Shown here: positions 1-64,000 of the stretch, piece by piece
How positions within the stretch are numbered: the first letter of the stretch is position 1
Layout of the letters: every line of letters begins with the position of its first letter
IMG/VR virus record: IMGVR_UViG_2524614847_000004
Location: 1-64,000 of that record
Reading direction: 5' to 3' (one strand)
Source of the DNA: a virus
Taxonomy: Duplodnaviria; Caudoviricetes
Length of the DNA: 64,000 nucleotides
Program-made: the position numbers and the translations under genes
Notes under the pieces: generated by a model
The model's input: the letters and a program-made list of their open reading frames with translations, nothing else
What the model was told of the DNA's origin: nothing
Databases searched by the model: none

Positions 1-287
1 CTAAAAAATATTCACTCTTTAATCCTTTCATTTATCTAATAAAAATCTCATTTTATTCTAAGTTTAGGTTACTCTTTGTTTCTTCCATTACACTCTTCTT
101 GGTTACAATTACAACCCTTACATGGATCTCCTTGGCTTTGAACTAGTAGCCAACAAAGCTGACCATCTAATAAGCAGGTAGGTGGTACATAACCTTGTTT
201 TACGCACATATCTTTAAACATGTCCATTCTGATTCTCCTCCTAATTTTATTCAATTAATCACCATAAAATCTTCGTTTACTTAACTT

Positions 288-671
288 TTACTCATCAATG
301 CCTTTGTCATATAAACATTCCAATATCTGAAATTCATCTGGTACATTTGTAATGTTCATATTTTGCAGTTCAATTAGTTTGATATCATCATACCGTTCCA
401 TATATATTCTCCACCTCTCATCATCGCATAAAATTAATTGATCGAGTTTTAACCCTCTTTGCGAAGATACACTGGTGATGGGAATTACTTTGGTTCCATC
501 ATTAAATATTGCAAATGAACCTAAACTTCCATATTTGTACCTTACAATTTCTCCTACATTATTTCTGCAAAACCATTTAAAGAGATCATTTGTCAACTTT
601 GAATTGTATCCCATAAACCCTATTACCAAATAGCTTGGTTCTGATTCATATCCCATAATACAAGTTGAAAT
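288..671 (-). CDS. hypothetical protein (probable ATT start at 671)
   Basis: ORF 288..656 extends in frame to an ATT 6 nt after GGAGGT; the ATG at 656 has no adjacent RBS. Confidence 0.6.
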   Translation of the reverse strand: MSTCIMGYESEPSYLVIGFMGYNSKLTNDLFKWFCRNNVGEIVRYKYGSLGSFAIFNDGTKVIPITSVSSQRGLKLDQLILCDDERWRIYMERYDDIKLIELQNMNITNVPDEFQILECLYDKGIDE

Positions 672-685
672 ATTGCTACCTCCTC

Positions 686-1135
686 CTAATCCATTAAGTA
701 ATGCTTGACCACATATTCAAGCATTTCGTCCATATCATCAAAAATCCTGTTACAATCATCAATGTCCCATGGATGCAGTTCTAAGTTCTGCTCATTTAAT
801 CCGATAATAGGAATCCCCTTGTCATGGCATATGGCAATCTCCTTTGATGTGCCGATGCTATCAGCCACAAGGAAGTTGACAATAATCAAATCACTATGCG
901 TTGATTTATGTAAGTCGAATTCTTTAATCTCACGCTGGCTGATATATGCAGTGTTTTCCAAGAATGAGAAGTGGTTGTTCGGATTAATCGTCACCGGCCT
1001 TTTAATTGCTCCATATAAATCTGCCATACGAAACAACTTTGTTTTAACTTCTTCTCTCCATTGATTTCCTTCATGATATCTATCTGCACCGAAAGCAGTC
1101 ATGCTCCCGGCAAGATATACGTAATAGTTTTCTAT
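686..1135 (-). CDS. nucleoside 2-deoxyribosyltransferase / nucleotide N-hydrolase-like protein
   Basis: In-frame extension adds the YVYLAGS N-terminal motif; SDLIIV and SIGTSKEI motifs; ATA start with GGAGGT RBS. Confidence 0.75.
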   Translation of the reverse strand: MENYYVYLAGSMTAFGADRYHEGNQWREEVKTKLFRMADLYGAIKRPVTINPNNHFSFLENTAYISQREIKEFDLHKSTHSDLIIVNFLVADSIGTSKEIAICHDKGIPIIGLNEQNLELHPWDIDDCNRIFDDMDEMLEYVVKHYLMD

Positions 1136-1689
1136 GAAAAAATACCTCCCTTTGCAAATTTATATATACCAATAATATCTTTAGCTAATTCCAATGGCGT
1201 AAATTCTCCATTGTTTACAATAAAATAATCCACATATTTTTCAATTTCAAAGAAATCCTTATCATCTGCTTCAATTCTCCTATCAGCTTCCACAGGATTG
1301 TCTCCTCTTTTGGATAATCTCTTTCGGATAATATCTTCATTTACTTGAATATAAGATACAACCGGATTCAACGATTTAATCTTAGCGATTTGCTTAATAC
1401 CATCGGGATTAACAATCATCACTTTGTCCTTATCGTAATCCTCAATAGCAGAACCATAATGCCATGTGCCTCCGGTGGCAACATTATAACTTGTGGTTTC
1501 AGCAAAGAATCCATTTTTCTCTTTTAATAGAAAGTCATCTTTTGAAATGAAGTGATAATTTACTCCATCGACTTCGCCAGAACGCATAGGTCTGGTCGTA
1601 TATGTAACTAGTTTCTTATATCCAAGTTTGACAATTTCTTTTAAGATCGTATCTTTACCTGAACATGTTTTCCCGATTAATAATATCAA
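1132..1689 (-). CDS. gmk: guanylate kinase
   Basis: P-loop GKTCSGKD, TYTTRPMRSGEVDGVNYHF, WHYG motifs. Confidence 0.9.
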   Translation of the reverse strand: MILLIGKTCSGKDTILKEIVKLGYKKLVTYTTRPMRSGEVDGVNYHFISKDDFLLKEKNGFFAETTSYNVATGGTWHYGSAIEDYDKDKVMIVNPDGIKQIAKIKSLNPVVSYIQVNEDIIRKRLSKRGDNPVEADRRIEADDKDFFEIEKYVDYFIVNNGEFTPLELAKDIIGIYKFAKGGIFS

Positions 1690-2680
1690 TGATTACTCTC
1701 CCTTCTTTCCTTATTCAAAGCCCATAAAAGAGCCATTAATCACAATTTCTTGGCTATATTTTGTGTGCACGATAGTACATTGCCACTATATATAGTATAG
1801 TTTTCATAAATTTGGGTACAAAAATAACAGTATCTATATCTCAAACTTAAAAATCAAAACATCTACTTCATCATTGCCATCAAATTCTTCGCCTTCATAA
1901 TAATCTTCTATATATGTATAGAAACCGCATGAATTCATTTTTTCAATAAATTCTGGAATGTCTTTCCCTGTCACACTACATTTGGTTACTAATTTTAAAG
2001 ACACGTTGACCTTATACATTAAATATCTCCTTTTCTTTTCATAAAATATCTGTTTTCTAGCAATTAACAATAACGAGACTCTTTTCTAAGTTGTGCAATA
2101 ATGTCTGGATCAATTACAAATTCTACTGGTTTATACATAATATTTCTTATGTCAATATTTTTAATCAAATCATAGTACCCATAATTTTTAGCTTTTACAA
2201 TGAGTATTGGTTTGACTCCATTAGAAAAGTCAGTTTTTATGTTTACAACTTCAAAGTATCTTGTTTTATCTTCAAAAATAATAGATACGATGTTCCCGAT
2301 GTTAATTTGCTCATTAGTGGAAAATTCAATAGTTAGCCCATTTCCTCTTTCATTGCTTTCCAACACATTTTTCAATTCTTTTCATTATTTCTCCTCCATA
2401 AACATATTTGCTACTTCTTGATAGTATTTTGCATCACCTATGTAATGCTCATGAACCATTTCCTCCACTCGATACTGCACCACTTCCAGGCATTCATGAT
2501 CATTAAAGTCGTCAAAATATTCCTCGTTAAAACCTAATAAATCTGAACTCAGGAGCCAGTCGCCACATTCATCTTTTGATAATTCAGCAATGACAGATTC
2601 ACCATATCCATATGGATCAAAATATAATTTCCACACATTAGTCAGCGTAAAATATTCCCACCTCTTGTTCATAGCTCACC

Positions 2681-3120
2681 TCACAATCTCTTAGCTACGG
2701 CCTTATATTTGGGCTGGCTGCAATAGCTAACGCTCACTTCTCTCTGGTAAGAAAATGTACTACTACAATTTTCACACTCATAATCATCATCTTCATCGTC
2801 CATCTCCCAACTTTCAATAGCGTAGCCGCAGAATGGACAGGTGATTTCTGATGTATAGTTCTGATCTTTTGGTTCTTTGTTTTCTATGTATACAGACTGA
2901 TTCTTCATCTTTTGAACGTAAATTGCATTATATGTACAACCTTTACCAGACATAGAACAAACTGTATAGGAAACGTTATTGATGATAAGAACATCTCCTA
3001 CATCAATTTCTTTCTCTGTTTCAGCAATAGGTGCTATTCCATCATCTTCAGGAGTAATTCCAAGCTCTGAATAATCCCAGGAACGTTTTTGCCTAAATCT
3101 GCATAATCAAATATCTTCAT
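2681..3120 (-). pseudogene. zinc-ribbon protein, apparently frameshifted near the 5' end
   Basis: CPFC...CENC at the C-terminus; the reading frame stays open upstream of 2953 and joins an ATG at 3120 (MKIFDYADLGK) if one A is added to an A5 run at about 3086-3090. Confidence 0.5.
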
Positions 3121-3472
3121 CAGTAAGCCCCTTTCCAGTGCCACTTAGCAGAATGTGTCCTCGCTTATCTAGTACTTTGAATGTAGCATTTTCAATTTCA
3201 TCAACAATATCTTTATAATCTCTTTTGTCGTTTTTATTAAAGACAATTGATGATGTAATTTTTACACCACAATACTTATTATTGCTTATATTAGCAACGG
3301 GTGTATTTATGGGCTTAGTTTCACTTATTTGCCTTTCTGCTAATCTAATTTCGTCTTTATTAAGCCACTGAATCCACTTACCACAATCTGAACAATAAAG
3401 GCCAGTGTTATTTCCAGGCTTGCTTATAAAGACTTCTGTGCTTCCACATTTACCACACTTAAACTGTTTCAT
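3107..3472 (-). CDS. zinc-finger hypothetical phage protein
   Basis: CGKC...CSDC motif at the N-terminus. Confidence 0.7.
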   Translation of the reverse strand: MKQFKCGKCGSTEVFISKPGNNTGLYCSDCGKWIQWLNKDEIRLAERQISETKPINTPVANISNNKYCGVKITSSIVFNKNDKRDYKDIVDEIENATFKVLDKRGHILLSGTGKGLTDEDI

Positions 3473-3505
3473 TCAACCTTCCTTTCTTCTCATAAAAGAA
3501 TCATT

Positions 3506-6500
3506 TTATCTTGAAATCTCCAATAGTTTTTCAAATAAGCCCCTGTCTTTCTCAGACATAGAATTAAACTTTTCCAATAATGACAAAACTCTTTCTGCTC
3601 CATAAACATTGAAGCCATCTAATGATTTTTTAATAGAGGTTATAGCATCAGCGGTCTGATAAAGTACCTCTTTTACCTCTTTCGATTTGTTATAAGCCGC
3701 CTCTCGTTTTTCTTCACAGCTATCCCAAATTTGGTACAAAGCATTTGTCTCTTCGATCACTGCTTCCTTATATTTCTTGGCAATATCTTTAGAAAACAAT
3801 TTCAGTTTTAAGACATTTTCCTCTAAGGTTTCCATCATATAGTTTGGTTCTTTTGCCATGACTCAATCATTTTAGGAATATCATCGTTATGTATCTTACA
3901 AATATCGTTTACCAATTCTAATCTTCCAGCCAATTCATCGCTGATATCAATATACTTGTTGTTGTAACTTAAATACGCCATCTTATTTATCCTCCTATAA
4001 TTTAATCAAATGGACATTTAATAGAAATATTCAATCGTATACCATTCTTCATCTTCAGAATTATTTCTTACTAAAATCATATTGCTACAATAGTCTAATA
4101 TTTTATATTCCATACCCTCTGTTAAGCCAAATTCTTCTCCAAATCTTGTTGCTTTTACTGTATTATCTACGGAGTACTTATTCATTCGTTTTCCTCCGTT
4201 TCAATCAATTCTTTCCTCAATTCCTTAACTGCACCACACAATTTATTAATCTTCTCACCGATCTTCCGGTTGTAAATCTCCACGCATTCCTCATATGTCT
4301 CTGCAAAATCTCTTGAATATGTACTTACTCCATTTACTCTAGGAGTACCGTCCTGTTTCAAGACGTAGAAATATTTATTATGTATAATTCCCCTAATTGG
4401 TTCCTGCTTCGAATGTACTACCTTACCACCAAAATGAGATTGTCTATCTAAATCAATATTGAAAGCACATGCCCAGACAATATCTCCTTCTTTTAATTTG
4501 TTTTTATCAATCACTTTCAACTCCCATGTTCAATTTTCTATAAGCTTCTACTGAATTTGCTCCAATCCATAGCAATAATATTAACAGTAAAATTAAAATA
4601 CCAATCACTCTGAGTCCGATAACGATTGACGGTAGTAAATTTACTAGAAATACAATGGCTGCTATAAATGAAATCACCAGTCCAAATTCTAATGTAGTCA
4701 ATAAAATTCCAATCGCCGTTGCCAACAATCCTTTTAAAAATGTCTTAATATGTATCACCTCCACCTAATTTAATCTCAAAATATCTGAATGGTCGTTAGG
4801 ATCAATCGCTAATTCTCCTGATTTAATATAACGCAGCTCTCTATATTCATCGCCATCGATCAAATATAATCCAAATTCTTCCAGATAATCGTTAATAACC
4901 TCATTATCCTCATCTGGTAGTAAAATAGGTTTTACATTACAATGAATAAATTGATTCAAAAGATTATTATTATTTGTTCCAGATGGGACCATATATAGGC
5001 TTGCTTCAATATTCCATGCAGACTGAATTGCTTTTACAATCTCTGATTTCTTTAATGTAAAGAATCCTGAATCGCCCATGTTATTTTCATAGTAAAATCT
5101 CAAACTCGTTGTTCCTCCTTATAAAACAATAATTTAATAGTAACCAATCTCGTCTCCTAGCTTATCTTCATCTCCATCTTTATATTTTTTTACCTTTGAG
5201 CTTATACTATTTACCCTATTTATTTCATTTACTATCTCATTAATTTTATCTATTCTATTATTGATTCTATCTTGATTAATTTCTAACACACATTCCCTGT
5301 AAATCTTGCATTTCAAACCAATACAATATGAGTTGATTGATTCTGAACAATGCATACCAGGCCTTTTATCTGTAAAGCGGCAATAGCTCATTAATAGCGC
5401 CTCCTACTCAACAATTAATTTGTAATGATAACTGAAACTATATTTTGAACTAGAATGGTTTTCCTCTTCATTCTCCATAGGAAATTGCAAATCGGCCTTT
5501 CTGATAAAATCGGTTAGTTTCTTGCCGCCTTTTAACACTGATATAGAATGATTTCCATGATATGTACCGATACTCAATATACTCTCTTTGACTTCTTCGT
5601 CAGAATAACTCTCACAGACGAATACAAAACAATGTCCTTCCTGTACATCTTCCTTTTTCTGATAATAGCCTAAATTCTGTAGCGTTACTTTTCGCTTGCC
5701 AAGATACACATAACAATGTCCATTTGTACATTTATAAATTCCACCAACTTCAAGTTTGGATAATGGAATAGTATTCATAGAGTCTCGTTCCTGCCGTTTA
5801 TTTTCGATCTTCTGAAGAGAATATTCAATTTCTTTTTTTATAGCCAGTTCCTCTTCTTTGACTACAAGAAATACATCTCCCATAGAACGCTTATTACCAC
5901 CTTTAAAAGCAATTGATTTCCCTGACCAAACACCTATATCCATTCCTCTTACATTTCTGCCGGTTCCTTTTCCTACACAAACATCTCCATCATGGAGTTT
6001 TCTTCCTAAAATATCTTCCAAATACTATCTCCTTTTCTAAAAGATTAACTCCTCTAAAACATCAATGGCTTCCTCTGTTACGGTGTGATAGTTTCCATGT
6101 CGAGTTTTAATTGTATAAAAGAAGTGGTCATTAGAATTACTGTTAATTGAGACGATTTCTGCAATTCCATTTTCATCAACTTTTACAGATTCTTTACCAT
6201 CACATGATGCGGCGGATCTGATTTTTCCAAATCTAAAACCAGCTCCAACTTTGTACTTTGGCTCAATTCGTTCCCAGATTATGTATTTATCCCATGCTGA
6301 CAAATCGTTTGGCATACACATAACGTAATCTGCTGGCTGGTAGACTGTTACTATATCCCTACCTTCATGTCCGTAGGTTCCCTTAGCGTATTCTAGGTTT
6401 TCAATATAATTTCCATTTAACTCGCTGTATGTATCAATCGCTTTGTTGTTATAATCTCGAATCCATTTTATGACATCTGCATTGGGCGTATCTCTAAGAA

Positions 6501-7456
6501 CTATTCCATAGCAGCCACTTCTATCTTTAACAAACATTCCTGTTTTTAGATCACTTATTTTCATAAAATTCCTCCTTTTATTTTTCTAATAAAACCACAG
6601 TTTACTCATAACTGTCAGGTTCATCAATCCATCCAACAAGATCGTCTTTTTCATACGCAAAATTATTACCGTTGATATATAAAATCCATTTCTCGTTGCA
6701 TTGACCATAATAACCGCTATAGCAGACTTGCATTTGCTTTAATTTGCATATTACATTTCTATTATTAGTCGGATAATTATGTGGATCGTTCCATTTAAGC
6801 ACACTAGAGTTACTAACTTTAATCTGATATCCTAATGCCTTTTCTATTTCTTCAATAGTCATTTCTTTTGGCGGTAATTCATGCCACGTATCAATATGTA
6901 ACAAATAGGACAACCCTCCCACTGGAGATCCAGTTCCCATAAAATTTTCTGCTTCCCACTCGTATCCATCACCATCATGAAAACCTTTTGATTTTGAATA
7001 TCTCATATTCCCTATACCTTTACCGCAGATATAAATTTTTTCGTTCTCGTCAGCTAGCTTAACCATTTCATATGTATACATTTCTCTTCTCCTCCTCTCT
7101 TTTCAAAATCTCATAAAATGACGTTTTAATTTTCTTTGACCTGGCTTTGCAATTATTACATTTGTAGTATTTGGATTGTTCATCTTTCTCGAAATGTGTT
7201 ACCTGCATAACTGCATTGCTTCCACATGATGTACAAATCATCAGTCATCCTCCTTTCGACGATAAAATCGGTTCATGATCTCGGTATGCAAATAATCAAA
7301 CTCATCTCTTGCCGCGCCGTTCTTAAAGTCAAATTCCTTATACTTTTCGTGAATATCCACCATCTTGGATTGATGTTTAAGGAGTGACAATTCCAACCGC
7401 AACTCTTTTTCTGTCGCCCATAAAATATGTAAATAAACCAACAATTCTTTTAACAT
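3506..7456 (-). other. array of about 10 small hypothetical phage genes
   Basis: Consecutive minus-strand ORFs (3506-3859, 4182-4520, 4507-4764 membrane protein, 4765-5103, 5134-5391, 5404-6021, 6037-6564, 6602-7081, 7241-7456), most with GGAG(G) RBS. Confidence 0.75.
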
Positions 7457-7485
7457 GACTCTCTCCTTCCTTCTATATTAATTAA

Positions 7486-7557
7486 CAGCGGTAGATGGTA
7501 TCGAACCATCTTCTCTGAGGTCAAAGCTCAGTGTGATAACCTGTTCACTATACCGCT
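7486..7557 (-). tRNA. tRNA-Gln(UUG), CCA not encoded
   Basis: Cloverleaf: acceptor AGCGGTA/TACCGCT, D-arm GTGA/TCAC, anticodon arm CTGAG-CTTTGAC-CTCAG, T-arm GATGG-TTCGATA-CCATC, discriminator G. Confidence 0.9.
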
Positions 7558-7619
7558 ATTTAGGTCAACCTTTTTACTACGGCCGACCATTTGGTTTGTA
7601 TATTCCTTTTACTATATAA

Positions 7620-7668
7620 ATAATAGCACCTATCGCTTTATAAGTCAATAGGTTTATAATTTCTTTTT
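7620..7668 (-). promoter_or_regulatory. conserved phage sigmaA-type promoter/operator (copy 1), upstream of the tRNA
   Basis: AAAAAGAAATTATAAACCTA-TTGACT-17nt-TATTAT with TG extension. Confidence 0.8.
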
Positions 7669-7672
7669 ATGA

Positions 7673-9622
7673 TTATTCTAACATAGATTTAAACTGAGCT
7701 TCTGTAATTATAGGTATTCCCAATTCTTTCGCCTTCTTGTTTTTACCTGACATACTTAAACTATCATTATTAATGAGAAAACTTGTTTTTGCACTCACAG
7801 ATCCAGATACCTTTCCACTGTATCGTTCGATTTCTGCCGTGAGTTCATTTCTATTTGAATAATGCTCAAGGCTGCCAGTGATTACGAATATATTCCCGGT
7901 TAAGTCAACCATATTACCCAAATTTGATTCCATACTATGCTTTTCGAAATCCAATAGCATAGGAATGCAAGCATCTTCAGAGTCTCGGTATCTTCCGTAC
8001 CAATTACAGATGCTCTTATTCATTGTGCTTCCAAAATCGTCTAACTGAGAAAAATCAAACTTACTTTCCAATGCATCAATAAACTTAGAGTAATCTCCAT
8101 AAAACTGCTTACTGATAGACTTACTAGTTGTCTTTCCGATCAATGGAATAGACAATCCATATAAAAACCTTTCAAGTGTAGTATTCTTTGATTTTTCAAT
8201 TGCTGCTAACAACTTATCTGCTGATTTCTTGCCAAAACCGTCTAATTTGACCATTTTTTCTTTATGGGAATCTAATGTGTAAATATCTGATAGTTGATTT
8301 AGCCAACCTAATTTCATGAACTTTTCTATCGTGGCTTCAGATAACCCGTCAATATTCAATGCATTTTTACTAGAATAATGTGTAAGTCTACCAAGTAACT
8401 TTCCTTTACAGCCAGGGTTGGTGCAGGTAAGCACTTCTGTATTATTATCTTTGACTATAACAGTCATACCTCCACACACTGGACATGTATCAGGAATTTC
8501 AAAGTCTGTTTTATCGGCATCGCATTCGATGATCTGTGGAATAATCTCGTTTTTCTTAACTACCGTTACATTAGCACCAACCTTGATATTCAAATCCTTC
8601 ATTATGCTAATATTATGTAGGGATGCACGACTGACTGTAGTACCAGCAAGTTCTACTGGATCGAATATAGCAACCGGAGTTAAATTGCCAGTTTTCCCCA
8701 TTGACCACTCAATATCTCTCAATATAGAAGTTTCCTGGTCTTCTTGAAATTTAAATGCGATCTGACCTCTAAGGTGATGTGATGTTGCTCCAAGTGATTC
8801 CATATAATCAGTATCGGTGAACGACACCACGCAGCCATCAATTGGGTAATCATGTATTTCAGCGGTAATTCTCATATTCTGTAACTGGCTTAAAATATCT
8901 TCGCCCATCAATCTCAATGGAACAACATCAAAACCATAGTCATCTAACTCATTCAGTCTGACTAAGAAATTATTACTATTGCTTCCTTCGACCAATCTCC
9001 AGGCAACAAATTTCACTTTCCTATCAGCGCATACCTTACTGCCTAACTGACGCACAGTACCACTACATAAATTACGCGGGTTCTTATATTTCTTATCATC
9101 AGGTAGTTCGTTATTAATCTCGTGGAAAGTATTATAATCAATAATCGCTTCTCCAAATAGTACAAGCTTATTTTTGTATGGTATTGTAAGTGGAATGTTG
9201 CAGAATGTTTTTGCATTTTCAGTAATATCCTCGCCGATCATACCATCTCCGCGAGATTCTGCCTTAATCAACACTCCATTATCGTAAGTAAGGCATACAG
9301 TCAACCCATCAAGTTTAAGCATAAGAACAGCGTCTCTTTCCCCGATAAATTTCAACAACTCATCTGGTGATTTTGTTTTGCCCAGGGATAACATCGGGTA
9401 CTCATGAACACTCTTCTGTAGCTTGCTCTGCACCAAATATCCTACCGATTGCGTCGGTGAATTTGCCAAGCAAAAACCTGTTTTATCTTCTTTTTCTTTC
9501 AACTCATCAAACAGCATGTCATACTCCTGGTCACTGATTTCAGAGTTGTTTTTGTTGTAGTATTGATTTCTATGGTGATTCAGGATCTTTGTCAGCTTCT
9601 TGATCCTTTCGATATCTGTCAT
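7673..9622 (-). CDS. ligA: NAD-dependent DNA ligase
   Basis: KLDG adenylation motif, SRGDG, NPRN, CPVC...C zinc finger, HhH repeats, C-terminal BRCT (FVITG...SVS). Confidence 0.95.
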   Translation of the reverse strand: MTDIERIKKLTKILNHHRNQYYNKNNSEISDQEYDMLFDELKEKEDKTGFCLANSPTQSVGYLVQSKLQKSVHEYPMLSLGKTKSPDELLKFIGERDAVLMLKLDGLTVCLTYDNGVLIKAESRGDGMIGEDITENAKTFCNIPLTIPYKNKLVLFGEAIIDYNTFHEINNELPDDKKYKNPRNLCSGTVRQLGSKVCADRKVKFVAWRLVEGSNSNNFLVRLNELDDYGFDVVPLRLMGEDILSQLQNMRITAEIHDYPIDGCVVSFTDTDYMESLGATSHHLRGQIAFKFQEDQETSILRDIEWSMGKTGNLTPVAIFDPVELAGTTVSRASLHNISIMKDLNIKVGANVTVVKKNEIIPQIIECDADKTDFEIPDTCPVCGGMTVIVKDNNTEVLTCTNPGCKGKLLGRLTHYSSKNALNIDGLSEATIEKFMKLGWLNQLSDIYTLDSHKEKMVKLDGFGKKSADKLLAAIEKSKNTTLERFLYGLSIPLIGKTTSKSISKQFYGDYSKFIDALESKFDFSQLDDFGSTMNKSICNWYGRYRDSEDACIPMLLDFEKHSMESNLGNMVDLTGNIFVITGSLEHYSNRNELTAEIERYSGKVSGSVSAKTSFLINNDSLSMSGKNKKAKELGIPIITEAQFKSMLE

Positions 9623-9633
9623 TCAGTTCCTCC

Positions 9634-10164
9634 TTATTTTAATATTTGACTCATTAATGCACTGTAGCATATCTCATATATCATATATCCCATATTTTCT
9701 TTTTTAACAAAATTGAGATAGAAATTAGATACCTTTTGCACTCCGATTAATCTTCTCATAAAGGCTGATTCGTTATATTCTGACCGATAGTTATGCTCAA
9801 TGATATCGTCTATATGATTATCCTCGATCAGAACATAACTGTTGTTAATGTTAATCATACGATTCAGTTCTTTGAAAAATCTTTCATCATGCTCTTTGAT
9901 GTTTCCTGCCAACTCATCAATGGAATTCTTTCTCTCAATACATAGTTCATCTGTGAAGTATGTATCTTTTGCAAACCCCAATTCTGGACACGCTTCAATC
10001 ATGAAGGAATAGTCTCCAGTCTTTAATGCTCTTGACTTGTGCTTAATGTTCTTCTTGTCAAAATAATCCAGAATGTGTTGATTCTTTTGCTCATTTGATG
10101 TATGTAATACTACAAGGTGAGAAACGAGTTCTTTTAATTGCTTCTCTGTATAATAATATTTAAT
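9634..10164 (-). CDS. ERCC4-domain nuclease (probable ATT start)
   Basis: The extension reads KYYYTEKQLKELVSHLVVLHTSNEQKN...LKTGDYS, followed by the IERKNSIDEL motif (GDxnERK); RBS AGGTG. Confidence 0.8.
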   Translation of the reverse strand: MKYYYTEKQLKELVSHLVVLHTSNEQKNQHILDYFDKKNIKHKSRALKTGDYSFMIEACPELGFAKDTYFTDELCIERKNSIDELAGNIKEHDERFFKELNRMININNSYVLIEDNHIDDIIEHNYRSEYNESAFMRRLIGVQKVSNFYLNFVKKENMGYMIYEICYSALMSQILK

Positions 10165-10172
10165 ATTTTCAC

Positions 10173-13100
10173 CTACTTTATTATGTATTGTTCAATCCAT
10201 GTGTCATATGCACTTGTATTTTGAATAAATTCTTCGCCTACTTTTTCGTACTTAAATTTTTTTCTTACGTCTATCATCTGAATTACATCTCCAACGTCTA
10301 CAGGATTGTTAGTGAAATTCTTTTTAGAGATTTTACACACCTCAGTTTCTCCGCTTACAAGATAATATAATTTTACCTTTGGAGAATATTTAGTGTTTGT
10401 TTTTAAAACATACGCAAAATCAGTAAGTCTACTGTCAACATAATCTACAATACCTTGATATTCAAATTTGTTTTTAATTTTTGCTTTTAATGATAATCCT
10501 TTATCTTCGATTACACTGCATAACTCATTAAACAATCCAACGTTGTCTATATCTCTAAATTGTTTTGTAGTTTCTCTAGCATATTTCCTGATTATATTTT
10601 CATCTATAGGAAGCTTCGCTTTATTGAAAACTTTTGCGTTATATATGTCGTTGTACAATGTATAAATTTTTAACAACTTACCTGCTTTGCCATATTCTGA
10701 GAAGAAATCAAGTTTAATCATAGTTTCGAATTGTGATTTATCAACATCTGAACATGTGCCAAATAATTTAATAAGATCTACAAAAGTCTCGCATGACTGT
10801 ATTCCAATCTCCTGCAATCCATTGGATACATTTTCTCCAAATCCCTTCAGTGTATTAATTCCCAGATAAACGATCCCATTTTTACACGTTGTTTTGCCTT
10901 TTATAAGTTTCCAGTTATCAAACTTAAAAACAACACCAATTCTTTTTGCTTCATCTAACACTTCGGCAATCTTATTTGTATCTCCTTCATATGAGTTTAC
11001 ATATGCTGTAATAAATTCTGTAGGATAATGAACTTTTAAATACATTGTTATGTATGCAGTCAGTGCATAAGCTGCTGAATGTGATTTATTAAATGAATAT
11101 TTTGCAAACTCTAATATATCGTCCCACAAAGTATCTACTTGTTCTTTAGTCCACCCAAGATTCATTAAACCACTCTTCAACTCAGGCTCAATCTTTGCCA
11201 TTAACTTTGGCTTTTTCTTTGCAGTTGCTTGCCTAAGTTCATCGGGGTTTCTTAACCCAGCAAGTTTTCCGATTTCAATTAACTGCTCCTGATATACTAT
11301 AATTCCATATGTACCCTCTAATATTAGTATCAGATCGTCATGTAAATATGTAATTAGTTCTAACCCATTTTTTCTTGCTATGTAATTTGGTATATACGCC
11401 TTTGCTCCTGGTCTGTACAATGCATTGGCTGCCGATAAGTTATCAATACTATTACATTTCATATCTGAAAGCATTTGTCTCATTCCTTGTGACTCGAACT
11501 GGAATATTAGAAGCGAATTACCATTTCTGAACTCATTCCAGACTTCTTTATCGCAAAGGTTTATTTTATGTGGTGCTATGAATTCATAATCTTTGCCGAT
11601 CATTTCAAGCACATCATATATTACATCTAATGTACGTAGACCAAGAAGATCGATCTTTACAAGCCCCAAATCATCTGCTGTGTGCATATCTCCTTGTAAA
11701 ACCCAAACATCTTTATCTGGAACATACTCAAGTGCACTATAGTAATCTGCATTTTTCATACAAATTACTTTTCCACAAGGGTGCATTCCAAACGACTTCG
11801 GTAATCCAGACAATTTAGAAGCATATTCGAATAGTTCTGGATAGTCATCTTTATATGAATCAAGCACCCCATTTTCCAATGCTTCGTCAATTGTTTCGTT
11901 ATCAAGCAGTTTTGTCATTTCGTTTGTTATTTCAAATGGAATGCCGAGAACCTTACCAATATCTTTAATTGCGCCCTTTGCCCAAATATACTGGAATAAA
12001 CCAAGGCATACAACGTTTTCCCACCCATAAGTGTCTATAATGTGGTTCATTACCTTATCTCTATCTTTTGGGGAAAAGTCCGCATCTACATCAGGTATTT
12101 TTAATTCCTTTTTTGTAATTTGATTTGATTCAAGTAAATCTAATGCGCCAACGTCGATAAATCTTTCGAAATACAGTCCATATTTAATAGGATCAATGTC
12201 TACTATTCCACTTAAATATGCTAATAATGACCCACCAGAACTCCCCCTTGCTATTCCCCTTCTCTCCGCAGACGAAATATAGCTATGAACCAATAAGTAG
12301 TATCCCTCAAACCCCATTTTTAACACAGCATTTATTTCATATCTGGCTCTATCTTTATAAATCTTAACGATCTCTTCAACGGTATCAAAGTGTACAAATT
12401 CTCTTTTCGTTTCATTGCCATTTTCATCGTATATAATCTGAGCCATATATTGTTTCCACTGTTCTATGCTCCAATCAAAAAATCCTTTATTCTTGAAACC
12501 AGTATTACACAAGCTTTGCAAATATTGTTTTTCAGATTTATAAGACTTTGGAATATCGGTGTGTGGTATAATTGGAGCAGAAAGTGGATACTCAACATTG
12601 CATTTATCTGTGATTTCTTGTGTGTTCGCTATTGCAGTTAAATTATATTCGACTGTGCTTTGGCATTTTACTTTAACATCATCTTCAGACTGTATATAAC
12701 AATCATTATACATTTCTCCAACTTCTCTTGTTTGCCCGATTTTTACAAATATGCTGTGATATTTCTGGTCCTCTACAGTCAAATAATGAGAGTCACATGT
12801 TACAACATATTTAATATCAAGCATATTAGCTAGCGCCACTAATTTCTTATTAAGTTCTTGTTGCTCCAGTTCTTCGTGTGCTTGATACTCTATATAATAA
12901 TCATCACCAAATAAATCTTTATACTTTTTTGCAATATTCATTGCCACTTCTAGTTTCCCAGATGTAAGTGCTCTTGACACTTCTCCAGCCATACAAGCAC
13001 TCAAACATATTAATCCATCATGGTAATTTTGTAACATTTCAAAATCAATTCGTGGTCGCTTATTGAATTTATACTTAGTAGATTCCTTAACCAATTTTTG

Positions 13101-13391
13101 TAGATTTTGTCGTCCAGTCTCATTTTTAGCTAATAGAATCAGATGATACATAGTATTCTCTCTGCTCATAATAGTAACGTCTGAACATATATAACACTCA
13201 CAACCAATTATAGGTTTAACACCTTTTTCTTTGGCTTTTTTGTAAAACTCAACGGCACCATACATATTACCATGGTCTGTTATTGCAATAGACTTTTGTC
13301 CAAGTTCAAGAATACGGTCAAACAATTCGTCTATTTTTATATTAGCGTCCAATAAACTATATAATGTATGAACATGTAAATGTGTAAATAT
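10173..13391 (-). CDS. dnaE: DNA polymerase III alpha subunit (phage DnaE, YorL-like)
   Basis: PHP domain (HLHVHTLYSLLD, AITDHG), RGSSGGS, PDVDAD catalytic motif, YSFNKSHS; ATA start needed to include the PHP motif. Confidence 0.95.
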   Translation of the reverse strand: MFTHLHVHTLYSLLDANIKIDELFDRILELGQKSIAITDHGNMYGAVEFYKKAKEKGVKPIIGCECYICSDVTIMSRENTMYHLILLAKNETGRQNLQKLVKESTKYKFNKRPRIDFEMLQNYHDGLICLSACMAGEVSRALTSGKLEVAMNIAKKYKDLFGDDYYIEYQAHEELEQQELNKKLVALANMLDIKYVVTCDSHYLTVEDQKYHSIFVKIGQTREVGEMYNDCYIQSEDDVKVKCQSTVEYNLTAIANTQEITDKCNVEYPLSAPIIPHTDIPKSYKSEKQYLQSLCNTGFKNKGFFDWSIEQWKQYMAQIIYDENGNETKREFVHFDTVEEIVKIYKDRARYEINAVLKMGFEGYYLLVHSYISSAERRGIARGSSGGSLLAYLSGIVDIDPIKYGLYFERFIDVGALDLLESNQITKKELKIPDVDADFSPKDRDKVMNHIIDTYGWENVVCLGLFQYIWAKGAIKDIGKVLGIPFEITNEMTKLLDNETIDEALENGVLDSYKDDYPELFEYASKLSGLPKSFGMHPCGKVICMKNADYYSALEYVPDKDVWVLQGDMHTADDLGLVKIDLLGLRTLDVIYDVLEMIGKDYEFIAPHKINLCDKEVWNEFRNGNSLLIFQFESQGMRQMLSDMKCNSIDNLSAANALYRPGAKAYIPNYIARKNGLELITYLHDDLILILEGTYGIIVYQEQLIEIGKLAGLRNPDELRQATAKKKPKLMAKIEPELKSGLMNLGWTKEQVDTLWDDILEFAKYSFNKSHSAAYALTAYITMYLKVHYPTEFITAYVNSYEGDTNKIAEVLDEAKRIGVVFKFDNWKLIKGKTTCKNGIVYLGINTLKGFGENVSNGLQEIGIQSCETFVDLIKLFGTCSDVDKSQFETMIKLDFFSEYGKAGKLLKIYTLYNDIYNAKVFNKAKLPIDENIIRKYARETTKQFRDIDNVGLFNELCSVIEDKGLSLKAKIKNKFEYQGIVDYVDSRLTDFAYVLKTNTKYSPKVKLYYLVSGETEVCKISKKNFTNNPVDVGDVIQMIDVRKKFKYEKVGEEFIQNTSAYDTWIEQYIIK

Positions 13392-15011
13392 TTAACTCAC
13401 CACCCTTATCTCATCACATACCGCCTTTAGTACAAAGTTTCTACCAAAAAACCCAGAATCAAGATTACAGACTATTTCCAATTCGTCATTCATCATGCTT
13501 GATTCCTCCATATCATCAAATGAACCTGTAAAATTCCATTTAATAATATTCGTATAGCCATTTGGCTTAACAACCAGATGCTTGTAATCACTCATCTGTC
13601 CAATCTCATATTCATCAATACCATTTATAAATACTTTGACTGGTTTAAATCCTTCTCCTGATACTCTATCAATAGTTTTAATTCTGTCTACCAACTGCCT
13701 AGTTAAGTCGTCAATATTTATCCTAATATCAACATCTACTGAAAAGTCAGTTTTCAATTCTGGAAGATTTGTTTCTATGTAATCAATAAATTTGTTATAA
13801 TTAACTTTCTCAATCTCTATACCACTCGCCAATTCGTGGCCATCTGCCTTTGCTAAACCACTTTCATTACATATTTTTCTGAAGTCATCAACACCGATAG
13901 CTCGCATAGATCCAGCAAATGAACCGTCACAATCTTTTAAGACCAATATTGGGCGCTGATATTTTTCAAGTAATTTGTTTGCAATTAACCCACTAATTCC
14001 GTAAGGAGTGTCTATCAACGAAACAATCATTTTTCTATCAACCTGTGATTCGCATTGTTTCATTAAATCTGGCAATCGTAACTTCACTTCTTCGTTCTGT
14101 TGCTCTTTACATTTCTTTAATTCTTTAACATACTTCAAAACTTCTTTGTTATCGTCAGCCAAAAAAGCGTTCATAGCTGATTCATTCTGTCCCATTCTAT
14201 TTGCTGCGTTTATTAAAGGGGCTATACTAAATGAGACTGCTGTACTGTTAAACTCAAAACTACCAACAATTTTCTTAATTGCAGGATTATATATAGTTTC
14301 GAGTCCCTTTGTGACTATATATCTATTCTCCATAACAGTCATATCCATCATATCTGCGATAATTCCACATGCTGCTAAGTCAATCAAAGAATCGGCATGA
14401 TCAGTTATATATTGCTCATCAACATATTTGCAAAATTTCCATACGACACCTGCGCCAGACAATGCTTTATTCTCATAGCCTAGCTGTGATGATACAAGCG
14501 CTACATATTTTTCATATGGAACATCGTTTTTTACTGCATGATGGTCTAATACGACAACATGAATCCCCTTCTCGGTCAATCTTTTGTATTGCTTAATGTC
14601 ACTGTCTAGACTATCTACCACAATCAACAAATCAAGCCCATCAAATTTCTCTAAATCTTGTGATTTCAGTCCATGCCTTTTACCTTCATTGATAAATGTT
14701 TTAACATTTTCTTTTTTAGTAAAATTCCACAGATATCTAGTCATAATGGTTCCAGATGTAATTCCATCGCAGTCAGTGTCGAAGAAAACTCCAATCATAC
14801 CAGAATTACTCAGCGCAGTATCTAATTCGCTAAATGCTTTATCTATGTTTTTCAGTGAGTCTAGTGGTAGTAAATCATTTTCACTTGGATTCAGAAATCT
14901 ATCTGGTTCAACTATCCCTCTCGACCCCAGTACTGTTTCAAAAATCTCTTCTTCATACATTCCACGACAATCGTTCAAAATGTTATAATTCGTCGTCATC
15001 ATCACTTCCAA
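13392..15011 (-). CDS. recJ: RecJ-like DHH ssDNA exonuclease (YorK-like)
   Basis: DTDCDG, DHH, SGAGV, ADMM, GSMR, GHELASG motifs. Confidence 0.92.
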   Translation of the reverse strand: MEVMMTTNYNILNDCRGMYEEEIFETVLGSRGIVEPDRFLNPSENDLLPLDSLKNIDKAFSELDTALSNSGMIGVFFDTDCDGITSGTIMTRYLWNFTKKENVKTFINEGKRHGLKSQDLEKFDGLDLLIVVDSLDSDIKQYKRLTEKGIHVVVLDHHAVKNDVPYEKYVALVSSQLGYENKALSGAGVVWKFCKYVDEQYITDHADSLIDLAACGIIADMMDMTVMENRYIVTKGLETIYNPAIKKIVGSFEFNSTAVSFSIAPLINAANRMGQNESAMNAFLADDNKEVLKYVKELKKCKEQQNEEVKLRLPDLMKQCESQVDRKMIVSLIDTPYGISGLIANKLLEKYQRPILVLKDCDGSFAGSMRAIGVDDFRKICNESGLAKADGHELASGIEIEKVNYNKFIDYIETNLPELKTDFSVDVDIRINIDDLTRQLVDRIKTIDRVSGEGFKPVKVFINGIDEYEIGQMSDYKHLVVKPNGYTNIIKWNFTGSFDDMEESSMMNDELEIVCNLDSGFFGRNFVLKAVCDEIRVVS

Positions 15012-16008
15012 TCATTTTTATTTCACTATGTAATATTCTCAAAAGCTCATTTTTCCCTGAATCAGATGGAGAAATTTTATTCTTATAATTCTTATTGAAA
15101 TAGTCCCAATATCCAAAACTTATCTCCGAAAATCTTGAATACGACTTCGAAATGTTTATATTCCGCATTATACTTTCAAGTTCAAAGCCAACATCATGCA
15201 TGAATATCAGTGCCTTGGGGTTTAATTCATAAAGCATTTGTATTTGCTTTGGGTTAATTGATCCACTACCAATCGCCACACAGTTCCTGATGCCATATGA
15301 ATAACATTGCATAACACTTTTTTCACTTTCAAAAATTAACACAACATTATCTACGAGAAAATTATAGTTGTGTGAGTACCCGTACAACGTTTGCGAAATT
15401 TGACATGGAACCAAATAGTAATACTTCATTTCTCCATCTGGAACATCATAGTTGCACCTTACTTTTGCACCCATTATCTGTCCGAGTTGGTTATATATAG
15501 GAATTACAATTCCTTGTGATTCCACATCATACATGATATTAAAGAATCGCTGTGCTTCAAGTGATATATTGTCATTAAGAAATCGTAAATTCCCACACTT
15601 TATGTAGTGATTTAATATTGAATTTTCATATGTTCTAACCTTGTTTATATTACGTTTTCTTACTCTTTCATAAAAACCTCCGAAAATTCCCTTGCTATCA
15701 AAAAAATCGTAGTAATCTGTTATATTTAAAATATCTTTTATTACAGCCAAAACTTCTGAAAAGCCAACTCTTCTTTGCTCGCTTATATAACCAAACAAAT
15801 CTTTTTCTATGTTCCTTGCGAAATCATGAACATATAAATATTGATTATTTTCAAGTTTGATTACTATAGACTTTTTTGACGCATCAATTGCTCTACCAAA
15901 TTGTAAATACTTGGGTCTTACCACTACATTGCAATAACCAAAATGTTCAAGAACTTCTTTCAGTTTATCTGGGTGATTTAACAATTCTTTCTTAATGTCA
16001 TTTAGCAT
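14983..16008 (-). CDS. DNA primase-like TOPRIM protein (YorJ-like)
   Basis: IVIPIYN, LYG, FESEKSVMQ TOPRIM-like motif; lies between helicase and RecJ. Confidence 0.8.
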   Translation of the reverse strand: MLNDIKKELLNHPDKLKEVLEHFGYCNVVVRPKYLQFGRAIDASKKSIVIKLENNQYLYVHDFARNIEKDLFGYISEQRRVGFSEVLAVIKDILNITDYYDFFDSKGIFGGFYERVRKRNINKVRTYENSILNHYIKCGNLRFLNDNISLEAQRFFNIMYDVESQGIVIPIYNQLGQIMGAKVRCNYDVPDGEMKYYYLVPCQISQTLYGYSHNYNFLVDNVVLIFESEKSVMQCYSYGIRNCVAIGSGSINPKQIQMLYELNPKALIFMHDVGFELESIMRNINISKSYSRFSEISFGYWDYFNKNYKNKISPSDSGKNELLRILHSEIKMIGSDDDDEL

Positions 16009-16022
16009 ATATTATCACTCTA

Positions 16023-17573
16023 TTATCTTATTTCACCATGTTTCGGATGGCACTGTGCTACCTCTCTGAACAAACAGTGATCCCCGTCGAATTTTAATAA
16101 GTACGCGATGCCTGTATCTGAAGAATTCCTGCCATTTCTAGTTTTCTCAACAAATAGCATTCTCCACACCGCTGTTCTGTCCGGTTTATATTCTTCTTCA
16201 ATCCATTTGTCGTTCACCTTGATGATTTTAAATGGCTTGCAGTAATATTTACTTTTTTCATCTAACTCTTCGTCATATACATTTCGCATTAGAAATAAAC
16301 CCTCTAATATTTCTTTTATTTGTTTTGAATTAGATAAAACGGAACTATCAAGGAATAATTTGCCTTTCATATACTCGGCTAGCTGAACGGAAGCCAACAT
16401 AATAATGTTATATTTTTTACCCATCTTGTCTAAATCTCTACTGTCTTTAACCAGAGATAAATCTTGACGAGAACCATTGAAGTCTGATTCCTGAATTTTA
16501 AAGGTGTCATAAAGAACTGTATCATATCCATACCTTAATACATTTTCTCTGATTTTCTTCTTAACGATGCTCATGTCCGCATCATTGATAGACACAAATT
16601 TAACTTTACCTTTATATTTCTCTTTCCAAAAATTCTGTACTTTTTTTAACTCTTGGCGACTTGCTGTATCAATGTCTCCTGCTGTAAATTTACCTTTTGT
16701 TAATTTGAAGTACCGACTATATTTAGCTAACAACCAAACCATAAACTTAGTCTTAAACTTTTTAATTCGTTCTTCGTTTGATATAATCAATACTTTTCGG
16801 TCACGATACAATAAAGCCATAATAACAGTAATCCACCATGTGCTTTTACCTGATGACGAGAACCCTCCAAGCATGGTAAGAGTCCCCTCTAATAATCCCA
16901 TCGTTTGTCTGGATAGAAATTGAAAACAATTTATCTCATTCCCATTTATGTCATATCCAGCAATATCAAATGGTATCCCATTTTCAAGACCTTCCTTACA
17001 ACTCTCTATAAACTCATCATCAAAATCTATCTCTTCTTCTTCAATTATTTTGCTTGAATACCCAGTTCCATATGATGCGATTCTAGCTTCATACCAATCT
17101 GTTACTTCTTCAGCACTCATTTTACGGAACAATTTTAGTGGGACAATACTTTTACCATTTACATCAATTTCTTTTAGTAAATTAAAACCGTCATCATGCA
17201 TATTAATTAAAGTATTTTCTCGATACAGAATATCTATATACGTATCAAAATTCTGAAGATTAATAATGTCAATTTGATGTTGTATCGTATCCCAACCACC
17301 AATAGAGTCATATCTTTCAATAACATCTTCCGACATATTGGAGAGAATCGTTACTTCATCTAATGAATAAAACCCCTTTGCTCTTAATTGCTTTAGTAAT
17401 GAGAAGTAAAATAATCCATCACTTGATATAAAATCATTCTGTTCAAATGTAGTTTCATCAAGCAATAACATATCTTTGAAGAAACAACTTACCACATTGC
17501 CCTCTGTAGAAATTCTATCTTTTAATAGTTGTGGTGGATATTTTTCTTTCACGCCAGTGATAAATTCTGCTAT
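16023..17573 (-). CDS. DnaB-like replicative helicase (YorI-like), probable ATA start
   Basis: Walker A GFSSSGKS, SNEE, YDTFK, ASVQL, EKTRNG; ATA at 17573 follows an AGGTGA RBS. Confidence 0.88.
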   Translation of the reverse strand: MAEFITGVKEKYPPQLLKDRISTEGNVVSCFFKDMLLLDETTFEQNDFISSDGLFYFSLLKQLRAKGFYSLDEVTILSNMSEDVIERYDSIGGWDTIQHQIDIINLQNFDTYIDILYRENTLINMHDDGFNLLKEIDVNGKSIVPLKLFRKMSAEEVTDWYEARIASYGTGYSSKIIEEEEIDFDDEFIESCKEGLENGIPFDIAGYDINGNEINCFQFLSRQTMGLLEGTLTMLGGFSSSGKSTWWITVIMALLYRDRKVLIISNEERIKKFKTKFMVWLLAKYSRYFKLTKGKFTAGDIDTASRQELKKVQNFWKEKYKGKVKFVSINDADMSIVKKKIRENVLRYGYDTVLYDTFKIQESDFNGSRQDLSLVKDSRDLDKMGKKYNIIMLASVQLAEYMKGKLFLDSSVLSNSKQIKEILEGLFLMRNVYDEELDEKSKYYCKPFKIIKVNDKWIEEEYKPDRTAVWRMLFVEKTRNGRNSSDTGIAYLLKFDGDHCLFREVAQCHPKHGEIR

Positions 17574-18055
17574 AACTCTTCACCTACTTCCTGCTCAATT
17601 TCAAGTAATGATTTACGCTTCTTTCTTTGGGTATATTTCACTGTTGGCATATCTATTTCGATCCTTTTTTCTGGCTGCTTACTTTCAATTTTAAAATCTG
17701 CTAAACTGTTTTTAAGGATAGTTGAAAAATATCTAATTTGAGCATATTCACTTTTGAAATCTTTGTTTAAAACATTGGAGAGATATTTTTCATTTTCACA
17801 CAAATACTGGTATGTTTTTTCATACCCATATACACTTTCAAGTTCTGAAATCTCCTTAAACAGAGTAGTATTAGTTACTTTTCTCCCAAAAATATTAAAT
17901 ATTTCTTCATATGTATCATCTTTAATTTTAATCTTTTCAAGTTTTCCTAAATATTCTTCCTGATTACAGTAATACTCATTTACATTTTTATTTCTAACCT
18001 TGTATGCAGTATCTCTATCAATTTTATTTCCACAAATACGACATTTAACTAACAT
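17570..18055 (-). CDS. replication-module protein (YorH-like, possible helicase loader)
   Basis: N-terminal CRIC...YYC zinc motif; syntenic position. Confidence 0.6.
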   Translation of the reverse strand: MLVKCRICGNKIDRDTAYKVRNKNVNEYYCNQEEYLGKLEKIKIKDDTYEEIFNIFGRKVTNTTLFKEISELESVYGYEKTYQYLCENEKYLSNVLNKDFKSEYAQIRYFSTILKNSLADFKIESKQPEKRIEIDMPTVKYTQRKKRKSLLEIEQEVGEEL

Positions 18056-18105
18056 GTGATTACCCCTTTTTTATAGAAGAGGAGAGGGAAAACCCTCTCA
18101 TTCAC

Positions 18106-19296
18106 CTATTTTAATACATCATAAATTTTCTTTAAATCGGACTCAGGAACATCGTTTAGTTTTCCATGTTCAGAAATCATTTCTTTCACTTTTGATTTGG
18201 TAGATGAATCAGAGCATTCTTTAAACATTGTTCTAATTGTCCCAATTAAATCTTCTGGATAATCAGATTCAATTTCTTCAGTATTAGTACCGGAATTATC
18301 TCCAACAATCACGTCATCAATGTCTAAATTTTCTTCCTCGAATGGAGCCGTCTCTTCTACTACTTTCTCCTCTTTCTTTTTATTTACCTTCTCTGACACT
18401 TTTGTTTTCTTTCCGTTTAATAGTGTTTTAGATTTTTCCATTCCATCTTCTACAATTTTAATAAATTCATGAGCCATATTAGGTTTATCAAATACCATAT
18501 ACTCAGGAACTGCATCATCAGCAAATCTTCCACCTGCATCGATGATTGGCGTTCCGCGGAAGTAAAGTTTTCTAATAGTATCAGTTGAATACTTTTTAAC
18601 TTTATCTCCGACTTTCTTCTCCTCGAAATCCCGGTCAATAACTCCTGTTAAAGTAACATCAAAAATATCACCAAATGCTGCTTCATAATCAGCACCTAAG
18701 TTAGAGGTAAGCTGCATATATCCGTCTTCCTCTAAACCTCCCTTTTCTTTAATCTGTTTAAATTTTGTATGAGCAATCACCCACGTTCCAAAACCTGCCA
18801 ACTGTAATTCAGACATATATGGCTTAATGATATCGTTAGCAGAATATTTTTCACCTGCTGTATATCCACCCATGGCTGCTTTAACAGATTTACATTTTTT
18901 ATTAGGATTTTCTAAGTTACTTTGTCTAATTGTTTCTTTGTCAGCGATAAGAGCCAGTTCATCTCCTGTATCAAAGGCAACAATTTCGATATTATGCTCT
19001 TTACCTTTTTCGTTAATGAGCCAATCTTTCAATTCAACCATATCTTTGTATGTACTGATCTGAACTACATTTAAATTATCCAACATCTTATACCCAATTT
19101 CATTGCCACAACCTACCAAAAGTCCTCTTGTTGGATCTCCGTACTTCTCTAAAATCATATCTCTGAAAAGTGTTGTTTTACCAAATTTTTTGGTTGAACG
19201 TAAATAAATTGATAAGTTCTTAATATCTGTATTGATTGTATTTACCTGTGGTTTTTTCATTATATGCTGCTCCTTTTGTTCTATAATTAATTGCAC
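18106..19296 (-). CDS. AAA_24/Sak4-like ATPase (YorG-like)
   Basis: Walker A-like STKKFGKTT, VAFDT Walker B, GGYTAG, IAH, AGGRF; true start probably the ATG at 19260. Confidence 0.75.
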   Translation of the reverse strand: MQLIIEQKEQHIMKKPQVNTINTDIKNLSIYLRSTKKFGKTTLFRDMILEKYGDPTRGLLVGCGNEIGYKMLDNLNVVQISTYKDMVELKDWLINEKGKEHNIEIVAFDTGDELALIADKETIRQSNLENPNKKCKSVKAAMGGYTAGEKYSANDIIKPYMSELQLAGFGTWVIAHTKFKQIKEKGGLEEDGYMQLTSNLGADYEAAFGDIFDVTLTGVIDRDFEEKKVGDKVKKYSTDTIRKLYFRGTPIIDAGGRFADDAVPEYMVFDKPNMAHEFIKIVEDGMEKSKTLLNGKKTKVSEKVNKKKEEKVVEETAPFEEENLDIDDVIVGDNSGTNTEEIESDYPEDLIGTIRTMFKECSDSSTKSKVKEMISEHGKLNDVPESDLKKIYDVLK

Positions 19297-19324
19297 AACA
19301 TGGTTATATTATTTGTTCTAAATA

Positions 19325-20530
19325 CTACAGATCGTCGTCTTCAAAAAGATCTTCTGTACCTTCTGGTAATTCTTTTTCAATTGTTTTAATTACCATATCA
19401 TCGTCTGTATAGATTGAATCGTTTCTTCCCTTAGTGAACCCCTTTGCTGGCTTGATGAACTGGTATTCCTGAATTCTGTCTCCATAAACATTTCCACCAA
19501 GTTCTTCACGAATATCTTCAATAGTAATAAGACCACAATTTAAATCTTCTATCTGATCGTCTGTAAGCATATCTTCTGTAATCTCGGTTTTCTGTGCGCC
19601 ATTCAGCATAGAAACAATTACTCCATACTCTTTCCACGTATCATCTTCAACAGTAAACTTTCTTTTGATTGACTCAACCTTTTTCTTATCTTTTTCATTG
19701 GCATCAGTAGGTGCAACAGGAATTGAAATAGTCACCGGACATGGAATATTTGACTTACGATTATTGTCATATTCCATCATGAAACCATTCACATAGTATT
19801 TTCCTTTTTCTTCAACACTCAGATCGTCAAAACTGTCCTTGTTGTACAAAATGTTGAGAGTTGCAGTAGAATGTTCTTCTGAATCGTCTGCTGCTAAGTA
19901 GATTCTTGATGGGATATAATTTTCATACACTTTTTCTTTGTTTTCCGAATATGAATAATTTCCGTTTCCCCTAATCAGAAATTTTTTATCTTTGAATTTA
20001 CCACTATCTATCACCTTTTTGATAAATTCAGCAAAATCCCATTCAGAAATAAATTCGTGTCTTTTCTTGTTAGACTTGGTAAGAGCCTCATCCAATTCAG
20101 ATTCACTAGCAATTTCCATATCCTTTAATTCTTCATCTGTAAGTGATGCCCCCTCTTTAACCTTTTCAGCAGCCTTTTCAAGCTTATATCTTCTGCCTGG
20201 CTTTTCTGTATCAAAGATGAATTTTTTAAACTCCGCTACCTCTGCTAATTTCTTAGAAGTAAGCCTATCCTTGAATGGAATCTTTAATGATTCACCTTTG
20301 ACCTTTTTTCCATTTTCGTTTACAGACCCTTTTGAAAATGTCCAAACATCTCCATGACCATCAGCAAATGCTCCTGCATCAACTGTTAATAAGTGCCTAT
20401 TATCTCCGCATGTGACATTAAACATAATTCTTCTTTTTACCCAGCCAGAATCATACTGTTTTTCACTCCATGGTTTAAACTTATCTGTTTCCTTTGATAA
20501 AGAAATTCTTCCTACCATTTCAAAATTCAT
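19325..20530 (-). CDS. putative single-stranded DNA-binding protein (YorF-like)
   Basis: First gene of the replication module; acidic C-terminal tail (EDLFEDDDL). Confidence 0.55.
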   Translation of the reverse strand: MNFEMVGRISLSKETDKFKPWSEKQYDSGWVKRRIMFNVTCGDNRHLLTVDAGAFADGHGDVWTFSKGSVNENGKKVKGESLKIPFKDRLTSKKLAEVAEFKKFIFDTEKPGRRYKLEKAAEKVKEGASLTDEELKDMEIASESELDEALTKSNKKRHEFISEWDFAEFIKKVIDSGKFKDKKFLIRGNGNYSYSENKEKVYENYIPSRIYLAADDSEEHSTATLNILYNKDSFDDLSVEEKGKYYVNGFMMEYDNNRKSNIPCPVTISIPVAPTDANEKDKKKVESIKRKFTVEDDTWKEYGVIVSMLNGAQKTEITEDMLTDDQIEDLNCGLITIEDIREELGGNVYGDRIQEYQFIKPAKGFTKGRNDSIYTDDDMVIKTIEKELPEGTEDLFEDDDL

Positions 20531-21931
20531 GTACTATATGTACCTCCTTTAAATTAAAATTGTTTTTGGTTTTCTATGTAAACACCAGCTCATCACCAGC
20601 GATAACATGAAACTTGCTCTATGTGAAATCTATTTAAAAGTTGCATTTTCTCGGAAATTTTGAACCGTATTTGACCGCTTTTCCGATAAAAAGGTGCAAA
20701 AATAATAAGGCATCGAAATACCATATCCGAATATTGATATTATTGTTTATGTATTACTTAATGACCTCTCCCTATTTCTATAGATTTGGTTAATTGGTTA
20801 CTCAATATATATTACTTTTTACTCTTACTCGTATTTGTCTGCGAACTCTTAAAATACTTACCGATAGTGGCTAAGATCGCACATGTAAGAGGAATCAATT
20901 CTCTTGTAAATCTTGTTGTATCAAAAATTAAATTCAATCCATTGACCACTGCATTACCTACGAAGTAATTAAGAATCATTCCCCCTAGATAAGAAAATCC
21001 AAAAGTCAGAACAGGTGCAAAAACAAGTAACCCCATTAGTCCTGCAAATGCTGTTAGCACTACTGTTACAGAACCAATATTTTCTAGTGTTTCATTCTTC
21101 AATAGTTAATCTCCTTTCCGTTCCATATTAAACTTGATGTGCGAATAAGTACCACAAAACTATAAAGTACAATATCCAAACTATGTTGTCGCAATTGCGA
21201 TTCCACTGAAGTTCTTTAAATTGTTTCCACTCATAGGCGTACCAGACTGCGGATATTGCCATGCTAACAATGAGCGCTTTTAAAAATGCCATTAAACACC
21301 TCCTATCTCACAATCATATCTTCAATACTACTTTCAGATATCTTACGTTCTCTCGCAGCTTCAGGAGTCATAATCCCAATATAATACCCTCGACTAACTA
21401 TGTATTTCCCAGGCTTATGTTCTCTCAACCAATCCTCAACTTTCTCAGCAAATTTCTCCTGATACTCACAAATCTCATTATTGCCGTAATTGTCTTCATA
21501 GTCATCTTCGTCCATGTATTGGGCGAACACCATTGCATTTTCAGCTTCTTCCATATCAATTAGAAATTGCTGAAATTCTTCTTCCATTTCTTCGTACATG
21601 ATTCACCTTCTTTCCACTATCTTTTTAGGATAAATTCACAATTTGATTAGCTCAACACATTGATTAAAACCAATGCTGCAGCGATTGCCGTCACTGCTTT
21701 CCAATCAAAGTTAAAAGCAAAAAATCCATCAAACAAACTAATCTTCATTATGTAATACCCCTCTCTACTTACCAGCTCCCCATTTAACCTTGCCGTTGGC
21801 TGCTACCTCTGGTCTGTTCTTCTTCACCTTACTCATAATACTTTTGAACCTTGCAAATTCTGTTTTCTTTCCCTTCATTGATTAAGTCTCCTTTTTTCAT
21901 ATTTGGTTTGTATATTCTGTTTACACGATAA

Positions 21932-21980
21932 ATAATAGCACCTATTGTTGGTGTTGTCAATAGGTTTTTAAATTCTTTTT
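21932..21980 (-). promoter_or_regulatory. conserved phage promoter/operator (copy 2), upstream of the replication module
   Basis: AAAAAGAATTTAAAAACCTA-TTGACA-17nt-TATTAT; inner palindrome ACCTATTG...CAATAGGT. Confidence 0.85.
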
Positions 21981-22209
21981 AGATATTATAAGCAAACTAC
22001 ACTTTTATAGCAATTTTAAAGCCGGTACAAAATCAGAATAACCAATTTGCTGCTTATCCGTTATTCGGCGCAATTCTATTATTGCTTCATTAATGTTGAC
22101 AATATCACTTAATTGTTTTGCTGATCTACTATGAATCTTTTCCCGATATGTAAATATCTTTCTCATTCACCCATCCTTTATTGTATTTTAGTATCCTCAC
22201 ATGATATAA

Positions 22210-22419
22210 TTGAATTATTCATGCCAAAGGAGCGATAATATGTCAACGAGAGATTCTTTAAAAATGTTGTATCAAGAGTGCCTAAATTTGGATCTTGACG
22301 AAACCACACAACTAATCCTTGAAACTGCTAATGAAGAAGAACAAGAATTTTATTCATTGATCTACGACTTTATACTTCAACAAAGACAGAAAATGGTGAT
22401 TAAAGATAATCTGTTTTGA
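22210..22419 (+). CDS. small counter-oriented hypothetical protein (moron-like)
   Basis: AAGGAG RBS before the ATG at 22240 and an upstream TGnTATAAT. Confidence 0.65.
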   Translation: MNYSCQRSDNMSTRDSLKMLYQECLNLDLDETTQLILETANEEEQEFYSLIYDFILQQRQKMVIKDNLF

Positions 22420-22861
22420 TGTAACCCTTTCTTCCTCAAGAGTAAATTGATATTTGGTTATAACTTCTCACACCATTCGCCGTTAATCTTTCTCATGGTG
22501 TAATCACCTGTGATAATTCTGTCTCCACAATCAATTGTCATTTCATCTGCATTCACACAGATAGTTACGCAGCACATGTCCGAATACAGCTCCTTTACGA
22601 TAGCATGAATCTCTTTTAATTTTACATCTTTATAGCTACTCATTATTCGATCCTTTCTTTGGAAATAAATCTGATCTATTTTCTCTTGCAAACCTCATTC
22701 CAATAATATATTGACACTTATGTATTCCGTCACAGAAATCCCTCCGTTCGTCTGGATGATGAATCTCTAATTTCAGAAATTCTTTCAGCAATCAGCTAAC
22801 ATTTTCAATCATAACCACATATCTTTTTCTTTCTATGAGCATATGCTCCCTACCTTTTCCT

Positions 22862-23203
22862 TTAGATATTATCTCTTTCAGTCATAGTTGCTGTATCAAT
22901 GGTAATTCCTAAAGCTGCCTGCAAAACTGCTGGCATCTCATCAACCAATAATCGAGATGGTTTAATTCTACCTCTTGCATTATCTCCAGCTAAATCATTT
23001 ACAGTTAAAGGCTCTGGAATATCTAATCCCATTCTTTCAGCTTCTATTTTGACATAATCCTTACTGCCAATCGTGGCAGTTAAAATTGGGATCTGTGTCA
23101 TATGTGATTTCATTAATAAATATGTAGTCTTACCTTTACCTCTTCCTAAGTTTAAAATATCCATCATTTTTTTCCTTTCTTCAATCCAAGTCCAATGGCA
23201 CAA
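22862..23203 (-). CDS. small P-loop protein
   Basis: GRGKGKTT Walker A and LLVDE Walker B-like motifs. Confidence 0.6.
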   Translation of the reverse strand: MCHWTWIEERKKMMDILNLGRGKGKTTYLLMKSHMTQIPILTATIGSKDYVKIEAERMGLDIPEPLTVNDLAGDNARGRIKPSRLLVDEMPAVLQAALGITIDTATMTERDNI

Positions 23204-24706
23204 AAGTCTCTAACCTTATTAATCCTGACCGTATCATTCTTGATACTCTTATCATTGCAAATATCAAGTACAGCACCGGAGATTCCTTTTGCTCCAGCAG
23301 CCAATCCTTCAAATCTTACCTTTTCCATGTTTTCCTTGATAGTTGCTTCAATTTTCAATTCATCTTCTCTATTCATTTAGACCTCCTATTAAATCACAGA
23401 CATTTCTACCTCTATGTTTTCAATTTCCCTATCATACATATTGACCAATGTCTCAATTAATAATTGTTCAAAATCTTCGCCACATTCTGCTGGTACGATT
23501 ACATTTTGATAGGCTGCTGTTATACTTAATATTCCATTGGACACTCTATTCTTTTGCTCAGTAAGTTTATCTCTTCTATTAATTAATCCTTTGTACTTAC
23601 CAACCCTAATGTTCTGCTCGATATATTCCGCTGTATCCATACCTATAAGCCGCCTCCTTTCTCAGCAAAGTACTGTTTTATGGTAAATTATTCATGTGAT
23701 TCTTCTACAATTTTATAGAATTCACTTGCCTTAATTTCTTTAAACCCTTTTGGATTTTCAAAATCGCTCTCGTGCTCATATGAAGCATAAACCTCGCCAT
23801 TAAGTTCAAATAATCTTGATCTACTTTTACCACAACAAGGAAAGGCGAACTGGATAAATGGCCTATGTAGAACTTTCATATTATTATCTTCTAATATCTT
23901 AAATAAGTCTTTGAAGATTGCAGAATTCTTTTTAAAAGAACTAAGTACATTTACATGAGAATTCTTTTTCATTTGTTTATTAAATGTATCAAAATCTTTT
24001 TGTGTAGGAACTATTGCAAAATGATTTTCTCTCATCCCAATTGCGTATTCGTGCGTTTCAATCCCATTGCTAATCATAAAATCTCTAACAATTTCATTTA
24101 CTTCTTTTGAATTCTGCTGGTAATCCAAATATGCCTTTCTATATTCCGACTCATCTGTTACTATATAAAACTTTTCCATAACTATCTCCTTTACTCTACT
24201 CCACATGCCTTCTTTGCTTTTGCTTCAGTTTCAAATACCTCTTTACTGTTTTTCCAATCGGCAAATCCTGATATGCCGTAATACTTTTTGTTTCCTTCTT
24301 TTCCTATTTCTTCAACAATGCCTTTTTGTATATGTATATCTCCTGTTTTTATAAATACTTCCTGACCTTCTTTAATCATATAATTTCTCCTTCACTCTTT
24401 GGTTTTAATCAAGTCAAGACAATCTTGCAGCCTAAAGCATATATCTCCAATAACTACTTCATTATCTTCTTCACTAAAAATATCAACATGGATCTTCTGC
24501 AAAGTACCTTCATGGCAATCGCCATTCTCCAGAACAACCATAACGCTTTTGCCTATGTCGATCAGATTCCCATGATAATCACACAATTTTACATGAGCCA
24601 TATAACTTACCTCTTTTCTTATAAAATATATCTTTGATAAACTTTTTCTTACTATTTTCATTTTGATTCTTATGCGGTATAATAAAAACAAAAAAGGAGA
24701 ATCAAA

Positions 24707-25249
24707 ATGGATCCTAACACTGTTCAACTTTATGGCATGATAATCACATCATTTGTCGGCATTGCATCTATCATAATTTCCGCATTGACATTGAGACAAA
24801 ATTCAAAAATGATAGAAGAATCAACTCGCCCAGTTATCTCAATTTACGGGGCTATGACAAACTTTGGATCAATGCAGCAATTTTATTTTGTAATTAAAAA
24901 CTTTGGTCAAACACCGGCTACAATAACTAAATTTATTTCTGACTATGACTTTTCAATTAATCAAGCTTATGCTGGTGCCAATGATCACGATTGGTTAAGT
25001 AATTTAAACGGAGCCCACCTTGCTCCAGGACAGTCAAAAATATGCGCTTTAGATTATGATAATATTCGACAACCAGTAACATTCACATTGGAATATAAAA
25101 CCACAACCAAAACTTATAACGAACAAATTACAGTGAATTTGAAAGCTGGGGCCGCAATGCTTGTAGGCAAAAGTGACGCAAAAACCGAAAAAGATGAACT
25201 AAGAAACATATCTTATACTATACAGGAAATGATTCAAAAAAATCTCTAG
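24707..25249 (+). CDS. counter-oriented membrane-anchored protein (moron)
   Basis: N-terminal TM helix, own -10 (TATAAT), AAGGAG RBS and downstream terminator. Confidence 0.8.
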   Translation: MDPNTVQLYGMIITSFVGIASIIISALTLRQNSKMIEESTRPVISIYGAMTNFGSMQQFYFVIKNFGQTPATITKFISDYDFSINQAYAGANDHDWLSNLNGAHLAPGQSKICALDYDNIRQPVTFTLEYKTTTKTYNEQITVNLKAGAAMLVGKSDAKTEKDELRNISYTIQEMIQKNL

Positions 25250-25254
25250 TAACC

Positions 25255-25290
25255 AATCACGGCTAACAATCAATGGCCGTGATTTTTCTT
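25255..25290 (+). terminator. rho-independent terminator
   Basis: AATCACGGCT...GGCCGTGATT stem followed by a T-run. Confidence 0.7.
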
Positions 25291-26363
25291 ATCAAACTGT
25301 TCTTTTATCCTAACTTTGCTAGTTCTTTTTGCATCTCCAAAATATTTTCTTCTAAAAATTTCTTCCTGGAGGCACGTTCTTTCTCTAATTTGAGTGCCTC
25401 CAAAACTTCGTTTACCTTATAGAACGAATCTTCAAATTCCCAGAAATCATGTTCGTCACCCTCCCATGAATGATAAGCGATATTTGTTACCTTTTTAATG
25501 GACACACCAGGAGCCTCCCAGTCGCAGCCATGTCCACAACACTGTTTATCTTCTCTGTAATCCTCGTCAGCAGATGTGCATTCACAATATCCCCATGGTC
25601 TTTCATCAATATCAAAATCTATAACGTATGTAATATCAGAAATATCAGCATAAGTCGTATCGCCCTTTGTTCTATAAAAACTAATCACTACAGACCCATT
25701 ACTATATCCGCCTGTTTCGTCTTTATAGTAAGTTACATTGAAAATACTCCATTCTTTTAAATGGTCTTCTAAATCATCTAGTGGACTAATCTCTAATAAC
25801 TGTACCAGAGGAGCGATCATAAACGGAATATTTAATGATTTCCAGTTTGGATCAGAAGAATTTCTCTCGTTCTCTTCTTTCAGACACTTTGAAACTCTGC
25901 TAATTAAATCCTGTTTCAAGTAGTTATTCATTATTTATCCTCCGTATCTTAATTAAATTAACCTGCTGGATCTAAAGAAAAATGGATATGCGCTATAAAA
26001 TGACGCTAACGATTCCAAATCGTTATTGAATGTAATATCTTCACCATAATCCTCTATGAATTTCTTGTGTGACTTGATAAAATCATCGCCTAATTTTCTT
26101 ACTTCATCACTGCGCTTATTTTTTTCAGCGATTAATCTTTCACGCTTTGCTCTTTCGGCAGCAATAGCCTTTTCATGATTTAAACACTCCTGTTCTGAAT
26201 TAAATACCTTGTTATCATCTGACATATATCTCATGCTTTTTCTCCTTTAAATGTTGATTTCAACGTTATTTATCTTTGTCCTTTTTATGAGTTTCCTTGT
26301 ATGTATCACATATCTTTTCAATTACTGCCACAACTGCCGCAATTGCAATTATTATAACCCAGC

Positions 26364-26564
26364 CTAAATCACCCATCTTTCCTCCCATCTGTTATTCCAA
26401 CTCTCAATAGCCCACTCTTCCTGATCTGGATTGCCAATATTGGCTCCACAGTTCTGCCACTCTACAAAGAAACCACCATATCTGCTTTTATATACCTCTA
26501 TCCAATCATCTCCACAGAATGGACATTTTTTTGCTTCAATTCTTTTTTGTTTCTTTCTATCCAT
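26364..26564 (-). CDS. Lar-family restriction alleviation protein
   Basis: KKCPFCG...(W)QNCGA...AIESWNNR signature; second CxxC is degenerate. Confidence 0.7.
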   Translation of the reverse strand: MDRKKQKRIEAKKCPFCGDDWIEVYKSRYGGFFVEWQNCGANIGNPDQEEWAIESWNNRWEERWVI

Positions 26565-29500
26565 TAAAACCTCGATCCTGCTTAAGATCTAATGTTACAC
26601 AGTTCCCGTCACCCTTTATGTATTCAATGGTATATGTACCTAAATTTCCATTGGCATTAATCATTATCTGGTCACCCAACTGATAATACTGCTTATATTC
26701 GCTCCACTTGACAAAATGTTTTTCAAATATATTATCGGGGATAAATAACAGAACTCCATTATATTCAATTGATGCGTAACCATGTGGTACAGAATAGTAA
26801 TCCTTTATTTCAAATTCACTTCCCATCTCTTTGAGATCTAAAGCTCCTAATCTTGATTCTTTAATTTGAACCCACTTTTCACCGACATTTCCGTATATGT
26901 CAATCACCTCTTTTCCCCTTGAAAGGTTTGTTTTATCGACTTTTATAAAATACCTTCTTATACCAAGGTAAATTAATATAGTCAATTATTTCATTGATTT
27001 TATCTATAACACACGGTTCTCCATTCTTCTTTATAACTGAAACCACCTCTTGTCCTGTTGGAATATGTAGGGTATTGGGATAATCGTTTGCTTTTATTTC
27101 AATCTTTTTACCTATTACCTTTTCTTCGTGTATATAGTTTAGATGGTATATTTTGGTTTTCAAGTCTATCCTCCAATCAAAGTATTATTTTATTTCTATT
27201 TCTCCGAATTTTAATCCTTCACATATGGCTATCTTAATCCCATGATATGTCGTAAACCCATTTGCGTATATCGTATAGCCATTTTTAAATTCAGATTCAA
27301 TAACATCTTTTGTTTCCTTATTCATTATTAAATACGAATTTTCTCGGTAATATGGTGTTAATTTAAAATTAGAAATCAAATGGTTTAAAACATTAATATC
27401 TATACTATTTTTTACAATATTAATCATATTAGTATTCTCCTATATTCTGAATGAATCGTTACTTTCATGTGCCTTTTATGTTCTTACAAATGTATCATCA
27501 TAGTCAAAATCAGAACAAGAAGGATTGTTCACGTCCACTAAATAGTGGATATCGTTATCACAATACGCACTGCCTTCTGTATATTCTTGGCAGTTACAGT
27601 GATAACAGTATTTACAAATATATCTAACTGTTTCTTCTATATTACTGGTTTCCCTTCTCAATTTTAGCTACCTCCTCCACAATAGGGTTCGCCAGGATTC
27701 CATTTGATCGGTTGCCATGGTTCATAATTTGGTGTAACGTATGTAGGGCTGTAATCACTGTCATCTTCAGAAGTTTCTTCTCTGGTTACTTTTTCAATCA
27801 GATTCCCGTCCTTATCAAACTTTTCAGTAGTTTCCTTAATTGTCGTTTTTACCATTATTCATTCTCCTTATTAAAATGCTTTATCAATAATAAATTCAGC
27901 TAAATCACTTGTTGTTTCTTCTGTAAATTCTTCAAAGTCTTCCATTGTCATAGTTCCATATGAGAATGCGGTCTTGTCTCTCGTAAGGTTGTAGGCGTAT
28001 GTATCTGTGTAAATGCTGAAATAGTCGTTCAGAACTGATATTAGATTATCTTTATCCATTGCCGTTTCATATTCCAATAATCTACTTGCCAGCGAAGCAA
28101 TGATACCTATCTCATATTTATCTATTCTATATATTGAATATCCATACTCGTCTAAGACATCAATTGATCCATCTTCATTCTTTTCTAGCATTTTGTTCAT
28201 CAATAAATCCTCTCTTTCATGTATCAACAACATAATTCATAATCATATATTTTCTGTTGTGTCCTGGTTCCGTCATTCCATTCCAGCGAATCATCATTCC
28301 ATATTTTACGAGGATTATCCAAATCAATTTCTTTATTTTTTACCTTAATGATAATATCAAAAAACCTATTTAAGCCCTCAAAAATCCTTTCATGCTTATT
28401 TTTCACCTCAACTTCATACCAACCACTACCATATGACTTTAGTCTAATCTCTAATGATATTGTTAGACCCTCATTAGATTTACTACAACCATCTAAATGT
28501 AAATAGATTCTATCTTCATCACTTAAATTTGTATAAGCTCCGTAATGACTTTCTTTTAATTCATTTCCAATTGAATCGATTTTTCTAAGCAAAATATTTT
28601 CTTCTTCTGTAAGCCTGATGAAATCCTCGTCATAATATTTAAATTGGGACTCCCTTTCTTCATGCGGGATTTCTTCATAACTTCCGCCCTTATCATAACT
28701 GAATCCGCCAAATGAATCCGGATAACAAACGAGTTTTCCGCATTTACAGGTGTATCTATCTTGGTACTTCTTTCTTGAGTCGTAAATTATTTTAAATTTA
28801 TCTTTACAATCTCTACACGCAACTAACCTTTCCCTATACATTTATTCTCCTTTGAAATCGTCATTTTAAAGTTACTTAAGCTGCTGATTCCAACATTCTC
28901 CACATATCTCGTCAGGAGTCTGTCCAGCTTCAAAACCCTTACAATACTTAGTGCACTCATTTTCAAATAAATTAATATATCCGAAATAACATTGCTCATA
29001 TGGGCAACCGATAACCCCTCCACCACAAGCATCACTAATTCTATTAGGAAAATAGTATTCAACAATTTCTTTTGGTGTATTAAACACCTTTGCTTTCTCC
29101 ATAATCCCTCCTTGAAATCATTCTTTCAAATTCAATCTTTTAAGATTGCATAAAATACTAAACAAAATTTGAATAAGTCTTTTGGGCATATAGATTTTTG
29201 TACAGTATATAAACACATCATCATAGTCACCTAATTTTTTCTTTTCCTCTAAAGCTTGATTATAACTTTCGAATGTCTTTAGATACTCACTACCCTTTTC
29301 GTATATAAAACTGCTAATTCCGTTTTTAGAAACACCAAGCATATATTTTTTTGTCACTTTAAAATCCTCCTTTTTCATATGTTTAAAAATAGGTTTACCA
29401 TCTACATTATAAAAGGTAGGTTTATCATTTTCGTCATATTTGACTATATATGGACGATCACATAAGCTAACTATACCCATAAATTCTTTCTCTGTTATTT

Positions 29501-29745
29501 CCTCAAAATTATCTGCATCTAAAAAAGAGACTTGATAGCCACAATTTTCTTGTCTTACGCTATAGCCCAATGTTAAATAATACTGCTCTGCTCTAAAGTA
29601 TCTACCATCATAGCCAAGTATTTTAAACACAAGGTGGTTGATGTCATTGTTTTGCTTGAAATATCTTCCAATATAATTGCTATAATTTATACTACTTTTC
29701 ACTCTCGTTCTCCTATTCTATCTAGCTATAAATCTTTAATTTCAT

Positions 29746-30246
29746 TTATTTTTTTCTTTCAACAACCACAATTGTATCGTTATGCCAGCCGCCATGAGGA
29801 ACCAATAAGATTTCTTCAATTTCGAATCCATACTTTTTACCAATTCCTCCGCTATTCCAGCTACAGGTAATAACTATTCCGTTTTCTTTAACTATTCTCC
29901 CTATCTGCTCTTTGTGTTTAGACCAATAACTTGCTTGTGTTGTCTGCATGTTTACCGTCTGTCCTAAATCTTTATAGCACTCGCTTACTTGTCTTGGTGA
30001 ATAGGGTGGGTCATAAAGCACTGTATCCACAGAATTGTCCTCAAATAGTTTTAGAAACTCTAGAGCATCCATATGATAATCAGTATTATATTGTAAGTCT
30101 AAGTCATTTGTAATTGATGCTATTTTATTGCTATTTGCAAATGGATCTATAATTTTTCCAAAAGCATATTTATGGATTAATTCACTGATTGGTTTAATAG
30201 AAAAAGTCTTACTATTTGGCATTTGCCATACTCTGTTCATTTCCAT
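29746..30246 (-). CDS. small adenine-specific DNA methyltransferase
   Basis: IIDPFAN, DALEFL and YDPPYS catalytic motif. Confidence 0.85.
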   Translation of the reverse strand: MEMNRVWQMPNSKTFSIKPISELIHKYAFGKIIDPFANSNKIASITNDLDLQYNTDYHMDALEFLKLFEDNSVDTVLYDPPYSPRQVSECYKDLGQTVNMQTTQASYWSKHKEQIGRIVKENGIVITCSWNSGGIGKKYGFEIEEILLVPHGGWHNDTIVVVERKK

Positions 30247-31305
30247 TATGTATTAGGAGCAAATCATGATTTATTGTCCGGACAAACCTCTTTTCCTCCT
30301 ATCTTTGTTTTCCGCATAAAAGCGGAGTTTGCTTTCATATTACATATTCTTACATGGATAACCGGCTTGAAATAAGCCTACAGAAATGTTATATTAGACA
30401 TAACACTCATGCTATCCGCTAGGTGTTGCTTACTGACAGGTGGAGTTGGCGACCAAACTTCCTTCACCTGTCTTTTTTAATTATCAATTCAATCTCCCTC
30501 AAAAATTCAATCATATTTTCATCTCTTCCAGAAAACGACTCTCCACTTGTCTTGATCTGATACTCCCATTCATCTTTTGAAGCAATTTCAACTGGTATGT
30601 CGCAATAACATACTGTTCCTGATGGTACACTCCATGCTGGCCCAAAACAGGATTTCTCTTTTACGTATTCTTTTGTCAACATCTTTAAATGATTCTGGCA
30701 GCCTTGTTTATATAATCTTGAGTTATTCCTTCTACAGTAGTCCACCCTTGGATATTTTACTCCATCTATCTCCATCTGTTTAAACTTATTTACCACAAGT
30801 AAGACACCGCCAGTAATTCTATATATGTCCTGATAATCTGACTGAACTACAACGTCCATTAACAACTCTCCTTTCTTTAGAGAATTCCGATTCTATTCAT
30901 ATTTCTCAATTTTAGAAGTATATATCTCGCAAGATTTCTTCCCAATTCTGTAGGCAAAGAATTTATCACATGTACGGCATCTACATTCTCCGAATCATTT
31001 ATTTCCTTTATAAGATTAATCAGACTTTCAAATTTTATTGAATCGAAAGTATTTATTTTAACACCCCCTGTTTTATGTCATAGTTTTCTCTTTTCACTTA
31101 TCTACCTCAATTTCTAATAAAATGCACCTTTAGTTGTATTGTAAATCTCTGTTTAGCTTACTTACAATTATCTAATTACTTGCTATTTTCTTTACTTTAC
31201 TTTTTAATTATGATACACTTAATTTACCTTCTCTGAGCCGATTAGCTGCTCCTGCAATAATTAAAAAAATTGTAGTTGCAACTATTTAAGTAGGAGGTGG
31301 CCATC

Positions 31306-31368
31306 ATGAAGGAATTTATCTACATATTGGTATTGGTAATGGCTCTAAAAATTGTTTTTACAATTTAA
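31306..31368 (+). CDS. 20-aa hydrophobic peptide, type I toxin candidate (MKEFIYILVLVMALKIVFTI)
   Basis: Strong RBS AGGAGGTG; 5'/3' UTR complementarity; own terminator; below the ORF-track size cut-off. Confidence 0.7.
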   Translation: MKEFIYILVLVMALKIVFTI

Positions 31369-31473
31369 TATGTACAATGACCTAAGTCAAATTATAACAG
31401 GCTGTGGGTTGGCTCTCATATAGGAGTAGCCGCTCAGCATATGCCTAAAGAAGTAAAAGACTTACTCATTGGA

Positions 31474-31508
31474 GAAACAAGGCGGGGATTCCTGTCTTGT
31501 TTCTTTTT
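31474..31508 (+). terminator. rho-independent terminator of the peptide locus
   Basis: AGAAACAAGGCGGG-GATT-CCTGTCTTGTTTCT followed by T-run. Confidence 0.8.
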
Positions 31509-31878
31509 ATGATGCTAAACTTTATGTCCCTTTTCTCTGGTAGGATCCGAGAAATCTTAATTTTCGTTACGATCAAATAACATTTCACAAACCGTATCGG
31601 CAAGCCAATCCACCGAATCAATTTCTACACCATTTTCATCATACAGGGTGGCCTCTATCATATCGACACATTCATCTAGCTTCATTCTTTTCCCATTATT
31701 CAATTCAAAAAGTAACATTCCAATCTCCTTTCCCACTAATTTATCCTTCTATTAAAATCCTATCGGTTTTTGTTGCCATATTTTATTTTCTTAAGAACCC
31801 TATTTATCCTTTTCATATAACTTGACTTTATATTATTTACTTATATAATATAATTATTAAAATCATGGAGGTAAACCT

Positions 31879-32346
31879 ATGGATCTAAATACTCAAGTTA
31901 AATTCGCTAGCATTTATTCAAATTTTAGCAATGAAGCACACACATGTTCAGATATCGGGACTCTAATAGAATTAATCAGATTTAATAAACACACCATATC
32001 TAATGAAGCAAAAAGAACACTTCTTCAAATACCACTAGTAGTACTAAGTACTCAAGTAAACTTAAAAAATGAAACCGAATGGGCTGTTAAAAATAGTGAC
32101 TATTTTTCTGGAAACTGCCCAAATAATTCTTATCAGTCAATTTTCGCAAGTAAAGATTTTAATTTAGATACTATGGTGACTTTTTTAAAGGACATAATGT
32201 CAGATGACCAAAAGTTAAATAGCGACTTTTAATTACGTAATCCTGAAGTAACTCTACGAGACGACGTAAAAACAATGGATGCTTCGTGCTTCAATAAATG
32301 TGGTAAAATTTATGCTAGAATTATGGAAAAGGCATTCGAGCTGTAA
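31879..32346 (+). pseudogene. counter-oriented moron gene with an internal in-frame TAA
   Basis: Consensus promoter (TTGACT/TATAAT) and GGAGGT RBS; the frame continues 37 codons past the TAA at 32230 to a stop just before a terminator. Confidence 0.6.
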
Positions 32347-32473
32347 TATCCTTATCGAACGGTGGCGATACTCTACTACTGTTCGATATTTTTTATTTAA
32401 TATAAAATAATGATTTTGTTTTAATTCTTTACTCCTGTAATTTTTGAAATTAAATCCATTGACTAACTCTTTG

Positions 32474-33247
32474 TCATATTTGTTTTCTCTTTAATAGTAT
32501 TTTTACATGTGTATTGTCTCTTAAATCGATATCAAAATCTTTCTTAATCCTATCCTTTGTAAATGGTAGAATATAATGATTAAAATAAATTATTTCATAA
32601 GTATCAGGAATCATATTTAAAAAACATTCTACAGTGATAGGAAGATAATTCTCTCTAAGTTCTCTTTCCCAGTTTTCTACATAACTATATTTAAGCAAAT
32701 AATGAACCAAATTTCTTCTAGTAGAAATATTTCCCCAAACGGATATGAAGTCACTTAGCTGTTTACTATTTGTTCTCTTTTGTAGCTTTAATATATCATT
32801 AATTTCTGCCTCGGCATTAATCGCATAGCTACTCATTAAATCTCTAATAGAAATATATTTAAATCCACCGTTAAATACATTTGACCAAAATTCTTCAATA
32901 GTATTACTTGACGAATAAGAATACACTTCATGGATCACGCTACTTAAATTTAATAGAGATGTATTATTATTTGCTATATCAGTTATTTTCTCAAAAAATT
33001 CAGCGGCCTTACAATTTCTTTTAGCAAGTTCTATCATCATATAATCATTGTCTATTCCCTTTAACTTCCACTCTGGAAAATCATTATGTACTTGCGCTAA
33101 AATTTGTCCATCAGCACAGCCAAAGTCAACAAATGTATCTATTGAATCATCGATTAGTCCCTCGAAAAACAATTTATCTTTAATAGACTTTTTCATTCCA
33201 GAATTATATATTTTATAATCTTTAATCGACGTGTTAATTTTTCTCAC
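32474..33247 (-). CDS. class I SAM-dependent methyltransferase
   Basis: FVDFGCADG motif I, GID, NLSSVIHE. Confidence 0.85.
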   Translation of the reverse strand: MRKINTSIKDYKIYNSGMKKSIKDKLFFEGLIDDSIDTFVDFGCADGQILAQVHNDFPEWKLKGIDNDYMMIELAKRNCKAAEFFEKITDIANNNTSLLNLSSVIHEVYSYSSSNTIEEFWSNVFNGGFKYISIRDLMSSYAINAEAEINDILKLQKRTNSKQLSDFISVWGNISTRRNLVHYLLKYSYVENWERELRENYLPITVECFLNMIPDTYEIIYFNHYILPFTKDRIKKDFDIDLRDNTHVKILLKRKQI

Positions 33248-33646
33248 TCCTTTCTCATAAACAAAGATTTTATGTAAAAATACTAATTTTCTTCTTCAAA
33301 CGGATCAGGACAAAACACCTTATCCCGCCATGTCAGTTTCTTATAGTTTGCCTCACAGGTTGGGCACTTGTGACCCACAATCACAGCGTCTGCCGCACCG
33401 GGATAATAACCACCCAGGCTATCTCCTACCTGCTCTCCGCACCTTGCACAATTAAAGTATCCAAAGCAGAACTTCTGGATTTTACTGTGACCAATAAGGC
33501 TACAAGTAATCTCCTTTTTCTGCTCATCATCAGTAACTCCTAACATATCTAATTTTTCATGAAGTTCCTTTTCATCTTGAATTTCTAATCTTGCCATCTT
33601 TCTTCCTCCTATTTCTCCATTGAAAGGTTCATTTTATCAGCGGTTA

Positions 33647-34840
33647 CTAACCAGCTCTCCTTATCCTTCTTAATTCGTCTTCTAGCTTTGCTATTTGCCT
33701 ATTAAGATTTCTTTCTTCCAATCCATTTCGACATCTTCTTACATGGCTTCTCAAATCTACTATTTCACGCCTGATACGTTCCTCTGGTGTTACTTCTCTC
33801 ACTCGCTCCACACTTGTCGTAGTTAGATTTGAGCTAATAATACCAGCTTGAGTTGAAAGATTTCTCCATGCTTCCATAAAACTATCCGAAAAATCAGTTC
33901 CCAAAACTCTTGTGTTGCTACTAAATTCAACTCCCATTCCGTTAAAATTAGTTTCTAAAGACTGAAATTTCATTCGAAGAAGACGCTTAGATTCTTCATC
34001 TTTTTTCTTTATCTCTTCTCTTTCAAAAATGTATCCGTTCAACTCATTAGAAAATTGAGTTTTAATCTTATCCCATGTTACATACTGAATTTCATAAATG
34101 TCCGTTTCTTTTGCAATTTTTACCATTGCACAAACGAATTCCAACGTACTAATGTATGTATTGTAATTCAGAGTCCCCTTGAAAATTCGAATCTCTACGG
34201 TGTCTTTATGTTTTAAATTAATTGCACCATATTTATCTGATGCCTGGGACTTAGCGTATAAATCAATAGGAGTGTCATCTTCTTCAAGTAAAAATCTCCT
34301 GGCAAATCTGTTACTGGATCTTCTGGCGATTAACTCTACTTTATCCCAGTACTTTTCGAACAAATACAGTAATTTACTAATACACAGATCTCTCGTAAGC
34401 TTGTCTTCCCCAAAAAAGCTCCTGTTAATATGAACATGCAGCCCGCAAGTTGAAGTATCATGTGAACGATATTTATTTTTTACCAACCATTCAAACATTT
34501 CTTCATAATCTAACTGTTTGTGATAATCGAGCGTACATGGGTGGGTCACTATTTCAAATCCATCATTTAGACTGCCATCGTGTTTGCAATAAATATTCTC
34601 ACTTTCTCTATTCATGACATTGCAAATATGTCTCGCCTTATCCTCATCTTCTCCGCCACTATCAATTTCTAATTCAACGCCAAGATATAGTCTATCTTCA
34701 TCTGCAACTTCATGAAACATGTACTCTTTTGGTATATAATTCCATGATTTTATGTATTTTTTAATGCCAGCTAATTTTTGATCTTGATAAAAACATCTAT
34801 TATATAATCTGTTAAAATCCCATTCGCCCTCGATCGGCAT
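33647..34840 (-). CDS. amidoligase family protein (COOH-NH2 ligase type 2)
   Basis: GVELEI, HDGSL, GFEIVT, TCGLHVH, KY..IN, EIRIFKGTL motifs. Confidence 0.85.
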   Translation of the reverse strand: MPIEGEWDFNRLYNRCFYQDQKLAGIKKYIKSWNYIPKEYMFHEVADEDRLYLGVELEIDSGGEDEDKARHICNVMNRESENIYCKHDGSLNDGFEIVTHPCTLDYHKQLDYEEMFEWLVKNKYRSHDTSTCGLHVHINRSFFGEDKLTRDLCISKLLYLFEKYWDKVELIARRSSNRFARRFLLEEDDTPIDLYAKSQASDKYGAINLKHKDTVEIRIFKGTLNYNTYISTLEFVCAMVKIAKETDIYEIQYVTWDKIKTQFSNELNGYIFEREEIKKKDEESKRLLRMKFQSLETNFNGMGVEFSSNTRVLGTDFSDSFMEAWRNLSTQAGIISSNLTTTSVERVREVTPEERIRREIVDLRSHVRRCRNGLEERNLNRQIAKLEDELRRIRRAG

Positions 34841-35689
34841 CTAATCACCTACTTTCTAAACAAAACACGAGTTTTCTCGTAACTACTAACTCCGGTTCCC
34901 AACATGATTATACATTCCAAGTTCTTCAAGCGCATTTGCAATCTCATTTTTAAAGTCGCTTGGTTCTTGTTCATAATCATCTAACATCTCATCAATCTCG
35001 AATTTATTACGTAGACATATGTACAAATACTCAGCTAATCCGATGACTGAAAAACCATCTACCTCAATATCTGAAAATCTTTGCATATTACCATTTAAGT
35101 AATGGCAAAATCCGTCTGCTCCAACAAAAACTTTTGTGTCCTTTTTAATTATTTCCTTATAACCAAAACACTTTTTAACCTCATCATCTTCCTTATATTG
35201 AAGCATTTGTCCGATACCATAAACCACTTTCTTATCACTCATATTTTTCTCCTCTCATTTTTCTAAGCAAATACGCACTTAATAAAATCATTAGCGGCTT
35301 CCGATATTGATTTGGTATTTCTAATCACATTTTTTATGTATAGTTGGTATGTATATTTATCATTGGAAAATTTAATATCAACTGCATCAAAGACTTTTGA
35401 TATGCTTAAATTCTTAATATTACTCATATCCAAGTATTCTAAAGGCTTCTTATCAATGCTATCTTCTAAAATAACTTGTCCATCAAAGAGTTCGGCCTTA
35501 TATCTGCCAAACTTATACATCTTTCGTGTTGCATCATTAGCTTTCGATAACAACATATCATTGCCCCCATTATCAATAACCAATTTTATAATTTTTGCTG
35601 CATTATTCATTCTATATCTCCTTTAGGTTTGTATTTTCTCATTATTGTCTTATAATTTAAACGCCATCCACGGCGTCTAAATTATTACA

Positions 35690-36676
35690 CTATTTTAATG
35701 TTTTTAATAATGGAGCATAAACCTTATAATTAAATACAAAATTCTTTACAGGTGATTTTATGCCCCATTGCTTAAATAGACCAACAATTATATCTACATC
35801 ATATCTACTAGTTCTTCCTTCTGGATCATATTCCAAAATTTCAATTAAGCGCTCTTTGCCAATTTCGTTTATTAATCTATTTATAACTCCTGAATCGTTA
35901 ATGAAATTGTATTCAAGTTCTATTGAGATAATTTTATTTGATATCTGTTTAGATCGTTTTACAGCATCATCAGCTACAATATCACTGCCACGTTTTAAAA
36001 TATCTCTTATAAGAGAAGAATTTTCATCATAAAACTCTAAATTTCCATTCCTGCTAGAGTAAAATGAATCCATCGCATACATCCCTTTTATGGCATTTAT
36101 TAAATCATCTGAAATTGGCAGATATACGCCACCACTATACATTGTTTTACCCACAAAATCCACATCTTCATATTTTATAGATGCTAGGGTTTTTAAATCC
36201 TGTACTCCCTCGTATAAGGCTAAACATATAGAGAGATAGTATGGATAATTATAGCCAGCTTCTCTACAAGCACTGTCAATATACTCTTTAGTATACAGCT
36301 TTATATTGCCATGAGCTGCAATTTTATCAATCAAGTATTCCTGGGTAAACAGGATCGAGTTATAGAATGGACTATATTTAATGAGTCCCTTCTCGATACA
36401 ATAATTGTAAAATGATCCAAACTCACTTACTACCTTTGAAACGTGAAGTAATCTATAATATTGCTTTATAATAATAAAGTAGTCAAATAAGTTCTGATCA
36501 GTAAAGTGTATAAGATCAATACCACACTCTCCCTCATAATCTAATATACCTGTTCCGCAAATAAATTTCGCCACCTCACCTTGCCTTTTTGTTTCATTAG
36601 CAAACTGATCTAATATTTCTCTAGAATCCATTTGTGGCACCCACCCTTTCGTTCCGAAGTTTGGAAATCTTATCAT
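35690..36676 (-). CDS. MrpR/YopR-like repressor with tyrosine-recombinase fold, catalytically degenerate
   Basis: About 320 aa; LALYEGV..L..IKYEDVDF box I-like segment lacking the Arg; no HxxR; INDSG motif; SPbeta-like context. Confidence 0.6.
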   Translation of the reverse strand: MIRFPNFGTKGWVPQMDSREILDQFANETKRQGEVAKFICGTGILDYEGECGIDLIHFTDQNLFDYFIIIKQYYRLLHVSKVVSEFGSFYNYCIEKGLIKYSPFYNSILFTQEYLIDKIAAHGNIKLYTKEYIDSACREAGYNYPYYLSICLALYEGVQDLKTLASIKYEDVDFVGKTMYSGGVYLPISDDLINAIKGMYAMDSFYSSRNGNLEFYDENSSLIRDILKRGSDIVADDAVKRSKQISNKIISIELEYNFINDSGVINRLINEIGKERLIEILEYDPEGRTSRYDVDIIVGLFKQWGIKSPVKNFVFNYKVYAPLLKTLK

Positions 36677-37124
36677 AAATTCCCTTTTGGATATCCATAG
36701 TATAAGCTATTCTCTCCAGAACATCAAGGTCGTCAATATATCCAATTTTATCATATACGTAACATGATGGTATCTGAGTTTCACATTCTGCTAACAGAAT
36801 AGAATCATATGGCAGCCCAAACTGTCCAGACTGAAAATAGGTATGTGTAGGTAAGTACTTCTTTTCTTTTGATGTAAATGGAATAACGTGTACATTTCCA
36901 TTCACAGCTTTGTTGTTCATATTATTAGATACAATAAGCACTGGCCGCTTGCCCCTCTGCATATGACAATCAACTCCCACTTCAGGTAAGTATGCCCATC
37001 TAATTTCGCAACATTTGATTACATCTTTAATGTTTCTTGCCGCCGGTTTATTGTCATTTTTCCCATTGTAAACAAAAAATGTAGATGTATTAATCTTCTT
37101 GCAACATGTAGTTAAATCTTCCAT
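36621..37124 (-). CDS. MazF/PemK-family endoribonuclease
   Basis: QRGKRPVLIVSNNMNN, VIPFTSK, LPTH, DSILLAE motifs. Confidence 0.88.
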   Translation of the reverse strand: MEDLTTCCKKINTSTFFVYNGKNDNKPAARNIKDVIKCCEIRWAYLPEVGVDCHMQRGKRPVLIVSNNMNNKAVNGNVHVIPFTSKEKKYLPTHTYFQSGQFGLPYDSILLAECETQIPSCYVYDKIGYIDDLDVLERIAYTMDIQKGIYDKISKLRNERVGATNGF

Positions 37125-37180
37125 TCATATCAACCTCCCGTTATCTTTTACTTAGGTTTGTATTTTCTTTTCATGTTTAG

Positions 37181-37229
37181 ACTATAACACATCACACACT
37201 ACATGTCAATAGGTTTATAAATTCTTTTT
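37181..37229 (-). promoter_or_regulatory. conserved phage promoter/operator (copy 3) driving the mazF-like and mrpR-like genes
   Basis: AAAAAGAATTTATAAACCTA-TTGACA-17nt-TATAGT. Confidence 0.85.
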
Positions 37230-37235
37230 TAATAT

Positions 37236-38210
37236 TTACACAAAATTTTCTGATATCATGTCATTTAAACAATTGAGATTGTCCACATCGATCTCTCCAG
37301 CATTTCCAGCATCATTCTTCCCAGTAAAGTAAGCCATTCTGATAATTTCAAATAACTTCTCTTTACTTATAGATACAATATCTTTTCTTGATGCTTGATA
37401 GGTGTTGTCCATAATTTGCGTGTAAGTATCTCCCACAGTATCGACCATATCTTGACACTGTTCGTCATCGATTCCAATATACCGTTTGGTAATATCCTGT
37501 GAAGAATGACCAAGATAGTGCATTAGATCAACTAGAGCTGCACTCTGATTTTTTGCGTTTATATAATACCAATATCCAAATGTCTTTCGAAGTGTATGCG
37601 TTCCAATATTAATTTTGATTTCAGCCACCTTTGCTGCTTCTTTAATCATATAATAAGCATTTTTTTCGGGCATGAATTTCTCATCTGCCCTATTATCAGA
37701 TCTGCATGTTCTGAAGATAAAATTGCTTACATCGATAGTTTCGTTAGTAAGGTTCAAATATTTATCTATGGCGTGTTTTACATTATTATTAATTTTTGTA
37801 GTACGATACCTGCGAAACCTCTCAGTTTTCTTATCTAGCTTTCTTATACCGATTTCTTTATATCCACCAATCTCGTCAATCAGGTCTCCCCATGTAAGCC
37901 TCACTATATCAGAAATCCGGTATGCCGTATTTAAACCTATAATAATAAGAAGATAGTTCCTAGCTGCTGTCAATACCCGATATTCCGTATCAGCCTTTGA
38001 AATACATTGTTCAAAATATCTTATAAATCGAACTAAGTCATCAGGGTTTTTAATTGGATGCACCAATGTGGATTTCCCCCGATTTTTCCCTACTTTCTTT
38101 TCGCTCTTTTCAATTGCCTTACCTGTTTCGATACTATAAACTTGACAATTCTTTGCATCTTGATAATTATCTGGCTCATTAGCTAATATTCCCATAGTTG
38201 CTCCTTTCAT
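37236..38210 (-). CDS. tyrosine recombinase/integrase
   Basis: Complete R (TAYRISD), K, HTLRKT, LGH, Y (TKRYIG) catalytic set. Confidence 0.9.
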   Translation of the reverse strand: MKGATMGILANEPDNYQDAKNCQVYSIETGKAIEKSEKKVGKNRGKSTLVHPIKNPDDLVRFIRYFEQCISKADTEYRVLTAARNYLLIIIGLNTAYRISDIVRLTWGDLIDEIGGYKEIGIRKLDKKTERFRRYRTTKINNNVKHAIDKYLNLTNETIDVSNFIFRTCRSDNRADEKFMPEKNAYYMIKEAAKVAEIKINIGTHTLRKTFGYWYYINAKNQSAALVDLMHYLGHSSQDITKRYIGIDDEQCQDMVDTVGDTYTQIMDNTYQASRKDIVSISKEKLFEIIRMAYFTGKNDAGNAGEIDVDNLNCLNDMISENFV

Positions 38211-40092
38211 GTTAGATCACATTTATAAGTACTATAAAAAGCACTGGAAATAATTCTCCAATGCCCTATTTACTACCTACAAGCTCAATTCATGCAACAA
38301 CCAAAATTAACATTCTCTAGTTGCTTTAATTTCCTAAATCTTATTTCCGTGTGATACAAGTTTGTAATTCCACATTTCAGCACCATTCCAACTTCTCAAC
38401 AAATTTCCACATTCACAATACTCACTATCTTTATCTCTGGTAATGAGTTTTATTCTTCGTACTTCGTATTCGGCCCCACATTTTCCACAAGTTTCTTTCA
38501 TAACTTTATCCTCCTACAAAGTTTGTTTACTTTATATCCCCTCTATCATTTTATACCCAAATCTTAATACTTCATAATGTCTAATCCTTCATCAATCTTA
38601 GATTTTATCAACTATCTTCTTCAAAATACACAACTTCATTTTCTTTTAACGGACACCAATCTTTAATAGACTCATATACATATCTTACCATTCTGCCATC
38701 ATCGTCGAAATCATCATAATTTTCATTTTCTATCAGATTCTTTAACCAATCAACAATATCCAAAAGCACTTTTTCTGAAACTATATTATATTCTTCTCTT
38801 ATCCAATGAATATCATCTCTTTGCTGATAAAATCTGTCTAAAACAGGTTTGTAACTATTAACCTCATCTATTGTTGCCTTTTGGATGTCATCATATAATA
38901 AGTAGCCACCTATATGATGAATTTTGGTTTTATCAGCTTTAATTAAGTACATATCATATCCCACAAATTCACCCCCATTGAATCTCAAATTTCATTAACT
39001 TTATCATTAATTATTTTTTCAACAAGGCTTTCTGCGTTACTAGATAAATACCTTAATCTTTGTCCCTTAGGCATACCTGTTTCTTGCCATTTTATTTTAT
39101 CTATAACTTTAACTTCTTTAAATTGACTATTATCATACGCTTTAATATATTCTTCTGATTTATGATTCCAATATTTATCATCAGGTGCTGTATTATTACG
39201 TGAAAAGCTACATAGCCCACCCGTCCTTAAAATATAAGCATTGTCTCCATATCTAATTACAAAACAGTCGCCTTTTGATAATTCACCAATATTTAACGTA
39301 GAAACAGATAAAAATATCTCTGCCTTGTCATTAACCGCATCTTCGAATTTATACACAGATTGTTTTAAAACTCTTGCTTCTATCATACTCATGTCTCCTT
39401 TTTTATAAAACTATTATTTCATATCAATTATTTTATCACTTAATTCTTTTAAGCAATTTTCACACATTCCACATACATCAATTCCTTTAGTGCCACCTTG
39501 TACTTGTGTACATATTTCAATGTTATATAATTGTTCTGGCAAATGCTTCCCACAGGATAAACAATATGCCTTTTCTATACTTTTAACAATCTTAATCATA
39601 TTTTACTATTCCTTTCTAAGACTTTAAAATAATCATTTTAAGTTATTTTAATAACCACACTTTTTCATTTTTTCTATATTAAATTTGTATAAGGTAACTT
39701 CACCATGATATTTTTCAATCGAATACCTTTTTAAGTCTTCATCTGTATACAAGAATTTAAATTTTCTTAATTCGTTGTATAACTTCTTACTCATTTTTAA
39801 TGGATATGCATTCCACCCGTAACCCGTTTTCTTAGTTATTACTTGAATAATTGCTCCATTATCCATAACAATATCATTCTCATTTATATTAAAAGTATTT
39901 CTTCCTATCTTTAACTGTAAAGTATCAGATATTTCCATCACAACACCCCTTCTTTCTTCAATATCCGCTTCACTGTTTTATTATCTAGGCAGAACGCAGC
40001 TGCTACTCTCTTAATGTCATTGAATCGCTCGTATTCCTTTATAATATCTTCATCGGTAAATGCATAATTCGCCGGCTCATTCATGTACTTTT

Positions 40093-40644
40093 TCATGATT
40101 TCTCCAATAATATCAGTTTTTTTACTTTTTCAATTTCGTCGTTTGTATGAGGAGTACCACCTGCATTCATGTCAACATACCACTGAAGAACCTCTTTTTT
40201 GCTCTTCAAATCATTTATATTAACTTTCATAGTCTGATTCAATAATCTGATCCTATCTTCATATTCTTTAAAGTAAGATCCAAACACCTTTATTTCATTA
40301 TGAATGAATCGGGATGCTGCTGTTATCCTTTGTAATCCATCAACGCAAACATAGTCGCTATATTCTCCTGATTTTGTTCCAAATCTTCGTGACGGATTAT
40401 TTAAGTATATTACATTCCCAGACTTGCCTCCACGTAGATGATATTCTAACCACGCAATTTGCTGTTCCTCAGTCCATACATGACCTCTCTGGAAATCCGG
40501 ATTAAGTTGAAGACCCATCTCTTCTATTTCATCTTCTATATAATTAACCAAGCTTGCTAATGTATAATCCACTTGATAACTTCCATCAGAAGTAAATTGT
40601 GGAATATCTTTAAACCTCGTTATTTTCAAATCATTATCCTCCAA
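40093..40644 (-). CDS. stand-alone DUF262 (GmrS/ParB-like) domain protein
   Basis: PDFQRGHVW and VDGLQR motifs, MNAGGTP. Confidence 0.85.
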   Translation of the reverse strand: MEDNDLKITRFKDIPQFTSDGSYQVDYTLASLVNYIEDEIEEMGLQLNPDFQRGHVWTEEQQIAWLEYHLRGGKSGNVIYLNNPSRRFGTKSGEYSDYVCVDGLQRITAASRFIHNEIKVFGSYFKEYEDRIRLLNQTMKVNINDLKSKKEVLQWYVDMNAGGTPHTNDEIEKVKKLILLEKS

Positions 40645-41391
40645 TCACAATAAAACAATCCTTTTATCGTGTAAACTTACAATATATTTTATTAGACAGC
40701 TTAAGTCCTCCCGGAGCAAATTGTGGCACCTCATATAACTTGTATGAGTATCCACGTTTTTTAAACTCCATTATTGTTTCAACTGATCCGGTGCAGGTTG
40801 TATCAGTATACAGCACATTTAGCTTATGAGCATCGGCATATTCCAGACACTCATCATAAAAGGAATGATCTAATAATAAAGTGTTACTATCTCCTTCTTC
40901 AAATACTGGTATATATCCCATCATTATTCCTCGCCTCCTATCAACTTCTTAATTTATCAACCGCTAATCAATTCCTGGCCTACCATTTTCCTTTTCGTGC
41001 TTGTTATAAGCTGCCTTTTCTGATGAAGTCATCGGTAGATTCCCATATGAACTTGTCATATTCTTCTTTTCTAATGATTTCATATACTCCCCACCGCCTG
41101 GGTAATTCTTATACTTCCAATCAAGATATGCTTGAGTGCCGTATCTTGGTGGCTTATTCTTCCTTTTTATATAAACGACAACTCCAACAATAAATAATAA
41201 TCCCAATAATGACCCCATAATTAAGCTACCTCCTTAGTCAATGTATATCCTGCATTTTCAAGTGCTTCTTTCATATTATCATACCATACGTGCAGATCGT
41301 TTTCATTATAAATTATCTTATCTCCGGGATTTAATACCGGCTGTCTATCTTTACTCATATTATCTTTCTCCATTCTCATCAAACATGTCTT

Positions 41392-42474
41392 CTATCTCAG
41401 TTTAACAGCGTTCCTATTTTCTCTTTTTTTCTCGTCTTCTAGTGCCACATAGTGCCGTTTGGCAGTGTTCACATCTGCATGGCCCAATGTACCAGCAACT
41501 AGGTAAATGTCCCCTGTGGCTTTATATAAAGCCGTCCCATAGCTCCTTCTAAGTGTATGGGGAGTAACCTTCTTCTGGATCCCAGCCAGTCTTGCATACT
41601 TAGGAATTAAATCTTCTACACTTCTGGTTGATATTCGTTTGTTCTGTAGAGATAAAAATAGAGCATTCTCATGCCCTTTGATTGCTTCCACCTGTTTTCT
41701 TTCTTCTAAATAAAGTTCCAACGCCGATCTGGTATCATCACTAAAATATACAGTTTCTTCTTTTCCTCCTTTTCGGTATATTCTGATTCCACTGTTTTTG
41801 AAATCTACGTTGTTAATGTCCAATCCAATACATTCGGAAACACGGATTCCTGTGGTAAGTAGCAACATGATTATTGCCAAATCTCGCTTCCGTGTTATTT
41901 CAAAGAATGAACGTTCTCTTCCTTCTAAACCTCCACCAGTTTCTACCACCTGGATAAATGCTTTCATTTCGTCACTGTCAAGACGTACTATTTCTTTGTC
42001 ATGCAATTTGGGAAGCTGCACAAGCGACGCTACGTTATTCTTTATCCTCTCATTCTGATAAAGATATTTGTAGAATGCTCTTAATGCCGATATTTTGCTC
42101 TTTAGGCTATATTCCCCGTTTGTATTTTCATTCCCTGAATCATCACTCCAACATTTTAGCCATTCCATATATTTTTCAAAATCAATGACTTTCAGGTTTT
42201 CCAACACATCAAGAGTAATTGACTCCATATTTGTAGCTTTACTGCTTCTAATTAAATAATCAAAGAAGAGCCTTAAATAACCGGCATAAGCAATCCTTGT
42301 CTTGGAAGAAGTTCTCGGTTCAATCCCACGAAAAAAGTCTTCGCAATAGGATGGCATTGTGGATATAATGCTCCTAAGTTTCTTTATATTCTGGATATCA
42401 TTCTGTTCATGATATGTCATGATACTACCCCCGTTTTTATTCCGACTAATATCAGTTTGCGTGCTCTTTCTCAT
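41392..42474 (-). CDS. XerC/XerD-like tyrosine recombinase
   Basis: N-terminal core-binding domain, TGIRVSE, RKGGK, PHTLRRS, LGHAD, RHY; probable start is the ATG at 42420. Confidence 0.92.
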   Translation of the reverse strand: MRKSTQTDISRNKNGGSIMTYHEQNDIQNIKKLRSIISTMPSYCEDFFRGIEPRTSSKTRIAYAGYLRLFFDYLIRSSKATNMESITLDVLENLKVIDFEKYMEWLKCWSDDSGNENTNGEYSLKSKISALRAFYKYLYQNERIKNNVASLVQLPKLHDKEIVRLDSDEMKAFIQVVETGGGLEGRERSFFEITRKRDLAIIMLLLTTGIRVSECIGLDINNVDFKNSGIRIYRKGGKEETVYFSDDTRSALELYLEERKQVEAIKGHENALFLSLQNKRISTRSVEDLIPKYARLAGIQKKVTPHTLRRSYGTALYKATGDIYLVAGTLGHADVNTAKRHYVALEDEKKRENRNAVKLR

Positions 42475-43842
42475 AGATCAACTGGCATTCACTTTTCCCC
42501 CAGGGCTTGTAATGCAGATACTTACCTCTACCAACAGTAGGTATAAAAAAGTATCCTCGCCCATGTATCGGTTTTCCGCATACGCAACACATCCTTTTTT
42601 CTGGTTTTATATTTTTGATCTGGATTACTCCTGGATAATTCATATACCTACCTTCCTCCCGGTACTCCGGGAAATCCTAATTTAGCATCTTCATGGTGTT
42701 AGCAACTCTGTTCAAACGTTCCGAAAGTTCTCCAAATGAGACCACAATCAATAAGGTAAGTATAAATCCAGTTAAGATCCCTATATAGAAGAAATCTCTC
42801 CATTTTGTAAATATAGGCATTTTTTGGCAATCGCTTATAACTTTAAATATAAAAGCTGAAACTATGGCAGTCGCCATCCATGTAATTAAATATAGAATTA
42901 TATAGTCTTTATAATTCATAAAATTAGTTCCTCCAAATTTCAGTTTCCTTTCTTATCCTTGCATTCTGGACATCGTGCATACCCGTTATTTTTAACAACC
43001 CAGCCTTGATCTTTAGCTATCTTTTTTAGCCTTGTATTATGATTACCAGTGCCAGAAAAACCATCAAGAACGGTGCAATATTCGTCACAGACAATTTCAT
43101 GCCATAGCATATAATCACCTCACGAAAATTCTAAATTTACTTAATCCTTATTACATTTGCTTTTAAATTCACACTTACATTTTCTCCCGCCTGGAAGAGT
43201 AAAATAATATTTATTGCGATCCAACTCAGTTTGTCTTTGTGGCATATTCCCACCTGATATAAGACATACATATTCCTTATCTTTAAATCTGTTTTTCTTT
43301 TCAGTGATTGCTAACCACAAGCAATTTTTACAACAAACGTCAGGTAAATCCATAGTAAGACCCCTTTCTATTCATAATCGTAAGCTTCATTTAACCAACA
43401 CTTTTCTCTTTTATGCTTGCCACCTACCAGAGAATCAAGCTTAAGCCATGCCATTTCTTCATTTTCGGCAGGAATCTTAATTTCTGTTAAATATGGCTCT
43501 TTTACCCATTTATAGGCATCAAAATTCAAGCCAAAACAATATAGTTTCATGTCATTTTCTTTGCCACTGTTCATTTTTAAATCTGATTCTTTAAACATCC
43601 CCTTGGTATTAGCCCCAAGAGGCATGTTGTATTCTACTGTATAAATCGGTTCAATATCTAAATCAGGATGAAGCTTCACAACCGTACCGGCCGTATGCTG
43701 AATAAATACTTTGTCAAATAATTTATATTTCATTTATTTATCTCCTTTTCTATAAAATGGATTTTTCTTGTTATAAATTCTAATTTTCATAATTAAAAAA
43801 ACTACCAATACGATTATTGATAGTTTAAAATAATATAGGTTA

Positions 43843-44406
43843 TTATTGTTTTGAATACATTGTCATGGACACCCCTGTGTCCTGTGTCAGTGTATCGTCA
43901 GGCATCTTACTCATTAAATAAGTTACATATAAGTCACCGGCAGCACCCGCTATGTTCCCCATTTGTACAAAATATATTACCCAAAAATAACTCTGTGGTA
44001 CTATAGCATTAATTATAAATAGTACAATACCGAGAATTACAACAGGAGCAAGTGATATTATGATGTAATGCTTTTTATTGAAGTAAGCATCACTACCTGC
44101 ATATGCACAGAACCAAGCATGACCGTAATGTGCCTTTATCCCACTAAATTTTTTCATATAAAATCCGTGTATCGCTTCATGCATAATAATATAGATTATA
44201 TACAAGAATACAGCAAGAATTAATAGGTAGATAAATTTGGAATCAACTGTAAATGTTATAGGATTAATAATAGCACCTATAAATGCCATAACAATAAAAA
44301 ATATAAATGAAAAGATGTTTATAACAATAAATGTTTTTTTATCTTCTGTCAAATCTACCTTTCTTATTTCCTTATATCCTTCTGGTAATTGATTCATATT
44401 TGTCAC
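43843..44406 (-). CDS. DUF3267-like membrane zinc metalloprotease
   Basis: TM helices, HEAIH, LAP, GAAGDLY, QDTG. Confidence 0.85.
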   Translation of the reverse strand: MTNMNQLPEGYKEIRKVDLTEDKKTFIVINIFSFIFFIVMAFIGAIINPITFTVDSKFIYLLILAVFLYIIYIIMHEAIHGFYMKKFSGIKAHYGHAWFCAYAGSDAYFNKKHYIIISLAPVVILGIVLFIINAIVPQSYFWVIYFVQMGNIAGAAGDLYVTYLMSKMPDDTLTQDTGVSMTMYSKQ

Positions 44407-44579
44407 TCCTTTTAGGCTTTAGATCTAATTGCGTATTGCTCTAGTATACAACACTTCCTACTGGCTATCAATATTTAAGTATTAAACACTTATTTTATTT
44501 ACTCGCTATTTAATTATTTGACGTTTCATTATTAACGATACGAACGTTCCTCCTATTTCTCCATACACCTAGCATACAA

Positions 44580-44606
44580 ATAAGCCGGTCTTTTGACCGG
44601 CTTATC
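44580..44606. terminator. palindromic terminator-like hairpin
   Basis: ATAAGCCGGTC-TTTT-GACCGGCTTAT perfect inverted repeat. Confidence 0.65.
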
Positions 44607-44645
44607 ACTACATAATAGTAATACTGTGAATCTCACAAATATACT

Positions 44646-44936
44646 TTAATCTATACCTTTAATCATTTGAGAGGCCGCATTATAGTCTTCCGTTTCTACA
44701 TAAATGCAATAGTGCATAACATGCTCTCCGTTCATACCATAGCTACCCGTTCCAATAAAAAAAAGTTGTAGAAGAAAACGAAACCAACTGTCATTTTTTT
44801 TTGTGGATTCTAAGTATTTTATTCCATTGGAGTCTAATTTATTTTTTATAAGCAAGAATGACTCTAAAGAAGTTCCCGTGTATAATATTTTCTTTTCTTT
44901 CATTTTCATAATAATCCTGCCATCTTTGATAACCAA
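44646..44936 (-). CDS. small hypothetical protein (DUF2007-like)
   Basis: LDSNGIKY...YCIYV..EDY..A pattern. Confidence 0.55.
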   Translation of the reverse strand: MVIKDGRIIMKMKEKKILYTGTSLESFLLIKNKLDSNGIKYLESTKKNDSWFRFLLQLFFIGTGSYGMNGEHVMHYCIYVETEDYNAASQMIKGID

Positions 44937-45041
44937 AAATATACTTTTTATAATAGTTACAAGTTTTAGTATACAAGAGATCTACCCTAAATGTCAAACT
45001 TGTTCCACTAAATAGCGCAATTAGATATCAATGTATTTAGT

Positions 45042-45650
45042 TTAGTAATTTACATTGCACTCTATTGCTACTTGGTCAGAACCTATTTTTGCGTTTAGAG
45101 TTGCTCCTAAAAAGAAATCCAAGCCATATCCAATTTTTCCTGGCTTAAATCCAGTAGTTAGGTCAACAGCTTTCTCTAGTATCGTAGTATGGCCCTTTTT
45201 TGAATTAGTTCCTAAAACTTGTCCATAACTAAGATTCATATTAGAAATAGTACTATTCCCACTTTCTTTCTCCCAACGTGCAAAAACACGCTTCAAACAT
45301 GCATACTTTCCATCATCGGTATAAGTAATTTCTACAGTCCCCTTATAGCCGTTCAAAGTATCTTCATTTGTTTGACTGGCTCTAGTCATTATACGTTTAT
45401 CCTCTATGTTAAATGTACTAACAAAGACTCTTTCGCCATCTTTATCAATCACACTTTGAGTACTAGATTCATTAAGATTATATTGAGTTACTTTACCAGT
45501 CTCAGTATTTGTTATTGTTACACGCGTACTAGGTACTGGAGTAGTTCCATTGCTCGCATAGGTAGTTCCCGGTATAGATATAATGCCTAATACCAAACTA
45601 GAAAATAATACTCTTTTCAACACTTTACTTATAGCTTTTTTTGCACTCAT
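45042..45650 (-). CDS. secreted hypothetical protein
   Basis: Sec signal peptide ending TTYA-S. Confidence 0.75.
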   Translation of the reverse strand: MSAKKAISKVLKRVLFSSLVLGIISIPGTTYASNGTTPVPSTRVTITNTETGKVTQYNLNESSTQSVIDKDGERVFVSTFNIEDKRIMTRASQTNEDTLNGYKGTVEITYTDDGKYACLKRVFARWEKESGNSTISNMNLSYGQVLGTNSKKGHTTILEKAVDLTTGFKPGKIGYGLDFFLGATLNAKIGSDQVAIECNVNY

Positions 45651-46033
45651 AATAATATGACCTCCCTAGTTATTTTACAATTTTTTAAAGTATCCTTCCT
45701 ATTTATATCAAAAATTATCTTATCATTGGAATCATCTCCTAGTGCTTATTTATTATGGTTTCACATTCATTATATAACTTTACATAATAAATTCAAACAC
45801 CAACATGTCGCATTTTTCGACACTTTTGTTTATTCTTAAGTTTTTCTTGTGGTATAATTAACAGTTTCTTAGCAATTTTCGAATTTTATATTAATATATT
45901 TAAATTCCTGATTTTATGGCAATAAAAGACCAACTACCGAATATTGATAGTTGGCCGTATGTATAACTTTAATTACTATAATGTTTTATATACAATGCCA
46001 ACCATTTGGCATAAGCAAATTTGTCCAACGAAC

Positions 46034-46147
46034 TCAGTCGTCGTTGTCATTCTTGCAGGCCCCATTTAATGGGTATCCACAATGTATACAAGCATCGGCC
46101 TTATTACTTACTTCTTTTCCACATTCAGGACAATTAATTAATGCCAT
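46034..46147 (-). CDS. 37-aa zinc-ribbon peptide, probably truncated
   Basis: MALINCPECGKEVSNKADACIHCGYPL. Confidence 0.6.
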   Translation of the reverse strand: MALINCPECGKEVSNKADACIHCGYPLNGACKNDNDD

Positions 46148-46171
46148 AACAATATCCACCCTTTCTTTTAG

Positions 46172-46837
46172 TTAAAGTCCAGAATTATTTACATCTTCCT
46201 TGTAGTTCACATCTGTATATCCTATGACAATTTGAACTTTGTAATTTTGTGCCTGCATGCCAATCATTATTTCTGTTCCATTATAATTATTCCAAGTAGC
46301 CCTATATACTACATATCCATATTCAAGAGCCTTTGCATCCCCAGCAAAATCAATTTGAGACTGATTGGCAAGCCGCAAAATTGTATCTTCATCTGGTTCT
46401 CCATATTTTTCTTTCAGTGAATCTCTTAATGACTGAAATAAAGGTATATACTGACCTGCATTCGTAAATTCTTCATTAATTCCATACATGCCTTGATATA
46501 ATTTTCCATCATTATCAAAGAAATACATGGCATTAGCACTGTAATTGCCTACTTTTGTGGAATATAATAAACCCTTTTCTGTTCCATTTCCCTCTAATTT
46601 TTCCTCTTCATACTTTTTAACAGTTTCAATATCATCTCCCCAATAAGCATTTCTAAAATTAGTATTTTCACGTTTTACATACTCTTCTGCTGTTGTAACC
46701 TCTGATGTTGTTTCTTCTACACTGGAGGACTGTTGTACAGTTTCTTTAGATGTTTCTGTCTCTGATGCCTTTTGAGAACCGCAACCAGTTACCCCCATTA
46801 TTAATACTGCACCCAAAACTAAAATTTGTTTTTTCAT
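46172..46837 (-). CDS. lipoprotein
   Basis: Lipobox VTGC; S/T/E-rich linker; FRNAYWG domain. Confidence 0.85.
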   Translation of the reverse strand: MKKQILVLGAVLIMGVTGCGSQKASETETSKETVQQSSSVEETTSEVTTAEEYVKRENTNFRNAYWGDDIETVKKYEEEKLEGNGTEKGLLYSTKVGNYSANAMYFFDNDGKLYQGMYGINEEFTNAGQYIPLFQSLRDSLKEKYGEPDEDTILRLANQSQIDFAGDAKALEYGYVVYRATWNNYNGTEIMIGMQAQNYKVQIVIGYTDVNYKEDVNNSGL

Positions 46838-47202
46838 ACTTTTACCTCACTTTATATTTTCTTACTTTTTACTACTTCTTGCCATTTTAGTATATCATCC
46901 TTCTTTATAATTACAATATCCTAAGTAGTAAGAAGGAGCTAAAAGTATGACAGAGAAACCTTATAAAGTAAAAGTAAACGTATCTTTAGATGAAAACGTG
47001 ATTGCAAATCTCTTTTCTTTTGATATCAAGTTCTATTCTTTTGTTGCTATTTCTAGTTTTAAGATACTAATCGTTTAAAACTTCTGTTCTTTCTTTTAAA
47101 ATATCTATAGTTTTATTAATTCCTTTAATCATCTCCTTATCAAATGAAAGCACACTTTGATTGCAACAAAAAAGGAACCTCTGTATTATTCGGTTCCTTT
47201 TA

Positions 47203-47682
47203 TTACACCTTATTCTTTTTATACCACACTAAAAATTCACCAAATGTTGCTTCCTCTGCTTCCTTTCTTGCTTTAATAGCGTCTTCAATTTCTTGATAAC
47301 TTCCCAAATGATACCGAATTCCCATAAAATAAATATATGCAATCCATCTATCACTTTTCCCTTTTTGCTTGTGAAGGCTTACTCCACGATGACCCGATGT
47401 ATTATTCCTCTGTATTTTATTAGAACTTATTTTAGATATATTTGTATTATTTATCTGCCCTAACTTTTCTTGTATGGTTTTGGTTCTAAGGTTTTTTATT
47501 TTCATGCACCCGCAACTTACACATGAACCATATGTTACGGTATTTACTCTCCTGATAACCTTTTTACCGCATAGAAGACACTCAAACTCCCATAAATAAG
47601 ATCCATTGGACTTCTGTCCGGTACACCTAAGTGCTTTTAAATTCCCAAATACTATGTCAGCTATGTCTTTTTTCTTAGCCAT
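47203..47682 (-). CDS. AP2-domain protein (homing endonuclease-derived)
   Basis: WEFECLLCG, SCGC, NNTSGHRGV, WIAYI, HLG...EDAIKARKEAE. Confidence 0.85.
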   Translation of the reverse strand: MAKKKDIADIVFGNLKALRCTGQKSNGSYLWEFECLLCGKKVIRRVNTVTYGSCVSCGCMKIKNLRTKTIQEKLGQINNTNISKISSNKIQRNNTSGHRGVSLHKQKGKSDRWIAYIYFMGIRYHLGSYQEIEDAIKARKEAEEATFGEFLVWYKKNKV

Positions 47683-49604
47683 ATTACATCACTGGATTCT
47701 TCTGAGCAGGTTGCCAGCTTTCTTCTCCATACAGTTTTGCATGTCTCTTCACATATTCATCAAAAAATTCCTGATCGGTACATGGGGCCAAGTCGAAATG
47801 AATTTTTTCTCTTATATCATCATCCATCATTGTCACTGCTACATCAAAATCAATTTCTACTCCGTACTGATTAATAACGTCCCTCATAATTTACCTCCCA
47901 ATTTTTATCATTACTATTATTATACTGCCCATATGATATATTTTCAATTTCTATCTACACATTTCAAGAAAATCATTAGTACTCATGGCGCCCTCCCACC
48001 AACAAGCAACCGCTGGCCTATCTTCTGAACTATTTAAATAGTCCTCTAGCTGTTTTCTAAAGTAGTTAAGCATATCACCATCAAATGCAGCCTTCAGTTT
48101 ATCAAAGTCCTTGCACTGTTCTAATTCTCCATACCCCATAGAAACACCTCCTTATTAAATCTACCGCTAACTATGTGCGGTTAGTGACCTAAGCCAGATC
48201 AACCACTAATTCTCCGTGATAAGCAGCAATCACTTTCAGACTGCCGGGAATGCCTTGTTTACCTTTGACAGTAACGGCCTATCCTTCCGGATCACCGACA
48301 AGGCTATGTATTAAGATATAATGCAATGCAAGGCGAAAATTTCCGTGAAATTATCAAATGTAGATATGTATACACCATTTGCATACATTTCAATTTTCCC
48401 TTCCCTGTTCTTCATGTAATGAAATTTTATATTGTCATTCATGTTTTAATCCTCCGGTCTGTGTAAATAAAGCTGCGCTTACAATTATCAATAAAGCTGT
48501 TAATGTCCAGTTTCCGTCCTGGTCTGGTAGCATAAAGAGTACAAAAAAAGAAAGCAATAATAAAATGCTTCCTACGATTCGGTTCCATATTATGAAATTT
48601 CGTCTTTGTTTTCGCCTTTCAATGCGTCGATAGCTATATGAGCAGCTATAATCTTTTGTTGTATCGCTTACCAAATTCATTATAATTTCCTCCCCTTTTA
48701 TGTTCTCCTCTGCAAGTCAAACGAGAAATAACATACCCTATTAACGCTCCTATAGAAACACTTCCTATTAAAAAATAAAACGATTCCATACGTCCTCCTT
48801 AACTATAAAATGTGCTTTTCATTCTGGCATTGCATATAATATTTCATCTCTTACCATATAATAGCGGAAATTCGCCATCTCTTCTGTGAGTTCACCGTTT
48901 TCGACCATTTCATCACATTCTTTTTGTAATTCTTCACATGCCTTTTTATATCTTTCTCCAAAATCGCTCATATTTACACCTCCGTTGAAACCTGTCTTTT
49001 ATTTTACTTTTTCAACAATAGCTTTTTTCCCTTCAATTTTTACTACATATTCTCCATGTTCATAAAACGAAACAGTTAATGGAAATTGAAAATCATTATA
49101 TCCTCCGCTAAAAGAACAAGAAGCAAATCTAAAGTTTCCCTTTCCCCCTCCCATTACTATATCTTCAGTTACTACTCTTACTTTTTTTTCTTTAACCACA
49201 ATCGTTGCCTCCTTCTTATTTCAATTAATAAAATCTATTTTTTATTCTGATATTTCATACCATTGAATTTCTGATCTGTTGTTCATTTTGTCAAATATAT
49301 CAGTTACATTGTTTTTCAATAAATTATACTGGTGTTCCATCTCTACCAAATTTGCTTGATAATATGCTTCTAGTCTTGTCTGGAATATACCTTCATAGTT
49401 GTACGGCCTCAATTGCGAAATTGTTTCTTCCGCCGTATGGTTGTTCAACCAATAATCAGATATGACAGCTTTTGATAAAAAATATTTACCTCCAAATTTA
49501 TTAGTCATTGCTTCATCTAATTCATAAATTGCAAAATTAAACACCTCTTCAATTAATCTCATATTGTCTTTCTCCTTTTTATGTTTTCTGCATCAAATTA
49601 CAAT

Positions 49605-50624
49605 TCAATTATCTTTTATATCATACATTAATTCGCACCATTTTATGGCAGTAAATGTGATTTCTGGGTTATTTGAGAACCACTTATTATTTATCATATA
49701 TGGTAAGAATCTTTTTTTAATGCAATACAAATTATCTTTGCTTAAATCTGTAGTATTGCCGTTTAAAAAGGTTATTTGGCAATCATCTTGCACTTTCTTA
49801 TTATGATATTCTTGCCATTTTATTCTGGAAAGTGGTTCAAAAATTTCACTCGACTTTTGCTTATTTCCTAGTTTATAATTTGATTTATTTATTTTGACAT
49901 ATATTCTACCACTCATATTTATTTTATGCCCAATAGGTCTGCGTCTAGCATTAAATTTATGAGGATCGTCTTTTTTAAGTTTTAGCTTTCTAAAACAATA
50001 AGTTTCTATTGCCGCCACTGTACAGTCTTTTTTGAAAAGTTCATTGAATTTTTTCGTCATCTCATCATATGTATAATTATTAAAATTATCGCTGATCCAA
50101 TCAACCTCTATTTCCGAAAACGGAACATATCTTTTCAACTTTAATACATTTTGGCAATGCAAAGAAAAACTATGCAATGATCTTTTCCTATCAAATACAT
50201 TATTAAATTCGCTTAGAAGGCCTTCAAAAGTGTCAAACATATAGTAATTTGTTATTATCCATTCGTCTTCTTGCGGTAACCATAACTTCATATGAATTCC
50301 ATTTTTTGATAAAAACCCAAGAATGACAGACATATTTCGTTTAGAAAAAATTTTGTTGTGTTCCTCAACAAAGTCATTAATTTTATATTTTCTACAATTA
50401 TCAATTAGCCATTCAATTTCTTTTTCTGTAAATCGGTTTTGATTATCCATTTTTAATTTTAAATCTTTATTAATTTTCGTCATGATCGCAGCTTTGCTTC
50501 TTTGATTAGAAAAGCGTAAATTATAGTCAGATACCAATCCATCTAAACTATCGTACGTTTTGTCTATTACACTTTTCTTTATCCATTCGGTTTCTTCTTC
50601 TGTATACTTTGTTCCCTTTGGCAT
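49605..50624 (-). CDS. HNH endonuclease-like protein with four N-terminal Myb/HTH-like repeats
   Basis: YTEEETEWI / FTEKEIEWL / WLPQEDEWI / FSEIEVDWI repeats; C-terminal PIG...YVKI...FLNGNTTDLSKDNL. Confidence 0.7.
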   Translation of the reverse strand: MPKGTKYTEEETEWIKKSVIDKTYDSLDGLVSDYNLRFSNQRSKAAIMTKINKDLKLKMDNQNRFTEKEIEWLIDNCRKYKINDFVEEHNKIFSKRNMSVILGFLSKNGIHMKLWLPQEDEWIITNYYMFDTFEGLLSEFNNVFDRKRSLHSFSLHCQNVLKLKRYVPFSEIEVDWISDNFNNYTYDEMTKKFNELFKKDCTVAAIETYCFRKLKLKKDDPHKFNARRRPIGHKINMSGRIYVKINKSNYKLGNKQKSSEIFEPLSRIKWQEYHNKKVQDDCQITFLNGNTTDLSKDNLYCIKKRFLPYMINNKWFSNNPEITFTAIKWCELMYDIKDN

Positions 50625-50848
50625 TATTTAATCAACCCCTTTATACTTGATGCTTTGTCTAATTTTCCTTCCGTAATTAGTTTTTCTGATCTCAAAACAA
50701 CATCGGCGTTGTTGATCATCTGTTTTGCAAGAGAAGCTATTGTTTGAGATGTTTCATTTTCAACCCTCTTGTCTTCCACGCTTAGTTCTTTACTGTTTGC
50801 AATTTCAATTCTCTCACCTAAAACTTTTTGTAATTCAACTAATGTCAT
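50624..50848 (-). CDS. small protein translationally coupled to the HNH gene
   Basis: TAATG stop/start overlap; ASLAKQMINNA. Confidence 0.65.
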   Translation of the reverse strand: MTLVELQKVLGERIEIANSKELSVEDKRVENETSQTIASLAKQMINNADVVLRSEKLITEGKLDKASSIKGLIK

Positions 50849-52534
50849 AATGCTACCTCCTTATTTTTTTATACATGAAAATTACATTTGATTCATTCCA
50901 CAAACCTTTAAATTCAATACCTGTAAAGACTCCACATATTCATCAATACTATTCTGTGAAGCCGTGTCAGTTACAAGCTCCTTTGCCTTCGCAGCATTCA
51001 CGATAAGGCTTATTAAACCATTACTGATAATTTCCAGTTCTTTATTTGAAAACTTATCCATTACAATCTCCTTCCTGATTTTGAGCAAAATAAAAGCAAC
51101 CGGTTATATTCCGATAGCTCACATCAAACGTGCATTTTATTAGTTACTTATGTCACACCAATATCCATCAAATATAGCAGTTGCGGAATAAAATTTACCT
51201 TTTGTAAGTTGTATTTTTATACCTCTACTTTCCATAACTCTATATAATTTATCCAATGAAGACTTTTCTTTAACATTTACAAATATTCTGTCTTTCAAAA
51301 CGCCATTATGAATTAATGTGATACTTGGCGCTTCTTTTTCTAATTCTTCAATAACTTCAATCATATTAATATCCATAAATCATTCCTCCTTAATCTACAA
51401 TTGAAAGACATCATTCATCGTACACTTAACGGTATACAGAAGTGATCACAACGCATATTGCCTACTTTGTGTTGTTTATCTTCGTCATAATAAACCATAG
51501 CATATTCATCGCCATCGTAATCTATATATTTTGATGTTTCATCCAACCAATAATAACTTCCGACTTCAAGTTGTCCGGGCATTGCTTCTCTTTCTGAAAT
51601 ACATCTTACTGTTTTCATATTCTCTCCATTCCGTACCAAAGAAAGGTACATTTTATCTGTTATTAGTTAAATGTTGAAACCTCAAACTCTTCTTTAGCTA
51701 ATACAAAAGTGAACGTTACTTCTCCGTCGGAATTTTGAAGACTTACGGTTGAATCATTTTCTTCAATTATCAGACAAGTTTCACCGTCCATACACACAAG
51801 TTCGCCCGTGACCTTATCTCTCAAATCATAATAATGATTGCCGTTTTCTTCTTGATAAGTATGATCTATATAGTTGTGTGTTAAAACTTCTCCATACTTC
51901 TCAAATAATGATTTTATACTGATACATTTTTCTTTCAATTTGTTTTCCTCCATTTATACGTTAAAATTGCGTTTTCAACTGAAATTCGCCCTTTATTCAC
52001 ATGTTATATAATAGAAACCAGTACATTCATTGACTTCCCCGTTTCTTTCATCATCTACGGGGTCAAAGTAACCAGTTGTAGCAACGTCTGTCACTCCTAT
52101 ACTTTCTAAAAAATCTGCTATTACATTTGCAATGGTTTCTGTTTCGCACATGATATCATCTCCATTTGTCCATATCCCAGGATTATCATCACATGGTTTA
52201 GGCTCCTTGGGTAAGCTTTCTAATATCTGCTCATATGTGATCATTGTTTCTTCCTCCATTCTTCTAATGAAACTTACTTTTCATCTGCCTAATTACCATG
52301 TAACACGATCAGGAATGAATATCAATTCAGTGTCTTCATATTTTTTCATATACTTCATGTTTGTATCTGGTTCGCCATCAAATGAATTATTTACACTTGT
52401 ACACAAATCAGGCTCTCTATTCTTTCATGGGTCAACATCTTTCCATAATGTTCCATGTTCATCTTCATATACCGGTCTATCCCAACTATCCATGCCTCTA
52501 TAGATCAATTTAACTTTCATAGTTTTACCTCCTG

Positions 52535-55015
52535 CTACGCTGTTTTTATATTTTCTTGTTCACTCTTTTCAATTACTATAATCTTACTTGCTACTCCTGT
52601 CATTTCAAACGTACCACTTTTTAAATCTTCTGTGAAATATGTTTCATTTTCTAACCATTGTCTAAACTCAATTGATTTTTTATCATTGGCAAAAGTCCAA
52701 TGTGGTGAAGAAATAGAAACAAGCGTACCACCATCTTTTAATAAATCATAAGCGTGTTTAATATGATTCTGTTCATCACTAAAAGGCGGGTTCATGATAA
52801 TGGCATCATAAATAGGTTCGCTCTGATACTGTAGAAAATCATCACCGACAAGATTATAGTCTTTAAGTAAAAGCAATTCTCGAAAAGTTGACATCTGCTC
52901 CACAACATCAATATCATTTGTAATTTTTCGCATTTCATCAGCGATGGCAGCAATTCCGGCAGAAGGCTCAAGCACTTTAGCCCCCTCTGTAATTCTTGCT
53001 AATTCAACAAGTCTTTGTGCAACCTCTGAAGGTGTGAAATTAATATCCCCTTTCTGCATCATCTTACATTCACGTTCAAGTCGTTTTATTTTCAGTGCTG
53101 TTTGATCTTGTGGTTTATTTACCATTTCAATAATTACTTTGTATTCCTCAATGGTTTTAACTAATTCTTGTGTATTTGAGATATTAGCCTTTTGAAGACG
53201 TTTCTGCGTTTTGGGTACTTCTTCATTCCACCACGAATTGGGATAATTCGGGTCTTTTTCTGGATATTCTACCGGTCTAGCAGAGGAAGGACGTTTTCCC
53301 TCTGGTAAATTCCACGTTTCAAACCGTTTATAGTAACTATGAATTGAATCACGGAATGATTCTGTTAATAGAGCAGCTTCAAGCGAAGTTAGTTCACGTT
53401 TCTGTGCTGTATCAAGAAGACAAGAAAGTATATTTAAGTCTAGCCTATAACCTTCTATTTTCGCCTCACGCCCCTCTTGTTCCCTCATACGCTTATAGGT
53501 ATTTGTTTTATAATCCCCCGACAATTTATCAATTTTGCTTTGTGTACTGCTAATTGCTTTGTTAATACGTTCTATAATTTTTGTTCTATCCTGCTGTTTT
53601 GGCCGTGCCGTTTGGTTATCCTGTGTGGATTCCTCTGTTGTTGTATCATTTCCTCTGTTTAACACTTCTGTAGGATCATATCTAAATATAAATCCATGCT
53701 TAAATTTAGAGTAGTAGGCATCGATTTTTTTCATTTCGACACGTAAAGCAGAAAAGTCTTCCACTTTTTCTCTAACTTTTACAACCCACATTTTAGAATC
53801 GTCTCTTGTGTCGGTGTCTTCTGCGATATCATAGGTATAGGCAGCTGAAACAGATACTTTCTGTTTATCTGCTTCTGAGGTAGTAGTTTCGGATTCTTTT
53901 CCCTTTGTCTCCGCTTTGCTATTTCCGATGGACTTTTTAACCACCTTTTCCACTTCATATGGTGTTTTTACTTCCTTAAGTTCACACCATGAAATAGCTC
54001 CCGTTTCAATCCACTTTAAGAACCTCTCTCCAAAGGTCCCCCATCTGTTGTTACTTGAGGCAATTCCGGTACACTCTTTTGTAAGTTTTCCATTGAGTTT
54101 ATAAGCATAAAAATAAGATCCGTTTTCCGTTTTGCTTTCATGAATGCGGTAAACAAGACCTTTATAACAATTGTGGTTATATCTAGTTTTAAGGATAAAA
54201 CACTGACCCTCTTTAATTTCTCCTGCCTCCACTTCTACGGCCTTTGTTTCGTTCTTATATTCTGTAACGATAACTTTCTCATAAATAGTACCGTCACCTT
54301 CTCCAAGAAGTCCACCGCAAGTGGTATCTATTTTATTGATAAACTTGTCAAAATCTGATTTTAATTTTAAAGTTTCTTCCTGTTCTTCCATCTGGTATTT
54401 GACTGATTTTTCTAATTCCACATCATTAAACCAACTACAACCGCTATTTGTTCTTCTTATCTGTTCTCTAATTTCATCCTCTGTTCTTTTCTTGTAGTTC
54501 TCCTTATAATAGATACCAGAATATTTTAAAATTCCGTTGCCTTTTGCAATGATGATTCCGTCTTTTTCTATGTGCCAGTTGCATTTATTGGGGTGGGCCT
54601 GATGCCCTGGGACCATTCCGACAACGACGTATTTCTCTTTGTTTTCTGTTGCTGCCTCTGCTTTCTTCTGCAATCGCTCAATCATCATTTTGGCGCTTTC
54701 CGCTTCTGATTCAGATGCTCCACGCTCTACGGTCATTGCTTCCAGCTTCTTAATTTTGTCTGTAATGCTTCTATCATAAGAAAAATCTGTATGATTATAT
54801 TTTCTAATTTCTTGCGGCTCCCTTGCTCCGCAAACGTCAACACAAAGAACATATCCGTTCTTTTCTGCAACACCGTCCCAAGTGGCAGGGCAATAATAAT
54901 CCGTCATGCTGTCGGACTCGTCTGGTGAATAGCCATATACTTTCCAACCATCAAGAGCCATTAACCTATGGGCTATCATCACTTTAACTTCCCTATAATC
55001 ATAATAATTTGACAT
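52535..55015 (-). CDS. large multidomain protein with C-terminal N6-adenine methyltransferase-like domain
   Basis: FTP, VLEPSAG (motif I), MNPPF (motif IV); DUF2786-like segment IKKLEAM..RGASESEAESA. Confidence 0.8.
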   Translation of the reverse strand: MSNYYDYREVKVMIAHRLMALDGWKVYGYSPDESDSMTDYYCPATWDGVAEKNGYVLCVDVCGAREPQEIRKYNHTDFSYDRSITDKIKKLEAMTVERGASESEAESAKMMIERLQKKAEAATENKEKYVVVGMVPGHQAHPNKCNWHIEKDGIIIAKGNGILKYSGIYYKENYKKRTEDEIREQIRRTNSGCSWFNDVELEKSVKYQMEEQEETLKLKSDFDKFINKIDTTCGGLLGEGDGTIYEKVIVTEYKNETKAVEVEAGEIKEGQCFILKTRYNHNCYKGLVYRIHESKTENGSYFYAYKLNGKLTKECTGIASSNNRWGTFGERFLKWIETGAISWCELKEVKTPYEVEKVVKKSIGNSKAETKGKESETTTSEADKQKVSVSAAYTYDIAEDTDTRDDSKMWVVKVREKVEDFSALRVEMKKIDAYYSKFKHGFIFRYDPTEVLNRGNDTTTEESTQDNQTARPKQQDRTKIIERINKAISSTQSKIDKLSGDYKTNTYKRMREQEGREAKIEGYRLDLNILSCLLDTAQKRELTSLEAALLTESFRDSIHSYYKRFETWNLPEGKRPSSARPVEYPEKDPNYPNSWWNEEVPKTQKRLQKANISNTQELVKTIEEYKVIIEMVNKPQDQTALKIKRLERECKMMQKGDINFTPSEVAQRLVELARITEGAKVLEPSAGIAAIADEMRKITNDIDVVEQMSTFRELLLLKDYNLVGDDFLQYQSEPIYDAIIMNPPFSDEQNHIKHAYDLLKDGGTLVSISSPHWTFANDKKSIEFRQWLENETYFTEDLKSGTFEMTGVASKIIVIEKSEQENIKTA

Positions 55016-55027
55016 TGTAATTACCTC

Positions 55028-58000
55028 CTAGTACCCATAATATAATTCAATTATTTTTTCCTTTTTTAGTTGTTCTATTTCTATATCATTTATATCTATA
55101 TTAGAGTATGACTGTTTTAAAGTTTCTTTGGCTTCAATTTCAACATCCGCAAATATAATGCCCACAACTATTTCTCCACAGTTTCTAAAGTAATATTTAT
55201 ACATACAATAACCTCCATTGTTTTTCATTTATTCCCACTATAAAAGCCACCGGAACATTGCCCAATGGCTTCAAACTGAAAATAAATATACTACATTGTT
55301 TCTCTTTGCTCTTCCGTATTAATTGCTAATGCTTCGTAATAATCTTCCTTGCAAATTTCATCACTTGTATTTGTTGGAGATATCCACTTGTCACAGCTTT
55401 TAAAATATTCGGAATATTGACAAAAATATTTTTCTGAGGTTTTAAAATACTCCCATCTTCTCCCGTTTTTCTTATCATATAAGAAAAAACTATTTTTATG
55501 TGTATGATAACCCATTTTATTACCCCCTTAAAAGTACTATTTATTTATCATAATTATTGATCCAGTCTTCCGCTGCTTCTACTGTATCAAATTCCATATC
55601 AGAGTCAGAAGGACTGCACATATAGGCATATTCCATATTATCAGGGTGTAAAACTGTTATGTTGAATCTATATTCTTCTAATTCCTTATTATTGTTCTGG
55701 TAAATTCCCCAACCTTTAAGCTTCTTAACTCTCTTCATTCTGTTTTACCTCTCAACCAAAGAATAGTTTTATTGTATTACGGTTCTTGAATCTCATTAGT
55801 AAAATTCTCTAACAGTATCTCCAATCGTAATATCTTAGCTTCTGTTTTTTTAAGTTTTTTTAAGGCAGTTTGAAAAGAAATGTCTGTTTGACATTCTGAT
55901 AAATCAATTATTATTTTTATCAAATCTTCTTTTCTGTCCTTTTCTGCTTCAATATCATCTGTTATTAGATTATAAATGTCTACATATAAATCCTTTGTCA
56001 TTTTGATTTACCCCCACTCATAAAATAAGAATTTCAAAGCAATCCCTTTTCAATCGCTTGTTCTGGCCTTCCTCCCTCAATATATGGAAGCAAGTGTCTT
56101 TTATCTTTACGATAGTTTCCTGCACCATCATATATAAGTGCGGATTGTTCGCTTGAAAGTTTCATAGCCTTGTTGTGGTATTTCGTACAATAAGGCTCTG
56201 TATTATTGCAAGCAGTAGTTAAACGCTGATATTTACGTATTTCAATTTCAAGTTCAATAATTCGTTTATCCTCTTCTGAAAGTTTCATGTATTTTCCCTC
56301 CATTTCTCAATGCTGCGGACTTGTGACCGCTTGACTTGTGTCAAGTGCATTAAAGCAGCCCTTATAGGCTGCTCCACTCTGCTTATACTACTTCAAGGTA
56401 TAAATCTTCAATATCGTAGTTTACTAACTCGTCTTTAAAATCTTTTCGCCAAGTGTTACAATTTTTCTCAAACCTTTTTTTATTGCAATCCCAAATTGAT
56501 GTAATAATGTCACCATTTTTATGCCTTATTTGTGCTTGATACTTATTATTTTTCACTGCCTTTCCCTCCATGAAATTCGGTTTTTATTTACCACACCTTT
56601 TCATATTTAACGGAACATACACGGTCAATTAAGTCATCAATTTTTATCTGTATTGGCTTTTCCAATTCTTTTAATTCTTCATAAGATATATCACAAATAT
56701 CATAAAGTGCATCTCGTTTATCCTGTAAAGCTCTTAATTCAGATTCTAGTTCTTGTAATATCTTTGAATTTTTATTGTTTAAAGTTCTTTCTCTGTAATG
56801 ATCTCTTCTTGTATAACCGATACTTCCATATAAGGACATCTTAATTTCTCCTATCAAATAATTGTTTCATTTAATAAATGTTTTAAAAATAAGAATTTCT
56901 ATCTTTTACTAATTCTTGTATTATTTCTTTCATTTCGCTGATATTATCAGCAACTCTTGACCTTGAAAATCCGTCTTTCCACTTCATTACAATACAAATA
57001 TGTTTATCTTCCCTATACAAATCACTAATAAGATGTTGATATTTTTTAGGAACATAATTGATTAAATTTTTCATTATATCACTCCCTTAATAAATTTGAA
57101 TATTCTATTTCACTTCTATAAAATGTTTAGTTATGCCTCTACCACTTCTAAAATATATTTTCCGTTATCGGCTTTATGCACATTAAATTTCTTAACACAC
57201 TGAAACTTTAATGGAATTTCTGAAACTGAAAAGGAATATAAGAACGACATATTATCATTGTAAAATTCCACTGTTTCAATTTCTTCTCCGTACATAAGCA
57301 TATCAATCAATTTTTCTAAGTTAATCTTATTTGTTTTCATCTTCAGTCCTCCCAATGAAATGGATATTCTATGCCACTTCTATATCATTGATGTACGTCA
57401 ACGTATTTGTTCTCCAGTGACCAGCTTCTATATACTCTGCCTGAATGTTTTCCGCGTAGCCGTACATATTCAAATTATGCACCGATATTCTTAAGCCTGA
57501 TAATTCCATAATGCAATACTTTGTTTTGCCTGTATCCTTGTTTAATACTTTGTAAGGGATAAAGTCCAGATAGACAAAGTACTTTTTCCCTTCCGTACTT
57601 GACATAGCATCACATACCGCAAAGCCGTCTATAATTCCGGTTTGTTTCATTGCCTGATCGTGAATTGATTCCACGATATCCGTCGGAATTTTGCTTTTAA
57701 GTAATGAAAAATCGTATAAATACTTTTTATTGTTGGTAAATTCCTTCTTGTTTTCCTTCAGATCTGGAAATGACTTTTTCATTTTCGCCATGCTCGGCAG
57801 ACAGTTCAATGTATTGTATTTGTTCATTTTAAAATCTCCCTTTCAAAAGTTTAAAATCGTACCGCCTAGATGAATTTTCTGTACTCCGGTATGTCCTGTT
57901 TCTACATTCTCAAAAACTAAAGTTTCCGATTCGATTTTAATATTTGGTGACATGATGTTTAATATCTCTCTGCACCTTTTTGCTGATAATGTAGGCATGT

Positions 58001-58091
58001 TTCTGAAATAGAAACCAGAATCATAAACGTTTTTTACATTGTAAGTTACGATTAACTTTTTCTTACCTATTGTGTATATGTTCACCATCAT
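55028..58091 (-). other. array of very small early phage genes
   Basis: About 11 consecutive minus-strand ORFs of 62-152 aa with RBSs. Confidence 0.7.
56315..56382 (-). ncRNA. twister ribozyme (P5-type permutation)
   Basis: GCAGAGUG-[GAGCAGCC/GGCUGCU]-UUAAUGCAC-[UUGAC/GUCAA]-GCGG-UCACAAGU-CCGC; P2 UGC/GCA and both pseudoknot pairings (CAC/GUG, AC/GU) present. Confidence 0.85.
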
Positions 58092-58168
58092 ATTACCGCC
58101 TACTTTCTGGACATTTATTTTCTTAACAAAAATGGACTCATAACATTTGACCGTTACAAGCCCTACTT

Positions 58169-59080
58169 TTAAACTTTTGCTTCTTCTTCAATTTTCAAAT
58201 CATGAAACATTTCGCTAGGTTCCAACTCGTAATACTCGCATAAGGCCGAAAATGCTTTAATAACGCATTGCCATTCTTTTTCATTTACGTGTTGTATCCA
58301 TGGTTGCTTTCCTCTGCTCTGTAAATCAATATGGAAACCATTCTTTAGCTGCTTGTACAACTCGCTCCATGCTTTACCTACTGTGATATGGGCATATGCT
58401 GCCATCTTACGGACTGCAAAGTTAATGCGTCCCCTATCGTCCCATTTAAGAATACCGTTTGCAAGTGCTTTCTTTGATTCTTCCAGTTTCGCTATGTGCC
58501 GATTTTTAAAGTCCATCATCTTAGTGGTTGCTATCATGATTGCCGTAGGGTCACCGCTTGCATAAGCCATACCAACAGATAAGGCAAGGGATTGTTCCTC
58601 TGTTATATCCATTGTTTTTACTTCGTTTGAAGTCTTTTCTTCTATATTGAGTAGTTGTGTGCGGATCTCCTTTGCTATCTCTGAATCTCTAAGTAGCATT
58701 CCGATTCTTAATATTGCCCGGCGAGATAAAAGCGTATTACCTCTATTGCTGAAACGCATACCATTTGCTTCGAAACCACCGCGAAAATTAGAAGGTTGCA
58801 AGTTGCAACTTTCTAAAAATCCCTTAGTTTCTTTACCTGTCATCGGTGATATTCCGTCTTCTTCTAGTTCGTCACGACTACGGTATAATATTGCTTTTAT
58901 GGCTTCTTCTCCTACCTCGTAAAAATCCGCTACTTGTTTAACTGTTGCTAATTCAGTGCCAGGAATAAGAAGTAACTTTTTGACCTTATCCAAAATTTCC
59001 ACTTTAGCAACTAATTTTTCCCGTAATTCCTTGCTTTCTAATAATTCATTTTCCTTCATATGTTTATTTCCTTTCTGCAA
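58169..59080 (-). CDS. phage antirepressor-like DNA-binding protein
   Basis: ATVKQVADFYEV...DELEEDG...LLSRRAILRIGMLLRDSEIAKEIR resembles antirepressor N-terminal domains. Confidence 0.6.
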   Translation of the reverse strand: MQKGNKHMKENELLESKELREKLVAKVEILDKVKKLLLIPGTELATVKQVADFYEVGEEAIKAILYRSRDELEEDGISPMTGKETKGFLESCNLQPSNFRGGFEANGMRFSNRGNTLLSRRAILRIGMLLRDSEIAKEIRTQLLNIEEKTSNEVKTMDITEEQSLALSVGMAYASGDPTAIMIATTKMMDFKNRHIAKLEESKKALANGILKWDDRGRINFAVRKMAAYAHITVGKAWSELYKQLKNGFHIDLQSRGKQPWIQHVNEKEWQCVIKAFSALCEYYELEPSEMFHDLKIEEEAKV

Positions 59081-59437
59081 TATTACTCACTTTAGTAAGT
59101 ACTTATACAGGCGATACAATGTAAGAATATACATATAATCATCTGCATAATAGATACTAAATTTAATTTTCGTCAAACTCTTCGTAGTCGCTAAACACGT
59201 TTTGGAGTCTCTTTTTATGCAACTTTGTAATATCCTTTATAATCTTGTCCCTTTTATCGAAAAAAGTTGTTTCAAAAAGTTCATTAGTAATTGCTATGAT
59301 CTGTGCAGCCTTTAAGATTGTTAAAACATCTTTTTCAGCCTCTAGCCCTCTAAAATTCAAAAGTTCCTTTGCTTCTAATACCATATCATTAACTAATTCA
59401 TACATTTCAGTTCCTCCTGTTTTTTATCAGATACTAA

Positions 59438-60358
59438 CGCACACAAAAGCCAATGATTTCAAAATAAGAAAAGCCAATCAATGAAAGATTGTCTAGCAGA
59501 GCCTCCCGTGATGGGTAGTTGTCAAGAGCTTCCAATAATCAACTTGATTTCATACGTTCTGAATATATTTGACTACACGCAATCAGTAATAAGGATTGAG
59601 GAGTATACAATCCAAGAACCGATATATAGTGCCTAGTTTACGTGCGTGGTGTAACTGATAAAACCTATAACAAAATAGCCATATCAACGATATTTCAGGG
59701 CTTGTCATTGTGATGCCTGAATGATGTTTTAATGGCTACAAATAAATCTTAATTGCGTTATTCCGTACTAATTTGAATTACCTATAACAAATAGGATTTT
59801 GCTTTCCGTTCTCTTTGGTTGCCTACTGCTTCATAGGCTCGTTGTTCCGTCCTCTGCTTGTCCAGTCTCTTTATCTGGAAGTAATATAATTAAGTGGTGT
59901 ATGCTCCCTTATGATTCCTCTGTGGGGTTATTCGCTTTATTCGCTCCCGTCAATGACCACCTTCTCACAGGTCTGCTTGTTTCTCCCATGTGACATCATT
60001 CACTAGTTAGCTAGGGTAGAAACCGTATAGTTAGGGTACACCTATTGCGCAGTTTCATATTTTTCAGGAATTATTTATCTGTCCTCATATCCCTTTGCCC
60101 TCATGCAACTATTGTCAAGGTAACAATTTCGGATAAAAGTATTTTCTCCTTAATTGATTCACCTATAACATGGTTACACTACTCCAATTGCTCCAGATAA
60201 AACCGTTATTACATATGTGCGTTGTCAGGGTTCGCTATAGCCTTACGGCCTGTCCATCACATGCTCCGTGGACGTTTCAGTCTCTGTTGCGTGATCCGTT
60301 CATTTTGTGGCCAGTTCCACGACTGGAAAAGATATTACTTAAAGGAAATTTGTGTGCG
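59438..60358 (-). ncRNA. large (~920 nt) structured non-coding RNA candidate
   Basis: No minus-strand ORF of 60 aa or more; higher GC; terminal 10-bp inverted repeat; many internal stems; consensus promoter upstream. Confidence 0.7.
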
Positions 60359-60489
60359 ATTGCACTTGAAAAGCGAATAAAAATGTATTAGAATGATTAT
60401 ACGCTTGTATATCAAGTTGTGTGAAAAGGTGGTCTGATACTTTGGTCGGTGTCTGTGACCGCCTTTTCTATTTCCTTTTGATAATACAA

Positions 60490-60518
60490 GTATATCATGA
60501 TTTTAAATCAATGTCAAC
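60490..60518 (-). promoter_or_regulatory. sigmaA promoter upstream of the large RNA
   Basis: TTGACA-17nt-TATACT. Confidence 0.8.
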
Positions 60519-60524
60519 TGTTTT

Positions 60525-60824
60525 CTAAAGATTTTCTCTATTTTTTAGTTGTTTTTCTTTTTGCAATATAGCATAATCATCATAGGTCATATCATTGTAC
60601 TGCAATATATCTCCTGGCTGACATTTCATTACTCTACAAATAGAATCGATAGTTTTTAGTGTTACCGACTCTTGCTTAGATATTTTTGTCATAGTCGCCG
60701 AAGATAAACCAGCGGCATTTTTAAGCTGTTCCCTTGTCATTCCTTGTCGGTTGAGCATATCAAGTAATTTATAGTATGTTATCATTTTAACACCTCCTGT
60801 CATTTCAGTAACATTGTACCACAT
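60525..60824 (-). CDS. Cro/XRE-family HTH regulator
   Basis: ITYYKLLDML...LSSATMTKI...IDSICRVMKCQPGDIL; probable start is the ATG at about 60785. Confidence 0.88.
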   Translation of the reverse strand: MWYNVTEMTGGVKMITYYKLLDMLNRQGMTREQLKNAAGLSSATMTKISKQESVTLKTIDSICRVMKCQPGDILQYNDMTYDDYAILQKEKQLKNRENL

Positions 60825-61174
60825 TCATGGTAAATCCAACAGAATATATTAAATGAAAATAATTGATCTAATACATTTCTATTCACTTTTCAAGGTACAG
60901 TTTGCACGTTTGGAATTAACACTTGAATAAATCATAGAAATGTGATATGATATGAAACTAGTAATGTGATCACATTTTCAAGTGTGTTCCCAAAAGGGTC
61001 TGACTATTGCGAGTAGTCAGGCTCTTTTTGGTTATTCCGTTCATTTTGGTACAAGTGATCCACTTGTTAAACCGTCTATTTGCTTTGATGCTACAGGCCC
61101 ACCCTGATAGACTAAAAAAGAGTGTAGGCCCTTAATAATTCAATAGGCTTTACACTCTTTCATGATATATAAAT

Positions 61175-61453
61175 TTATGCAATTACATTAATTTTTTCTT
61201 TTATACGTCTAATTTCGTTTTCTAATCGGTTAACCCTAATTAGTAACATTTCCTTTTCGTTTTCAACTTTTAGCGCATCATCTAATTTTCGTGATAAATC
61301 CAGATGACCTTCAGCAATTAACGCAATATTACGATTTGTTTCATTTTCAAGCGTTAACTGGATATCGGTTATACTCGCCATTGTATTCTTGGCATCGGCT
61401 TTTATAGGTTCTAACATTTCAGCCATAGCTTGTAATATTTCATTATCGGTCAT
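61175..61453 (-). CDS. small coiled-coil hypothetical protein
   Basis: AAGGAGG RBS, own -10 and downstream terminator hairpin. Confidence 0.7.
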   Translation of the reverse strand: MTDNEILQAMAEMLEPIKADAKNTMASITDIQLTLENETNRNIALIAEGHLDLSRKLDDALKVENEKEMLLIRVNRLENEIRRIKEKINVIA

Positions 61454-61562
61454 GCATCCGTCCTCCTTTTTATATGTAAGGATTATATCATGTCCTAAGT
61501 GTAAAGTCTATTCAATTATCAAGGAACCGGGACAAGTGTCATCACTTGTATGGGATTAATTG

Positions 61563-61617
61563 TCCCGACTGGCTGCTATGCCAGTTTCGTCTTAATTCTC
61601 AAAGACTCATCAGGGGA
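61563..61617 (-). ncRNA. type I hammerhead ribozyme
   Basis: UCCC-CUGAUGA-GUCUU/AAGAC-GAAA-CUGGC/GCCAG-UC-GGGA: complete core with GUC cleavage triplet. Confidence 0.92.
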
Positions 61618-61997
61618 TTTTATTTTACAATTTCTTTTCTTATGAATTCATCAAGTTCAAAAAAATCTTGATCGTTTAATTCCAATGTCCTGTTAATTTC
61701 TCTAGTTATATCTAAAACGTTGAACTTTTCGTTGTCCAAATAATAATTTTTATATTTATAGATTTTTATAAAACTTTTAGCAAAGCTCTTTATTTCTCTT
61801 GATATCATAATGACTACCTCCTTATACCTCGTTGATGGTTAAGAGACACTTAATTGCTTTCTGTGCTTTGATAAACCGCTGTAGTGTTATAGTTGGGAAG
61901 TTATGACCGCAATTGGAATGCACTTTGCAACTATGGTAGCTATGAGTCGGTGATACTTGCAATTAATTTGTTGTTTCGTATCTCTTAACTTGATATA

Positions 61998-62085
61998 AGT
62001 ATAGCATAGGTTTAGCTATTATACAATAGGTTTAGCTATTCTTTTTACGAACTGTCATTATGCACAAATAATAGGTTTAGCTATT
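61998..62085 (-). promoter_or_regulatory. leftward early promoter overlapped by three 15-bp direct repeats
   Basis: ATAGGTTTAGCTATT at 62006, 62026 and 62071; TTGTAT-17nt-TATACT on the minus strand. Confidence 0.75.
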
Positions 62086-62172
62086 GTATATAATGTATAT
62101 TTTTCATAGCACCATTGACAAAAGTATGATATAATGATAATCTGAAATACTTTATTGATGGAGGTGTAAACC

Positions 62173-62397
62173 ATGGCATATAGCCCCAAAAGTCAAAAAG
62201 CATATAGAGAGAAAAGCATTCAATTCAGTTGTAATTATCGTCCTGGTACTGATATCATGGAAGGCCAGAGATTAAAGGCTTACCTGTCTGAGACAGGACA
62301 AAGTACCAATAGTTATCTTAAGTCATTGATTAAAGCAGACCTTGACAGCAAAGCCGTACCTTATCCTGACTGTGATACTGATATAGACAATGAGTGA
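62173..62397 (+). CDS. small ribbon-helix-helix/Arc-like DNA-binding protein
   Basis: SQKAYREK..QFSCNY...LKAYLSETGQSTNSYLKSLI pattern; GGAGGTG RBS; divergent TTGACA promoter. Confidence 0.65.
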   Translation: MAYSPKSQKAYREKSIQFSCNYRPGTDIMEGQRLKAYLSETGQSTNSYLKSLIKADLDSKAVPYPDCDTDIDNE

Positions 62398-62787
62398 TCT
62401 ATGTAAGGCTGAACTAGTACGTATGTTCTTTGTCCGTGAGTCTAATAATAGTATGTATGTTCGACTTTGTCAAGTGAGAAATATGGAATAAACTGTATAT
62501 TTTTTGGTTACTATTGGATATCGTGTCATTTATATTGATATGATATGATGGAACGTGTCGGAATATGATAGATTGATATGAATTAATTGTTGATGGGATA
62601 TGATGGTGGTTGTACTGATTGTACGTGATGTTATTTGGCTCATATACGGCTTGTAATGGTATGAATGATAAAGTGTAAGGGTAGAGGTTATAAGGCCCTA
62701 TATGAGTCTATAAATGCGTTGTATTAATAAAAGCTGAGTGATAAATGAATATCATGATATATCACAAGAAACCCTGATATAGCACAA

Positions 62788-62980
62788 TAGTATCTTTTCG
62801 ATACTAAGTATACTTTATATAGTTAATATCTTTTTTATACTTAAATCATTTATATGTCTAATTACTTTCATACGTAATATATCATAGGGCGAATTTGATA
62901 CTAAGTGTATTTCGGTATGTTAGTATATATTATATAGTCAGTATCTTTTTTATACTATTGGTCAAAAAGATACTATTGTA
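62788..62980. repeat. cluster of AGTATC-N5-(G/T)ATACT palindromic repeats
   Basis: TAGTATCTTTTCGATACTA, AATATCTTTTTTATACT, AGTATCTTTTTTATACT plus GATACT half-sites. Confidence 0.65.
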
Positions 62981-63913
62981 ACGAACCTTGCCAAACTTAC
63001 AGACATATCATATCAGACTTGACGATACCTGACTATATTAAGGCATTGTAACCACTGCCCATTTGCTTGCTATAGTGATTCACTTACCCATCTTTTCACA
63101 ATTTTATTATCTGATAATATACACCATTAAAACTACAATTCACTACAATTCATTAATCATATCAGCCCATTATACAATATGTACAAATTCAACCATTACT
63201 AACTGTGCACTATTTTCACTATCATTGCACTAAACAAGAGTTTACCGCAGAGATATATAATAGCATACATTGAACATGTAATTATGCCCTATTAGATTAA
63301 GATACATATGCCTATTCGTTGTATACTATTTCATTACCCATGACCGGGGGTGTATTTACATTTTGAGACTGTTTTCACATGTCGGAATACCACATATCAG
63401 TTCCACTCACACATCAAGTTGAAATTTCAACCTCTTTTATTGTAAAACCATCCACCTATTGTGACTACAATTAACAAAATTATCAGACACGATAAAATCA
63501 TCATAATTTCATGTCTCAACTACATTTCTATCACAATCATTATCTAATTGTCTATACAATTCCAAAAATCACACAAAATGAGTTCGATAGTGAGTTCGAA
63601 GGAACACTTATAAAATATGGCCAAATTGAATTTACAGACAATTCAAAATCAGCACTTTTCACTCTCGGAAGTCGAACAAACCCTTGTAAAATAAGGCTTA
63701 TTACGAACTCACCCACATTTTCTTAAAAATCACATCTCTGATCTCTCTCCCACCATCACTCACACACCCAACAAACCAATACAGAATAAGCATTCGTTTC
63801 CTATATAATGTAAAAAATAATCTTTTCTACCGAACTCAACATTTTCACCATGTCCAAAATGATCGTTCTTATTGTGTATCCCATGGCAGAAATTTAAGGT
63901 CCTTAAAATTTTT

Positions 63914-63962
63914 AAAAAGAATTTAAAAACCTATTGACAAGTTTAACCAAATGGTTTATGAT
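63914..63962 (+). promoter_or_regulatory. conserved phage promoter/operator (copy 4), rightward
   Basis: 27-bp exact match to 21954-21980 (reverse complement); TTGACA-17nt-TATGAT. Confidence 0.85.
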
Positions 63963-64000
63963 TCAAGCAGTCTATTAAACGGAATTTACAAACCACAAGG

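Follow-up and report, generated by a model that had tools for sequence, protein, structure and literature searches.

Many of the accessory genes in the window (the 64,000-nt stretch of viral DNA analyzed here) are separated by short imperfect palindromes of a common pattern. A preliminary description made from the sequence took them for the junction elements of an integron-like gene-cassette array, and the locus raises the question of what kind of element these sites are and what happens to the DNA at them.

Results

Pattern, spacing, and symmetry of the sites

The site pattern is WTVAAA-N6-TTTBAW, 18 bp in length, with 6-bp arms flanking a 6-bp centre. The 64-kb window contained 24 strict matches, compared with a mean of 2.61 (sd 1.69, maximum 8) in 100 dinucleotide-preserving shuffles of the window, 0 of which reached 24; this result confirms the palindromic sites first reported at about 40 accessory-gene junctions. 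The excess was specific to the N6 spacing, a check that had been proposed with the original observation: identical arms at the other spacers from N0 to N14 gave 0 to 5 matches each, and the everted arrangement of the arms gave 0 to 7. When one mismatch was tolerated, N6 yielded 88 matches in the window and the spacings N2 to N11 yielded 40 to 66. The whole 135,533-bp record possesses 35 strict sites, with 24 in 1–64000, 5 in 64001–129000, and 6 from 129001 to the end. SPbeta itself has 37 strict sites at N6 versus 1 to 10 at other spacings (N2 to N12), along with a weak added preference at +3 to +5. Among the 38 coordinates listed earlier, 21 are strict and 16 are one-mismatch sites, whereas the remaining one (31117) has two mismatches; three strict sites (26919, 51961, and 57829) were missing from that list.

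The arms are inverted and the degeneracy of the left and right arms is symmetric, with conservation confined to 6 bp per arm and no information in the flanking bases. Arm positions 3 and 16 were Watson-Crick matched in 25 of 83 distinct sites, compared with 30 expected if independent, and no arm covariation was seen in this set. A hairpin identity was rejected because of this lack of covariation and the mean fold energy (MFE) of only -0.43 kcal/mol. The site is a dyad-symmetric recognition site on duplex DNA that has its own centre at each location, although the centres within a genome differ from each other by no more than expected by chance.

Position of the sites between genes

Gene context was scored for 23 strict sites, as the site at 39 was too close to the window end. 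A Shine-Dalgarno word together with an ORF (40 aa or longer) that began no more than 60 nt downstream (minus strand) was found for 20 of the 23, compared with 16.5% of random positions, and the stop codon of an upstream ORF was located within -30 to +12 for 21 sites, in 9 of which it coincided with motif positions 2–4. For sites with at most one mismatch (n = 87), 45 had such a downstream start and 36 had both the start and the stop, which agrees with the earlier estimate of about 40. The sites are situated in transcribed spacers, 9 to 28 nt 5' of start codons, and the placement between an upstream stop and the next RBS was borne out at most strict sites. Also upheld was the reported absence of sites from the core replication operon: the best matches at the 8 junctions of 7673–20530 had 2 to 4 mismatches. 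The sites bound small, mostly promoterless genes, in line with the original proposal of promoterless cassettes; promoter-like matches in 38000–57990 numbered 119 compared with 95.3 ± 9.2 expected, and no conserved hexamers were found in register with the site.

The sites are listed here with their centres in gene orientation. Partners are same-centre sites in related SPbeta-like proviruses; the comparison set comprised five records, the one holding the window (G000) and four relatives, including G001, G002, and G003. Contigs are from four metagenome runs belonging to four studies.

39–56, minus strand: strict junction site, centre TGAGAT; no same-centre partner in the four relatives
2041–2058, minus strand: one-mismatch site, centre CAGATA; partners in G001 and G002 with both flanks unrelated, in G003 with the right flank homologous
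3492–3509, minus strand: strict junction site, centre TGATTC, upstream stop at positions 2–4; partners in G002 with both flanks unrelated, in G003 with the right flank homologous
4005–4022, minus strand: one-mismatch site, listed earlier; no partner found
5121–5138, minus strand: one-mismatch site, centre TTATTG; G001 partner, right flank homologous
7113–7130, minus strand: one-mismatch site, centre ACGTCA; G001 partner, both flanks homologous
21630–21647, minus strand: one-mismatch site, centre TTGTGA; G003 partner, left flank homologous
21991–22008, minus strand: one-mismatch site, centre GTGTAG; G001–G003 partners, right flank homologous
23664–23681, minus strand: one-mismatch site, centre CAGTAC; G001 and G002 partners, both flanks unrelated
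24621–24638, minus strand: strict site, centre GATATA; no partner
25291–25308, minus strand: strict site, centre GAACAG, stop at positions 2–4; G002 partner with both flanks unrelated, G003 partner with the left flank homologous
26246–26263, minus strand: one-mismatch site, centre TCAACA; G002 partner, left flank homologous
26919–26936, minus strand: strict site, centre CAAACC, by pattern match; in G001 its left flank is followed by a CAGTAC site instead, the indel ending at the left arm
27176–27193, minus strand: strict site, centre TAATAC; G002 partner, both flanks unrelated
27451–27468, minus strand: one-mismatch site, centre GTAACG, repeated at 124508 of the record
28852–28869, minus strand: strict site, centre TGACGA, repeated at 125573 of the record; G001 partner, both flanks unrelated
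29112–29129, minus strand: strict site, centre GAATGA; G002 partner with the right flank homologous and the centre 1 nt different
29728–29745, minus strand: one-mismatch site, centre TTAAAG; pattern match
30316–30333, minus strand: one-mismatch site, left arm AGCAAA, centre CTCCGC, repeated at 126822 of the record
31117–31134, minus strand: two-mismatch site, listed earlier, weak by pattern comparison
32402–32419, minus strand: one-mismatch site, centre TCATTA; G003 partner, both flanks unrelated
33620–33637, minus strand: strict site, centre TGAACC; no partner
38591–38608, minus strand: one-mismatch site, centre TCTAAG; G001 and G002 partners, both flanks unrelated
38978–38995, minus strand: one-mismatch site, centre TTTGAG; contig end at 38981
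39405–39422, minus strand: strict site, centre TAATAG; contig joints from two runs at 39419
39624–39641, minus strand: strict site, centre TGATTA; G001–G003 partners, both flanks unrelated
40650–40667, minus strand: strict site, centre GGATTG, stop at positions 2–4; pattern match
41378–41395, minus strand: one-mismatch site, centre GACATG, directly 3' of a recombinase gene; G003 partner, both flanks homologous
45900–45917, minus strand: one-mismatch site, centre TCAGGA, repeated at 131834 of the record and found directly 5' of the recombinase gene in G001 and G002; contigs of three runs break at 45913, 45917, and 45920
47144–47161, minus strand: strict site, centre GTGTGC; pattern match
48805–48822, minus strand: strict site, centre AGCACA, TGA stop at positions 2–4; pattern match
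48985–49002, minus strand: strict site, centre GACAGG; pattern match
49228–49245, minus strand: strict site, centre AATAGA; G001–G003 partners, both flanks unrelated
50875–50892, minus strand: strict site, centre TGTAAT; no partner
51123–51140, minus strand: strict site, centre TGCACG; contig breakpoints at 51122 and 51146
51401–51418, minus strand: one-mismatch site, centre GATGTC; pattern match
51639–51656, minus strand: one-mismatch site, listed earlier; no partner
51961–51978, minus strand: strict site, centre ACGCAA; pattern match
52267–52284, minus strand: strict site, centre AGTAAG, 3' of an 826-aa ORF, kept in G001–G003; contig joints at 52253 and 52285
55755–55772, minus strand: one-mismatch site, centre CTATTC; contig joints at 55747 and 55773
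56020–56037, minus strand: strict site, centre TTCTTA; pattern match
56570–56587, minus strand: strict site, centre ACCGAA; contig joint at 56566
56853–56870, minus strand: strict site, centre CAATTA; contig joint at 56873
57355–57372, minus strand: one-mismatch site, centre TATCCA, TAG stop at positions 2–4; contig breakpoints at 57346 and 57372
57829–57846, minus strand: strict pattern match, possibly due to chance, whose centre GGGAGA is itself the RBS of the next gene

Same-centre sites in related proviruses

The same centres recur in the same order across the relatives, with the intervening genes often replaced. When same-centre pairs from the five records were sorted by homology of their flanks, 50 had both flanks homologous, 23 the left only, 32 the right only, and 122 neither. 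For the last group, 91 of the 122 pairs were no farther than 3 kb from the local synteny diagonal, compared with 2 of 24 and 1 of 34 control pairs with both flanks unrelated that were obtained with N7 and N8 patterns, respectively. Sequence identity in pairs with both flanks unrelated was approximately 30 to 40% immediately beyond the 18 bp. The records share 80 centre words, 38 of which occur in one or more pairs lacking homology on either flank, and 44 of the 119 pairwise slots bounded by the same two centres held contents without DNA or protein similarity (blastp, 1e-3) and of different lengths. No case was found of a single gene residing between different centre pairs, other than by indels ending at the left arm; genes keep their slot. 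Five centres are present twice in the G000 record, in direct orientation and 86 to 97 kb apart.

Pairs with a single homologous flank were examined after pooling the G000 and SPbeta families. The centre was identical or 1 nt different in 25 of 30 left-only pairs and in 30 of 30 right-only pairs, and it was unrelated in 5 of 30 versus 0 of 30, respectively; i.e., the downstream gene retains the centre in indels. In orthologous junctions, centre identity was 92.5% versus 88 to 89% for the flanks in the G000 family, and 95.7% versus 97 to 98% in the SPbeta family, so that centres evolve about as fast as flanks. As the flanks are constrained no less than the centres, conservation fails to explain why unrelated genes border identical centres. 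Between related SPbeta-like phages, gene replacements and indels begin and end at sites. An initial suggestion that non-identical overlaps would be tolerated, as for Tn916-type integrases, is contradicted by exchange partners that nearly always share their centre.

Breakpoints in named phages and metagenomes

The same comparative pattern was seen among SPbeta, phi3T, Goe11, and SPbetaL2, between which homology ends inside the site or at its edge. The ends of blastn blocks were located within 15 nt of a site in 49 of 137 instances for the SPbeta family (7.8 expected) and in 69 of 398 instances for the G000 family (21.7 expected), whereas 64% and 83% of block ends, respectively, were away from sites. 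Among 46 listed contig breakpoints, 16 were within 10 nt of a site, compared with 3.06 expected and a maximum of 11 in 5000 random draws; the remaining 30 were not at sites, and many of these were at other gene starts. One metagenome contig exhibited several matches to the window that were limited to islands of 27 to 33 nt, each holding a site. No site was present at either edge of the documented phi3T to phi3Ts replacement, and 15 of 16 recombination sites in laboratory phi3Ts-SPbeta hybrids were described as lying in homologous regions (bioRxiv 10.1101/2020.05.06.055103).

Tyrosine recombinases in the array

Two tyrosine recombinases had been noted as intact, and alignment indicates that both have kept their catalytic residues:

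41392–42474, minus strand: 360-aa Xer-like tyrosine recombinase, candidate enzyme (Pfam Phage_integrase, 6.6e-36)
37236–38210, minus strand: 324-aa short tyrosine-recombinase-family protein, second candidate (Pfam, 4.7e-16)

In the 360-aa protein, all six residues of the Xer-family catalytic set (R-K-H-R-H-Y) align with those of XerD (1a0p) and XerA (5hxy). Its best NCBIfam matches were XerS, XerA, XerC, and XerD, all scoring under the equivalog cut-offs, so we consider the protein to be Xer-like rather than an orthologue. Homologues of 80 to 94% identity occupy the same place in G001–G003, and each of the four records covering this region has an Xer-like recombinase inside the array. The phi3T YopP homologue is distant (25% identity), and SPbeta yopP was not detected at an E value of 0.001. 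In the 324-aa protein the R, H-x-x-R, H, and Y residues align with those of the 360-aa protein; it had no solved-structure match by sequence and, at the Pfam threshold, was present only in G000 among the five records. Phage Sundance has a tyrosine recombinase and no excess of sites, so that having a recombinase and having the sites do not go together in the few phages compared.

Discussion

From these sequence comparisons, the reading to which we give close to an even chance is that the sites serve as crossover points matched by position, and are probably core sites of the Xer type with an overlap of 6 bp, at which co-resident or co-infecting relatives could swap accessory genes in register while leaving the gene order undisturbed. 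The likeliest mechanism would be site-specific recombination by an Xer-type tyrosine recombinase. Two recombinase monomers would bind the arms, strand exchange would occur at the edges of the 6-bp centre, and a requirement for matching centres would mean that only sites sharing an "address" could exchange, in the manner of heterospecific lox or FRT sites. The Xer-like recombinase encoded at 41392–42474, predicted by alignment to be catalytically intact, is the candidate enzyme, and a host Xer enzyme is the alternative. The excess specific to the 6-bp centre and the inverted symmetric arms favor an Xer-type interpretation, and the tyrosine-recombinase core-site architecture recognized at the outset agrees with this layout. 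In the XerCD/dif system, according to PMC2965235, a central region of 6 bp separates the two binding sites, and strands are exchanged at its edges. Several observations count against this reading: with 6 conserved bp, the arms are short by recombinase standards, the five duplicated direct centres in G000 would be recombined by any freely active enzyme, breakpoints are not confined to the sites, the laboratory hybrids joined mostly in homologous regions, the centres of one genome are no more diverse than by chance, and Sundance has a recombinase but no excess of sites. The arms of Xer/dif sites are approximately 11 bp.

A broader proposal, quite possible although tentative, is that SPbeta-like phages, including SPbeta and phi3T, possess a natural counterpart of recombinase-mediated cassette exchange, with approximately 40 shared-arm sites that each have their own 6-bp overlap, an Xer-type enzyme (YopP-like from the phage, or from the host), and exchange only at the same overlap. 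If true, relatives meeting in one cell would exchange individual accessory or anti-defence genes, one slot at a time, with the order of the genome kept. Literature searches yielded no published description of such sites.

Short-homology recombination at a protein-binding site is a strong rival. According to this explanation, the arms bind some other DNA-binding dimer of the phage or host (a regulator, roadblock, or architectural protein), and crossover is a side effect of general or homology-facilitated illegitimate recombination on the 18 bp of identity; we regard it as a serious possibility, albeit on the doubtful side. The dispersed binding site that had been raised as the alternative to recombination is thus compatible with a crossover role. 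Dyad symmetry without arm covariation would suit any dimeric DNA-binding protein, yet it would then be a coincidence that the spacing is strictly 6 bp, that the arms are inverted, and that an Xer-like enzyme is present in the array. The positions just 5' of the RBS and overlapping stops resemble those of an expression-linked element, and the retention of the centre with the downstream gene could mean that the site functionally belongs to that gene; however, no candidate binding protein emerged, and the known SPbeta operator (SPBRE, bound by MrpR/SroF) differs in sequence. The breakpoints at site-less junctions, the laboratory hybrids arising mostly in homologous regions, the annealing and exonuclease proteins encoded by SPbeta-like phages (annotation of NC_001884), and the shuffling mediated by PeSL cassettes in T4-type phages (PMC2839356) all fit homology-dependent exchange, for which 18 bp, with 12 common to all sites, is very short. 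Such exchange also sits poorly with partners that nearly always share a centre and with the maintained order.

Elements with a purely regulatory or structural function, maintained at each position by selection and uninvolved in recombination, would account for the fixed location between stop codon and RBS, with gene turnover that simply stops at gene boundaries. The boundaries of phage mosaics generally coincide with gene boundaries, as do breakpoints seen here. This explanation is nonetheless improbable: orthologous junctions show no added constraint on the centres relative to their flanks, sequence identity ends precisely where the 18 bp end, same-centre pairs whose flanks are unrelated are in synteny far more often than control pairs, and the 27- to 33-nt islands recur at several places in one contig. 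We consider it very improbable that the element acts at the RNA level, as an mRNA hairpin or protein-binding site controlling translation or processing of the downstream gene; the transcribed spacer position would suit such a role, but covariation is lacking, folding energy is almost nil, the degenerate positions are symmetric in a way that suggests duplex DNA, and position-specific centres kept across phages would have no reason. Finally, a true integron-type system with an IntI-like integrase and folded single-stranded attC-like sites is suggested by the small, promoterless, co-oriented genes, each bounded by an imperfect palindrome, and by the tyrosine recombinase, but can practically be dismissed in view of the integrase-model scores (TIGR02249, 72.2 bits versus a cut-off of 265; PRK15417, 43 bits versus 435), 18-bp sites without attC-like pairing or folding, and the fixed slot order and centres.

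Comparison with known systems

The original term "integron-like", taken as membership, does not stand, as the defining features (IntI and attC) were sought and not found. The likeness to integrons consists of an array of small, mostly promoterless genes with imperfect palindromes between them and a tyrosine recombinase; the difference, beyond site folding and integrase type, is that order and addresses are fixed here. In integron arrays cassettes enter at attI, and centres that run collinearly from one genome to another speak against such a single entry site.

The stoperators of cluster A mycobacteriophages (e.g., L5) are tens of short repressor-binding sites in short intergenic gaps, similarly distributed across the prophage; unlike the sites described here, they are asymmetric, oriented, near-identical 13-mers without private centres. 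The PeSL of T4-type phages are described as cassettes of a promoter and a terminator stem-loop that recombine by homology (PMC2839356). According to that account, they too are short conserved intergenic elements in variable regions of large phages, where they border the insertions, deletions, and replacements that distinguish relatives. Membership was rejected since our sites have neither conserved hexamers (no promoter in register) nor a hairpin, but are an 18-bp unit with a position-specific centre.

The SPBRE, or SroF box, is described as an operator dispersed over SPbeta and bound by its integrase-fold repressor, MrpR (YopR, SroF) (PMC10516654; bioRxiv 10.1101/2025.11.27.690993), and is likewise a repeated intergenic element of SPbeta-like phages read by a protein with the tyrosine-recombinase fold. 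As reported there, it differs in having its own sequence, a location at promoters, approximately ten copies, and an asymmetric 24 bp read by a monomer. Identity with this operator was rejected because the element upstream of the ten SPbeta ChAP-seq genes is a different, asymmetric sequence. The N6 sites of SPbeta can adjoin an SPBRE, e.g., upstream of aimR.

The pdif (dif) modules on Acinetobacter plasmids contain accessory genes flanked by XerC/XerD sites and, from the published account, are found in different backbones (PMC6449649). They resemble the present array in their short Xer-type sites on both sides, inverted arms, 6-bp centre, and residence in accessory regions of a mobile replicon; the accessory genes here are also flanked on both sides by sites, with two inverted arms around a centre in the 6–8 bp range of Xer/dif core sites. 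Here, by contrast, a phage replicon carries approximately 40 sites in one co-oriented array, with 6 bp conserved per arm and a candidate phage-borne Xer-like gene, and the private centres stand in the same order in related genomes, so that exchange appears to be allelic rather than module hopping.

In cassette exchange with heterospecific lox or FRT sites (Cre and FLP), sites with 13-bp arms and 8-bp centres share their arms, differ in their centres, and recombine only when the centres are the same. Those sites are laboratory constructs, whereas the array described here is natural and has approximately 40 addresses, with only the genome comparisons pointing to a need for matching centres; common to both is a segment between two different sites that can be exchanged in register.

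Site frequency and gene context

The window carries an 18-bp site, WTVAAA-N6-TTTBAW, in which two 6-bp arms enclose a 6-bp centre. Strict matches (no mismatch to this motif) numbered 24, compared with a mean of 2.61 (sd 1.69, largest value 8) in 100 shuffles, and the identical arms at other spacings between N0 and N14 gave 0–5 matches, so the fixed 6-bp spacing proposed in the preliminary description was borne out. When one mismatch was allowed, N6 yielded 88 matches versus 40–66 for the remaining spacings, an excess indicating that the true number of sites is near 40, as had been estimated. The 38 coordinates originally listed comprised 21 strict, 16 one-mismatch, and 1 two-mismatch sites; three strict sites were missing from that list. 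The reported absence of sites from the core replication operon also held, with none at any of its eight junctions. Along the record, sites were dense in 1–58 kb and 129–134 kb and no more frequent than chance in the late region.

On the gene strand, the order was stop codon, site, 0–28 nt, Shine-Dalgarno sequence, and start. A Shine-Dalgarno sequence and start were present within 60 nt downstream of 20 of 23 strict sites compared to 16.5% of random positions, and an upstream stop was found at 21 of the 23, being formed by motif positions 2–4 in 9 of those 21. Promoter-like matches in 38000–57990 numbered 119 versus 95.3 ± 9.2, which suggests that most of the small genes lack a strong promoter of their own. 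A terminator-like hairpin at 45928–45956 (minus strand; 11 pairs followed by a T run) lies upstream of the site at 45900–45917 with centre TCAGGA and ends 10 nt from it, and some sites of phage SPbeta abut SPBRE, the MrpR (YopR, SroF) operator of that phage (76170, upstream of aimR, and 99497, upstream of yorE). These placements suggest that the sites bound promoter and terminator modules in addition to genes.

Gene content of the window

The window comprises the initial 64 kb of a provirus record 135,533 bp in length, and nearly all genes of 1–59 kb lie on the minus strand. A replication block encodes an NAD-dependent ligase, DNA polymerase III alpha, a DHH/RecJ-like protein, a primase-like protein, and a DnaB-like helicase, and outside it stand long series of small ORFs, a layout that resembles SPbeta. 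The nearest named phage by polymerase was Brevibacillus phage Sundance (46% amino-acid identity), and megablast of 36000–44000 against named phages gave no matches. Individual ORFs of note are the following.

35690–36676, minus strand: 328-aa ORF, no match in Pfam, NCBIfam, or PHROG
36621–37124, minus strand: MazF-like ORF (PHROG 1936, 2e-15), overlapping the start of the 328-aa ORF
37236–38210, minus strand: 324-aa protein of the integrase family
41392–42474, minus strand: 360-aa recombinase
52535–55015, minus strand: 826-aa ORF

Assignment of the 826-aa ORF as a YonO RNA polymerase was unsupported: Pfam gave no match, and the PHROG matches were to C-terminal parts of giant proteins, some labelled DNA methyltransferase, which align with its C-terminal 240 residues. 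Metagenome contigs break inside this ORF at 53775, 53839, and 54294; such breaks suggest that its domains form a mosaic.

Shared centres beside unrelated genes

Four provirus relatives (G001–G004) were fetched by using the 360-aa recombinase and the 826-aa ORF as queries. Their strict N6 counts were 19, 23, 10, and 3, compared with 3, 3, 0, and 2 for a reversed-pattern control. Identical 6-nt centres recurred between records with genome order kept, and the adjoining genes were often unrelated. Same-centre pairs among the five records were sorted according to whether their 50-nt flanks were homologous, a flank being scored as such if it passed a cut-off set above the 99th percentile for random 50-mers; patterns with the same arms at other spacings served as controls. 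Neither-flank pairs of these five records were counted as syntenic when they lay no more than 3 kb from the local synteny diagonal.

Same-centre pairs by flank homology (both flanks; left only; right only; neither; syntenic among neither)
Five records, N6: 50; 23; 32; 122; 91 of 122
Five records, N7 control: 34; 4; 0; 24; 2 of 24
Five records, N8 control: 37; 0; 1; 34; 1 of 34
SPbeta set, N6: 69; 13; 16; 26; 21 of 26
SPbeta set, N8 control: 53; 0; 0; 3

In the N5 control, 18 of 55 neither-flank pairs were syntenic, a figure that we think arises from true sites whose edges, being rich in A or T, let them match N5 too with one mismatch. Syntenically shared centre words totaled 80, with 38 having at least one pair unrelated on both flanks and 29 having ordinary orthologous pairs only. 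Within the window, 44 sites had a same-centre syntenic partner, and for 32 of these a partner had at least one unrelated flank. Slots, the intervals between two centres, were likewise compared when both centres were shared: of 119 pairwise cases, 39 were homologous in DNA, 33 partly so, 3 similar at the protein level only, and 44 without DNA or protein similarity, and slot lengths were often unequal (e.g., 288 versus 833 nt).

Where neither flank was related, ungapped identity dropped to background immediately beyond the 18 bp. At junctions with both flanks homologous, the centres were 92.5% identical and the flanks 88–89% in the family of the window record, and 95.7% and 97–98%, respectively, in the SPbeta family. 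Centre identity thus approximates flank identity at orthologous junctions, so the centres are not unusually constrained; an identical centre beside unrelated genes therefore points to a recently shared site with flanks replaced at its edges. Where a single homologous flank was in register, the centre was identical in 12 of 17 left-only and 10 of 17 right-only pairs of the window family and in 12 of 13 of each class in the SPbeta family; the remaining right-only pairs had centres 1 base apart. Unrelated centres were seen in 5 of 30 left-only pairs with both families pooled, compared to 0 of 30 right-only pairs, and those five were indels in which the left flank is joined to a site located further downstream. 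These numbers are suggestive, but only that, of the centre staying with the downstream gene in indels. The arms tend to accompany the homologous flank: of 32 right-only pairs, 19 had identical right arms and 10 identical left arms, and the arm identities in left-only pairs were 15 of 22 and 12 of 22.

AGCAAA replaces ATAAAA as the left arm at many G001 sites addressed by a shared centre (e.g., 60117, 87551, 101671, 103348, and 106909) and is also found at window position 30316; the original consensus does not include this second accepted form of the arm.

Positions 124000–135533 of the window's record, beyond the window, contain another array, shorter and on the same strand, which carries five window centres in the same order and ends at a partial integrase (122458–122874). 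This array resembles the end of another, related prophage in tandem, or else a duplicated arm.

Duplicated centres in the record (second array; window)
GTAACG: 124508; 27451
GAGAGG: 125039; 28203
TGACGA: 125573; 28852
CTCCGC: 126822; 30316
TCAGGA: 131834; 45900

Sites in model phages

SPbeta possesses 37 strict N6 sites compared with 1–10 matches at N2–N12 (6 at N7), with the consensus ATAAAA-N6-TTTTAA/T located at gene junctions, and phi3T has 36 at N6 versus 5. For the SPbeta set, the 68–110 kb region of SPbeta was compared with phi3T, Goe11, and SPbetaL2. The resulting alignments were very clean; at one example junction, SPbeta and phi3T are identical until the first bases of the right arm and unrelated beyond. 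In SPbetaL2 the annotated anti-defence gene Gad1 (29139–30302) comes after a yoqX-like gene, in the position that yoqY occupies in SPbeta. Both phages share the left flank until the ATAAAA arm; the centres then differ, and the Gad1 side has only a two-mismatch site. A 131-kb plasmid-like Clostridioides difficile phage, phiCDIF1296T (CP011970), gave 33 matches at N6, 8 at N7, and 9 in the reversed control, with mostly TTAAAA/TTTTAA arms, which extends the site family beyond Bacillus-type hosts. Neither Sundance (4 at N6 versus 5 at N7) nor KLEB27-3 (6 versus 15) showed an excess.

Breakpoints between relatives

In the SPbeta family, 49 of 137 blastn block ends lay 15 nt or less from a site (7.8 expected), as did 69 of 398 in the window family (21.7 expected). 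Breakpoints between relatives are thus enriched at the sites, and many breakpoints lie away from sites. We also aligned assembled contigs from four metagenome runs (four studies) to 38000–57900, where uncovered parts are uninformative. Among the alignments listed there were 46 distinct breakpoints (15 joints and 24 loose ends), with 6 joints and 87 loose ends beyond the listing. Sixteen of the 46 listed fell no more than 10 nt from a strict or one-mismatch site, versus 3.06 expected and a maximum of 11 in 5000 random draws, and 6 were near strict sites (1.34 expected); the other 30 lay elsewhere, many at other gene starts. At several places, the matches of one 21,950-nt contig to the window were confined to islands of 27–33 nt, consistent with 52253–52285, 55747–55773, and 57346–57372, each of which includes a site.

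The "s" fragment that distinguishes phi3Ts from phi3T (∼101.4–102.7 kb) has one edge at the polymerase stop codon and the other at the yorP ribosome-binding site; neither edge carries an N6 site, showing that clean gene-boundary replacement also happens without sites.

Nature of the site

The degenerate motif positions are symmetric (1 mirrors 18, and 3 mirrors 16). Positions 3 and 16 formed Watson-Crick pairs in 25 of 83 distinct strict sites versus 30 expected for independence, indicating no covariation; the mean fold energy of the sites was −0.43 kcal/mol, and the flanks carried no information beyond a purine-rich ribosome-binding site. Symmetry without covariation is characteristic of recognition by a protein with two-fold symmetry, here predicted to bind duplex DNA, and not of a hairpin; the absent covariation and almost zero folding energy ruled out an RNA hairpin or cruciform. 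The array is also not an integron, despite having been termed integron-like, by both the integron-integrase model score and the properties of the site (18 bp, no covariation, little folding). The SPBRE operator of MrpR was the identity expected first, and it was rejected because the element common to regions upstream of ten MrpR ChAP-seq genes of SPbeta is a different, asymmetric sequence. In the available portion of one report, SroF bound as a monomer to a 24–26-bp box (bioRxiv 10.1101/2025.11.27.690993).

Candidate recombinases

Aligned with XerD and XerA, the 360-aa protein shows the catalytic R, K, H-x-x-R, H, and Y at the expected positions, and its top NCBIfam matches were XerS, XerA, XerC, and XerD, each below cut-off. 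It is encoded at the same place in G001–G003, with a site directly upstream of its gene in G001 and G002 and directly downstream in G003 and the window. Alignment of the 324-aa protein showed R, H-x-x-R, H, and Y of the catalytic set to be retained, and the protein was present, at the Pfam threshold, only in the window's record among the five; a related-locus search found no relative, and a sequence search against solved structures gave no match. MrpR/SroF is described, in the portions available of published accounts, as lacking catalytic residues. Sequence evidence therefore does not support calling the 324-aa protein MrpR-like, given its retained catalytic residues, its restriction to one record, and the absence of a solved-structure match. 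The five records, each incomplete, yielded no serine recombinase.

SPbeta integrates by means of SprA, and all that the accessible part of one account says of YopP is that it contains an integrase domain of the XerC superfamily (PMC8612738). A single-protein search did not detect SPbeta yopP. In a comparison limited to five named phages for co-occurrence of the motif and a YopP-like recombinase, Sundance possessed a tyrosine recombinase without an excess of sites.

Possible mechanism and relation to known systems

The analyses show that the sites are real, located at gene junctions on duplex DNA, addressed, collinear, and enriched at mosaic breakpoints. Exchange would occur inside the site and join sites that share a centre. 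In layout the sites match Xer-type core sites, and the arms may resemble difSL of the XerS/difSL system. A requirement for matching centres would explain both centre retention and conserved order, and we tentatively predict Xer-type recombination between same-centre sites, a reading that we hold to be quite possible. Counting against it are the short conserved arms, the five direct-orientation duplicate centres (27–46 kb versus 124–132 kb), and the many breakpoints distant from sites. In addition, the accessible part of a study of phi3Ts-SPbeta laboratory hybrids places 15 of 16 recombination sites in regions of homology (bioRxiv 10.1101/2020.05.06.055103). Centres within a genome are also spaced no wider than chance: we detected no selection for well-separated centres, with identical pairs numbering 0 versus 0.1–0.5 expected and pairs at most one mismatch apart 8, 7, 7, and 1 versus 6.8, 5.7, 8.5, and 2.1 expected. 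The main rival, which we regard as somewhat improbable, is that another protein binds the arms and general recombination exploits the 18-bp identity.

The usual explanation of phage mosaicism is that exchanges, illegitimate or homologous, are rare and that selection then acts on their products. Here, the positions of exchange are marked by a defined 18-bp site and partner choice by a private 6-bp centre. Xer-type recombination at these sites, if true, would amount to a built-in, ordered trade of accessory genes and would provide a first candidate function for the conserved recombinase YopP. The slots house small early genes, anti-defence genes such as the annotated Gad1 of SPbetaL2 among them. 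The presence of sites in SPbeta and phi3T of Bacillus subtilis makes the idea testable with existing genetics, and addressed sites could be natural landing pads in phage engineering.

Literature searches and the portions available of two SPbeta overviews contained no account of this site family; the 1999 SPbeta genome paper (Lazarevic et al.) was outside this coverage. The site is not a PeSL, the promoter plus stem-loop cassette of T4-type phages, from which, on the available part of the description (PMC2839356), it differs in that no register-conserved promoter or hairpin occurs at the sites. In XerCD/dif, as described in the part of the source available (PMC2965235), binding sites flank a 6-bp central region and strands are exchanged at its edges, an arrangement like that of the 6-bp centre between the arms of the N6 site.

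Follow-up and report, generated by a model that had tools for sequence, protein, structure and literature searches.

Integron attC sites are structured, gene-linked elements of 57-141 bp; IntI recombines them at attI while they are folded as single strands. The junction palindromes described here, which recur between small genes in a 64,000-nt stretch of phage DNA (the window) and in its relatives, are like attC sites in sitting at the 3´ edge of a gene unit that has no promoter of its own, often with the stop codon inside, but unlike them are short and linked to position, with no counterpart of attI or IntI. Mycobacteriophage stoperators occupy short gaps between genes, where they overlap start and stop codons. 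Like the sites here, they occur as tens of short protein-binding copies across a temperate phage genome, binding being putative in our case (PMC9283540). They are asymmetric 13-bp copies of a single sequence that follow the direction of transcription and are recognised by a repressor monomer, whereas the sites here are palindromic with position-specific spacers.

The promoter-early stem-loops (PeSLs) of T4-type phages (Arbiol et al., 2010, PMC2839356; Comeau et al., 2014, PMC4122927) resemble our sites as repeated intergenic elements of hyperplastic regions rich in small non-essential genes, where unrelated genes are exchanged and the boundaries of shuffled modules are marked. PeSLs differ in being composites of a sigma70-type promoter and terminator stem-loops, features missing from the window sites, and in being mutually similar and recombining by homology, even between neighbouring copies to give mini-circles. 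The sites here, in contrast, are A/T-tract palindromes of 16-32 bp with their own spacers, and only 12 bases are common to positional orthologues.

Sites of the dif type share with ours inverted arms around a 6-base central region (PMC2965235, PMC5357621), and the 13-6-13 layout found in the SPbeta group counts as a likeness to Xer-type core sites. The arms of the XerS site difSL end in GAAAA and start with TTTTC (PMC5357621), comparable to the A-tract and T-tract at the inner arm ends here, and a full-length XerS-like recombinase is encoded in the window. Sites of the dif type are single-copy and chromosomal and resolve dimers, whereas the putative recombination sites here number dozens per phage genome, with varied central regions and, in the window group, arms of just 6-7 bp. 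Finally, SPBRE, the operator of MrpR (YopR) in SPbeta, is also a repeated cis-element of the same phage family and is bound by a protein of tyrosine-recombinase fold (PMC10516654). Read from ten upstream regions, SPBRE is a conserved motif of ~21 bases overlapping the promoters of ten genes. It does not sit on stop codons and its sequence is different; the palindrome is not the SPBRE/MrpR operator. The window recombinase homologues have kept their catalytic residues and lack similarity to MrpR.

Results

Judged by replication gene order, which matches, and by a YonO homologue that is 43% identical, the window is part of an SPbeta-like prophage. Its replication module (10173..20530, minus strand), with AAA_24/Sak4-like, DnaB-like, DHH/RecJ-like and Pol III alpha-like genes, has the gene order of SPbeta yorG-yorL, and only 11 of 220 proteins are in common with SPbeta, a YomM-like recombinase among them. 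The full record of 135.5 kb has 219 called genes, 123 of them in the window; calls came from a rough longest-ORF method (minimum 40 aa, purine-rich strand), for which stops are robust and starts are not. For comparison we used five related proviruses (labels including G001, G002, G003, G004 and L150) and four Bacillus phages, SPbeta, phi3T, SPbetaL4 and SPbetaL5 (the SPbeta group). Alignable DNA of the window and its relatives is ~66-97% identical, mostly 75-90%.

On the coding (minus) strand, the site is a 16-18 bp palindrome, (A)T[A/G/c]AAA-N6-TTT[T/C/g]A(T), built of two A/T-tract arms at a fixed 6-base separation around a spacer particular to each junction. The pattern TNAAA-N6-TTTNA occurs in 37 copies in the window, compared with 11.6 ± 3.6 after shuffling. 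Across the whole record the N6 spacing gave 32 copies, mostly intergenic, compared with 3-4 for most other spacings, 12 for N7 and 11 for N11. The palindromes, ~35-40 per genome, are restricted to long runs of small accessory and early genes that share one strand, where the next ribosome-binding site follows 2-35 bases downstream; the structural cluster is nearly devoid of them. Standard pairing between the variable positions 1 and 14 is seen in 16/32 sites, with 16.4 expected, so these positions do not covary; the outermost pair (-1/16) is complementary in 27/32, and position 5 is T in 16/32. The fixed spacing and the lack of covariation argue that the palindrome acts at the DNA level.

An earlier note had listed ten genes, using all three stop codons, whose stops lie in a fixed register in the palindrome, and every coordinate holds on the minus strand. 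Each of the ten stops forms bases 1-3 of a palindromic 16-mer, T-R-R-A-A-N6-T-T-T-N-A (offset 0), and is followed by AA-N6/7-TTTNA. At 3493..3508 the stop is the TAA of gene 3506-3859, and the spacer also occurs in G001, G002 and G004, in the last of which only the downstream flank is homologous. The palindrome at 25292..25307 (TAA of gene 25305-25931), with a GC-rich hairpin and T run behind it, has its spacer also in G002 and G004; the spacer at 40651..40666 (TAA of gene 40664-40924) recurs in G002 and G003 between unrelated flanks. The palindrome at 41379..41394 provides the TAG (41392) of the recombinase gene, which the note had called XerC-like and whose product reads as Xer/XerS-like. 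Four more are at 48986..49001 (TAA of gene 48999-49199), 49229..49244 (TAA of gene 49242-49562), 56021..56036 (TGA of gene 56034-56303) and 57356..57371 (TAG of gene 57369-57827). The other two, 51402..51417 (TGA of gene 51415-51651) and 51980..51995 (TAA of gene 51993-52259), are weak, with a degenerate upstream arm and a score below the matrix threshold; a better second site adjoins the latter at 51962-51977.

Two further offset-0 sites were found on the minus strand. That at 48806..48821, absent from the earlier list, carries the TGA of ORF 48819-48971, and its spacer is also in G001, G002, G004 and L150, with TGA, TAG and TAA as stops; at 57830..57845 (TGA of gene 57843-58091) the next gene's ribosome-binding site lies inside the spacer. 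Other minus-strand palindromes are out of this register: those at 51124..51139, 3 bases past a stop, and 52268..52283, just upstream of gene 51993-52259, each have a named core common to G002, G003, G004 and L150, and that at 39625..39640, 10 bases past a stop, has a named core in five genomes. The 12-base core at 56571..56586, 4 bases past a stop, is invariant in G002 and G003 between unrelated flanks (MAFFT alignment). At 4006..4021 the stop TAA occupies bases 2-4 (offset -1), and a palindrome of the same kind is at 5122-5137.

Tabulating stop-to-site offsets across the genome and its relatives bore out the register. The test was conditioned on the stop and scored solely the half-site without it (TTTNA), which begins at +11 from the stop in 19/219 genes of the record, compared with ~2.5 elsewhere and with 0-7 per offset at the other offsets from 3 to 44. 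The 13 such genes among the 123 in the window are the ten listed, 48819 and 57843, and 55541, the last of which is probably a chance match. In six related genomes, 58 of 839 genes have TTTNA at +11, where ~13.5 are expected from offsets 14-40; their stops are TAA in 33, TGA in 11 and TAG in 14. The register is also present in the five related proviruses and in the four Bacillus phages. The note had cautioned that the half-site itself contains TAA/TGA, which is correct and part of the explanation, but this content is not a source of artefact since the stop-free half-site passes the offset test.

Of 125 matrix-scored sites located -12 to +40 from the end of a called gene, 37 have the stop itself as their first bases, with -5 (9 sites) and +10 (8 sites) as the runner-up offsets. 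The genes upstream of these 37 junctions belong to 34 unrelated families, and 28 spacers are represented, so the junctions are largely independent events. The register is not absolute, with ~2/3 of junction sites at non-zero offsets. Because the upstream arm reads T-[A/G]-A-A-A, a gene whose reading frame meets the core in phase with this triplet takes its stop from the three bases that open the element. In the SPbeta group, the upstream arm reaches ~9 bases further into the upstream gene, so that the element supplies the last codons together with the stop; this longer arm contains another T-R-A, which lies in a different frame.

Within the window group, identical 6-base spacers were found in 106 pairs of sites between genomes, compared with 9.9 expected, and one-mismatch pairs in 178, compared with 160 expected. 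Neither 80-base flank was alignable in 86 of the 106 identical pairs. With 5 pairs within one genome included (n = 111), both neighbour genes were callable and unrelated by BLASTP in 49, at least one neighbour gene was homologous in 12, and at least one neighbour was uncalled, with no homologous neighbour found, in 50. The pairs group into 39 junction families in colinear order (Kendall tau -0.89 for G000/G002, n = 20, and 1.0 for G002/G004, n = 15). Among positional orthologues, site-specific identity is limited to bases 2-13, a 12-base core, AAA-N6-TTT, that is shared in the same order with one or both adjacent genes replaced. Identity is 0.47 and 0.50 at arm positions 1 and 14; beyond -1 and 16 it drops most of the way to the unrelated-site level, with excess identity of up to ~0.2 remaining outside the core (for example at positions 17 and 21). 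Since the core is conserved in order while adjacent genes are replaced, the palindrome is a conserved boundary of exchangeable gene slots.

The earlier proposal that the site is integral to the end of a unit agrees with this recurrence of core and spacer between unrelated genes, with the gene ends supplied by the SPbeta arm, and with 4 of 11 inspected pairs having an upstream-gene homologue, in which homology runs through base 13 and ends there, inside the far arm. Same-spacer pairs with one homologous flank in the window group were evenly divided (7 upstream-only, 7 downstream-only). Neighbouring sites never shared a spacer, and the 5 same-genome pairs, all in G000, compare with an estimated ~1.3 by chance. 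Ends of homology blocks between the window and its relatives were not enriched at site junctions (23/109, 21%; junctions with a site, 33/122, 27%), and 17 of the 59 junctions with a breakpoint carry a site; given this lack of enrichment, gene-boundary exchange needs no site. Exact matches of at least 18 bases with unrelated flanks were non-palindromic in 70 cases and palindromic in 23.

The four Bacillus phages have 68 identical-spacer pairs, compared with 3.5 expected; both flanks are unrelated in 23, and the related flank is downstream-only in 16 and upstream-only in 5. By profile, the arms of this group extend to TCT...AGA, a 13-6-13 palindrome, and the 28-base extended pattern matches 8 times in SPbeta 58-100 kb, with 0.26 expected. 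The outer TCT/AGA blocks are absent from the window group (4 matches, 2.8 expected), in which the conserved arms extend over 6-7 bp only.

SPbeta integrates via a serine recombinase. The record has none and has four Phage_integrase-family genes. One of these, at 41392..42474 on the minus strand, encodes a 360-aa Xer/XerS-like tyrosine recombinase (Pfam Phage_integrase, 6.6e-36) with all six catalytic residues present in the translation. Its closest solved relatives are XerA and XerD, and the top NCBIfam model, XerS, aligns end to end at 198 bits, below the 267-bit cut-off. A second, short homologue of 324 aa (37236..38210, minus strand) shows the full set of R, K, HxxR, H and Y on visual inspection. 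The 360-aa protein has no real similarity to SPbeta YopP (E = 0.022), nor the 324-aa protein any to SPbeta YopR/MrpR. The SPbeta literature available describes YopP solely as bearing a XerC-type integrase domain; we found no assigned function there, nor for YomM, a recombinase by record annotation. The XerS-like gene was not found in 103 kb of G001, though sites are present there.

Discussion

We put at roughly 0.85 the probability that SPbeta-like phages carry the palindrome as a real DNA-level element, one that bounds single-gene slots and has a core conserved between swapped genes. As the leading single mechanism, which we hold tentatively, it may be the core site of an orphan phage-encoded tyrosine recombinase, here XerS-like. 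Bound as a dimer to the inverted arms, the enzyme would swap strands at either edge of the 6-base spacer. This exchange would require identical spacers, so that only same-named junctions would recombine, the partners being those of two co-resident related phages or prophages. Genes would be exchanged slot by slot, leaving reading frames and gene order intact, and the ~35-40 mostly different spacers within one genome would remain largely unreactive among themselves. Two enzymes are candidates: the 360-aa XerS-like protein, which has its own stop codon inside a site, and the recombinase of YomM type in common with SPbeta.

Several observations stand against a recombinase: the 6-7 bp arms of the window group are short for an enzyme of the tyrosine recombinase family, single genomes do not avoid repeating a spacer (5 pairs, G000), site junctions are not enriched for homology-block ends, conserved islands without a palindrome also occur, and G001 has sites while its 103 kb did not yield the XerS-like gene. 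For the XerS-like candidate in particular, the sub-cut-off XerS score and the lack of real similarity to YopP weigh against it. Recombination by homology or microhomology at a site that is conserved for other reasons would be just as likely to leave a shared core between swapped flanks.

The main rival, somewhat less likely, takes the palindrome for an operator, roadblock or architectural site where recombination is passive and a bound dimeric phage protein would silence or organise the early arrays; an Xre-type repressor, a stoperator-like repressor and the conserved HU-like YonN homologue are candidate binders. Stop overlap would then follow merely from T-R-A in the arm and a compact genome, and the cores would be selected islands whose neighbours are replaced by homologous or illegitimate recombination, as with PeSL-type linkers. 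Operators of the 434-type Xre class read ACAA-N6-TTGT. Fixed spacing without covariation, the copy number and confinement to same-strand small-gene arrays, the position ahead of ribosome-binding sites and breakpoints no commoner at site junctions than elsewhere all suit such a site, as does an HU-like protein 51% identical to SPbeta YonN with arms alike in both groups. Operator spacers are normally the least constrained part. Here they are the best-conserved part among positional orthologues (the 106 identical pairs), with one-mismatch pairs hardly above expectation, identity of just ~50% at arm positions 1 and 14, and alignable DNA of the window and its relatives mostly 75-90% identical; the 13-6-13 layout of the SPbeta group is also more typical of recombinase sites. 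Mycobacteriophage stoperators offer a precedent, as many genome-wide repressor sites that terminate transcription elongation (PMC9283540), but the MrpR pull-down is reported to have given ten peaks, all at SPBRE promoters (PMC10516654), and SPBRE differs in sequence.

It is improbable that the palindrome is a promoter element, in which the upstream arm TAAAAT of about half of the sites would be a -10-like hexamer giving each small gene a start just upstream of its ribosome-binding site. A scan did place several such hexamers on sites (51640, 51901, 57830), and position 5 is T in half of the sites examined, but promoter-like matches are unenriched in 39-58.5 kb (112 vs 94 ± 9), the -35 region would fall within the swapped, unrelated upstream gene, start codons lie just 2-8 bases past several sites, and palindromic symmetry and the conserved far arm are left unexplained.

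An RNA-level role, as a weak hairpin, processing or termination signal or translational coupling between cistrons, is very improbable. The variable inner pair does not covary, position-specific conserved loops are unexpected, and we judge, without folding, that an all-A-U stem with frequent mismatch is unstable; the outer TCT/AGA symmetry in SPbeta suggests double-stranded recognition. In favour of such a role are the complementary -1/16 pair and the location of sites between stop and next ribosome-binding site on a single transcript strand.

An integron-type system, in which attC-like sites travel with the upstream gene and an integron integrase moves the cassettes, is largely refuted, and with it one half of the earlier note's cassette end; the half that stands is an integral boundary of exchangeable gene units. 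Stops do lie inside the site, and an upstream gene whose homologue has a different downstream neighbour carries a 3´ site in 28/44 cases, compared with 8/41 for the converse, pairs being counted in both directions and spacers often differing. Yet the 16-32 bp sites have neither attC length nor boxes, spacer identity tracks position rather than gene, and adjacent sites never share a spacer as circular cassette insertion would give. The enzyme is Xer/XerS-like, integron-integrase models scoring far below cut-off (72 bits vs 265; 43 vs 435), and the genes form a long co-directional phage array, each with its own ribosome-binding site. A composition artefact, by which A/T-rich gene ends alone yield TAA-AA...TTT patterns in a genome of 33% G+C with TAA as commonest stop (486/839), is refuted by the spacing and offset controls, since the spacing is sharply specific, the stop-free half-site peaks at +11 only, shuffles never reached the observed count and the pattern is found again in two distant phage groups.

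The stop register holds in the model phage SPbeta too, where many small genes take their stop from the three opening bases of the junction palindrome; the palindrome's upstream arm doubles as the gene stop at the slot boundary.

The record is a distant SPbeta-like prophage

The single-contig virus record that supplies the window as its first 64 kb is 135,533 bases long and is classed as a provirus. The window, at 33% G+C, is strongly biased to one strand: nearly all genes from 1 to 62 kb are on the minus strand. Its identifiable genes encode a NAD-dependent ligase, a Pol III alpha-like polymerase, a DHH/RecJ-like protein, a DnaB-like helicase, an AAA_24 (Sak4-like) protein and two tyrosine-recombinase homologues, and the replication genes follow the yorG-yorL order of SPbeta. 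SPbeta relatives were found for 11 of the 220 called proteins of the record. Outside the window, a 914-aa homologue (66473-69217, plus strand; 43% identity over 888 aa) of YonO, a single-subunit RNA polymerase, heads the plus-strand structural cluster. An HU-like YonN homologue and a YomM recombinase homologue are 51% and 34% identical to their SPbeta counterparts, and the record also encodes homologues of YorJ, YorK, YorL, LigB, YolE and YonJ. These hallmark genes and the shared yorG-yorL gene order identify the record as a distant SPbeta-like prophage. Its nearest relatives are a contig from an Acetobacterium wieringae MAG and five IMG/VR contigs, of which three are classed as proviruses and two are linear fragments; nucleotide searches with window segments returned no close relatives among phage records.

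Among the accessory genes, those for an Amidoligase_2-domain protein (33647-34840, minus strand) and a small methyltransferase (32474-33247, minus strand) both consist of DNA more than 93% identical to that of the related viral genome G002. An 826-aa protein (52535-55015, minus strand) has no Pfam match, but residues about 590-823, its C-terminal third, resemble phage N6-adenine DNA methylases (37-41% identity).

Stop codons fall in a preferred register within a short palindrome

Gene junctions in the window carry a palindrome that reads, on the coding (minus) strand, (A)T[A/G/c]AAA-N6-TTT[T/C/g]A(T), where N6 is a six-base spacer. The earlier note had claimed that stop codons occupy a fixed register within this palindrome, and all ten of the stops it listed conform: on the coding strand, the stop leads into AA, then six or seven free bases, then TTTNA. 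We tabulated stop-to-site offsets across the record and its relatives, conditioning on the stop codon and scoring only the far half-site (TTTNA), which contains no stop. The half-site still peaked at +11, where it was found for 19 of 219 genes (13 of 123 within the window), compared with 0-7 at other offsets from 3 to 44. Five relatives showed the same +11 peak, with 13, 7, 4, 5 and 3 genes, the respective means being 2.3, 2.5, 1.5, 0.75 and 0.22; the peak was absent from a sixth, more distant fragment (0/31 genes). Pooled over six genomes, with gene calls that were crude, enrichment was about equal for the three stops (TAA, 33/486; TGA, 11/161; TAG, 14/192).

Of 125 scored junction sites, 37 start on the stop (offset 0), and these follow 34 unrelated upstream gene families and carry 28 different spacers. 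Other sites lie 3-20 bases past the stop, or the gene ends within the site in another frame (offsets -1, -5, -7 and -8), so the register is a strong preference rather than a rule without exceptions. Of the ten site-ending genes searched (the recombinase excluded, the gene at 57843 included), nine gave no significant Pfam match. At 51962-51995, a single 39-base gap holds two adjacent sites, a strong one (51962-51977) and a degenerate one that carries the stop (51980-51995).

The spacing and symmetry of the palindrome

The strict form, TNAAA-N6-TTTNA, occurs 37 times in the window compared with 11.6 ± 3.6 times in shuffled sequences. The spacing is specific to N6: the record has 32 such copies, mostly intergenic, whereas most other spacings give 3-4 (12 at N7 and 11 at N11). 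Positions -1 and 16 are exclusively A or T, which makes the palindrome 18 bp long; sites of the window group are 16-18 bp with arms of 6-7 bp. Positions 1 and 14, which vary, show no covariation, standard pairs being present in 16 of 32 sites against 16.4 expected. This absence of covariation led us to reject an RNA hairpin and points to recognition of the double-stranded DNA, presumably by a symmetric protein.

Neither promoter-like matches (112 vs 94 ± 9) nor terminator-like matches (10 vs 6.7 ± 3.1) are enriched between 39 and 58.5 kb, so neither role is evident for the palindrome. In two sites, at 57830-57845 in the window and at 133999 in the record, the six-base spacer is itself a ribosome-binding sequence (GGGAGA and GGAAGA, respectively), with a start codon 2-5 bases past the site. 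A conserved small hairpin at 51089-51115 (AACCGGTT core, then a T run), which may be a terminator, lies downstream of the site at 51124; it is an island not of the palindrome type that is common to G003 and G004, two of the related viral genomes.

Spacers name genome positions

The early regions of the relatives are strongly mosaic. Among 211 scored sites from six genomes, identical six-base spacers formed 111 pairs, compared with 13.9 expected from column shuffles, whereas pairs with one mismatch showed no excess (216 vs 199). For pairs between genomes only, the corresponding values were 106 vs 9.9 and 178 vs 160. As the relatives are akin to one another, pair counts are not independent events, and we give family counts where possible: the identical-spacer pairs fall into 39 families, whose order along the genomes is colinear. 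Between the full record (G000) and G002, G000 and G004, and G002 and G004, Kendall's tau was -0.89 (n = 20), -0.86 (n = 13) and 1.0 (n = 15), respectively; G003 showed less colinearity, and that of G001 (tau -0.33, n = 7) did not reach significance. The Acetobacterium MAG contig has three named cores, that is, AAA-N6-TTT segments recognizable by their spacers, in the same order.

Flank homology required a local-alignment score of no less than 14 or 16 within 80 bases, and neighbor genes were compared by BLASTP (E <= 1e-3). In 86 of the 106 between-genome pairs, neither 80-base flank could be aligned. Both neighbor genes were callable and unrelated in 49 of the 111 pairs, and at least one neighbor was homologous in 12; in the other 50, at least one neighbor was uncalled and no homology was found. 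Distances between successive named sites vary among genomes (coordinates read by eye), which indicates that the intervening genes have been replaced and have not merely diverged. Identity specific to sites at orthologous positions is limited to bases 2-13, the AAA-N6-TTT core, positions 1 and 14 being only 0.47 and 0.50 identical. Beyond positions -1 to 16, identity drops most of the way to the level of unrelated sites, some positions staying up to about 0.2 above it. This conserved island is directly visible in printed examples and in a MAFFT alignment, and in 4 of 11 inspected pairs with homologous upstream genes, homology runs through base 13 and then ends. The data show that single-gene slots are bounded by a conserved, position-specific element whose upstream arm supplies the stop codon.

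Five same-spacer pairs lie within G000. Three link 27.4-29.1 kb with 124.5-125.8 kb (window sites 27452, 28853 and 29113 with record sites 124509, 125574 and 125789), the cores keeping their order and lying between unrelated genes; the other two are 44482/131336 and 32403/51901. Scanning a viral collection for a single named core (14 specified bases) gave more than 114 contigs, most of them unrelated, a chance level for that length and thus uninformative. An exact-match island census was dominated by chance 14-17-mers and weakly informative at lengths of at least 18 bases.

The same element in Bacillus phages

SPbeta has 40 copies at N6 between 58 and 134 kb, compared with 10-20 at most spacings; the count of 38 at N7 arises largely because many N6 sites continue as TTTTAA and so match N7 too. 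Full sites fall exactly on the stop in 10 SPbeta genes, assigned by coordinates (yoqG, yoqS, yoqY, yorT, mtbP, yorZ, yosC, yosF, yosR and one unannotated ORF), with no more than one at any other offset, and phi3T, SPbetaL5 and SPbetaL4 have 4, 2 and 8 offset-0 sites, respectively. Among the four Bacillus phages, 68 identical-spacer pairs were found against 3.5 expected, with both flanks homologous in 24, only the downstream flank in 16, only the upstream flank in 5 and neither in 23.

In the SPbeta group, the arms reach an outer TCT...AGA block, giving a 13-6-13 palindrome of about 32 bp. A 28-base pattern has 8 matches in SPbeta 58-100 kb against 0.26 expected, whereas the outer blocks are absent from the window group (4 matches vs 2.8 expected). 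The SPbeta-group upstream arm spans the last codons of the upstream gene, with T-R-A in two frames (read by eye). A Gad1-annotated gene is found in the variable early-gene array of SPbetaL5 (108355-109242) and SPbetaL4 (107491-108378); ~0.9 kb downstream of the SPbetaL4 gene, three annotated genes further along, is a named palindrome (about 109245). Hybrid phages between phi3T and SPbeta have been described, with a table of their junctions (bioRxiv 10.1101/2020.05.06.055103).

Tyrosine-recombinase homologues of the record

The record has four genes of the Phage_integrase (tyrosine-recombinase) family, and no serine recombinase was found in it. Two lie in the window (360 aa, 41392-42474; 324 aa, 37236-38210; both minus strand), and in both translations the catalytic R, K, HxxR, H and Y could be read by eye. 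The 360-aa protein aligned over its full length to the XerS model with 198 bits (cut-off 267), and its best solved relatives were XerA and XerD; on two integron-integrase models it scored 72 bits (cut-off 265) and 43 bits (cut-off 435). Outside the window, the YomM-like homologue (91231-92547, plus strand) lies within the structural cluster, as yomM does in SPbeta, and is preceded by an HTH_3 gene (90969-91253). A further homologue is at 122323-122868 (minus strand).

The window homologues are unrelated in sequence to SPbeta YopR and YopP. In the papers covered, YopP has a XerC-type integrase domain (PMC8612738), yopP is a conserved gene that was active in lysogens in one of three transcriptome sets (a microarray, not two RNA-seq sets; bioRxiv 10.1101/2021.11.22.469490), and the arms of XerS sites have an A-tract end and a T-tract beginning (PMC5357621). 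The portions of the SPbeta literature covered give no function for YopP or YomM.

Site-specific exchange and its alternatives

The Xer/Cre-type anatomy of the element, together with the recombinase homologues of the record, leads us to favor, with a probability of about 0.4, a site-specific exchange that the spacers direct to junctions of the same name in co-resident phages. A six-base centre between inverted arms, with 13-bp arms in Bacillus phages, would correspond to a Xer/Cre core site, in which inverted arms surround a 6-8 bp central region, and a spacer better conserved than arm positions 1 and 14 would also be Xer/Cre-like. The nearby recombinases with a catalytic set that appears complete by eye are candidate cognates. 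We regard it as plausible, but less likely than not, that SPbeta-like phages have, in full, a natural system for slot-by-slot cassette exchange. In such a system, dozens of short junction sites would each carry their own six-base overlap, like mutually incompatible lox variants, and an orphan tyrosine recombinase of the Xer type (a XerS-like one here, YopP or YomM in SPbeta) would join only same-named sites of co-resident phages. Accessory genes would be reshuffled at gene boundaries with frames and gene order unbroken, and the element would give a stop codon to whatever gene fills the slot and, in Bacillus phages, the last two codons too.

A site kept for some other function would show the same pattern if ordinary recombination, homologous or by microhomology, took place at it, which we regard as a realistic possibility, if less probable than spacer-directed exchange. 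Swapped flanks around a common core would fit recombinant joints at the sites, but homologous recombination within the core would look alike, and the end points of homology show no enrichment at junctions that bear a site, which counts against site-specific exchange. Also contrary to site-specific exchange are the existence of non-palindromic conserved islands, the short arms of the window group, the five same-spacer pairs within G000 and the sites of G001, of which the 103 kb covered held no XerS-like gene.

PeSL linkers resemble the element in that unrelated genes are exchanged at it in hyperplastic regions. They differ in combining a promoter and a terminator stem-loop, neither of which is enriched here, and the core is too short for both.

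In integrons, attC sites are long imperfect palindromes of 57-141 bp with conserved outer boxes, each linked to its gene. The earlier note had likened the element to the end of an integron cassette. The stop within the site holds up, but we rejected the integron itself: the sites measure 16-18 bp in the window and about 32 bp in SPbeta-group phages, the recombinase is XerS-like with no IntI family signature, and spacer identity tracks genome position and not the upstream gene. The presence of a site did seem tied to the upstream gene (28/44 vs 8/41), a directional link not confirmed by the same-spacer analysis.

We also rejected the SPBRE/MrpR operator, since ten MrpR-bound SPbeta upstream regions share a different, promoter-overlapping motif; the strict palindrome is present in two (yorE and aimR) of the seven such regions within the scanned 58-100 kb. 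The SPbeta record (64-130 kb) shows SPBRE directly: a common motif of ~21 bases, with its end within or beside the -10 region, precedes yonP, yonT, yonX (two copies), aimR, yopM, yopV, yorE, yorZ and yosX. The short stretch inspected upstream of yorM held no clear copy. A ParB/KorB-like silencer was dismissed as the record has no ParB_N match; SPbeta YopQ has a ParB-type domain (PMC8612738).

Implications for modular phage evolution

Two explanations are usually given for phage mosaicism: rare illegitimate joins that selection then filters, or homologous exchange in conserved genes. In the present case, a short recognizable element marks the boundaries of single-gene slots, keeps a position-specific name while its neighbors are replaced, and supplies the upstream stop. 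We found no prior description of it in the literature searched, which included passages of the SPbeta review, and on that basis the element appears to be undescribed. As SPbeta and phi3T, both genetically tractable Bacillus subtilis phages, carry the element, the old "linker" question of modular phage evolution becomes directly testable. The sites suggest a possible role for the recombinase homologues YopP and YomM, serve as anchors for aligning hypervariable accessory-gene regions, such as the Gad1-annotated region of SPbetaL4 and SPbetaL5, and could locate exchangeable slots for phage engineering. If they were instead operators or architectural sites, they would still constitute a previously unnoticed genome-wide control layer in a model temperate phage.

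Follow-up and report, generated by a model that had tools for sequence, protein, structure and literature searches.

A host-like Xer recombinase in a large temperate Lacrimispora-type phage and its possible role in resolving phage DNA multimers

What does a temperate phage do with a recombinase resembling the one its hosts use on their chromosomes, and on which DNA would it act? The question is raised by a minus-strand gene in the 64,000-nucleotide stretch of phage DNA analysed here (the window). A sequence-only reading had described an intact, host-like Xer-type enzyme, far from any prophage boundary, embedded in an array of palindromic sites and ending in one of them; it favored a cassette recombinase related to integron integrases, with a replicon dimer resolvase as the alternative.

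The recombinase gene and its prophage setting

An uninterrupted open reading frame of 360 aa occupies 41392..42474 on the minus strand, running from an in-frame ATG at 42472-42474 to a TAG (cta at 41392-41394 on the plus strand). Translation probably begins further in, at the ATG at 42418-42420, which gives a protein of 342 aa and a gene, stop included, at 41392..42420. A length of 342 aa and a start with MTYH are shared by each of the 14 closest relatives in the database and by the six further phage-clade copies that we fetched. A putative ribosome-binding site, GGGGG on the minus strand (42428..42432), lies 7 nt upstream of this ATG, with GGAGG at the equivalent position in the loci L005-L008. 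The span first proposed, 41378..42474, does contain a real minus-strand gene, with limits that shift to a likely start at 42420 and an end at 41392.

The protein matches Pfam Phage_integrase (PF00589) at 6.6e-36 and 124.1 bits (cut-off 27.1), over residues 164-348 of the 360-aa frame, and also the SAM-like N-domain PF02899; no arm-binding N-terminal domain was found by Pfam. Its best NCBIfam model is XerS (NF003462), matched from profile position 7 to 356 of 360 with 198.4 bits, below the curated cut-off of 267 bits for this equivalog model; two host relatives, P0074 and P0020, likewise fall under it (213 and 211 bits). In an alignment (A2) of 13 phage and host sequences R193, K217/K220, H288, R291, H314 and Y324 (342-aa numbering) are invariant, and from their motif context (GIR.SE, H..R, LGH, HY) we take them to be the catalytic R-K-H-R-H/W-Y residues. 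Frame, domain match and retained residues agree with the description of the enzyme as intact, and these comparisons show a XerS-like recombinase of the single-recombinase Xer type, predicted to be catalytically complete. RNA contigs from a mixed-culture study do not cover the gene, which has no bearing on its expression.

The gene lies in the early/replication arm of an integrated Lacrimispora prophage of ~116 kb, internally and 40-70 kb from either end, so it is indeed tens of kb from any boundary. In three other phage genomes (G001-G003; the phage studied here is G000) an open frame of 462-464 aa with a tyrosine-recombinase match sits, as a separate canonical integrase, at the extreme end of the record, 41-44 kb from the recombinase, and the prophage flank maps, on a related chromosome, 1.2 Mb from the host xer/dif locus; because of these two observations we conclude from its position that the recombinase is not the prophage integrase. 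Tyrosine recombinases are several in these phages, with four PF00589 matches in G000, four in G001 and three in G002. One in G000 stands just before the tape-measure gene, as described for Tyrovirus gp50. A second one in the window, unrelated to the Xer-type protein (324 aa; 37236..38210, minus strand; PF00589 4.7e-16, phrog_216 integrase 2.4e-42), matches no NCBIfam family at 1e-10 and has no counterpart in G001-G003 by PF00589 scan.

The phage encodes PolIII alpha, a DnaB-like helicase and an NAD ligase, and its mosaic early region holds anti-defence-like genes (AcrIC5 3e-20, Lar-like, GmrSD_N). Pfam revealed no partition gene of the ParA/ParM/TubZ type, and since the phage is moreover integrated, a plasmid stage is not indicated. 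Directly downstream of the recombinase lies a 53-aa ORF (41221..41382, minus strand), followed by an 84-aa ORF with a hydrophobic N-terminus (40964..41218, minus strand), the last in the DNA block conserved with the recombinase; neither has a Pfam or PHROG match or belongs to a known family. By tblastn their products are 81-88% and 65-81% identical, respectively, to counterparts in L005-L007; the 53-aa ORF co-occurs with the recombinase in G001-G003, L134 and L135, and by tblastn has no match in L008 or in any of the 79 host loci.

Among G000-G003, DNA homology is confined to the block G000 40957/40965..42435/42458, and the genomes are collinear, with inverted segments absent. Gene order is Rec-53-84-86 in G000, 86-Rec-53-84 in L134/L135 and Rec-DUF3267 in L008. 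In a metagenome relative 39420-43793 is replaced by 2121 other letters, and in a second element of the likely source isolate 41367 is joined to 43821. Every integrated copy that we saw lies in the same phage arm and never at a junction. Judged by these comparisons, the gene is accessory.

Descent from the chromosomal Xer family of Lachnospiraceae

The closest cellular relatives belong to a recombinase family of Lachnospiraceae chromosomes, matched in 273 of 301 sampled genomes, almost always as one copy; in each of five genomes there was one close match. The host genes encode 351 aa, and in 71 of 79 loci a dif-like site lies beside the gene, in 56 of those at most 1 kb upstream (median distance of the site upstream of the gene, 294 bp). 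This site, AACTATTCGCGAAA-N6-TTTAACGAATAGTT, is 34 bp long, with conserved 14-bp arms and a variable 6-bp center; it coincides with the switch from positive to negative GC skew in 35 of 52 loci and is unique in two complete chromosomes. We found no description, in the literature searched, of a Lachnospiraceae single-recombinase module with a 34-bp site. An insert of 5.4 kb that encodes a rolling-circle Rep lies at L044 between a true site and a degenerate half-site. The outer arms are kept between L104 and L024, whose host proteins are 58.6% identical, and also in G159 and G280 (~60% identical), the phage protein being 56.4% identical. A site with the same arms was not found in three of five distant host genomes (G250, G104, G212), so the arms can change at such protein distances.

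In a 54-row tree the five phage rows are monophyletic (SH-aLRT 100) and fall on the Lacrimispora/Hungatella/Enterocloster side of the host tree (SH-aLRT 94, with the fork drawn open), on a long stem of 0.77 changes per site. The nearest cellular relatives are 55-59% identical over their full length, and 99 of the 137 host-invariant columns are kept in the phage clade. To call the enzyme host-like was right, because its next relatives are a single-copy, terminus-located chromosomal gene beside a dif-like site at the skew switch; the tree places the recombinase in a small clade of phage-borne copies, nested within the chromosomal Xer family of Lachnospiraceae. The clade differs from that family in its long stem, in 20 positions, invariant in the hosts, at which another residue has become fixed (three of these adjoin the HxxR motif), and in lacking, in four phage genomes, the upstream site that marks the longer host gene at its skew switch.

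Ratios of dN/dS of 0.07-0.11 in 10 of 10 pairs among the five phage copies indicate strong purifying selection on the clade, and point to its having since been kept by such selection in large temperate Lacrimispora-type phages. These ratios, together with the 99 kept host-invariant columns, speak for a gene that works in the phage. One phage-type copy occurs in an Acetobacterium MAG, itself lacking a host-type gene, on an 11.9-kb contig of uncertain binning. Two records labeled as phage (MT835555 and MT835478), holding relatives of 49% identity, turned out to carry host-type modules with their own dif-like sites and are uninformative on the phage clade.

Searches for a target site

The letters ATCAAACATGTCTTCTAT do occur at 41378..41395 (no strand assigned), overlapping the recombinase TAG, and had been read as a core site, ATCAAA-CATGTC-TTCTAT; they consist of the stop codon and the spacer before the next gene. 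The 6-bp arms pair at four of six positions, and 3307 of 63983 window positions (5.2%) pair at least as well in the same 6-6-6 geometry. The window, L005 and L135 end the gene with TAG, L006, L008 and L134 with TGA, and L007 with TAA; the sequence after the stop is unrelated in L006 and L008, and the motif is missing from two of four aligned copies, being kept in none of L006, L008 and L134. With arm pairing at chance level and no conservation alongside the gene, we conclude from these alignments that the motif is not a recombination site.

The surrounding array fared no better. Against mononucleotide shuffles of the window, perfect palindromes with 8-bp arms number 14 (17.4 +/- 5.1 expected), those with 10-bp arms and at least nine pairs 40 (33.9 +/- 5.6), and those with 12-bp arms and at least ten pairs 62 (49.5 +/- 10.2). 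A repeat search gave only ten short inverted pairs, and the sole multi-copy direct repeat families are promoter-like in appearance; neither search of the window found a repeated site family at gene junctions.

That the recombinase serves palindrome-bounded cassettes in an integron-like array, the leading idea of the sequence-only reading, would suit a tyrosine recombinase of the Xer-related 'simple' type among many short genes on one strand. Integron integrases do belong to the same superfamily, with distant matches over the C-terminal catalytic motifs, and among PDB entries IntI4 (2a3v) is matched at 2.9e-13. However, the integron-integrase models TIGR02249 and NF011946 give 72.2 and 43.4 bits, against cut-offs of 265 and 435, and we found no attC-like array, and hence not the attI/attC-cassette arrangement by which an integron integrase is recognized. 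Together with unenriched palindromes, the lack of a junction site family and the unconserved, chance-level motif at the stop codon, this makes the idea scarcely credible; an integron-like cassette system is absent from the phage.

We also searched for a site of the host type. The best match in G000 to a host-like dif has mismatches at 9 of 28 arm positions, and the 34-bp pattern, its half-sites and a relaxed core gave chance-level matches only over G000-G003; with spacers of 4-12 the relaxed core matched 2, 4, 3 and 2 times, respectively, against 2.4 expected, and none of these matches is syntenic. Individual candidates were rejected: G000 114571 is a terminator hairpin, G000 123301 lies inside a broken integrase gene, G002 85503 and G003 37006 lie at the start of a coding region, and G001 3996, at a break in G000/G001 homology, is a single match with three mismatches, expected by chance.

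De novo searches for dyads (arms of 14 with at least 11 pairs or of 12 with at least 10 pairs, spacers of 5-11), followed by comparison between phages, found no conserved dyad site in the four phage genomes, a screen that weakly symmetric or intra-coding sites would escape; the dyads that are conserved between phages are terminator-like hairpins (such as 60995 and 114576) or coding sequence only. The top dyad, 35652-35685, forms a hairpin behind a stop codon and has no counterpart in the other loci. A conserved 27-bp element near 36870 is coding, and a conserved block at 48.14-48.33 kb looks like a structured RNA. The flanks of seven phage copies of the recombinase contain no dif-like, dyad or att-like repeat and are unconserved beyond ~35 nt, so the gene has no linked site, unlike XerS, XerH and the host module. 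The boundaries of the homology blocks share no motif or flanking repeat on either side, and no long inverted or direct repeats were found to bracket an invertible or excisable segment.

Possible roles of the phage enzyme

In streptococci and lactococci, according to the description of XerS/difSL, the recombinase gene adjoins its dif-type site as one module (PMC5357621). The phage protein resembles XerS in that XerS is its best curated model, matched end to end (342 aa against 356 aa), and in being one recombinase, with a complete R-K-H-R-H-Y set, rather than half of a XerC/XerD pair. It differs in its score (198 against 267 bits), in being phage-borne whereas XerS is chromosomal, in having no adjacent dif-type site, and in its position in a prophage whose flank maps far from the host xer/dif locus, where XerS has a terminus location. 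Recombination by XerS is, in addition, activated by FtsK.

We infer that its role is most likely the resolution of multimers of circular phage DNA. The recombinase would do for the phage what the parent enzyme does for the chromosome: a core site would be bound by two monomers on its inverted arms, a pair of these sites would synapse, and strands would be exchanged across the short central region via a Holliday junction, so that the multimers which homologous recombination produces as the phage replicates in theta mode or persists as an episome would return to monomers. The proposed job is that of Cre, a tyrosine recombinase through which phage P1 resolves multimers of its circular DNA. Cre has a defined phage site where we found none, and no close sequence kinship was detectable (the PDB matches at 1e-10 do not include Cre). 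Cre/loxP of phage P1 is listed in Table 1 of PMC8026635. In the accounts available for large temperate and plasmid prophages, Xer-family or 'XerS-like' recombinases are read as dimer resolvases, a function presumed there; those of Bacillus pBtic235-like phages ('XerS-like'), Tyrovirus (gp19/gp175) and Clostridium phage c-st likewise lie near replication genes in temperate phages of >100 kb with several tyrosine recombinases (PMC8026635, PMC9703825). The Bacillus phage proteins are however only 26-28% identical to ours, and the phage studied here is integrated and yielded no partition genes.

The dimer-resolvase alternative of the sequence-only reading thus fits the ancestry of the protein and is the one we prefer, though our failure to find a target site on the phage leaves it unproven. 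Taken jointly, Xer identity, multimer resolution and a target other than the stop-codon motif form the best explanation we have, one that we hold tentatively and at somewhat less than even confidence. Several observations stand against multimer resolution: the gene is accessory, with a gene order around it that differs in L008, L134 and L135, and there is neither a phage target site nor a linked site nor an indicated plasmid stage.

The main rival is that the enzyme acts on the chromosomal dif of the host and not on phage DNA, as an accessory early gene that manipulates chromosome dimer resolution or, in another form, that could excise elements integrated at dif, block them or compete with them. 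It would account for the lack of a site on the phage; the host arms are near-constant over protein divergence as large as that between phage and host, the gene is accessory and sits among anti-defence-like genes in a mosaic early region, and other mobile DNA demonstrably makes use of host dif, as at L044. The long stem and fixed replacements, on the other hand, fit a changed function or specificity, the same-arm site is missing from three of the five distant hosts, and the Acetobacterium copy points the same way, weakly because the binning of its short contig is uncertain. A phage recombinase dedicated to a host site alone would be without precedent as far as we know, and we regard this explanation as unlikely, if a serious contender; slightly more doubtful is the fuller version in which a diverged host dimer resolvase without a site of its own acts on host dif, maybe free of septal (FtsK) control.

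The recombinase could instead be a second integrase/excisionase system with an alternative chromosomal attachment site, since simple Xer-like recombinases can act as integrases, at least as stated in PMC8026635. The several recombinases per phage would agree with this, and the co-conserved 53-aa and 84-aa ORFs could be directionality factors, but an internal gene without an arm-binding domain or an att-like repeat nearby, whose integrated copies all lie in the same arm and never at a junction, makes it improbable. Still less probable is that the gene, alone or together with the small ORFs, forms a small cassette moving between phage genomes: homology restricted to its block, differing neighborhoods in G000, L134/L135 and L008, and relatives lacking it at the same locus would suit such movement, whereas no repeat or conserved motif flanks the block and breakpoints at gene boundaries are ordinary phage mosaicism. 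A DNA invertase switching a phage segment, suggested by weak matches to tyrosine-type invertase models (50 and 46 bits, where the cut-offs are 222 and 221), is very improbable; no inverted repeats of at least 14 nt bracket a segment, bar a promoter-like element common to the two arms, and G000 is collinear with G001-G003.

If host dif were the target, the enzyme could serve to alter or halt the segregation of the host chromosome in infected cells, or it could evict or block rolling-circle elements occupying dif; we have seen no description of a phage-encoded Xer aimed at a host site. As a by-product, the analysis describes a family-wide single-recombinase Xer/dif module of Lachnospiraceae, whose 34-bp site varies between lineages in its 6-bp center and has mobile elements inserted at it; the module offers gut-microbiome genomics both a marker for the terminus and a hotspot of integration. 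Phage-borne Xer-like enzymes are, to our knowledge, widely annotated and almost never assayed. Here a phage retains, under selection, its version of a housekeeping recombinase of the host without a recognizable site of its own, and this makes directly testable the question of whether such enzymes act on phage DNA or on the dif of the host.

An intact, selected paralogue of the host Xer

The open reading frame that the sequence-only reading reported as a Xer-type recombinase is real (window 41392..42474, minus strand, 360 aa, TAG stop), with a probable true start at the internal ATG at 42418-42420 that would give a protein of 342 aa. We place the start there because GGGGG lies 7 nt upstream, because 342 aa is the length of the 14 closest database relatives, and because the start MTYH is common to all six of the other phage-clade copies retrieved. 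A Pfam search of the ORF identified a tyrosine recombinase (PF00589, 6.6e-36) with a SAM-like N-domain, and an alignment with 12 relatives shows no variation at R193, K217/K220, H288, R291, H314 and Y324. The best NCBI curated model was XerS, matched end to end (198 bits, profile positions 7-356 of 360), followed by XerA (180 bits), XerC (161 bits) and XerD (149 bits), all scoring below the models' cut-offs; integron-integrase models fell far below theirs (72 versus 265 and 43 versus 435 bits). The nearest solved structures by sequence were XerA (5hxy, 4e-21) and XerD (1a0p, 2.5e-19). The gene belongs to a long transcription unit on the minus strand. Neither a promoter nor a terminator could be convincingly assigned to it, the number of promoter-like sites being 63 versus 53.3 +/- 8.5 in shuffles.

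A word-indexed search across 5.8 billion proteins returned relatives in two identity tiers. The first (77-95% identity, 342 aa), which includes a protein recorded under the species name Lacrimispora sphenoides and another from a MAG of Acetobacterium wieringae, is phage-borne; seven copies were recovered (the window and the loci L005-L008, L134 and L135), all in the same kind of phage. The second, a very large set from Lacrimispora, Hungatella, Enterocloster and allies (55-59% identity, 351 aa), is a host housekeeping gene: it is single in each of five large genomes, where the next match has 31-36% identity, and it occurs in 273 of the 301 sampled family genomes (E <= 1e-60), nearly always in one copy and never above 59% identity.

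The label "host-like" was well chosen, in that the phage copy branches within the host Lachnospiraceae Xer family in a 54-row maximum-likelihood tree (quick LG+G4 search). The rows were five phage copies, 27 of 79 near-host loci (every third), 20 distant family members and two virome records; L134 and L135 were retrieved later and are absent. The phage copies form one clade (SH-aLRT 100), whose stem is long at 0.77 changes per site, and this clade lies inside the family diversity on the Lacrimispora/Hungatella/Enterocloster side, with a support of 94, the fork drawn open and long-branch caveats attached. Two "phage" GenBank records at 49% identity group among the host sequences and bear their own dif-like sites, and thus are host-type modules. 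For all 10 phage-clade pairs, dN/dS values of 0.07-0.11 were obtained. Of 137 columns invariant in at least 94% of 49 host rows, the five phage rows all retain the host residue at 99 and have a fixed replacement at 20; the replacements include a cluster at 152-157 and, next to the HxxR motif, K289T, S292R and T293S. We conclude that the phage carries, intact and under selection, a paralogue of the host's single Xer; the history of this gene would be an old capture from a Lachnospiraceae host, then a burst of change, then conservation.

The host xer/dif module

A 34-bp element, AACTATTCGCGAAA-N6-TTTAACGAATAGTT, was found upstream of the gene in 71 of the 79 host loci (at most 4 mismatches over the 28 arm positions), at less than 1 kb in 56 (median 294 bp) and at 1.0-7.9 kb in 15; it was not found in the other eight, six of which have less than 1.3 kb of upstream flank. 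Its 14-bp arms form an imperfect inverted repeat (12/14) and its 6-bp centre takes 17 forms across lineages; because conserved arms surround a free centre, the site looks like a tyrosine-recombinase core (for example L024 7687-7720 and L029 7559-7592). Of the 52 loci that extend 3 kb or more to each side of the site, 35 show GC skew changing from positive on its left to negative on its right. The locus maps to the midpoint (50%) of a 3.75-Mb chromosome and to 49.7% of the length of a 6.37-Mb sequence; in two complete chromosomes the site occurs only once (reversed-pattern control, 0). These features make the host locus an Xer/dif module with a single recombinase, like those of XerS and XerH. 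Against the XerS model the host proteins reach 211-213 bits, also below its cut-off, and the site of the XerS/difSL system has a centre of 11 bp according to the accessible text of PMC5357621, whereas that of the Lachnospiraceae site has 6 bp.

At L044 2230-7655 an intact site lies kilobases from the xer gene, with a degenerate half-site beside the gene, and the 5.4 kb between them encode a rolling-circle Rep (PF02407, 9.5e-11); L017, L022, L040 and L080 have similar layouts. The insert has the appearance of a mobile element that the host Xer integrated at dif, which supports the dif site being recombination-active. Our search of the literature on Clostridia and Lachnospiraceae found no description of this module, and the search by Kono et al. 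(2011), as far as its accessible text goes, covered only XerCD-type sites. Phage-borne Xer-like recombinases are already known as annotations; an explicit link between a phage Xer and a family-wide host Xer/dif module, with no phage site, we have not seen in print.

No cassette array and no site at the stop codon

The sequence-only reading had also proposed a core site enclosing the stop codon and, around it, an integron-like cassette array, neither of which survives. The arms of ATCAAACATGTCTTCTAT (window 41378-41395) pair at only 4 of 6 positions, a result equalled or exceeded at 3307 of 63983 window positions (5.2%). The seven phage copies end in TAG (three), TGA (three) or TAA (one), and the sequence after the stop is unrelated in L006, L008 and L134; chance-level pairing, varied stop codons and unrelated downstream sequence together show that this is no site. 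Upstream of the gene, the phage copies share just the ~35 nt next to it, which form the ribosome-binding region. Palindromes in the window are not above shuffles and no repeated cassette sites were found; a repeat search of the window gave 10 short inverted pairs, and its only multi-copy direct repeat families are promoter-like elements (window 7589-7669, 21901-21981, 37150-37230 and 62017-62050, direct; 63913-63940 of the whole record, G000, inverted). On the transcribed strand these elements read TTGAC(A/T)-N17-TAT..T, preceded by a conserved A/T-rich stretch, and they head successive gene blocks in both arms; a phage tRNA-Gln (anticodon TTG, window 7485-7558, minus strand) lies just downstream of one.

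Nothing similar to the host dif was found in G000 or in the related provirus records G001-G003, the best full-pattern match having 9 mismatches over 28 arm positions. Relaxed cores (spacers 4-12, at most 3 mismatches) gave 2, 4, 3 and 2 matches in G000-G003, against 2.4 expected per 115 kb, and none was syntenic; a dyad scan combined with conservation between genomes yielded only terminator-like hairpins and coding sequence. Phage DNA homology around the gene is confined to 40957/40965..42435/42458, a block comprising the recombinase, a 53-aa ORF and an 84-aa ORF; the two small ORFs match no known family and the block boundaries share no motif. The neighbourhood is a mosaic: the DUF3267 gene upstream of the recombinase in G000 follows it in L008, and an 86-aa ORF downstream of it in the window is upstream in L134 and L135. 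The gene is accessory within the lineage: in a metagenome contig 39419 is joined to 43794 via 2121 other letters, and in a contig from the probable source isolate 41367 is joined to 43821, both contigs belonging to relatives of this phage (85% likeness) and not to the phage itself. Always 0.8-5.7 kb upstream of the recombinase is an ORF-free block of ~190 nt (window 48140-48330, minus strand; 43% G+C versus 33% for the genome), 88-93% identical in L005-L008 and far better kept than neighbouring genes. It has several predicted hairpins, no covariation and no Rfam family, and may be the leader RNA of a 62-aa ORF at 47951-48139.

Position in the prophage and possible role

G000, whose opening 64 kb are the window, is an IMG/VR "provirus" record of 135,533 bp (CheckV completeness 78%). 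Up to ~62 kb almost all genes are on the minus strand (PolIII alpha, DnaB-like helicase, NAD ligase, DHH phosphoesterase, an AcrIC5-like protein and many small unknowns); the terminase, tape-measure protein and other structural genes occupy the plus strand from ~63 to 114.6 kb. The segment at 115-122 kb (LigD, Ku, Y-family polymerase, LexA) is host flank, since it matches a Lacrimispora strain chromosome at 79-89% DNA identity. Beyond it, at G000 122230-124246, are what resembles the 3' end of a tRNA, two ORFs (122323-122868 and 122865-123539) between which a tyrosine integrase is divided, and a gene for a cell-wall hydrolase with 83% identity to one at the G001 integrase end; the region appears to be the border of another, related element. 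G001-G003 (116, 114 and 70 kb) are collinear with G000, and each has at its extreme end, the usual place of an integrase, an open frame of 462-464 aa that matches tyrosine recombinases and follows an SH3/cell-wall-hydrolase gene; G000 stops ~7.5 kb before this end. Since that end is held by another recombinase, 41-44 kb away, the gene under study is internal, far from the prophage boundary as had been claimed, and by position it is not the prophage integrase. On a related chromosome ~1.2 Mb separate the prophage flank from the xer/dif locus of the host.

A third tyrosine recombinase (438 aa, G000 91231-92547, which is L002 9231-10547, plus strand), with an HTH gene before it and the tape-measure gene after, is conserved in G001 and G002 and has the same placement as Tyrovirus gp50 in Bacillus phages. 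A 914-aa protein (G000 66473-69217, which is L001 3473-6217, plus strand) weakly matches the RdRP family PF05183 (1.7e-6, no separate stretch) and might be a single-subunit phage RNA polymerase. The window also encodes a Lar-like restriction-alleviation protein (26364-26564), a GmrSD_N/DUF262 protein (40093-40644) and the 67-aa AcrIC5 match (PF22147, 3.1e-20, anti-CRISPR family; 47684-47887, minus strand). A type-P5 twister ribozyme (56315-56383, minus strand; Rfam 52.9 bits, gathering score 37.6) sits among small early phage genes. A coding stretch at ~36700-37100 (minus strand), outside the picked ORFs and present in G001-G003, has a translated motif that may resemble PemK/MazF-type toxins.

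Both the missing phage site and the accessory distribution favour the idea that the phage Xer acts on the host dif, as does the constancy of the dif arms over comparable protein divergence (kept in L104, L105, G159 and G280, more distant relatives of the host gene). The arms were nonetheless not found in three distant genomes (G250, G104 and G212) and the phage stem is long, and we regard this idea, the main rival reading, as rather unlikely. A second integrase, in a prophage whose end is held by another recombinase, is improbable; a self-mobile cassette, for all the mosaic surroundings, is more doubtful still, and we give an invertase very little credence. An integron-like recombinase, as first suggested, is hardly believable given the integron-integrase scores and the lack of a cassette array.

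Our preference, a tentative one, is for a site-specific housekeeping role on circular phage DNA, by resolving multimers or in a similar way, although the missing phage site and the accessory distribution count against it. It is favoured because a role of the multimer-resolution type has been given to Xer-like genes in other large temperate phages (accessible text of PMC8026635 and PMC9703825), because the phage has its own replisome, and because the recombinase would then perform the ancestral Xer chemistry on circular phage DNA.

What the first reader, a model, noticed from the sequence alone, without database searches (positions are those of the whole stretch)
59438..60358. Large ornate non-coding RNA (~920 nt) near the head of the ~60-kb leftward transcription unit
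Seen: no plausible minus-strand gene, and a consensus promoter at 60490-60518. The ends pair through a perfect 10-bp inverted repeat (59438-59447 / 60349-60358), and another 10-bp long-range pair joins 59870-59879 and 60192-60201. There are many local stems (CCAGU/ACUGG, GUCCA/UGGAC, GGCC-GUAA-GGCU, GCCUA/UAGGC, UAGCCAU/AUGGCUA, GGAUUG/CAAUCC, CACGCA/UGCGUG) and an internal ACCTATAACA repeated three times. Established: Firmicutes phages carry giant RNAs of unknown function (GOLLD, ROOL). I cannot assign the class, and I see no group II domain V. Inference: a new large RNA, possibly a processive antitermination element.
Basis: partly seen in the sequence, partly recalled or inferred. Interest (0 to 1): 0.8.

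Follow-up and report, generated by a model that had tools for sequence, protein, structure and literature searches.

The report
Long structured phage leader RNA
This gene-free kilobase is most likely a long, folded, untranslated leader RNA, paired with a small antisense RNA at its start, that controls entry into the early genes of a large phage of low-GC Gram-positive bacteria; it matches no known RNA family, but it does not look like one giant ornate RNA.

Summary
The sequence facts hold. Window 59406-60524 has no credible gene on either strand, and a near-consensus promoter (60517-60489, minus) fires into it. The 10-mer is present three times. Perfect inverted repeats are enriched (6 vs 0.98 expected). 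No Rfam family matches here or in the relatives.

The unit is wider than reported: a ~1.08-kb leader (60482-59406, minus) that runs into an 80-aa ORF and an antirepressor-like gene. Six related IMG/VR phage records carry an ORF-free 0.75-1.26-kb leader at the same place. A seventh variant sits in soil metagenome contigs. Homology between them is patchy.

Several local hairpins keep pairing through compensatory changes. Whole hairpin domains are swapped or missing in relatives. Hairpin domains fold better on the minus strand. In one pair of relatives the leader is better conserved than the adjacent gene.

The whole-region fold z is only -1.35, and unbiased substitution tests are mixed.

New here: all six homologues examined carry a promoter-like site facing the early promoter. 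The four antisense RNAs folded (~76-148 nt) each contain a strong hairpin followed by a U tract.

Best reading: a cis-acting leader with countertranscript control. Antitermination is plausible but untested.

The parts
59406..60482 (-). Whole predicted untranslated leader RNA (~1.08 kb), from just downstream of the early promoter to the start codon of the 80-aa ORF
   Evidence: ORF-free. The promoter lies upstream. No minus-strand terminator was found inside. ORF-free leaders occupy the same position in 6 relatives.
60489..60517 (-). Early promoter (both hexamers, 17-nt spacer, TG extension)
   Evidence: 11 of 12 consensus matches. An equivalent promoter is present in L070, L071, L072, L073 and L074.
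60423..60468 (-). 5' hairpin of the leader; on the opposite strand it is the terminator hairpin of the antisense RNA
   Evidence: Stems differ in sequence but are kept in the window, L073 and L070. The + strand terminator scan hits 60443-60461.
60366..60394 (+). Antisense promoter facing the early promoter
   Evidence: 10 of 12 matches. Facing promoters occur in L073 (10/12), L070 (11/12), L072 (11/12), L074 (10/12) and L071 (9/12).
60401..60482 (+). Predicted ~80-nt antisense (counter-transcript) RNA: small 5' hairpin, long terminator hairpin, U-rich tail
   Evidence: Fold -28.6 kcal/mol, z -5.75, 0 of 200 shuffles as good. L073 (z -3.92) and L070 (z -4.25) have the same two-hairpin layout. 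The ends are inferred, not measured.
60365..60400 (.). One arm of a 36-nt inverted repeat (86%); the other arm is at 60859-60894 upstream of the Xre gene. Probably shared operator or promoter sequence.
   Evidence: second match; I1, I3, I15, D2.
60342..60372 (-). 31-nt block identical in L073. It contains a 12-nt palindrome (60354-60365) just upstream of the antisense promoter's -35. Likely a DNA operator rather than an RNA stem.
   Evidence: Alignments; coordinates read.
60311..60326 (-).
   Evidence: Predicted in the window/L073 alignment with one pair changed on both sides (blk1).
60230..60273 (-). Two adjacent hairpins. The second (60239-60250) has a GNRA tetraloop. The block 60230-60251 is shared with L071 and L072.
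   Evidence: A pattern scan finds it only in the records of L004/L077, L071 and L072; the window's own record may be left out of these scans. The tetraloop differs but stays GNRA. z -1.66 on minus vs -0.09 on plus.
60104..60178 (-). 75-nt self-contained hairpin domain
   Evidence: All 58 paired bases pair inside the segment. In soil contigs of runs X3 and X4 exactly this segment is replaced by 129 other letters. z -4.45 on minus vs -1.65 on plus.
59870..60035 (-). 166-nt variable segment. It holds 59955-59969, which is 14/15 complementary to 60420-60434.
   Evidence: Replaced by 64 letters in X3 and X4. The complementarity is reached by 0 of 500 shuffles in the window but has no counterpart in L073 or L070.
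59841..59878 (-). Small hairpin (59862-59878) plus a highly conserved single-stranded block shared with the otherwise unalignable L003/L070 leader
   Evidence: blk2b.
59781..59838 (-). Two small hairpins (59821-59838 and 59781-59795) separated by purine-rich linkers
   Evidence: The first has one compensatory pair in L073; the second is identical in L073 (blk2).
59675..59739 (-). 65-nt hairpin domain
   Evidence: z -4.14 on minus vs -2.68 on plus. It lies in the 168 nt (59573-59740) that L073 lacks.
59576..59648 (-). 73-nt hairpin domain with an inner hairpin at 59593-59613
   Evidence: z -3.25 on minus vs -0.78 on plus. Absent from L073. One soil-variant change turns an A-U pair into G-U on this strand only.
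59423..59572 (-). 3' block conserved with L073 (~79%), ending in a junction motif (59423-59448) found before the first ORF in all six homologues
   Evidence: It has no fold signal of its own (z +0.31).
59163..59405 (-). 80-aa ORF of no known family; a variable cassette
   Evidence: No Pfam or PHROG hit. Only 45-70% identical to L004, while both flanks are identical. In L072, L073 and L074 no ORF of 45 aa or more lies between the leader and the Ant-like gene.
58169..59080 (-). Antirepressor-like gene, the conserved downstream partner of the leader
   Evidence: Weak PHROG matches to anti-repressor families. It is the anchor of all related loci.
60525..60824 (-). Xre/Cro-type HTH gene directly upstream
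   Evidence: Pfam HTH_26, E 8.5e-16. It is 100% identical to L004 together with the leader, as one module spanning ~61020-59411.
58134..58163 (-). First strong intrinsic terminator downstream (after the antirepressor-like gene)
   Evidence: 12-bp stem followed by a T run.

Best explanation
The finding is the body of a ~1.08-kb untranslated leader RNA on the minus strand (about 60482 to 59406). It is transcribed from a near-consensus promoter that sits between an Xre/Cro-type gene and an antirepressor-led block of early and replication genes in a ~135-kb phage of low-GC Gram-positive bacteria.

Shown. The region is non-coding and matches no known RNA family. Six related phage records carry an ORF-free leader at the same position. 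Each of the six homologues examined has a second promoter-like site 90-570 nt downstream that faces the first. The four antisense RNAs folded (76-148 nt) each contain a strong hairpin followed by a U tract. The body consists of independently folding hairpin domains that are swapped, lost or kept as whole units among relatives.

Inferred. The leader acts in cis. The antisense RNA, or interference between the convergent promoters, sets how much transcription enters the leader. The structured body then acts co-transcriptionally on the elongating polymerase or on transcript stability. Together these decide whether transcription reaches the antirepressor-like gene and passes the terminator behind it. 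The Xre gene, both promoters and the leader travel together as one exchangeable module, which fits an immunity or decision function.
For: Non-coding and promoter.

No known family: Rfam gathering thresholds. Rfam at E<=10 gave 5 matches, the best 22.3 bits against a cut-off of 56. Relatives also give nothing. There is no DNA match among phages or plasmids.

Positional conservation: 6 of the 8 loci with the closest Ant-like gene (L070-L074, L077) have ORF-free gaps of 750-1263 nt upstream of the Ant-like gene; in L070, L071 and L077 a small ORF or cassette lies between. These are linked by a network of local homologies.

Module exchange: the window and L004 are 99.6% identical over 1130 nt. The identical tract also covers the Xre gene, while neighbouring genes are 45-93% identical.

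Constraint: L071 vs L072 are 89.1% identical in the leader but 78.5% in the adjacent gene. The gene's mismatches fall 126/37/29 by codon position; the leader's fall 11/27/16.

Structure. RNAalifold on L071/L072 predicts 121 pairs, 0 broken, 2 changed on both sides and 12 on one side. Column-shuffle z scores on the gene strand are -5.26, -5.63, -2.87, -3.90 and -2.34; on the opposite strand they are -2.29, -5.45, -0.15, -2.41 and -0.36. Compensatory pairs occur in small hairpins of the window vs L073. A 75-nt segment replaced in the soil variant is exactly one predicted hairpin. Five hairpin domains fold better on minus than on plus.

Antisense unit: promoters; folds, z -5.75, -3.92, -4.25, -2.57.

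Transcription: one 267-nt contig of a soil metatranscriptome covers 59421-59663. This is a weak hint only.
Against: The whole-region fold is unremarkable (z -1.35, 20 shuffles).

I also predicted the structure from one sequence and asked whether the other sequence's substitutions spare it. The gene strand beat random placement clearly in only some comparisons. Shuffles reaching the observed value were 0, 21, 69, 125, 172, 178, 293, 485 and 1979 of 2000. One opposite-strand test was also low (30 of 2000).

RNAalifold found as many or more compensatory pairs on the opposite strand for the window vs L073 blocks.

Of the 13 soil-variant substitutions I could see (80 more were not shown), 9 are unpaired, 2 keep a pair and 2 break a pair on either strand.

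Homology is patchy, and the middle of the leader is unalignable between the window and L003.

The domain boundaries used were chosen from the minus-strand fold, which favours that strand.

No sense-strand attenuator terminator was found in the window. Transcript ends, strand and abundance are unmeasured. The one RNA contig could be DNA carry-over. Some conserved pieces (the palindrome 60354-60365, the 36-nt inverted repeat) look like DNA operators rather than RNA structure.
Confidence: 0.5

Rival explanations
1. A discrete, trans-acting large structured RNA in the manner of GOLLD or ROOL. It would be released from the early transcript and have a function of its own: an assembly, a sponge for a host RNA-binding protein, or an anti-defence decoy.
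For: Its size, its GC content raised above the flanks (0.40-0.42 vs about 0.31-0.33), a GNRA hairpin conserved across divergent members, and enrichment of inverted repeats. In L071/L072 the leader ends in a terminator-like hairpin with a U-rich tail just before the next gene; one pair in it changed on both sides, two pairs on one side, and its inner tetraloop stays GNRA. One 5-mer is enriched 13 vs 3.8 expected and occurs in 5 of 6 leaders. The same phages carry other known small structured RNAs: twister-P5 and skipping-rope.
Against: No Rfam match at any threshold. No long-range helix is supported in any relative. Closely related phages show mosaic presence and absence of blocks. The window has no 3' terminator. 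Known large ornate RNAs keep a conserved core, and none is evident here.
Confidence: 0.13
2. The conservation is at the DNA level. The region would be a protein-binding control region (operators, roadblocks, looping sites), or an origin or partition region, and the hairpins would be incidental palindromes.
For: The triple 10-mer, two copies of which sit in short dyad-symmetric contexts. The 12-nt palindrome lies inside the 31-nt block identical in L073. The 36-nt inverted repeat brackets the Xre gene. Block 59423-59572 is conserved but has no fold signal.
Against: The hairpin domains fold clearly better on one strand. One-sided G-U changes were tolerated on the gene strand. There is no tandem iteron array here, whereas an iteron-like, AT-rich repeat region lies at 62400-63500. 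GC is raised rather than lowered.
Confidence: 0.13
3. A mosaic, largely functionless spacer. It would be remnants of exchanged cassettes and decayed small genes at a recombination hot spot between the immunity module and the antirepressor gene.
For: The composition is patchy. Cassettes clearly move through this spot: the 80-aa ORF in the window; a small-ORF cassette in L071 that sits elsewhere in L072; a two-gene pair in L003. The junction motif is duplicated at 59423-59448 and 59083-59114.
Against: Phage genomes rarely keep a kilobase of junk. The leader is more conserved than the adjacent gene in L071/L072. Much of it is 94-97% identical in the soil variant, against 83-84% in the pieces that cover the Xre and Ant genes (piece counts). 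No small ORF hits Pfam.
Confidence: 0.12
4. A replication-control unit of the ColE1 or pIP501 kind (geometry recalled from memory). A long structured RNA, or the leader of a replication operon, would have its 5' end targeted by a short counter-transcript, with the small HTH protein upstream acting as the co-repressor.
For: The geometry is the same: a small HTH gene, a strong promoter, a long leader, and a convergent promoter ~100 nt inside that gives a short terminated antisense RNA. The downstream unit encodes replication proteins: ligase, Pol III alpha, a DnaB-like helicase. The Rfam ctRNA_pT181 model gives its only, sub-threshold, match on the antisense RNA (22.3 bits, cut-off 56).
Against: The first conserved downstream gene is antirepressor-like, not an initiator. 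The replication genes lie 40 kb away, behind terminators. A better origin candidate lies at 62400-63500. No attenuator was found.
Confidence: 0.06

Closest known systems
conAn2, the large antitermination RNA of pLS20-family conjugative plasmids (PMC8191782; outline and sections 22 and 26 read)
   Same: A non-coding stretch of several hundred nt near the head of a very long operon of a Gram-positive mobile element. Sequence conservation among relatives is poor (30-40% reported). It has local stem-loops and a GC-richer patch.
   Different: conAn2 is 260-600 bp, lies directly behind the conAn1 processivity gene inside the operon, and has proven antitermination activity. Here the element is ~1.08 kb and follows its own promoter. 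The upstream gene is an Xre-type HTH. No conAn1 relative was looked for, and no activity is known.
The 456-nt leader and 'zipper-type' attenuator of the pLS20 conjugation operon (PMC13401043; abstract and outline read)
   Same: A long structured leader that decides whether transcription enters a long operon of a Gram-positive mobile element.
   Different: The zipper attenuator is a defined three-part structure ending in an intrinsic terminator. No sense-strand terminator was found in the window's leader. Here a counter-transcript is predicted instead.
Counter-transcript control of leaders in Gram-positive plasmids (pT181, pIP501 with CopR and RNAIII) and ColE1 RNAI/RNAII (recalled; no paper read)
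   Same: A small HTH gene upstream, a strong sense promoter, a convergent promoter inside the leader, and a short highly structured antisense RNA ending at a terminator near the sense start.
   Different: No sequence or model match (ctRNA_pT181 22.3 bits vs 56). The leader is three times longer. No attenuator was identified. The downstream gene is antirepressor-like.
RNA control of antirepressor operons in phages P22 (sar), P1/P7 (c4), P4 and N15 (recalled; no paper read)
   Same: A small RNA encoded in or opposite the leader of the antirepressor operon sets immunity.
   Different: Those are Gram-negative phages with short leaders. No homology was detected in Rfam 15.
GOLLD and ROOL, large ornate RNAs of phages and prophages (PMC12286853 and PMC5737381; search listing and start of abstracts only)
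   Same: Large, ORF-free, phage-borne, and GC-richer than their surroundings.
   Different: No match to any Rfam model. No conserved global core or supported long-range helices. The window's transcript has no discrete 3' end.

Membership tests
GOLLD / ROOL / OLE / HEARO / raiA and every other Rfam 15 family | Score at or above the family's gathering threshold against its covariance model | tested here: not met
   The window at gathering thresholds gave 2 matches, both elsewhere: a tRNA and twister-P5. The region 59100-60700 at E<=10 gave 5 matches, all far below cut-off. The leaders of relatives gave none at gathering or at E<=0.1. That these named families are in Rfam is recalled.
Group II intron | Domain V / intron covariance model match, and usually an intron-encoded reverse transcriptase | tested here: not met
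   No intron model match. No ORF in the region.
conAn2-type antitermination RNA | Lies immediately downstream of a conAn1 processivity gene within the operon | tested here: not met
   The upstream gene is an Xre/HTH_26 protein, and a promoter separates it from the leader. Homology of any window protein to ConAn1 was not tested.
conAn2-type antitermination RNA | Lets RNA polymerase read through downstream terminators | not testable with these tools
   Downstream terminators exist at 58163-58134 and 45956-45928. Read-through is unmeasured.
conAn2-type antitermination RNA | A short GC-rich patch plus an essential stem-loop near the 5' end (PMC8191782, section 22) | tested here: inconclusive
   GC is raised to 0.40-0.42 over much of the region, and there are many stem-loops. 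No correspondence can be drawn without a model.
Counter-transcript-controlled leader (pT181 / pIP501 kind) | A convergent promoter inside the leader | tested here: met
   Window 60366-60394, 10/12. L073 10/12, L070 11/12, L072 11/12, L074 10/12, L071 9/12. Consensus matches only; promoter-like sites are common in AT-rich DNA.
Counter-transcript-controlled leader (pT181 / pIP501 kind) | A short, strongly folded antisense RNA ending at an intrinsic terminator | tested here: met
   Predicted folds have z -5.75, -3.92, -4.25 and -2.57 in 4 of 4 folded. L071 has an antisense-strand terminator at 5230-5204. L074 was not folded. No RNA data.
Counter-transcript-controlled leader (pT181 / pIP501 kind) | An attenuator (sense-strand terminator) downstream of the target | tested here: not met
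   No minus-strand terminator between 59406 and 60490. In the window and L073 the 5' hairpin is itself followed by a short U run, but not in L070, L072 or L074 (read).
Counter-transcript-controlled leader (pT181 / pIP501 kind) | Match to the Rfam ctRNA models | tested here: not met
   ctRNA_pT181 scored 22.3 bits against a cut-off of 56, E 5.5.

The most novel reading that the evidence does not exclude
A previously undescribed class of 0.7-1.2-kb modular leader RNAs in ~115-140-kb phages of low-GC Gram-positive bacteria. It would work together with a dedicated ~80-nt counter-transcript as an RNA-based decision switch. Once past the antisense checkpoint, the structured body would make the polymerase termination-resistant (a phage counterpart of conAn2, put or EAR). 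Transcription would then reach the antirepressor-like gene and pass the terminator behind it, into the replication genes. The hairpin modules would carry the specificity that distinguishes heteroimmune phages.
Probability: 0.22. Interest if true: 0.72.

Novelty: new variant of a known kind. Interest (0 to 1): 0.45.

Why it matters
If real, this would be a kilobase-scale cis-regulatory RNA with its own counter-transcript at the lysis-lysogeny control point of a poorly studied group of very large temperate phages. Their nearest sequenced relatives are the ~130-kb Clostridioides phages. It would extend two mechanisms to phages: RNA-based control of antirepressor operons, known so far from a few Gram-negative phages, and the large antitermination or attenuation leaders recently found on Gram-positive conjugative plasmids. 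It would also add a family that current RNA databases miss. It is a practical caution as well. The features that looked most ornate to the eye, the perfect long-range inverted repeats, are the ones that comparison does not support. The best-supported element, the antisense RNA, lay just outside the reported coordinates.

Tried and rejected
1. Known families. Rfam at gathering and at permissive thresholds on the window and on relatives: nothing in the leaders.

2. DNA similarity. Phages and plasmids: no match.

3. Pattern scans.
- The core motif in IMG/VR found only two known relatives.
- In species genomes it found 5 stretches. In metagenome contigs it found 57 stretches.
- On re-alignment none of these extends beyond 19-26 nt, so I treat them as chance.
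- Three further motifs found only known relatives, plus one 22-nt chance match, L142.

4. Protein-anchored searches.
- The Ant-like protein gave 3 loci and then 71 loci.
- Only 6 of the 71 carry a related leader. nhmmer with each leader as query found nothing in the other 65.
- The Xre protein found only the L004 record.
- The Ant-like protein was not found in G001 or in 401 genomes sampled from that genome's phylum at E<=1e-20. That sample may not include the host's lineage, so it shows nothing.

5. Coding potential. 0 of 9 small ORFs hit Pfam. A 55-aa ORF over the GNRA block in L071 is cut to 34 aa in L072 and is closed in the window (read).

6. The end pairing 59438-59447 / 60349-60358 and the pair 59870-59879 / 60192-60201: rejected as conserved helices (see observation check).

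7. A second copy of the element in the ORF-poor stretch 62400-63900: no similarity. That stretch looks like an iteron-type DNA region instead.

8. A cis 'mimic' of the antisense RNA at 59955-59969. It is significant in the window (0 of 500 shuffles), has no counterpart in L073 or L070, and lies in the segment replaced in the soil variant. I keep it as unexplained.

9. A CsrA-type sponge idea, from the enriched 5-mer. The enrichment is modest, the six sequences are related, and I did not pursue it.

10. Sequencing runs. Parts of the stretch without cover in runs X3, X4, X5 and X11 say nothing.

11. Literature. Five searches found no description of this element. The library is limited to open-access papers and preprints.

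Full report
**What is there.** The window is the first 64 kb of a 135.5-kb IMG/VR provirus record. Between an Xre/Cro-type HTH gene (60525-60824, minus; Pfam HTH_26) and an 80-aa ORF of no known family (59163-59405, minus) lie 1119 nt with no credible gene. The only minus-strand ORFs of 30 aa or more are 33 and 41 aa. None of 9 small ORFs on either strand hits Pfam at E<=1. A promoter matching 11 of 12 consensus positions, with a TG extension, sits at 60517-60489 and points into the gap. GC rises to 0.40-0.42 inside the gap, against about 0.31-0.33 beside it. The next conserved gene (58169-59080) is antirepressor-like by weak PHROG matches and is followed by a strong intrinsic terminator at 58163-58134. 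Further downstream the leftward genes encode a DNA ligase, a Pol III alpha subunit, a DHH protein, a DnaB-like helicase and an integrase-family protein. The nearest GenBank phages are ~130-kb Clostridioides phages of the phiCD211 type and a Psychrobacillus phage, at only 28-30% amino-acid identity. 'A phage of low-GC Gram-positive bacteria' is therefore fair. 'One 60-kb transcription unit' is not shown, because there are internal terminators and many promoter-like sites.

**Checking the observation.** The 10-mer occurs three times here and nowhere else in the window as an exact match. The region holds more perfect 10-mer inverted-repeat word pairs than shuffles do: 6 against 0.98, and 3 of 300 shuffles reach 6. 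The whole-region fold is not exceptional, however (z -1.35 on minus, -0.34 on plus, 20 shuffles each). No Rfam family matches at gathering thresholds. At E<=10 the five matches are all noise-level, the best being 22.3 bits against a cut-off of 56.

**Relatives.** blastn against GenBank phages and PLSDB plasmids found nothing. Exact-motif scans of species genomes and metagenome contigs gave only chance matches. Anchoring on the Ant-like protein gave 71 IMG/VR loci. Of the eight with the closest Ant gene, six (L070-L074, L077) have an ORF-free gap of 750-1263 nt upstream of it; in L070, L071 and L077 a small ORF or cassette lies between. These six gaps and the window's are linked by a network of local similarities. 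The other 65 loci show none.
- L077 (the same record as L004) is 99.6% identical over 1130 nt. The identical tract runs from about 61020 to 59411 and includes the Xre gene and both promoters, while the genes on either side are 45-93% identical. This is therefore a recently exchanged module of Xre gene, promoters and leader. It is not evidence of special constraint on the leader alone.
- L073 shares three blocks (60520-60295, 59884-59741, 59572-59423) and lacks 60294-59885 and 59740-59573.
- L003/L070 shares the promoter, the 5' hairpin and a 65-nt core (59905-59841). Its middle is unalignable.
- L071, L072 and L074 are more distant. They share a GNRA-hairpin block (60230-60251) and the 3' junction.
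- A further variant sits in contigs of two soil metagenome runs. It is about 89-97% identical in the shared parts. Segment 60104-60178 is replaced by 129 other letters, and 59870-60035 by 64.

**Evidence for RNA-level structure.**
(a) The 75-nt segment replaced in the soil variant is exactly one self-contained predicted hairpin.
(b) The 168 nt that L073 lacks hold two hairpin domains plus a linker.
(c) For L071 vs L072, RNAalifold predicts 121 pairs. None is broken, 2 changed on both sides and 12 on one side. The terminal hairpin before the Ant gene has a U-rich tail, one pair changed on both sides and two on one side; its inner tetraloop changes but stays GNRA.
(d) Column-shuffle tests of the consensus fold give z of -5.26, -5.63, -2.87, -3.90 and -2.34 on the gene strand. 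The opposite strand gives -2.29, -5.45, -0.15, -2.41 and -0.36.
(e) Small hairpins at 60311-60326, 59821-59838 and 59505-59515 each keep pairing through a change on both sides in L073.
(f) Five hairpin domains fold better, relative to shuffles, on the minus strand than on the plus strand: -4.45 vs -1.65, -4.14 vs -2.68, -3.25 vs -0.78, -1.66 vs -0.09, and -1.87 vs +0.09.
(g) In L071/L072 the leader is 89.1% identical while the adjacent gene is 78.5% identical. The gene's mismatches concentrate at one codon position (126/37/29); the leader's do not (11/27/16).

**Evidence against, or weak evidence.** I also took the structure from one sequence only and asked whether the other sequence's substitutions avoid breaking it. 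Results are mixed. On the gene strand, random placement did as well in 0, 21, 69, 125, 172, 178, 293, 485 and 1979 of 2000 trials. On the opposite strand the figures were 30, 297, 358, 568, 744, 835, 988, 1002 and 1886. For the window vs L073 blocks, RNAalifold finds as many or more compensatory pairs on the opposite strand. Only 13 of the soil-variant substitutions were listed. Of these, 9 fall in unpaired positions, 2 keep a pair and 2 break one, on either strand. The domain boundaries came from the minus-strand fold. Block 59423-59572 is conserved but has no fold signal (z +0.31). The supportable picture is therefore a chain of local hairpin modules, not a globally closed ornate fold.

**The 5' end, outside the reported coordinates.** A second promoter-like site faces the early promoter in all six homologues examined. 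It lies about 90-300 nt downstream of it, or about 540-570 nt in L071, where a small-ORF cassette lies between:
- window 60366-60394, 10/12
- L073, 10/12
- L070, 11/12
- L072, 11/12
- L074, 10/12
- L071, 9/12, with a 12-bp antisense-strand terminator nearby

The predicted antisense transcripts of the window, L073 and L070 (76-86 nt) fold into the same layout: a small 5' hairpin, then a long hairpin, then a U-rich tail. Their z scores are -5.75, -3.92 and -4.25, with 0 of 200 shuffles as good. The 148-nt stretch folded for L072 contains a 16-bp hairpin followed by a U run (z -2.57). The stems differ in sequence between phages while the helix is kept. The conserved purine-rich stretch just after the sense start is the complement of the antisense U tail. 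The 'first hairpin' of the leader is thus best read as the terminator of a counter-transcript. The only Rfam model that touches it, far below threshold, is a plasmid counter-transcript model.

The antisense promoter region is one arm of a 36-nt inverted repeat whose other arm lies upstream of the Xre gene. A 12-nt palindrome inside a 31-nt block identical in L073 lies just upstream of its -35. These look like shared operator DNA.

**How it most likely works.**
- Shown: the anatomy above.
- Inferred: the early promoter makes a ~1.08-kb untranslated leader that continues into the 80-aa ORF and the antirepressor-like gene, since no terminator is found in between.
- Inferred: the counter-transcript, or collision between the convergent promoters, limits how much transcription enters. 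The structured body acts in cis on elongation or stability.
- Because a strong terminator follows the antirepressor-like gene and others lie further on, a termination-resistance function like that of conAn2 is plausible. In its authors' words conAn2 is a large, poorly conserved RNA element of 260-600 bp at the head of long conjugation operons (PMC8191782, abstract and sections 22 and 26). Nothing here tests this.
- The same plasmid family also has a 456-nt attenuating leader (PMC13401043, abstract). Long regulatory leaders are therefore an established solution in Gram-positive mobile elements.
- The layout of small HTH gene, sense promoter, leader and convergent counter-transcript also recalls pIP501, pT181 and ColE1 replication control. 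RNA control of antirepressor operons recalls P22, P1 and P4. All of these are recalled from memory, not read.

**Transcription.** The only expression hint is one 267-nt contig from a soil metatranscriptome. It covers 59421-59663 and carries the soil variant's substitutions. It could be DNA carry-over, and it gives no strand information.

**Novelty and verdict.** No database family, no similar phage or plasmid DNA, and no description in five literature searches of an open-access library. I rate it a new variant of a known kind: a counter-transcript-controlled, structured leader of a mobile element's long operon. It is unusual for its size, its modular make-up and its position before an antirepressor-like gene in large phages. 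It is found in only seven phage records plus one metagenomic variant. Confidence is about 0.5 that it is a transcribed, structured, cis-acting leader with an antisense partner, and about 0.2 that the body is an antitermination device.

Noticed in passing
window 56315-56383 (-); also L003 7263-7329, L072 7894-7963 and 9020-9089, L073 7748-7817: A type-P5 twister ribozyme (52.9 bits against a cut-off of 37.6) lies about 3 kb downstream of the leader in an intergenic gap. It is conserved in related phages, and L072 has two copies.
   Followed up: partly
window 62400-63500 (+), continuing in L145: An ORF-poor ~1.1-kb stretch follows a 74-aa rightward gene. It has G/T-rich short repeats (about 62530-62660) and several copies of a short inverted-repeat unit (about 62780-62980). 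It is ~80% conserved in L003 and L004. It looks like an iteron-type origin or partition region and shows no similarity to the leader.
   Followed up: partly
L145 9162-9241 (+), which is G000 70161-70240: A skipping-rope RNA (Rfam RF02924, 60.3 bits against a cut-off of 36.7) in the rightward gene cluster of the same phage.
   Followed up: no
window 60365-60400 and 60859-60894; related short repeats at 60920-60943 and 60975-60984: A 36-nt inverted repeat (86%) brackets the Xre gene and the early promoter, and further copies of its first ~10 nt occur nearby. These probably form a set of operator sites shared by the antisense promoter and the region upstream of the Xre gene.
   Followed up: partly
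window 59955-59969 vs 60420-60434, and 59927-59946 vs 60370-60381: Two neighbouring stretches of the leader body are complementary to two stretches of its own 5' end (14 of 15 nt, and 10-11 nt twice). The first copies part of the antisense RNA. It is reached by 0 of 500 shuffles, but there is no counterpart in L073 or L070, and it lies in the segment replaced in the soil variant. Unexplained.
   Followed up: partly
L071 4867-5195; L072 3361-3794: A cassette with a 47-aa lysine-rich, hydrophobic small ORF and a second small ORF sits inside the L071 leader. In L072 it sits 1.5 kb further upstream. By eye it resembles a small membrane peptide; this was not tested.
   Followed up: no
L003 4253-4902: A 122-aa and a 94-aa (HTH) gene pair is inserted between the leader and the Ant-like gene. 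By eye it looks like a toxin-antitoxin pair of the HigB/HigA kind; no family search was run.
   Followed up: no
L076 2653-4387: Two ORFs (132 and 367 aa) upstream of the Ant-like gene resemble IS200/IS605 TnpA and TnpB by eye (no family search was run). This locus and L075 lack the leader.
   Followed up: no
window 59423-59448 and 59083-59114: The short junction motif that precedes the first ORF after the leader in all six homologues occurs twice in the window, once before the 80-aa ORF and once before the Ant-like gene. The 80-aa ORF may have been inserted by recombination at this motif.
   Followed up: partly
window 52535-55015 (-): An 826-aa protein with a C-terminal DNA methyltransferase-like region. 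PHROG matches reach E 6.6e-63; Pfam matches are only sub-threshold.
   Followed up: no
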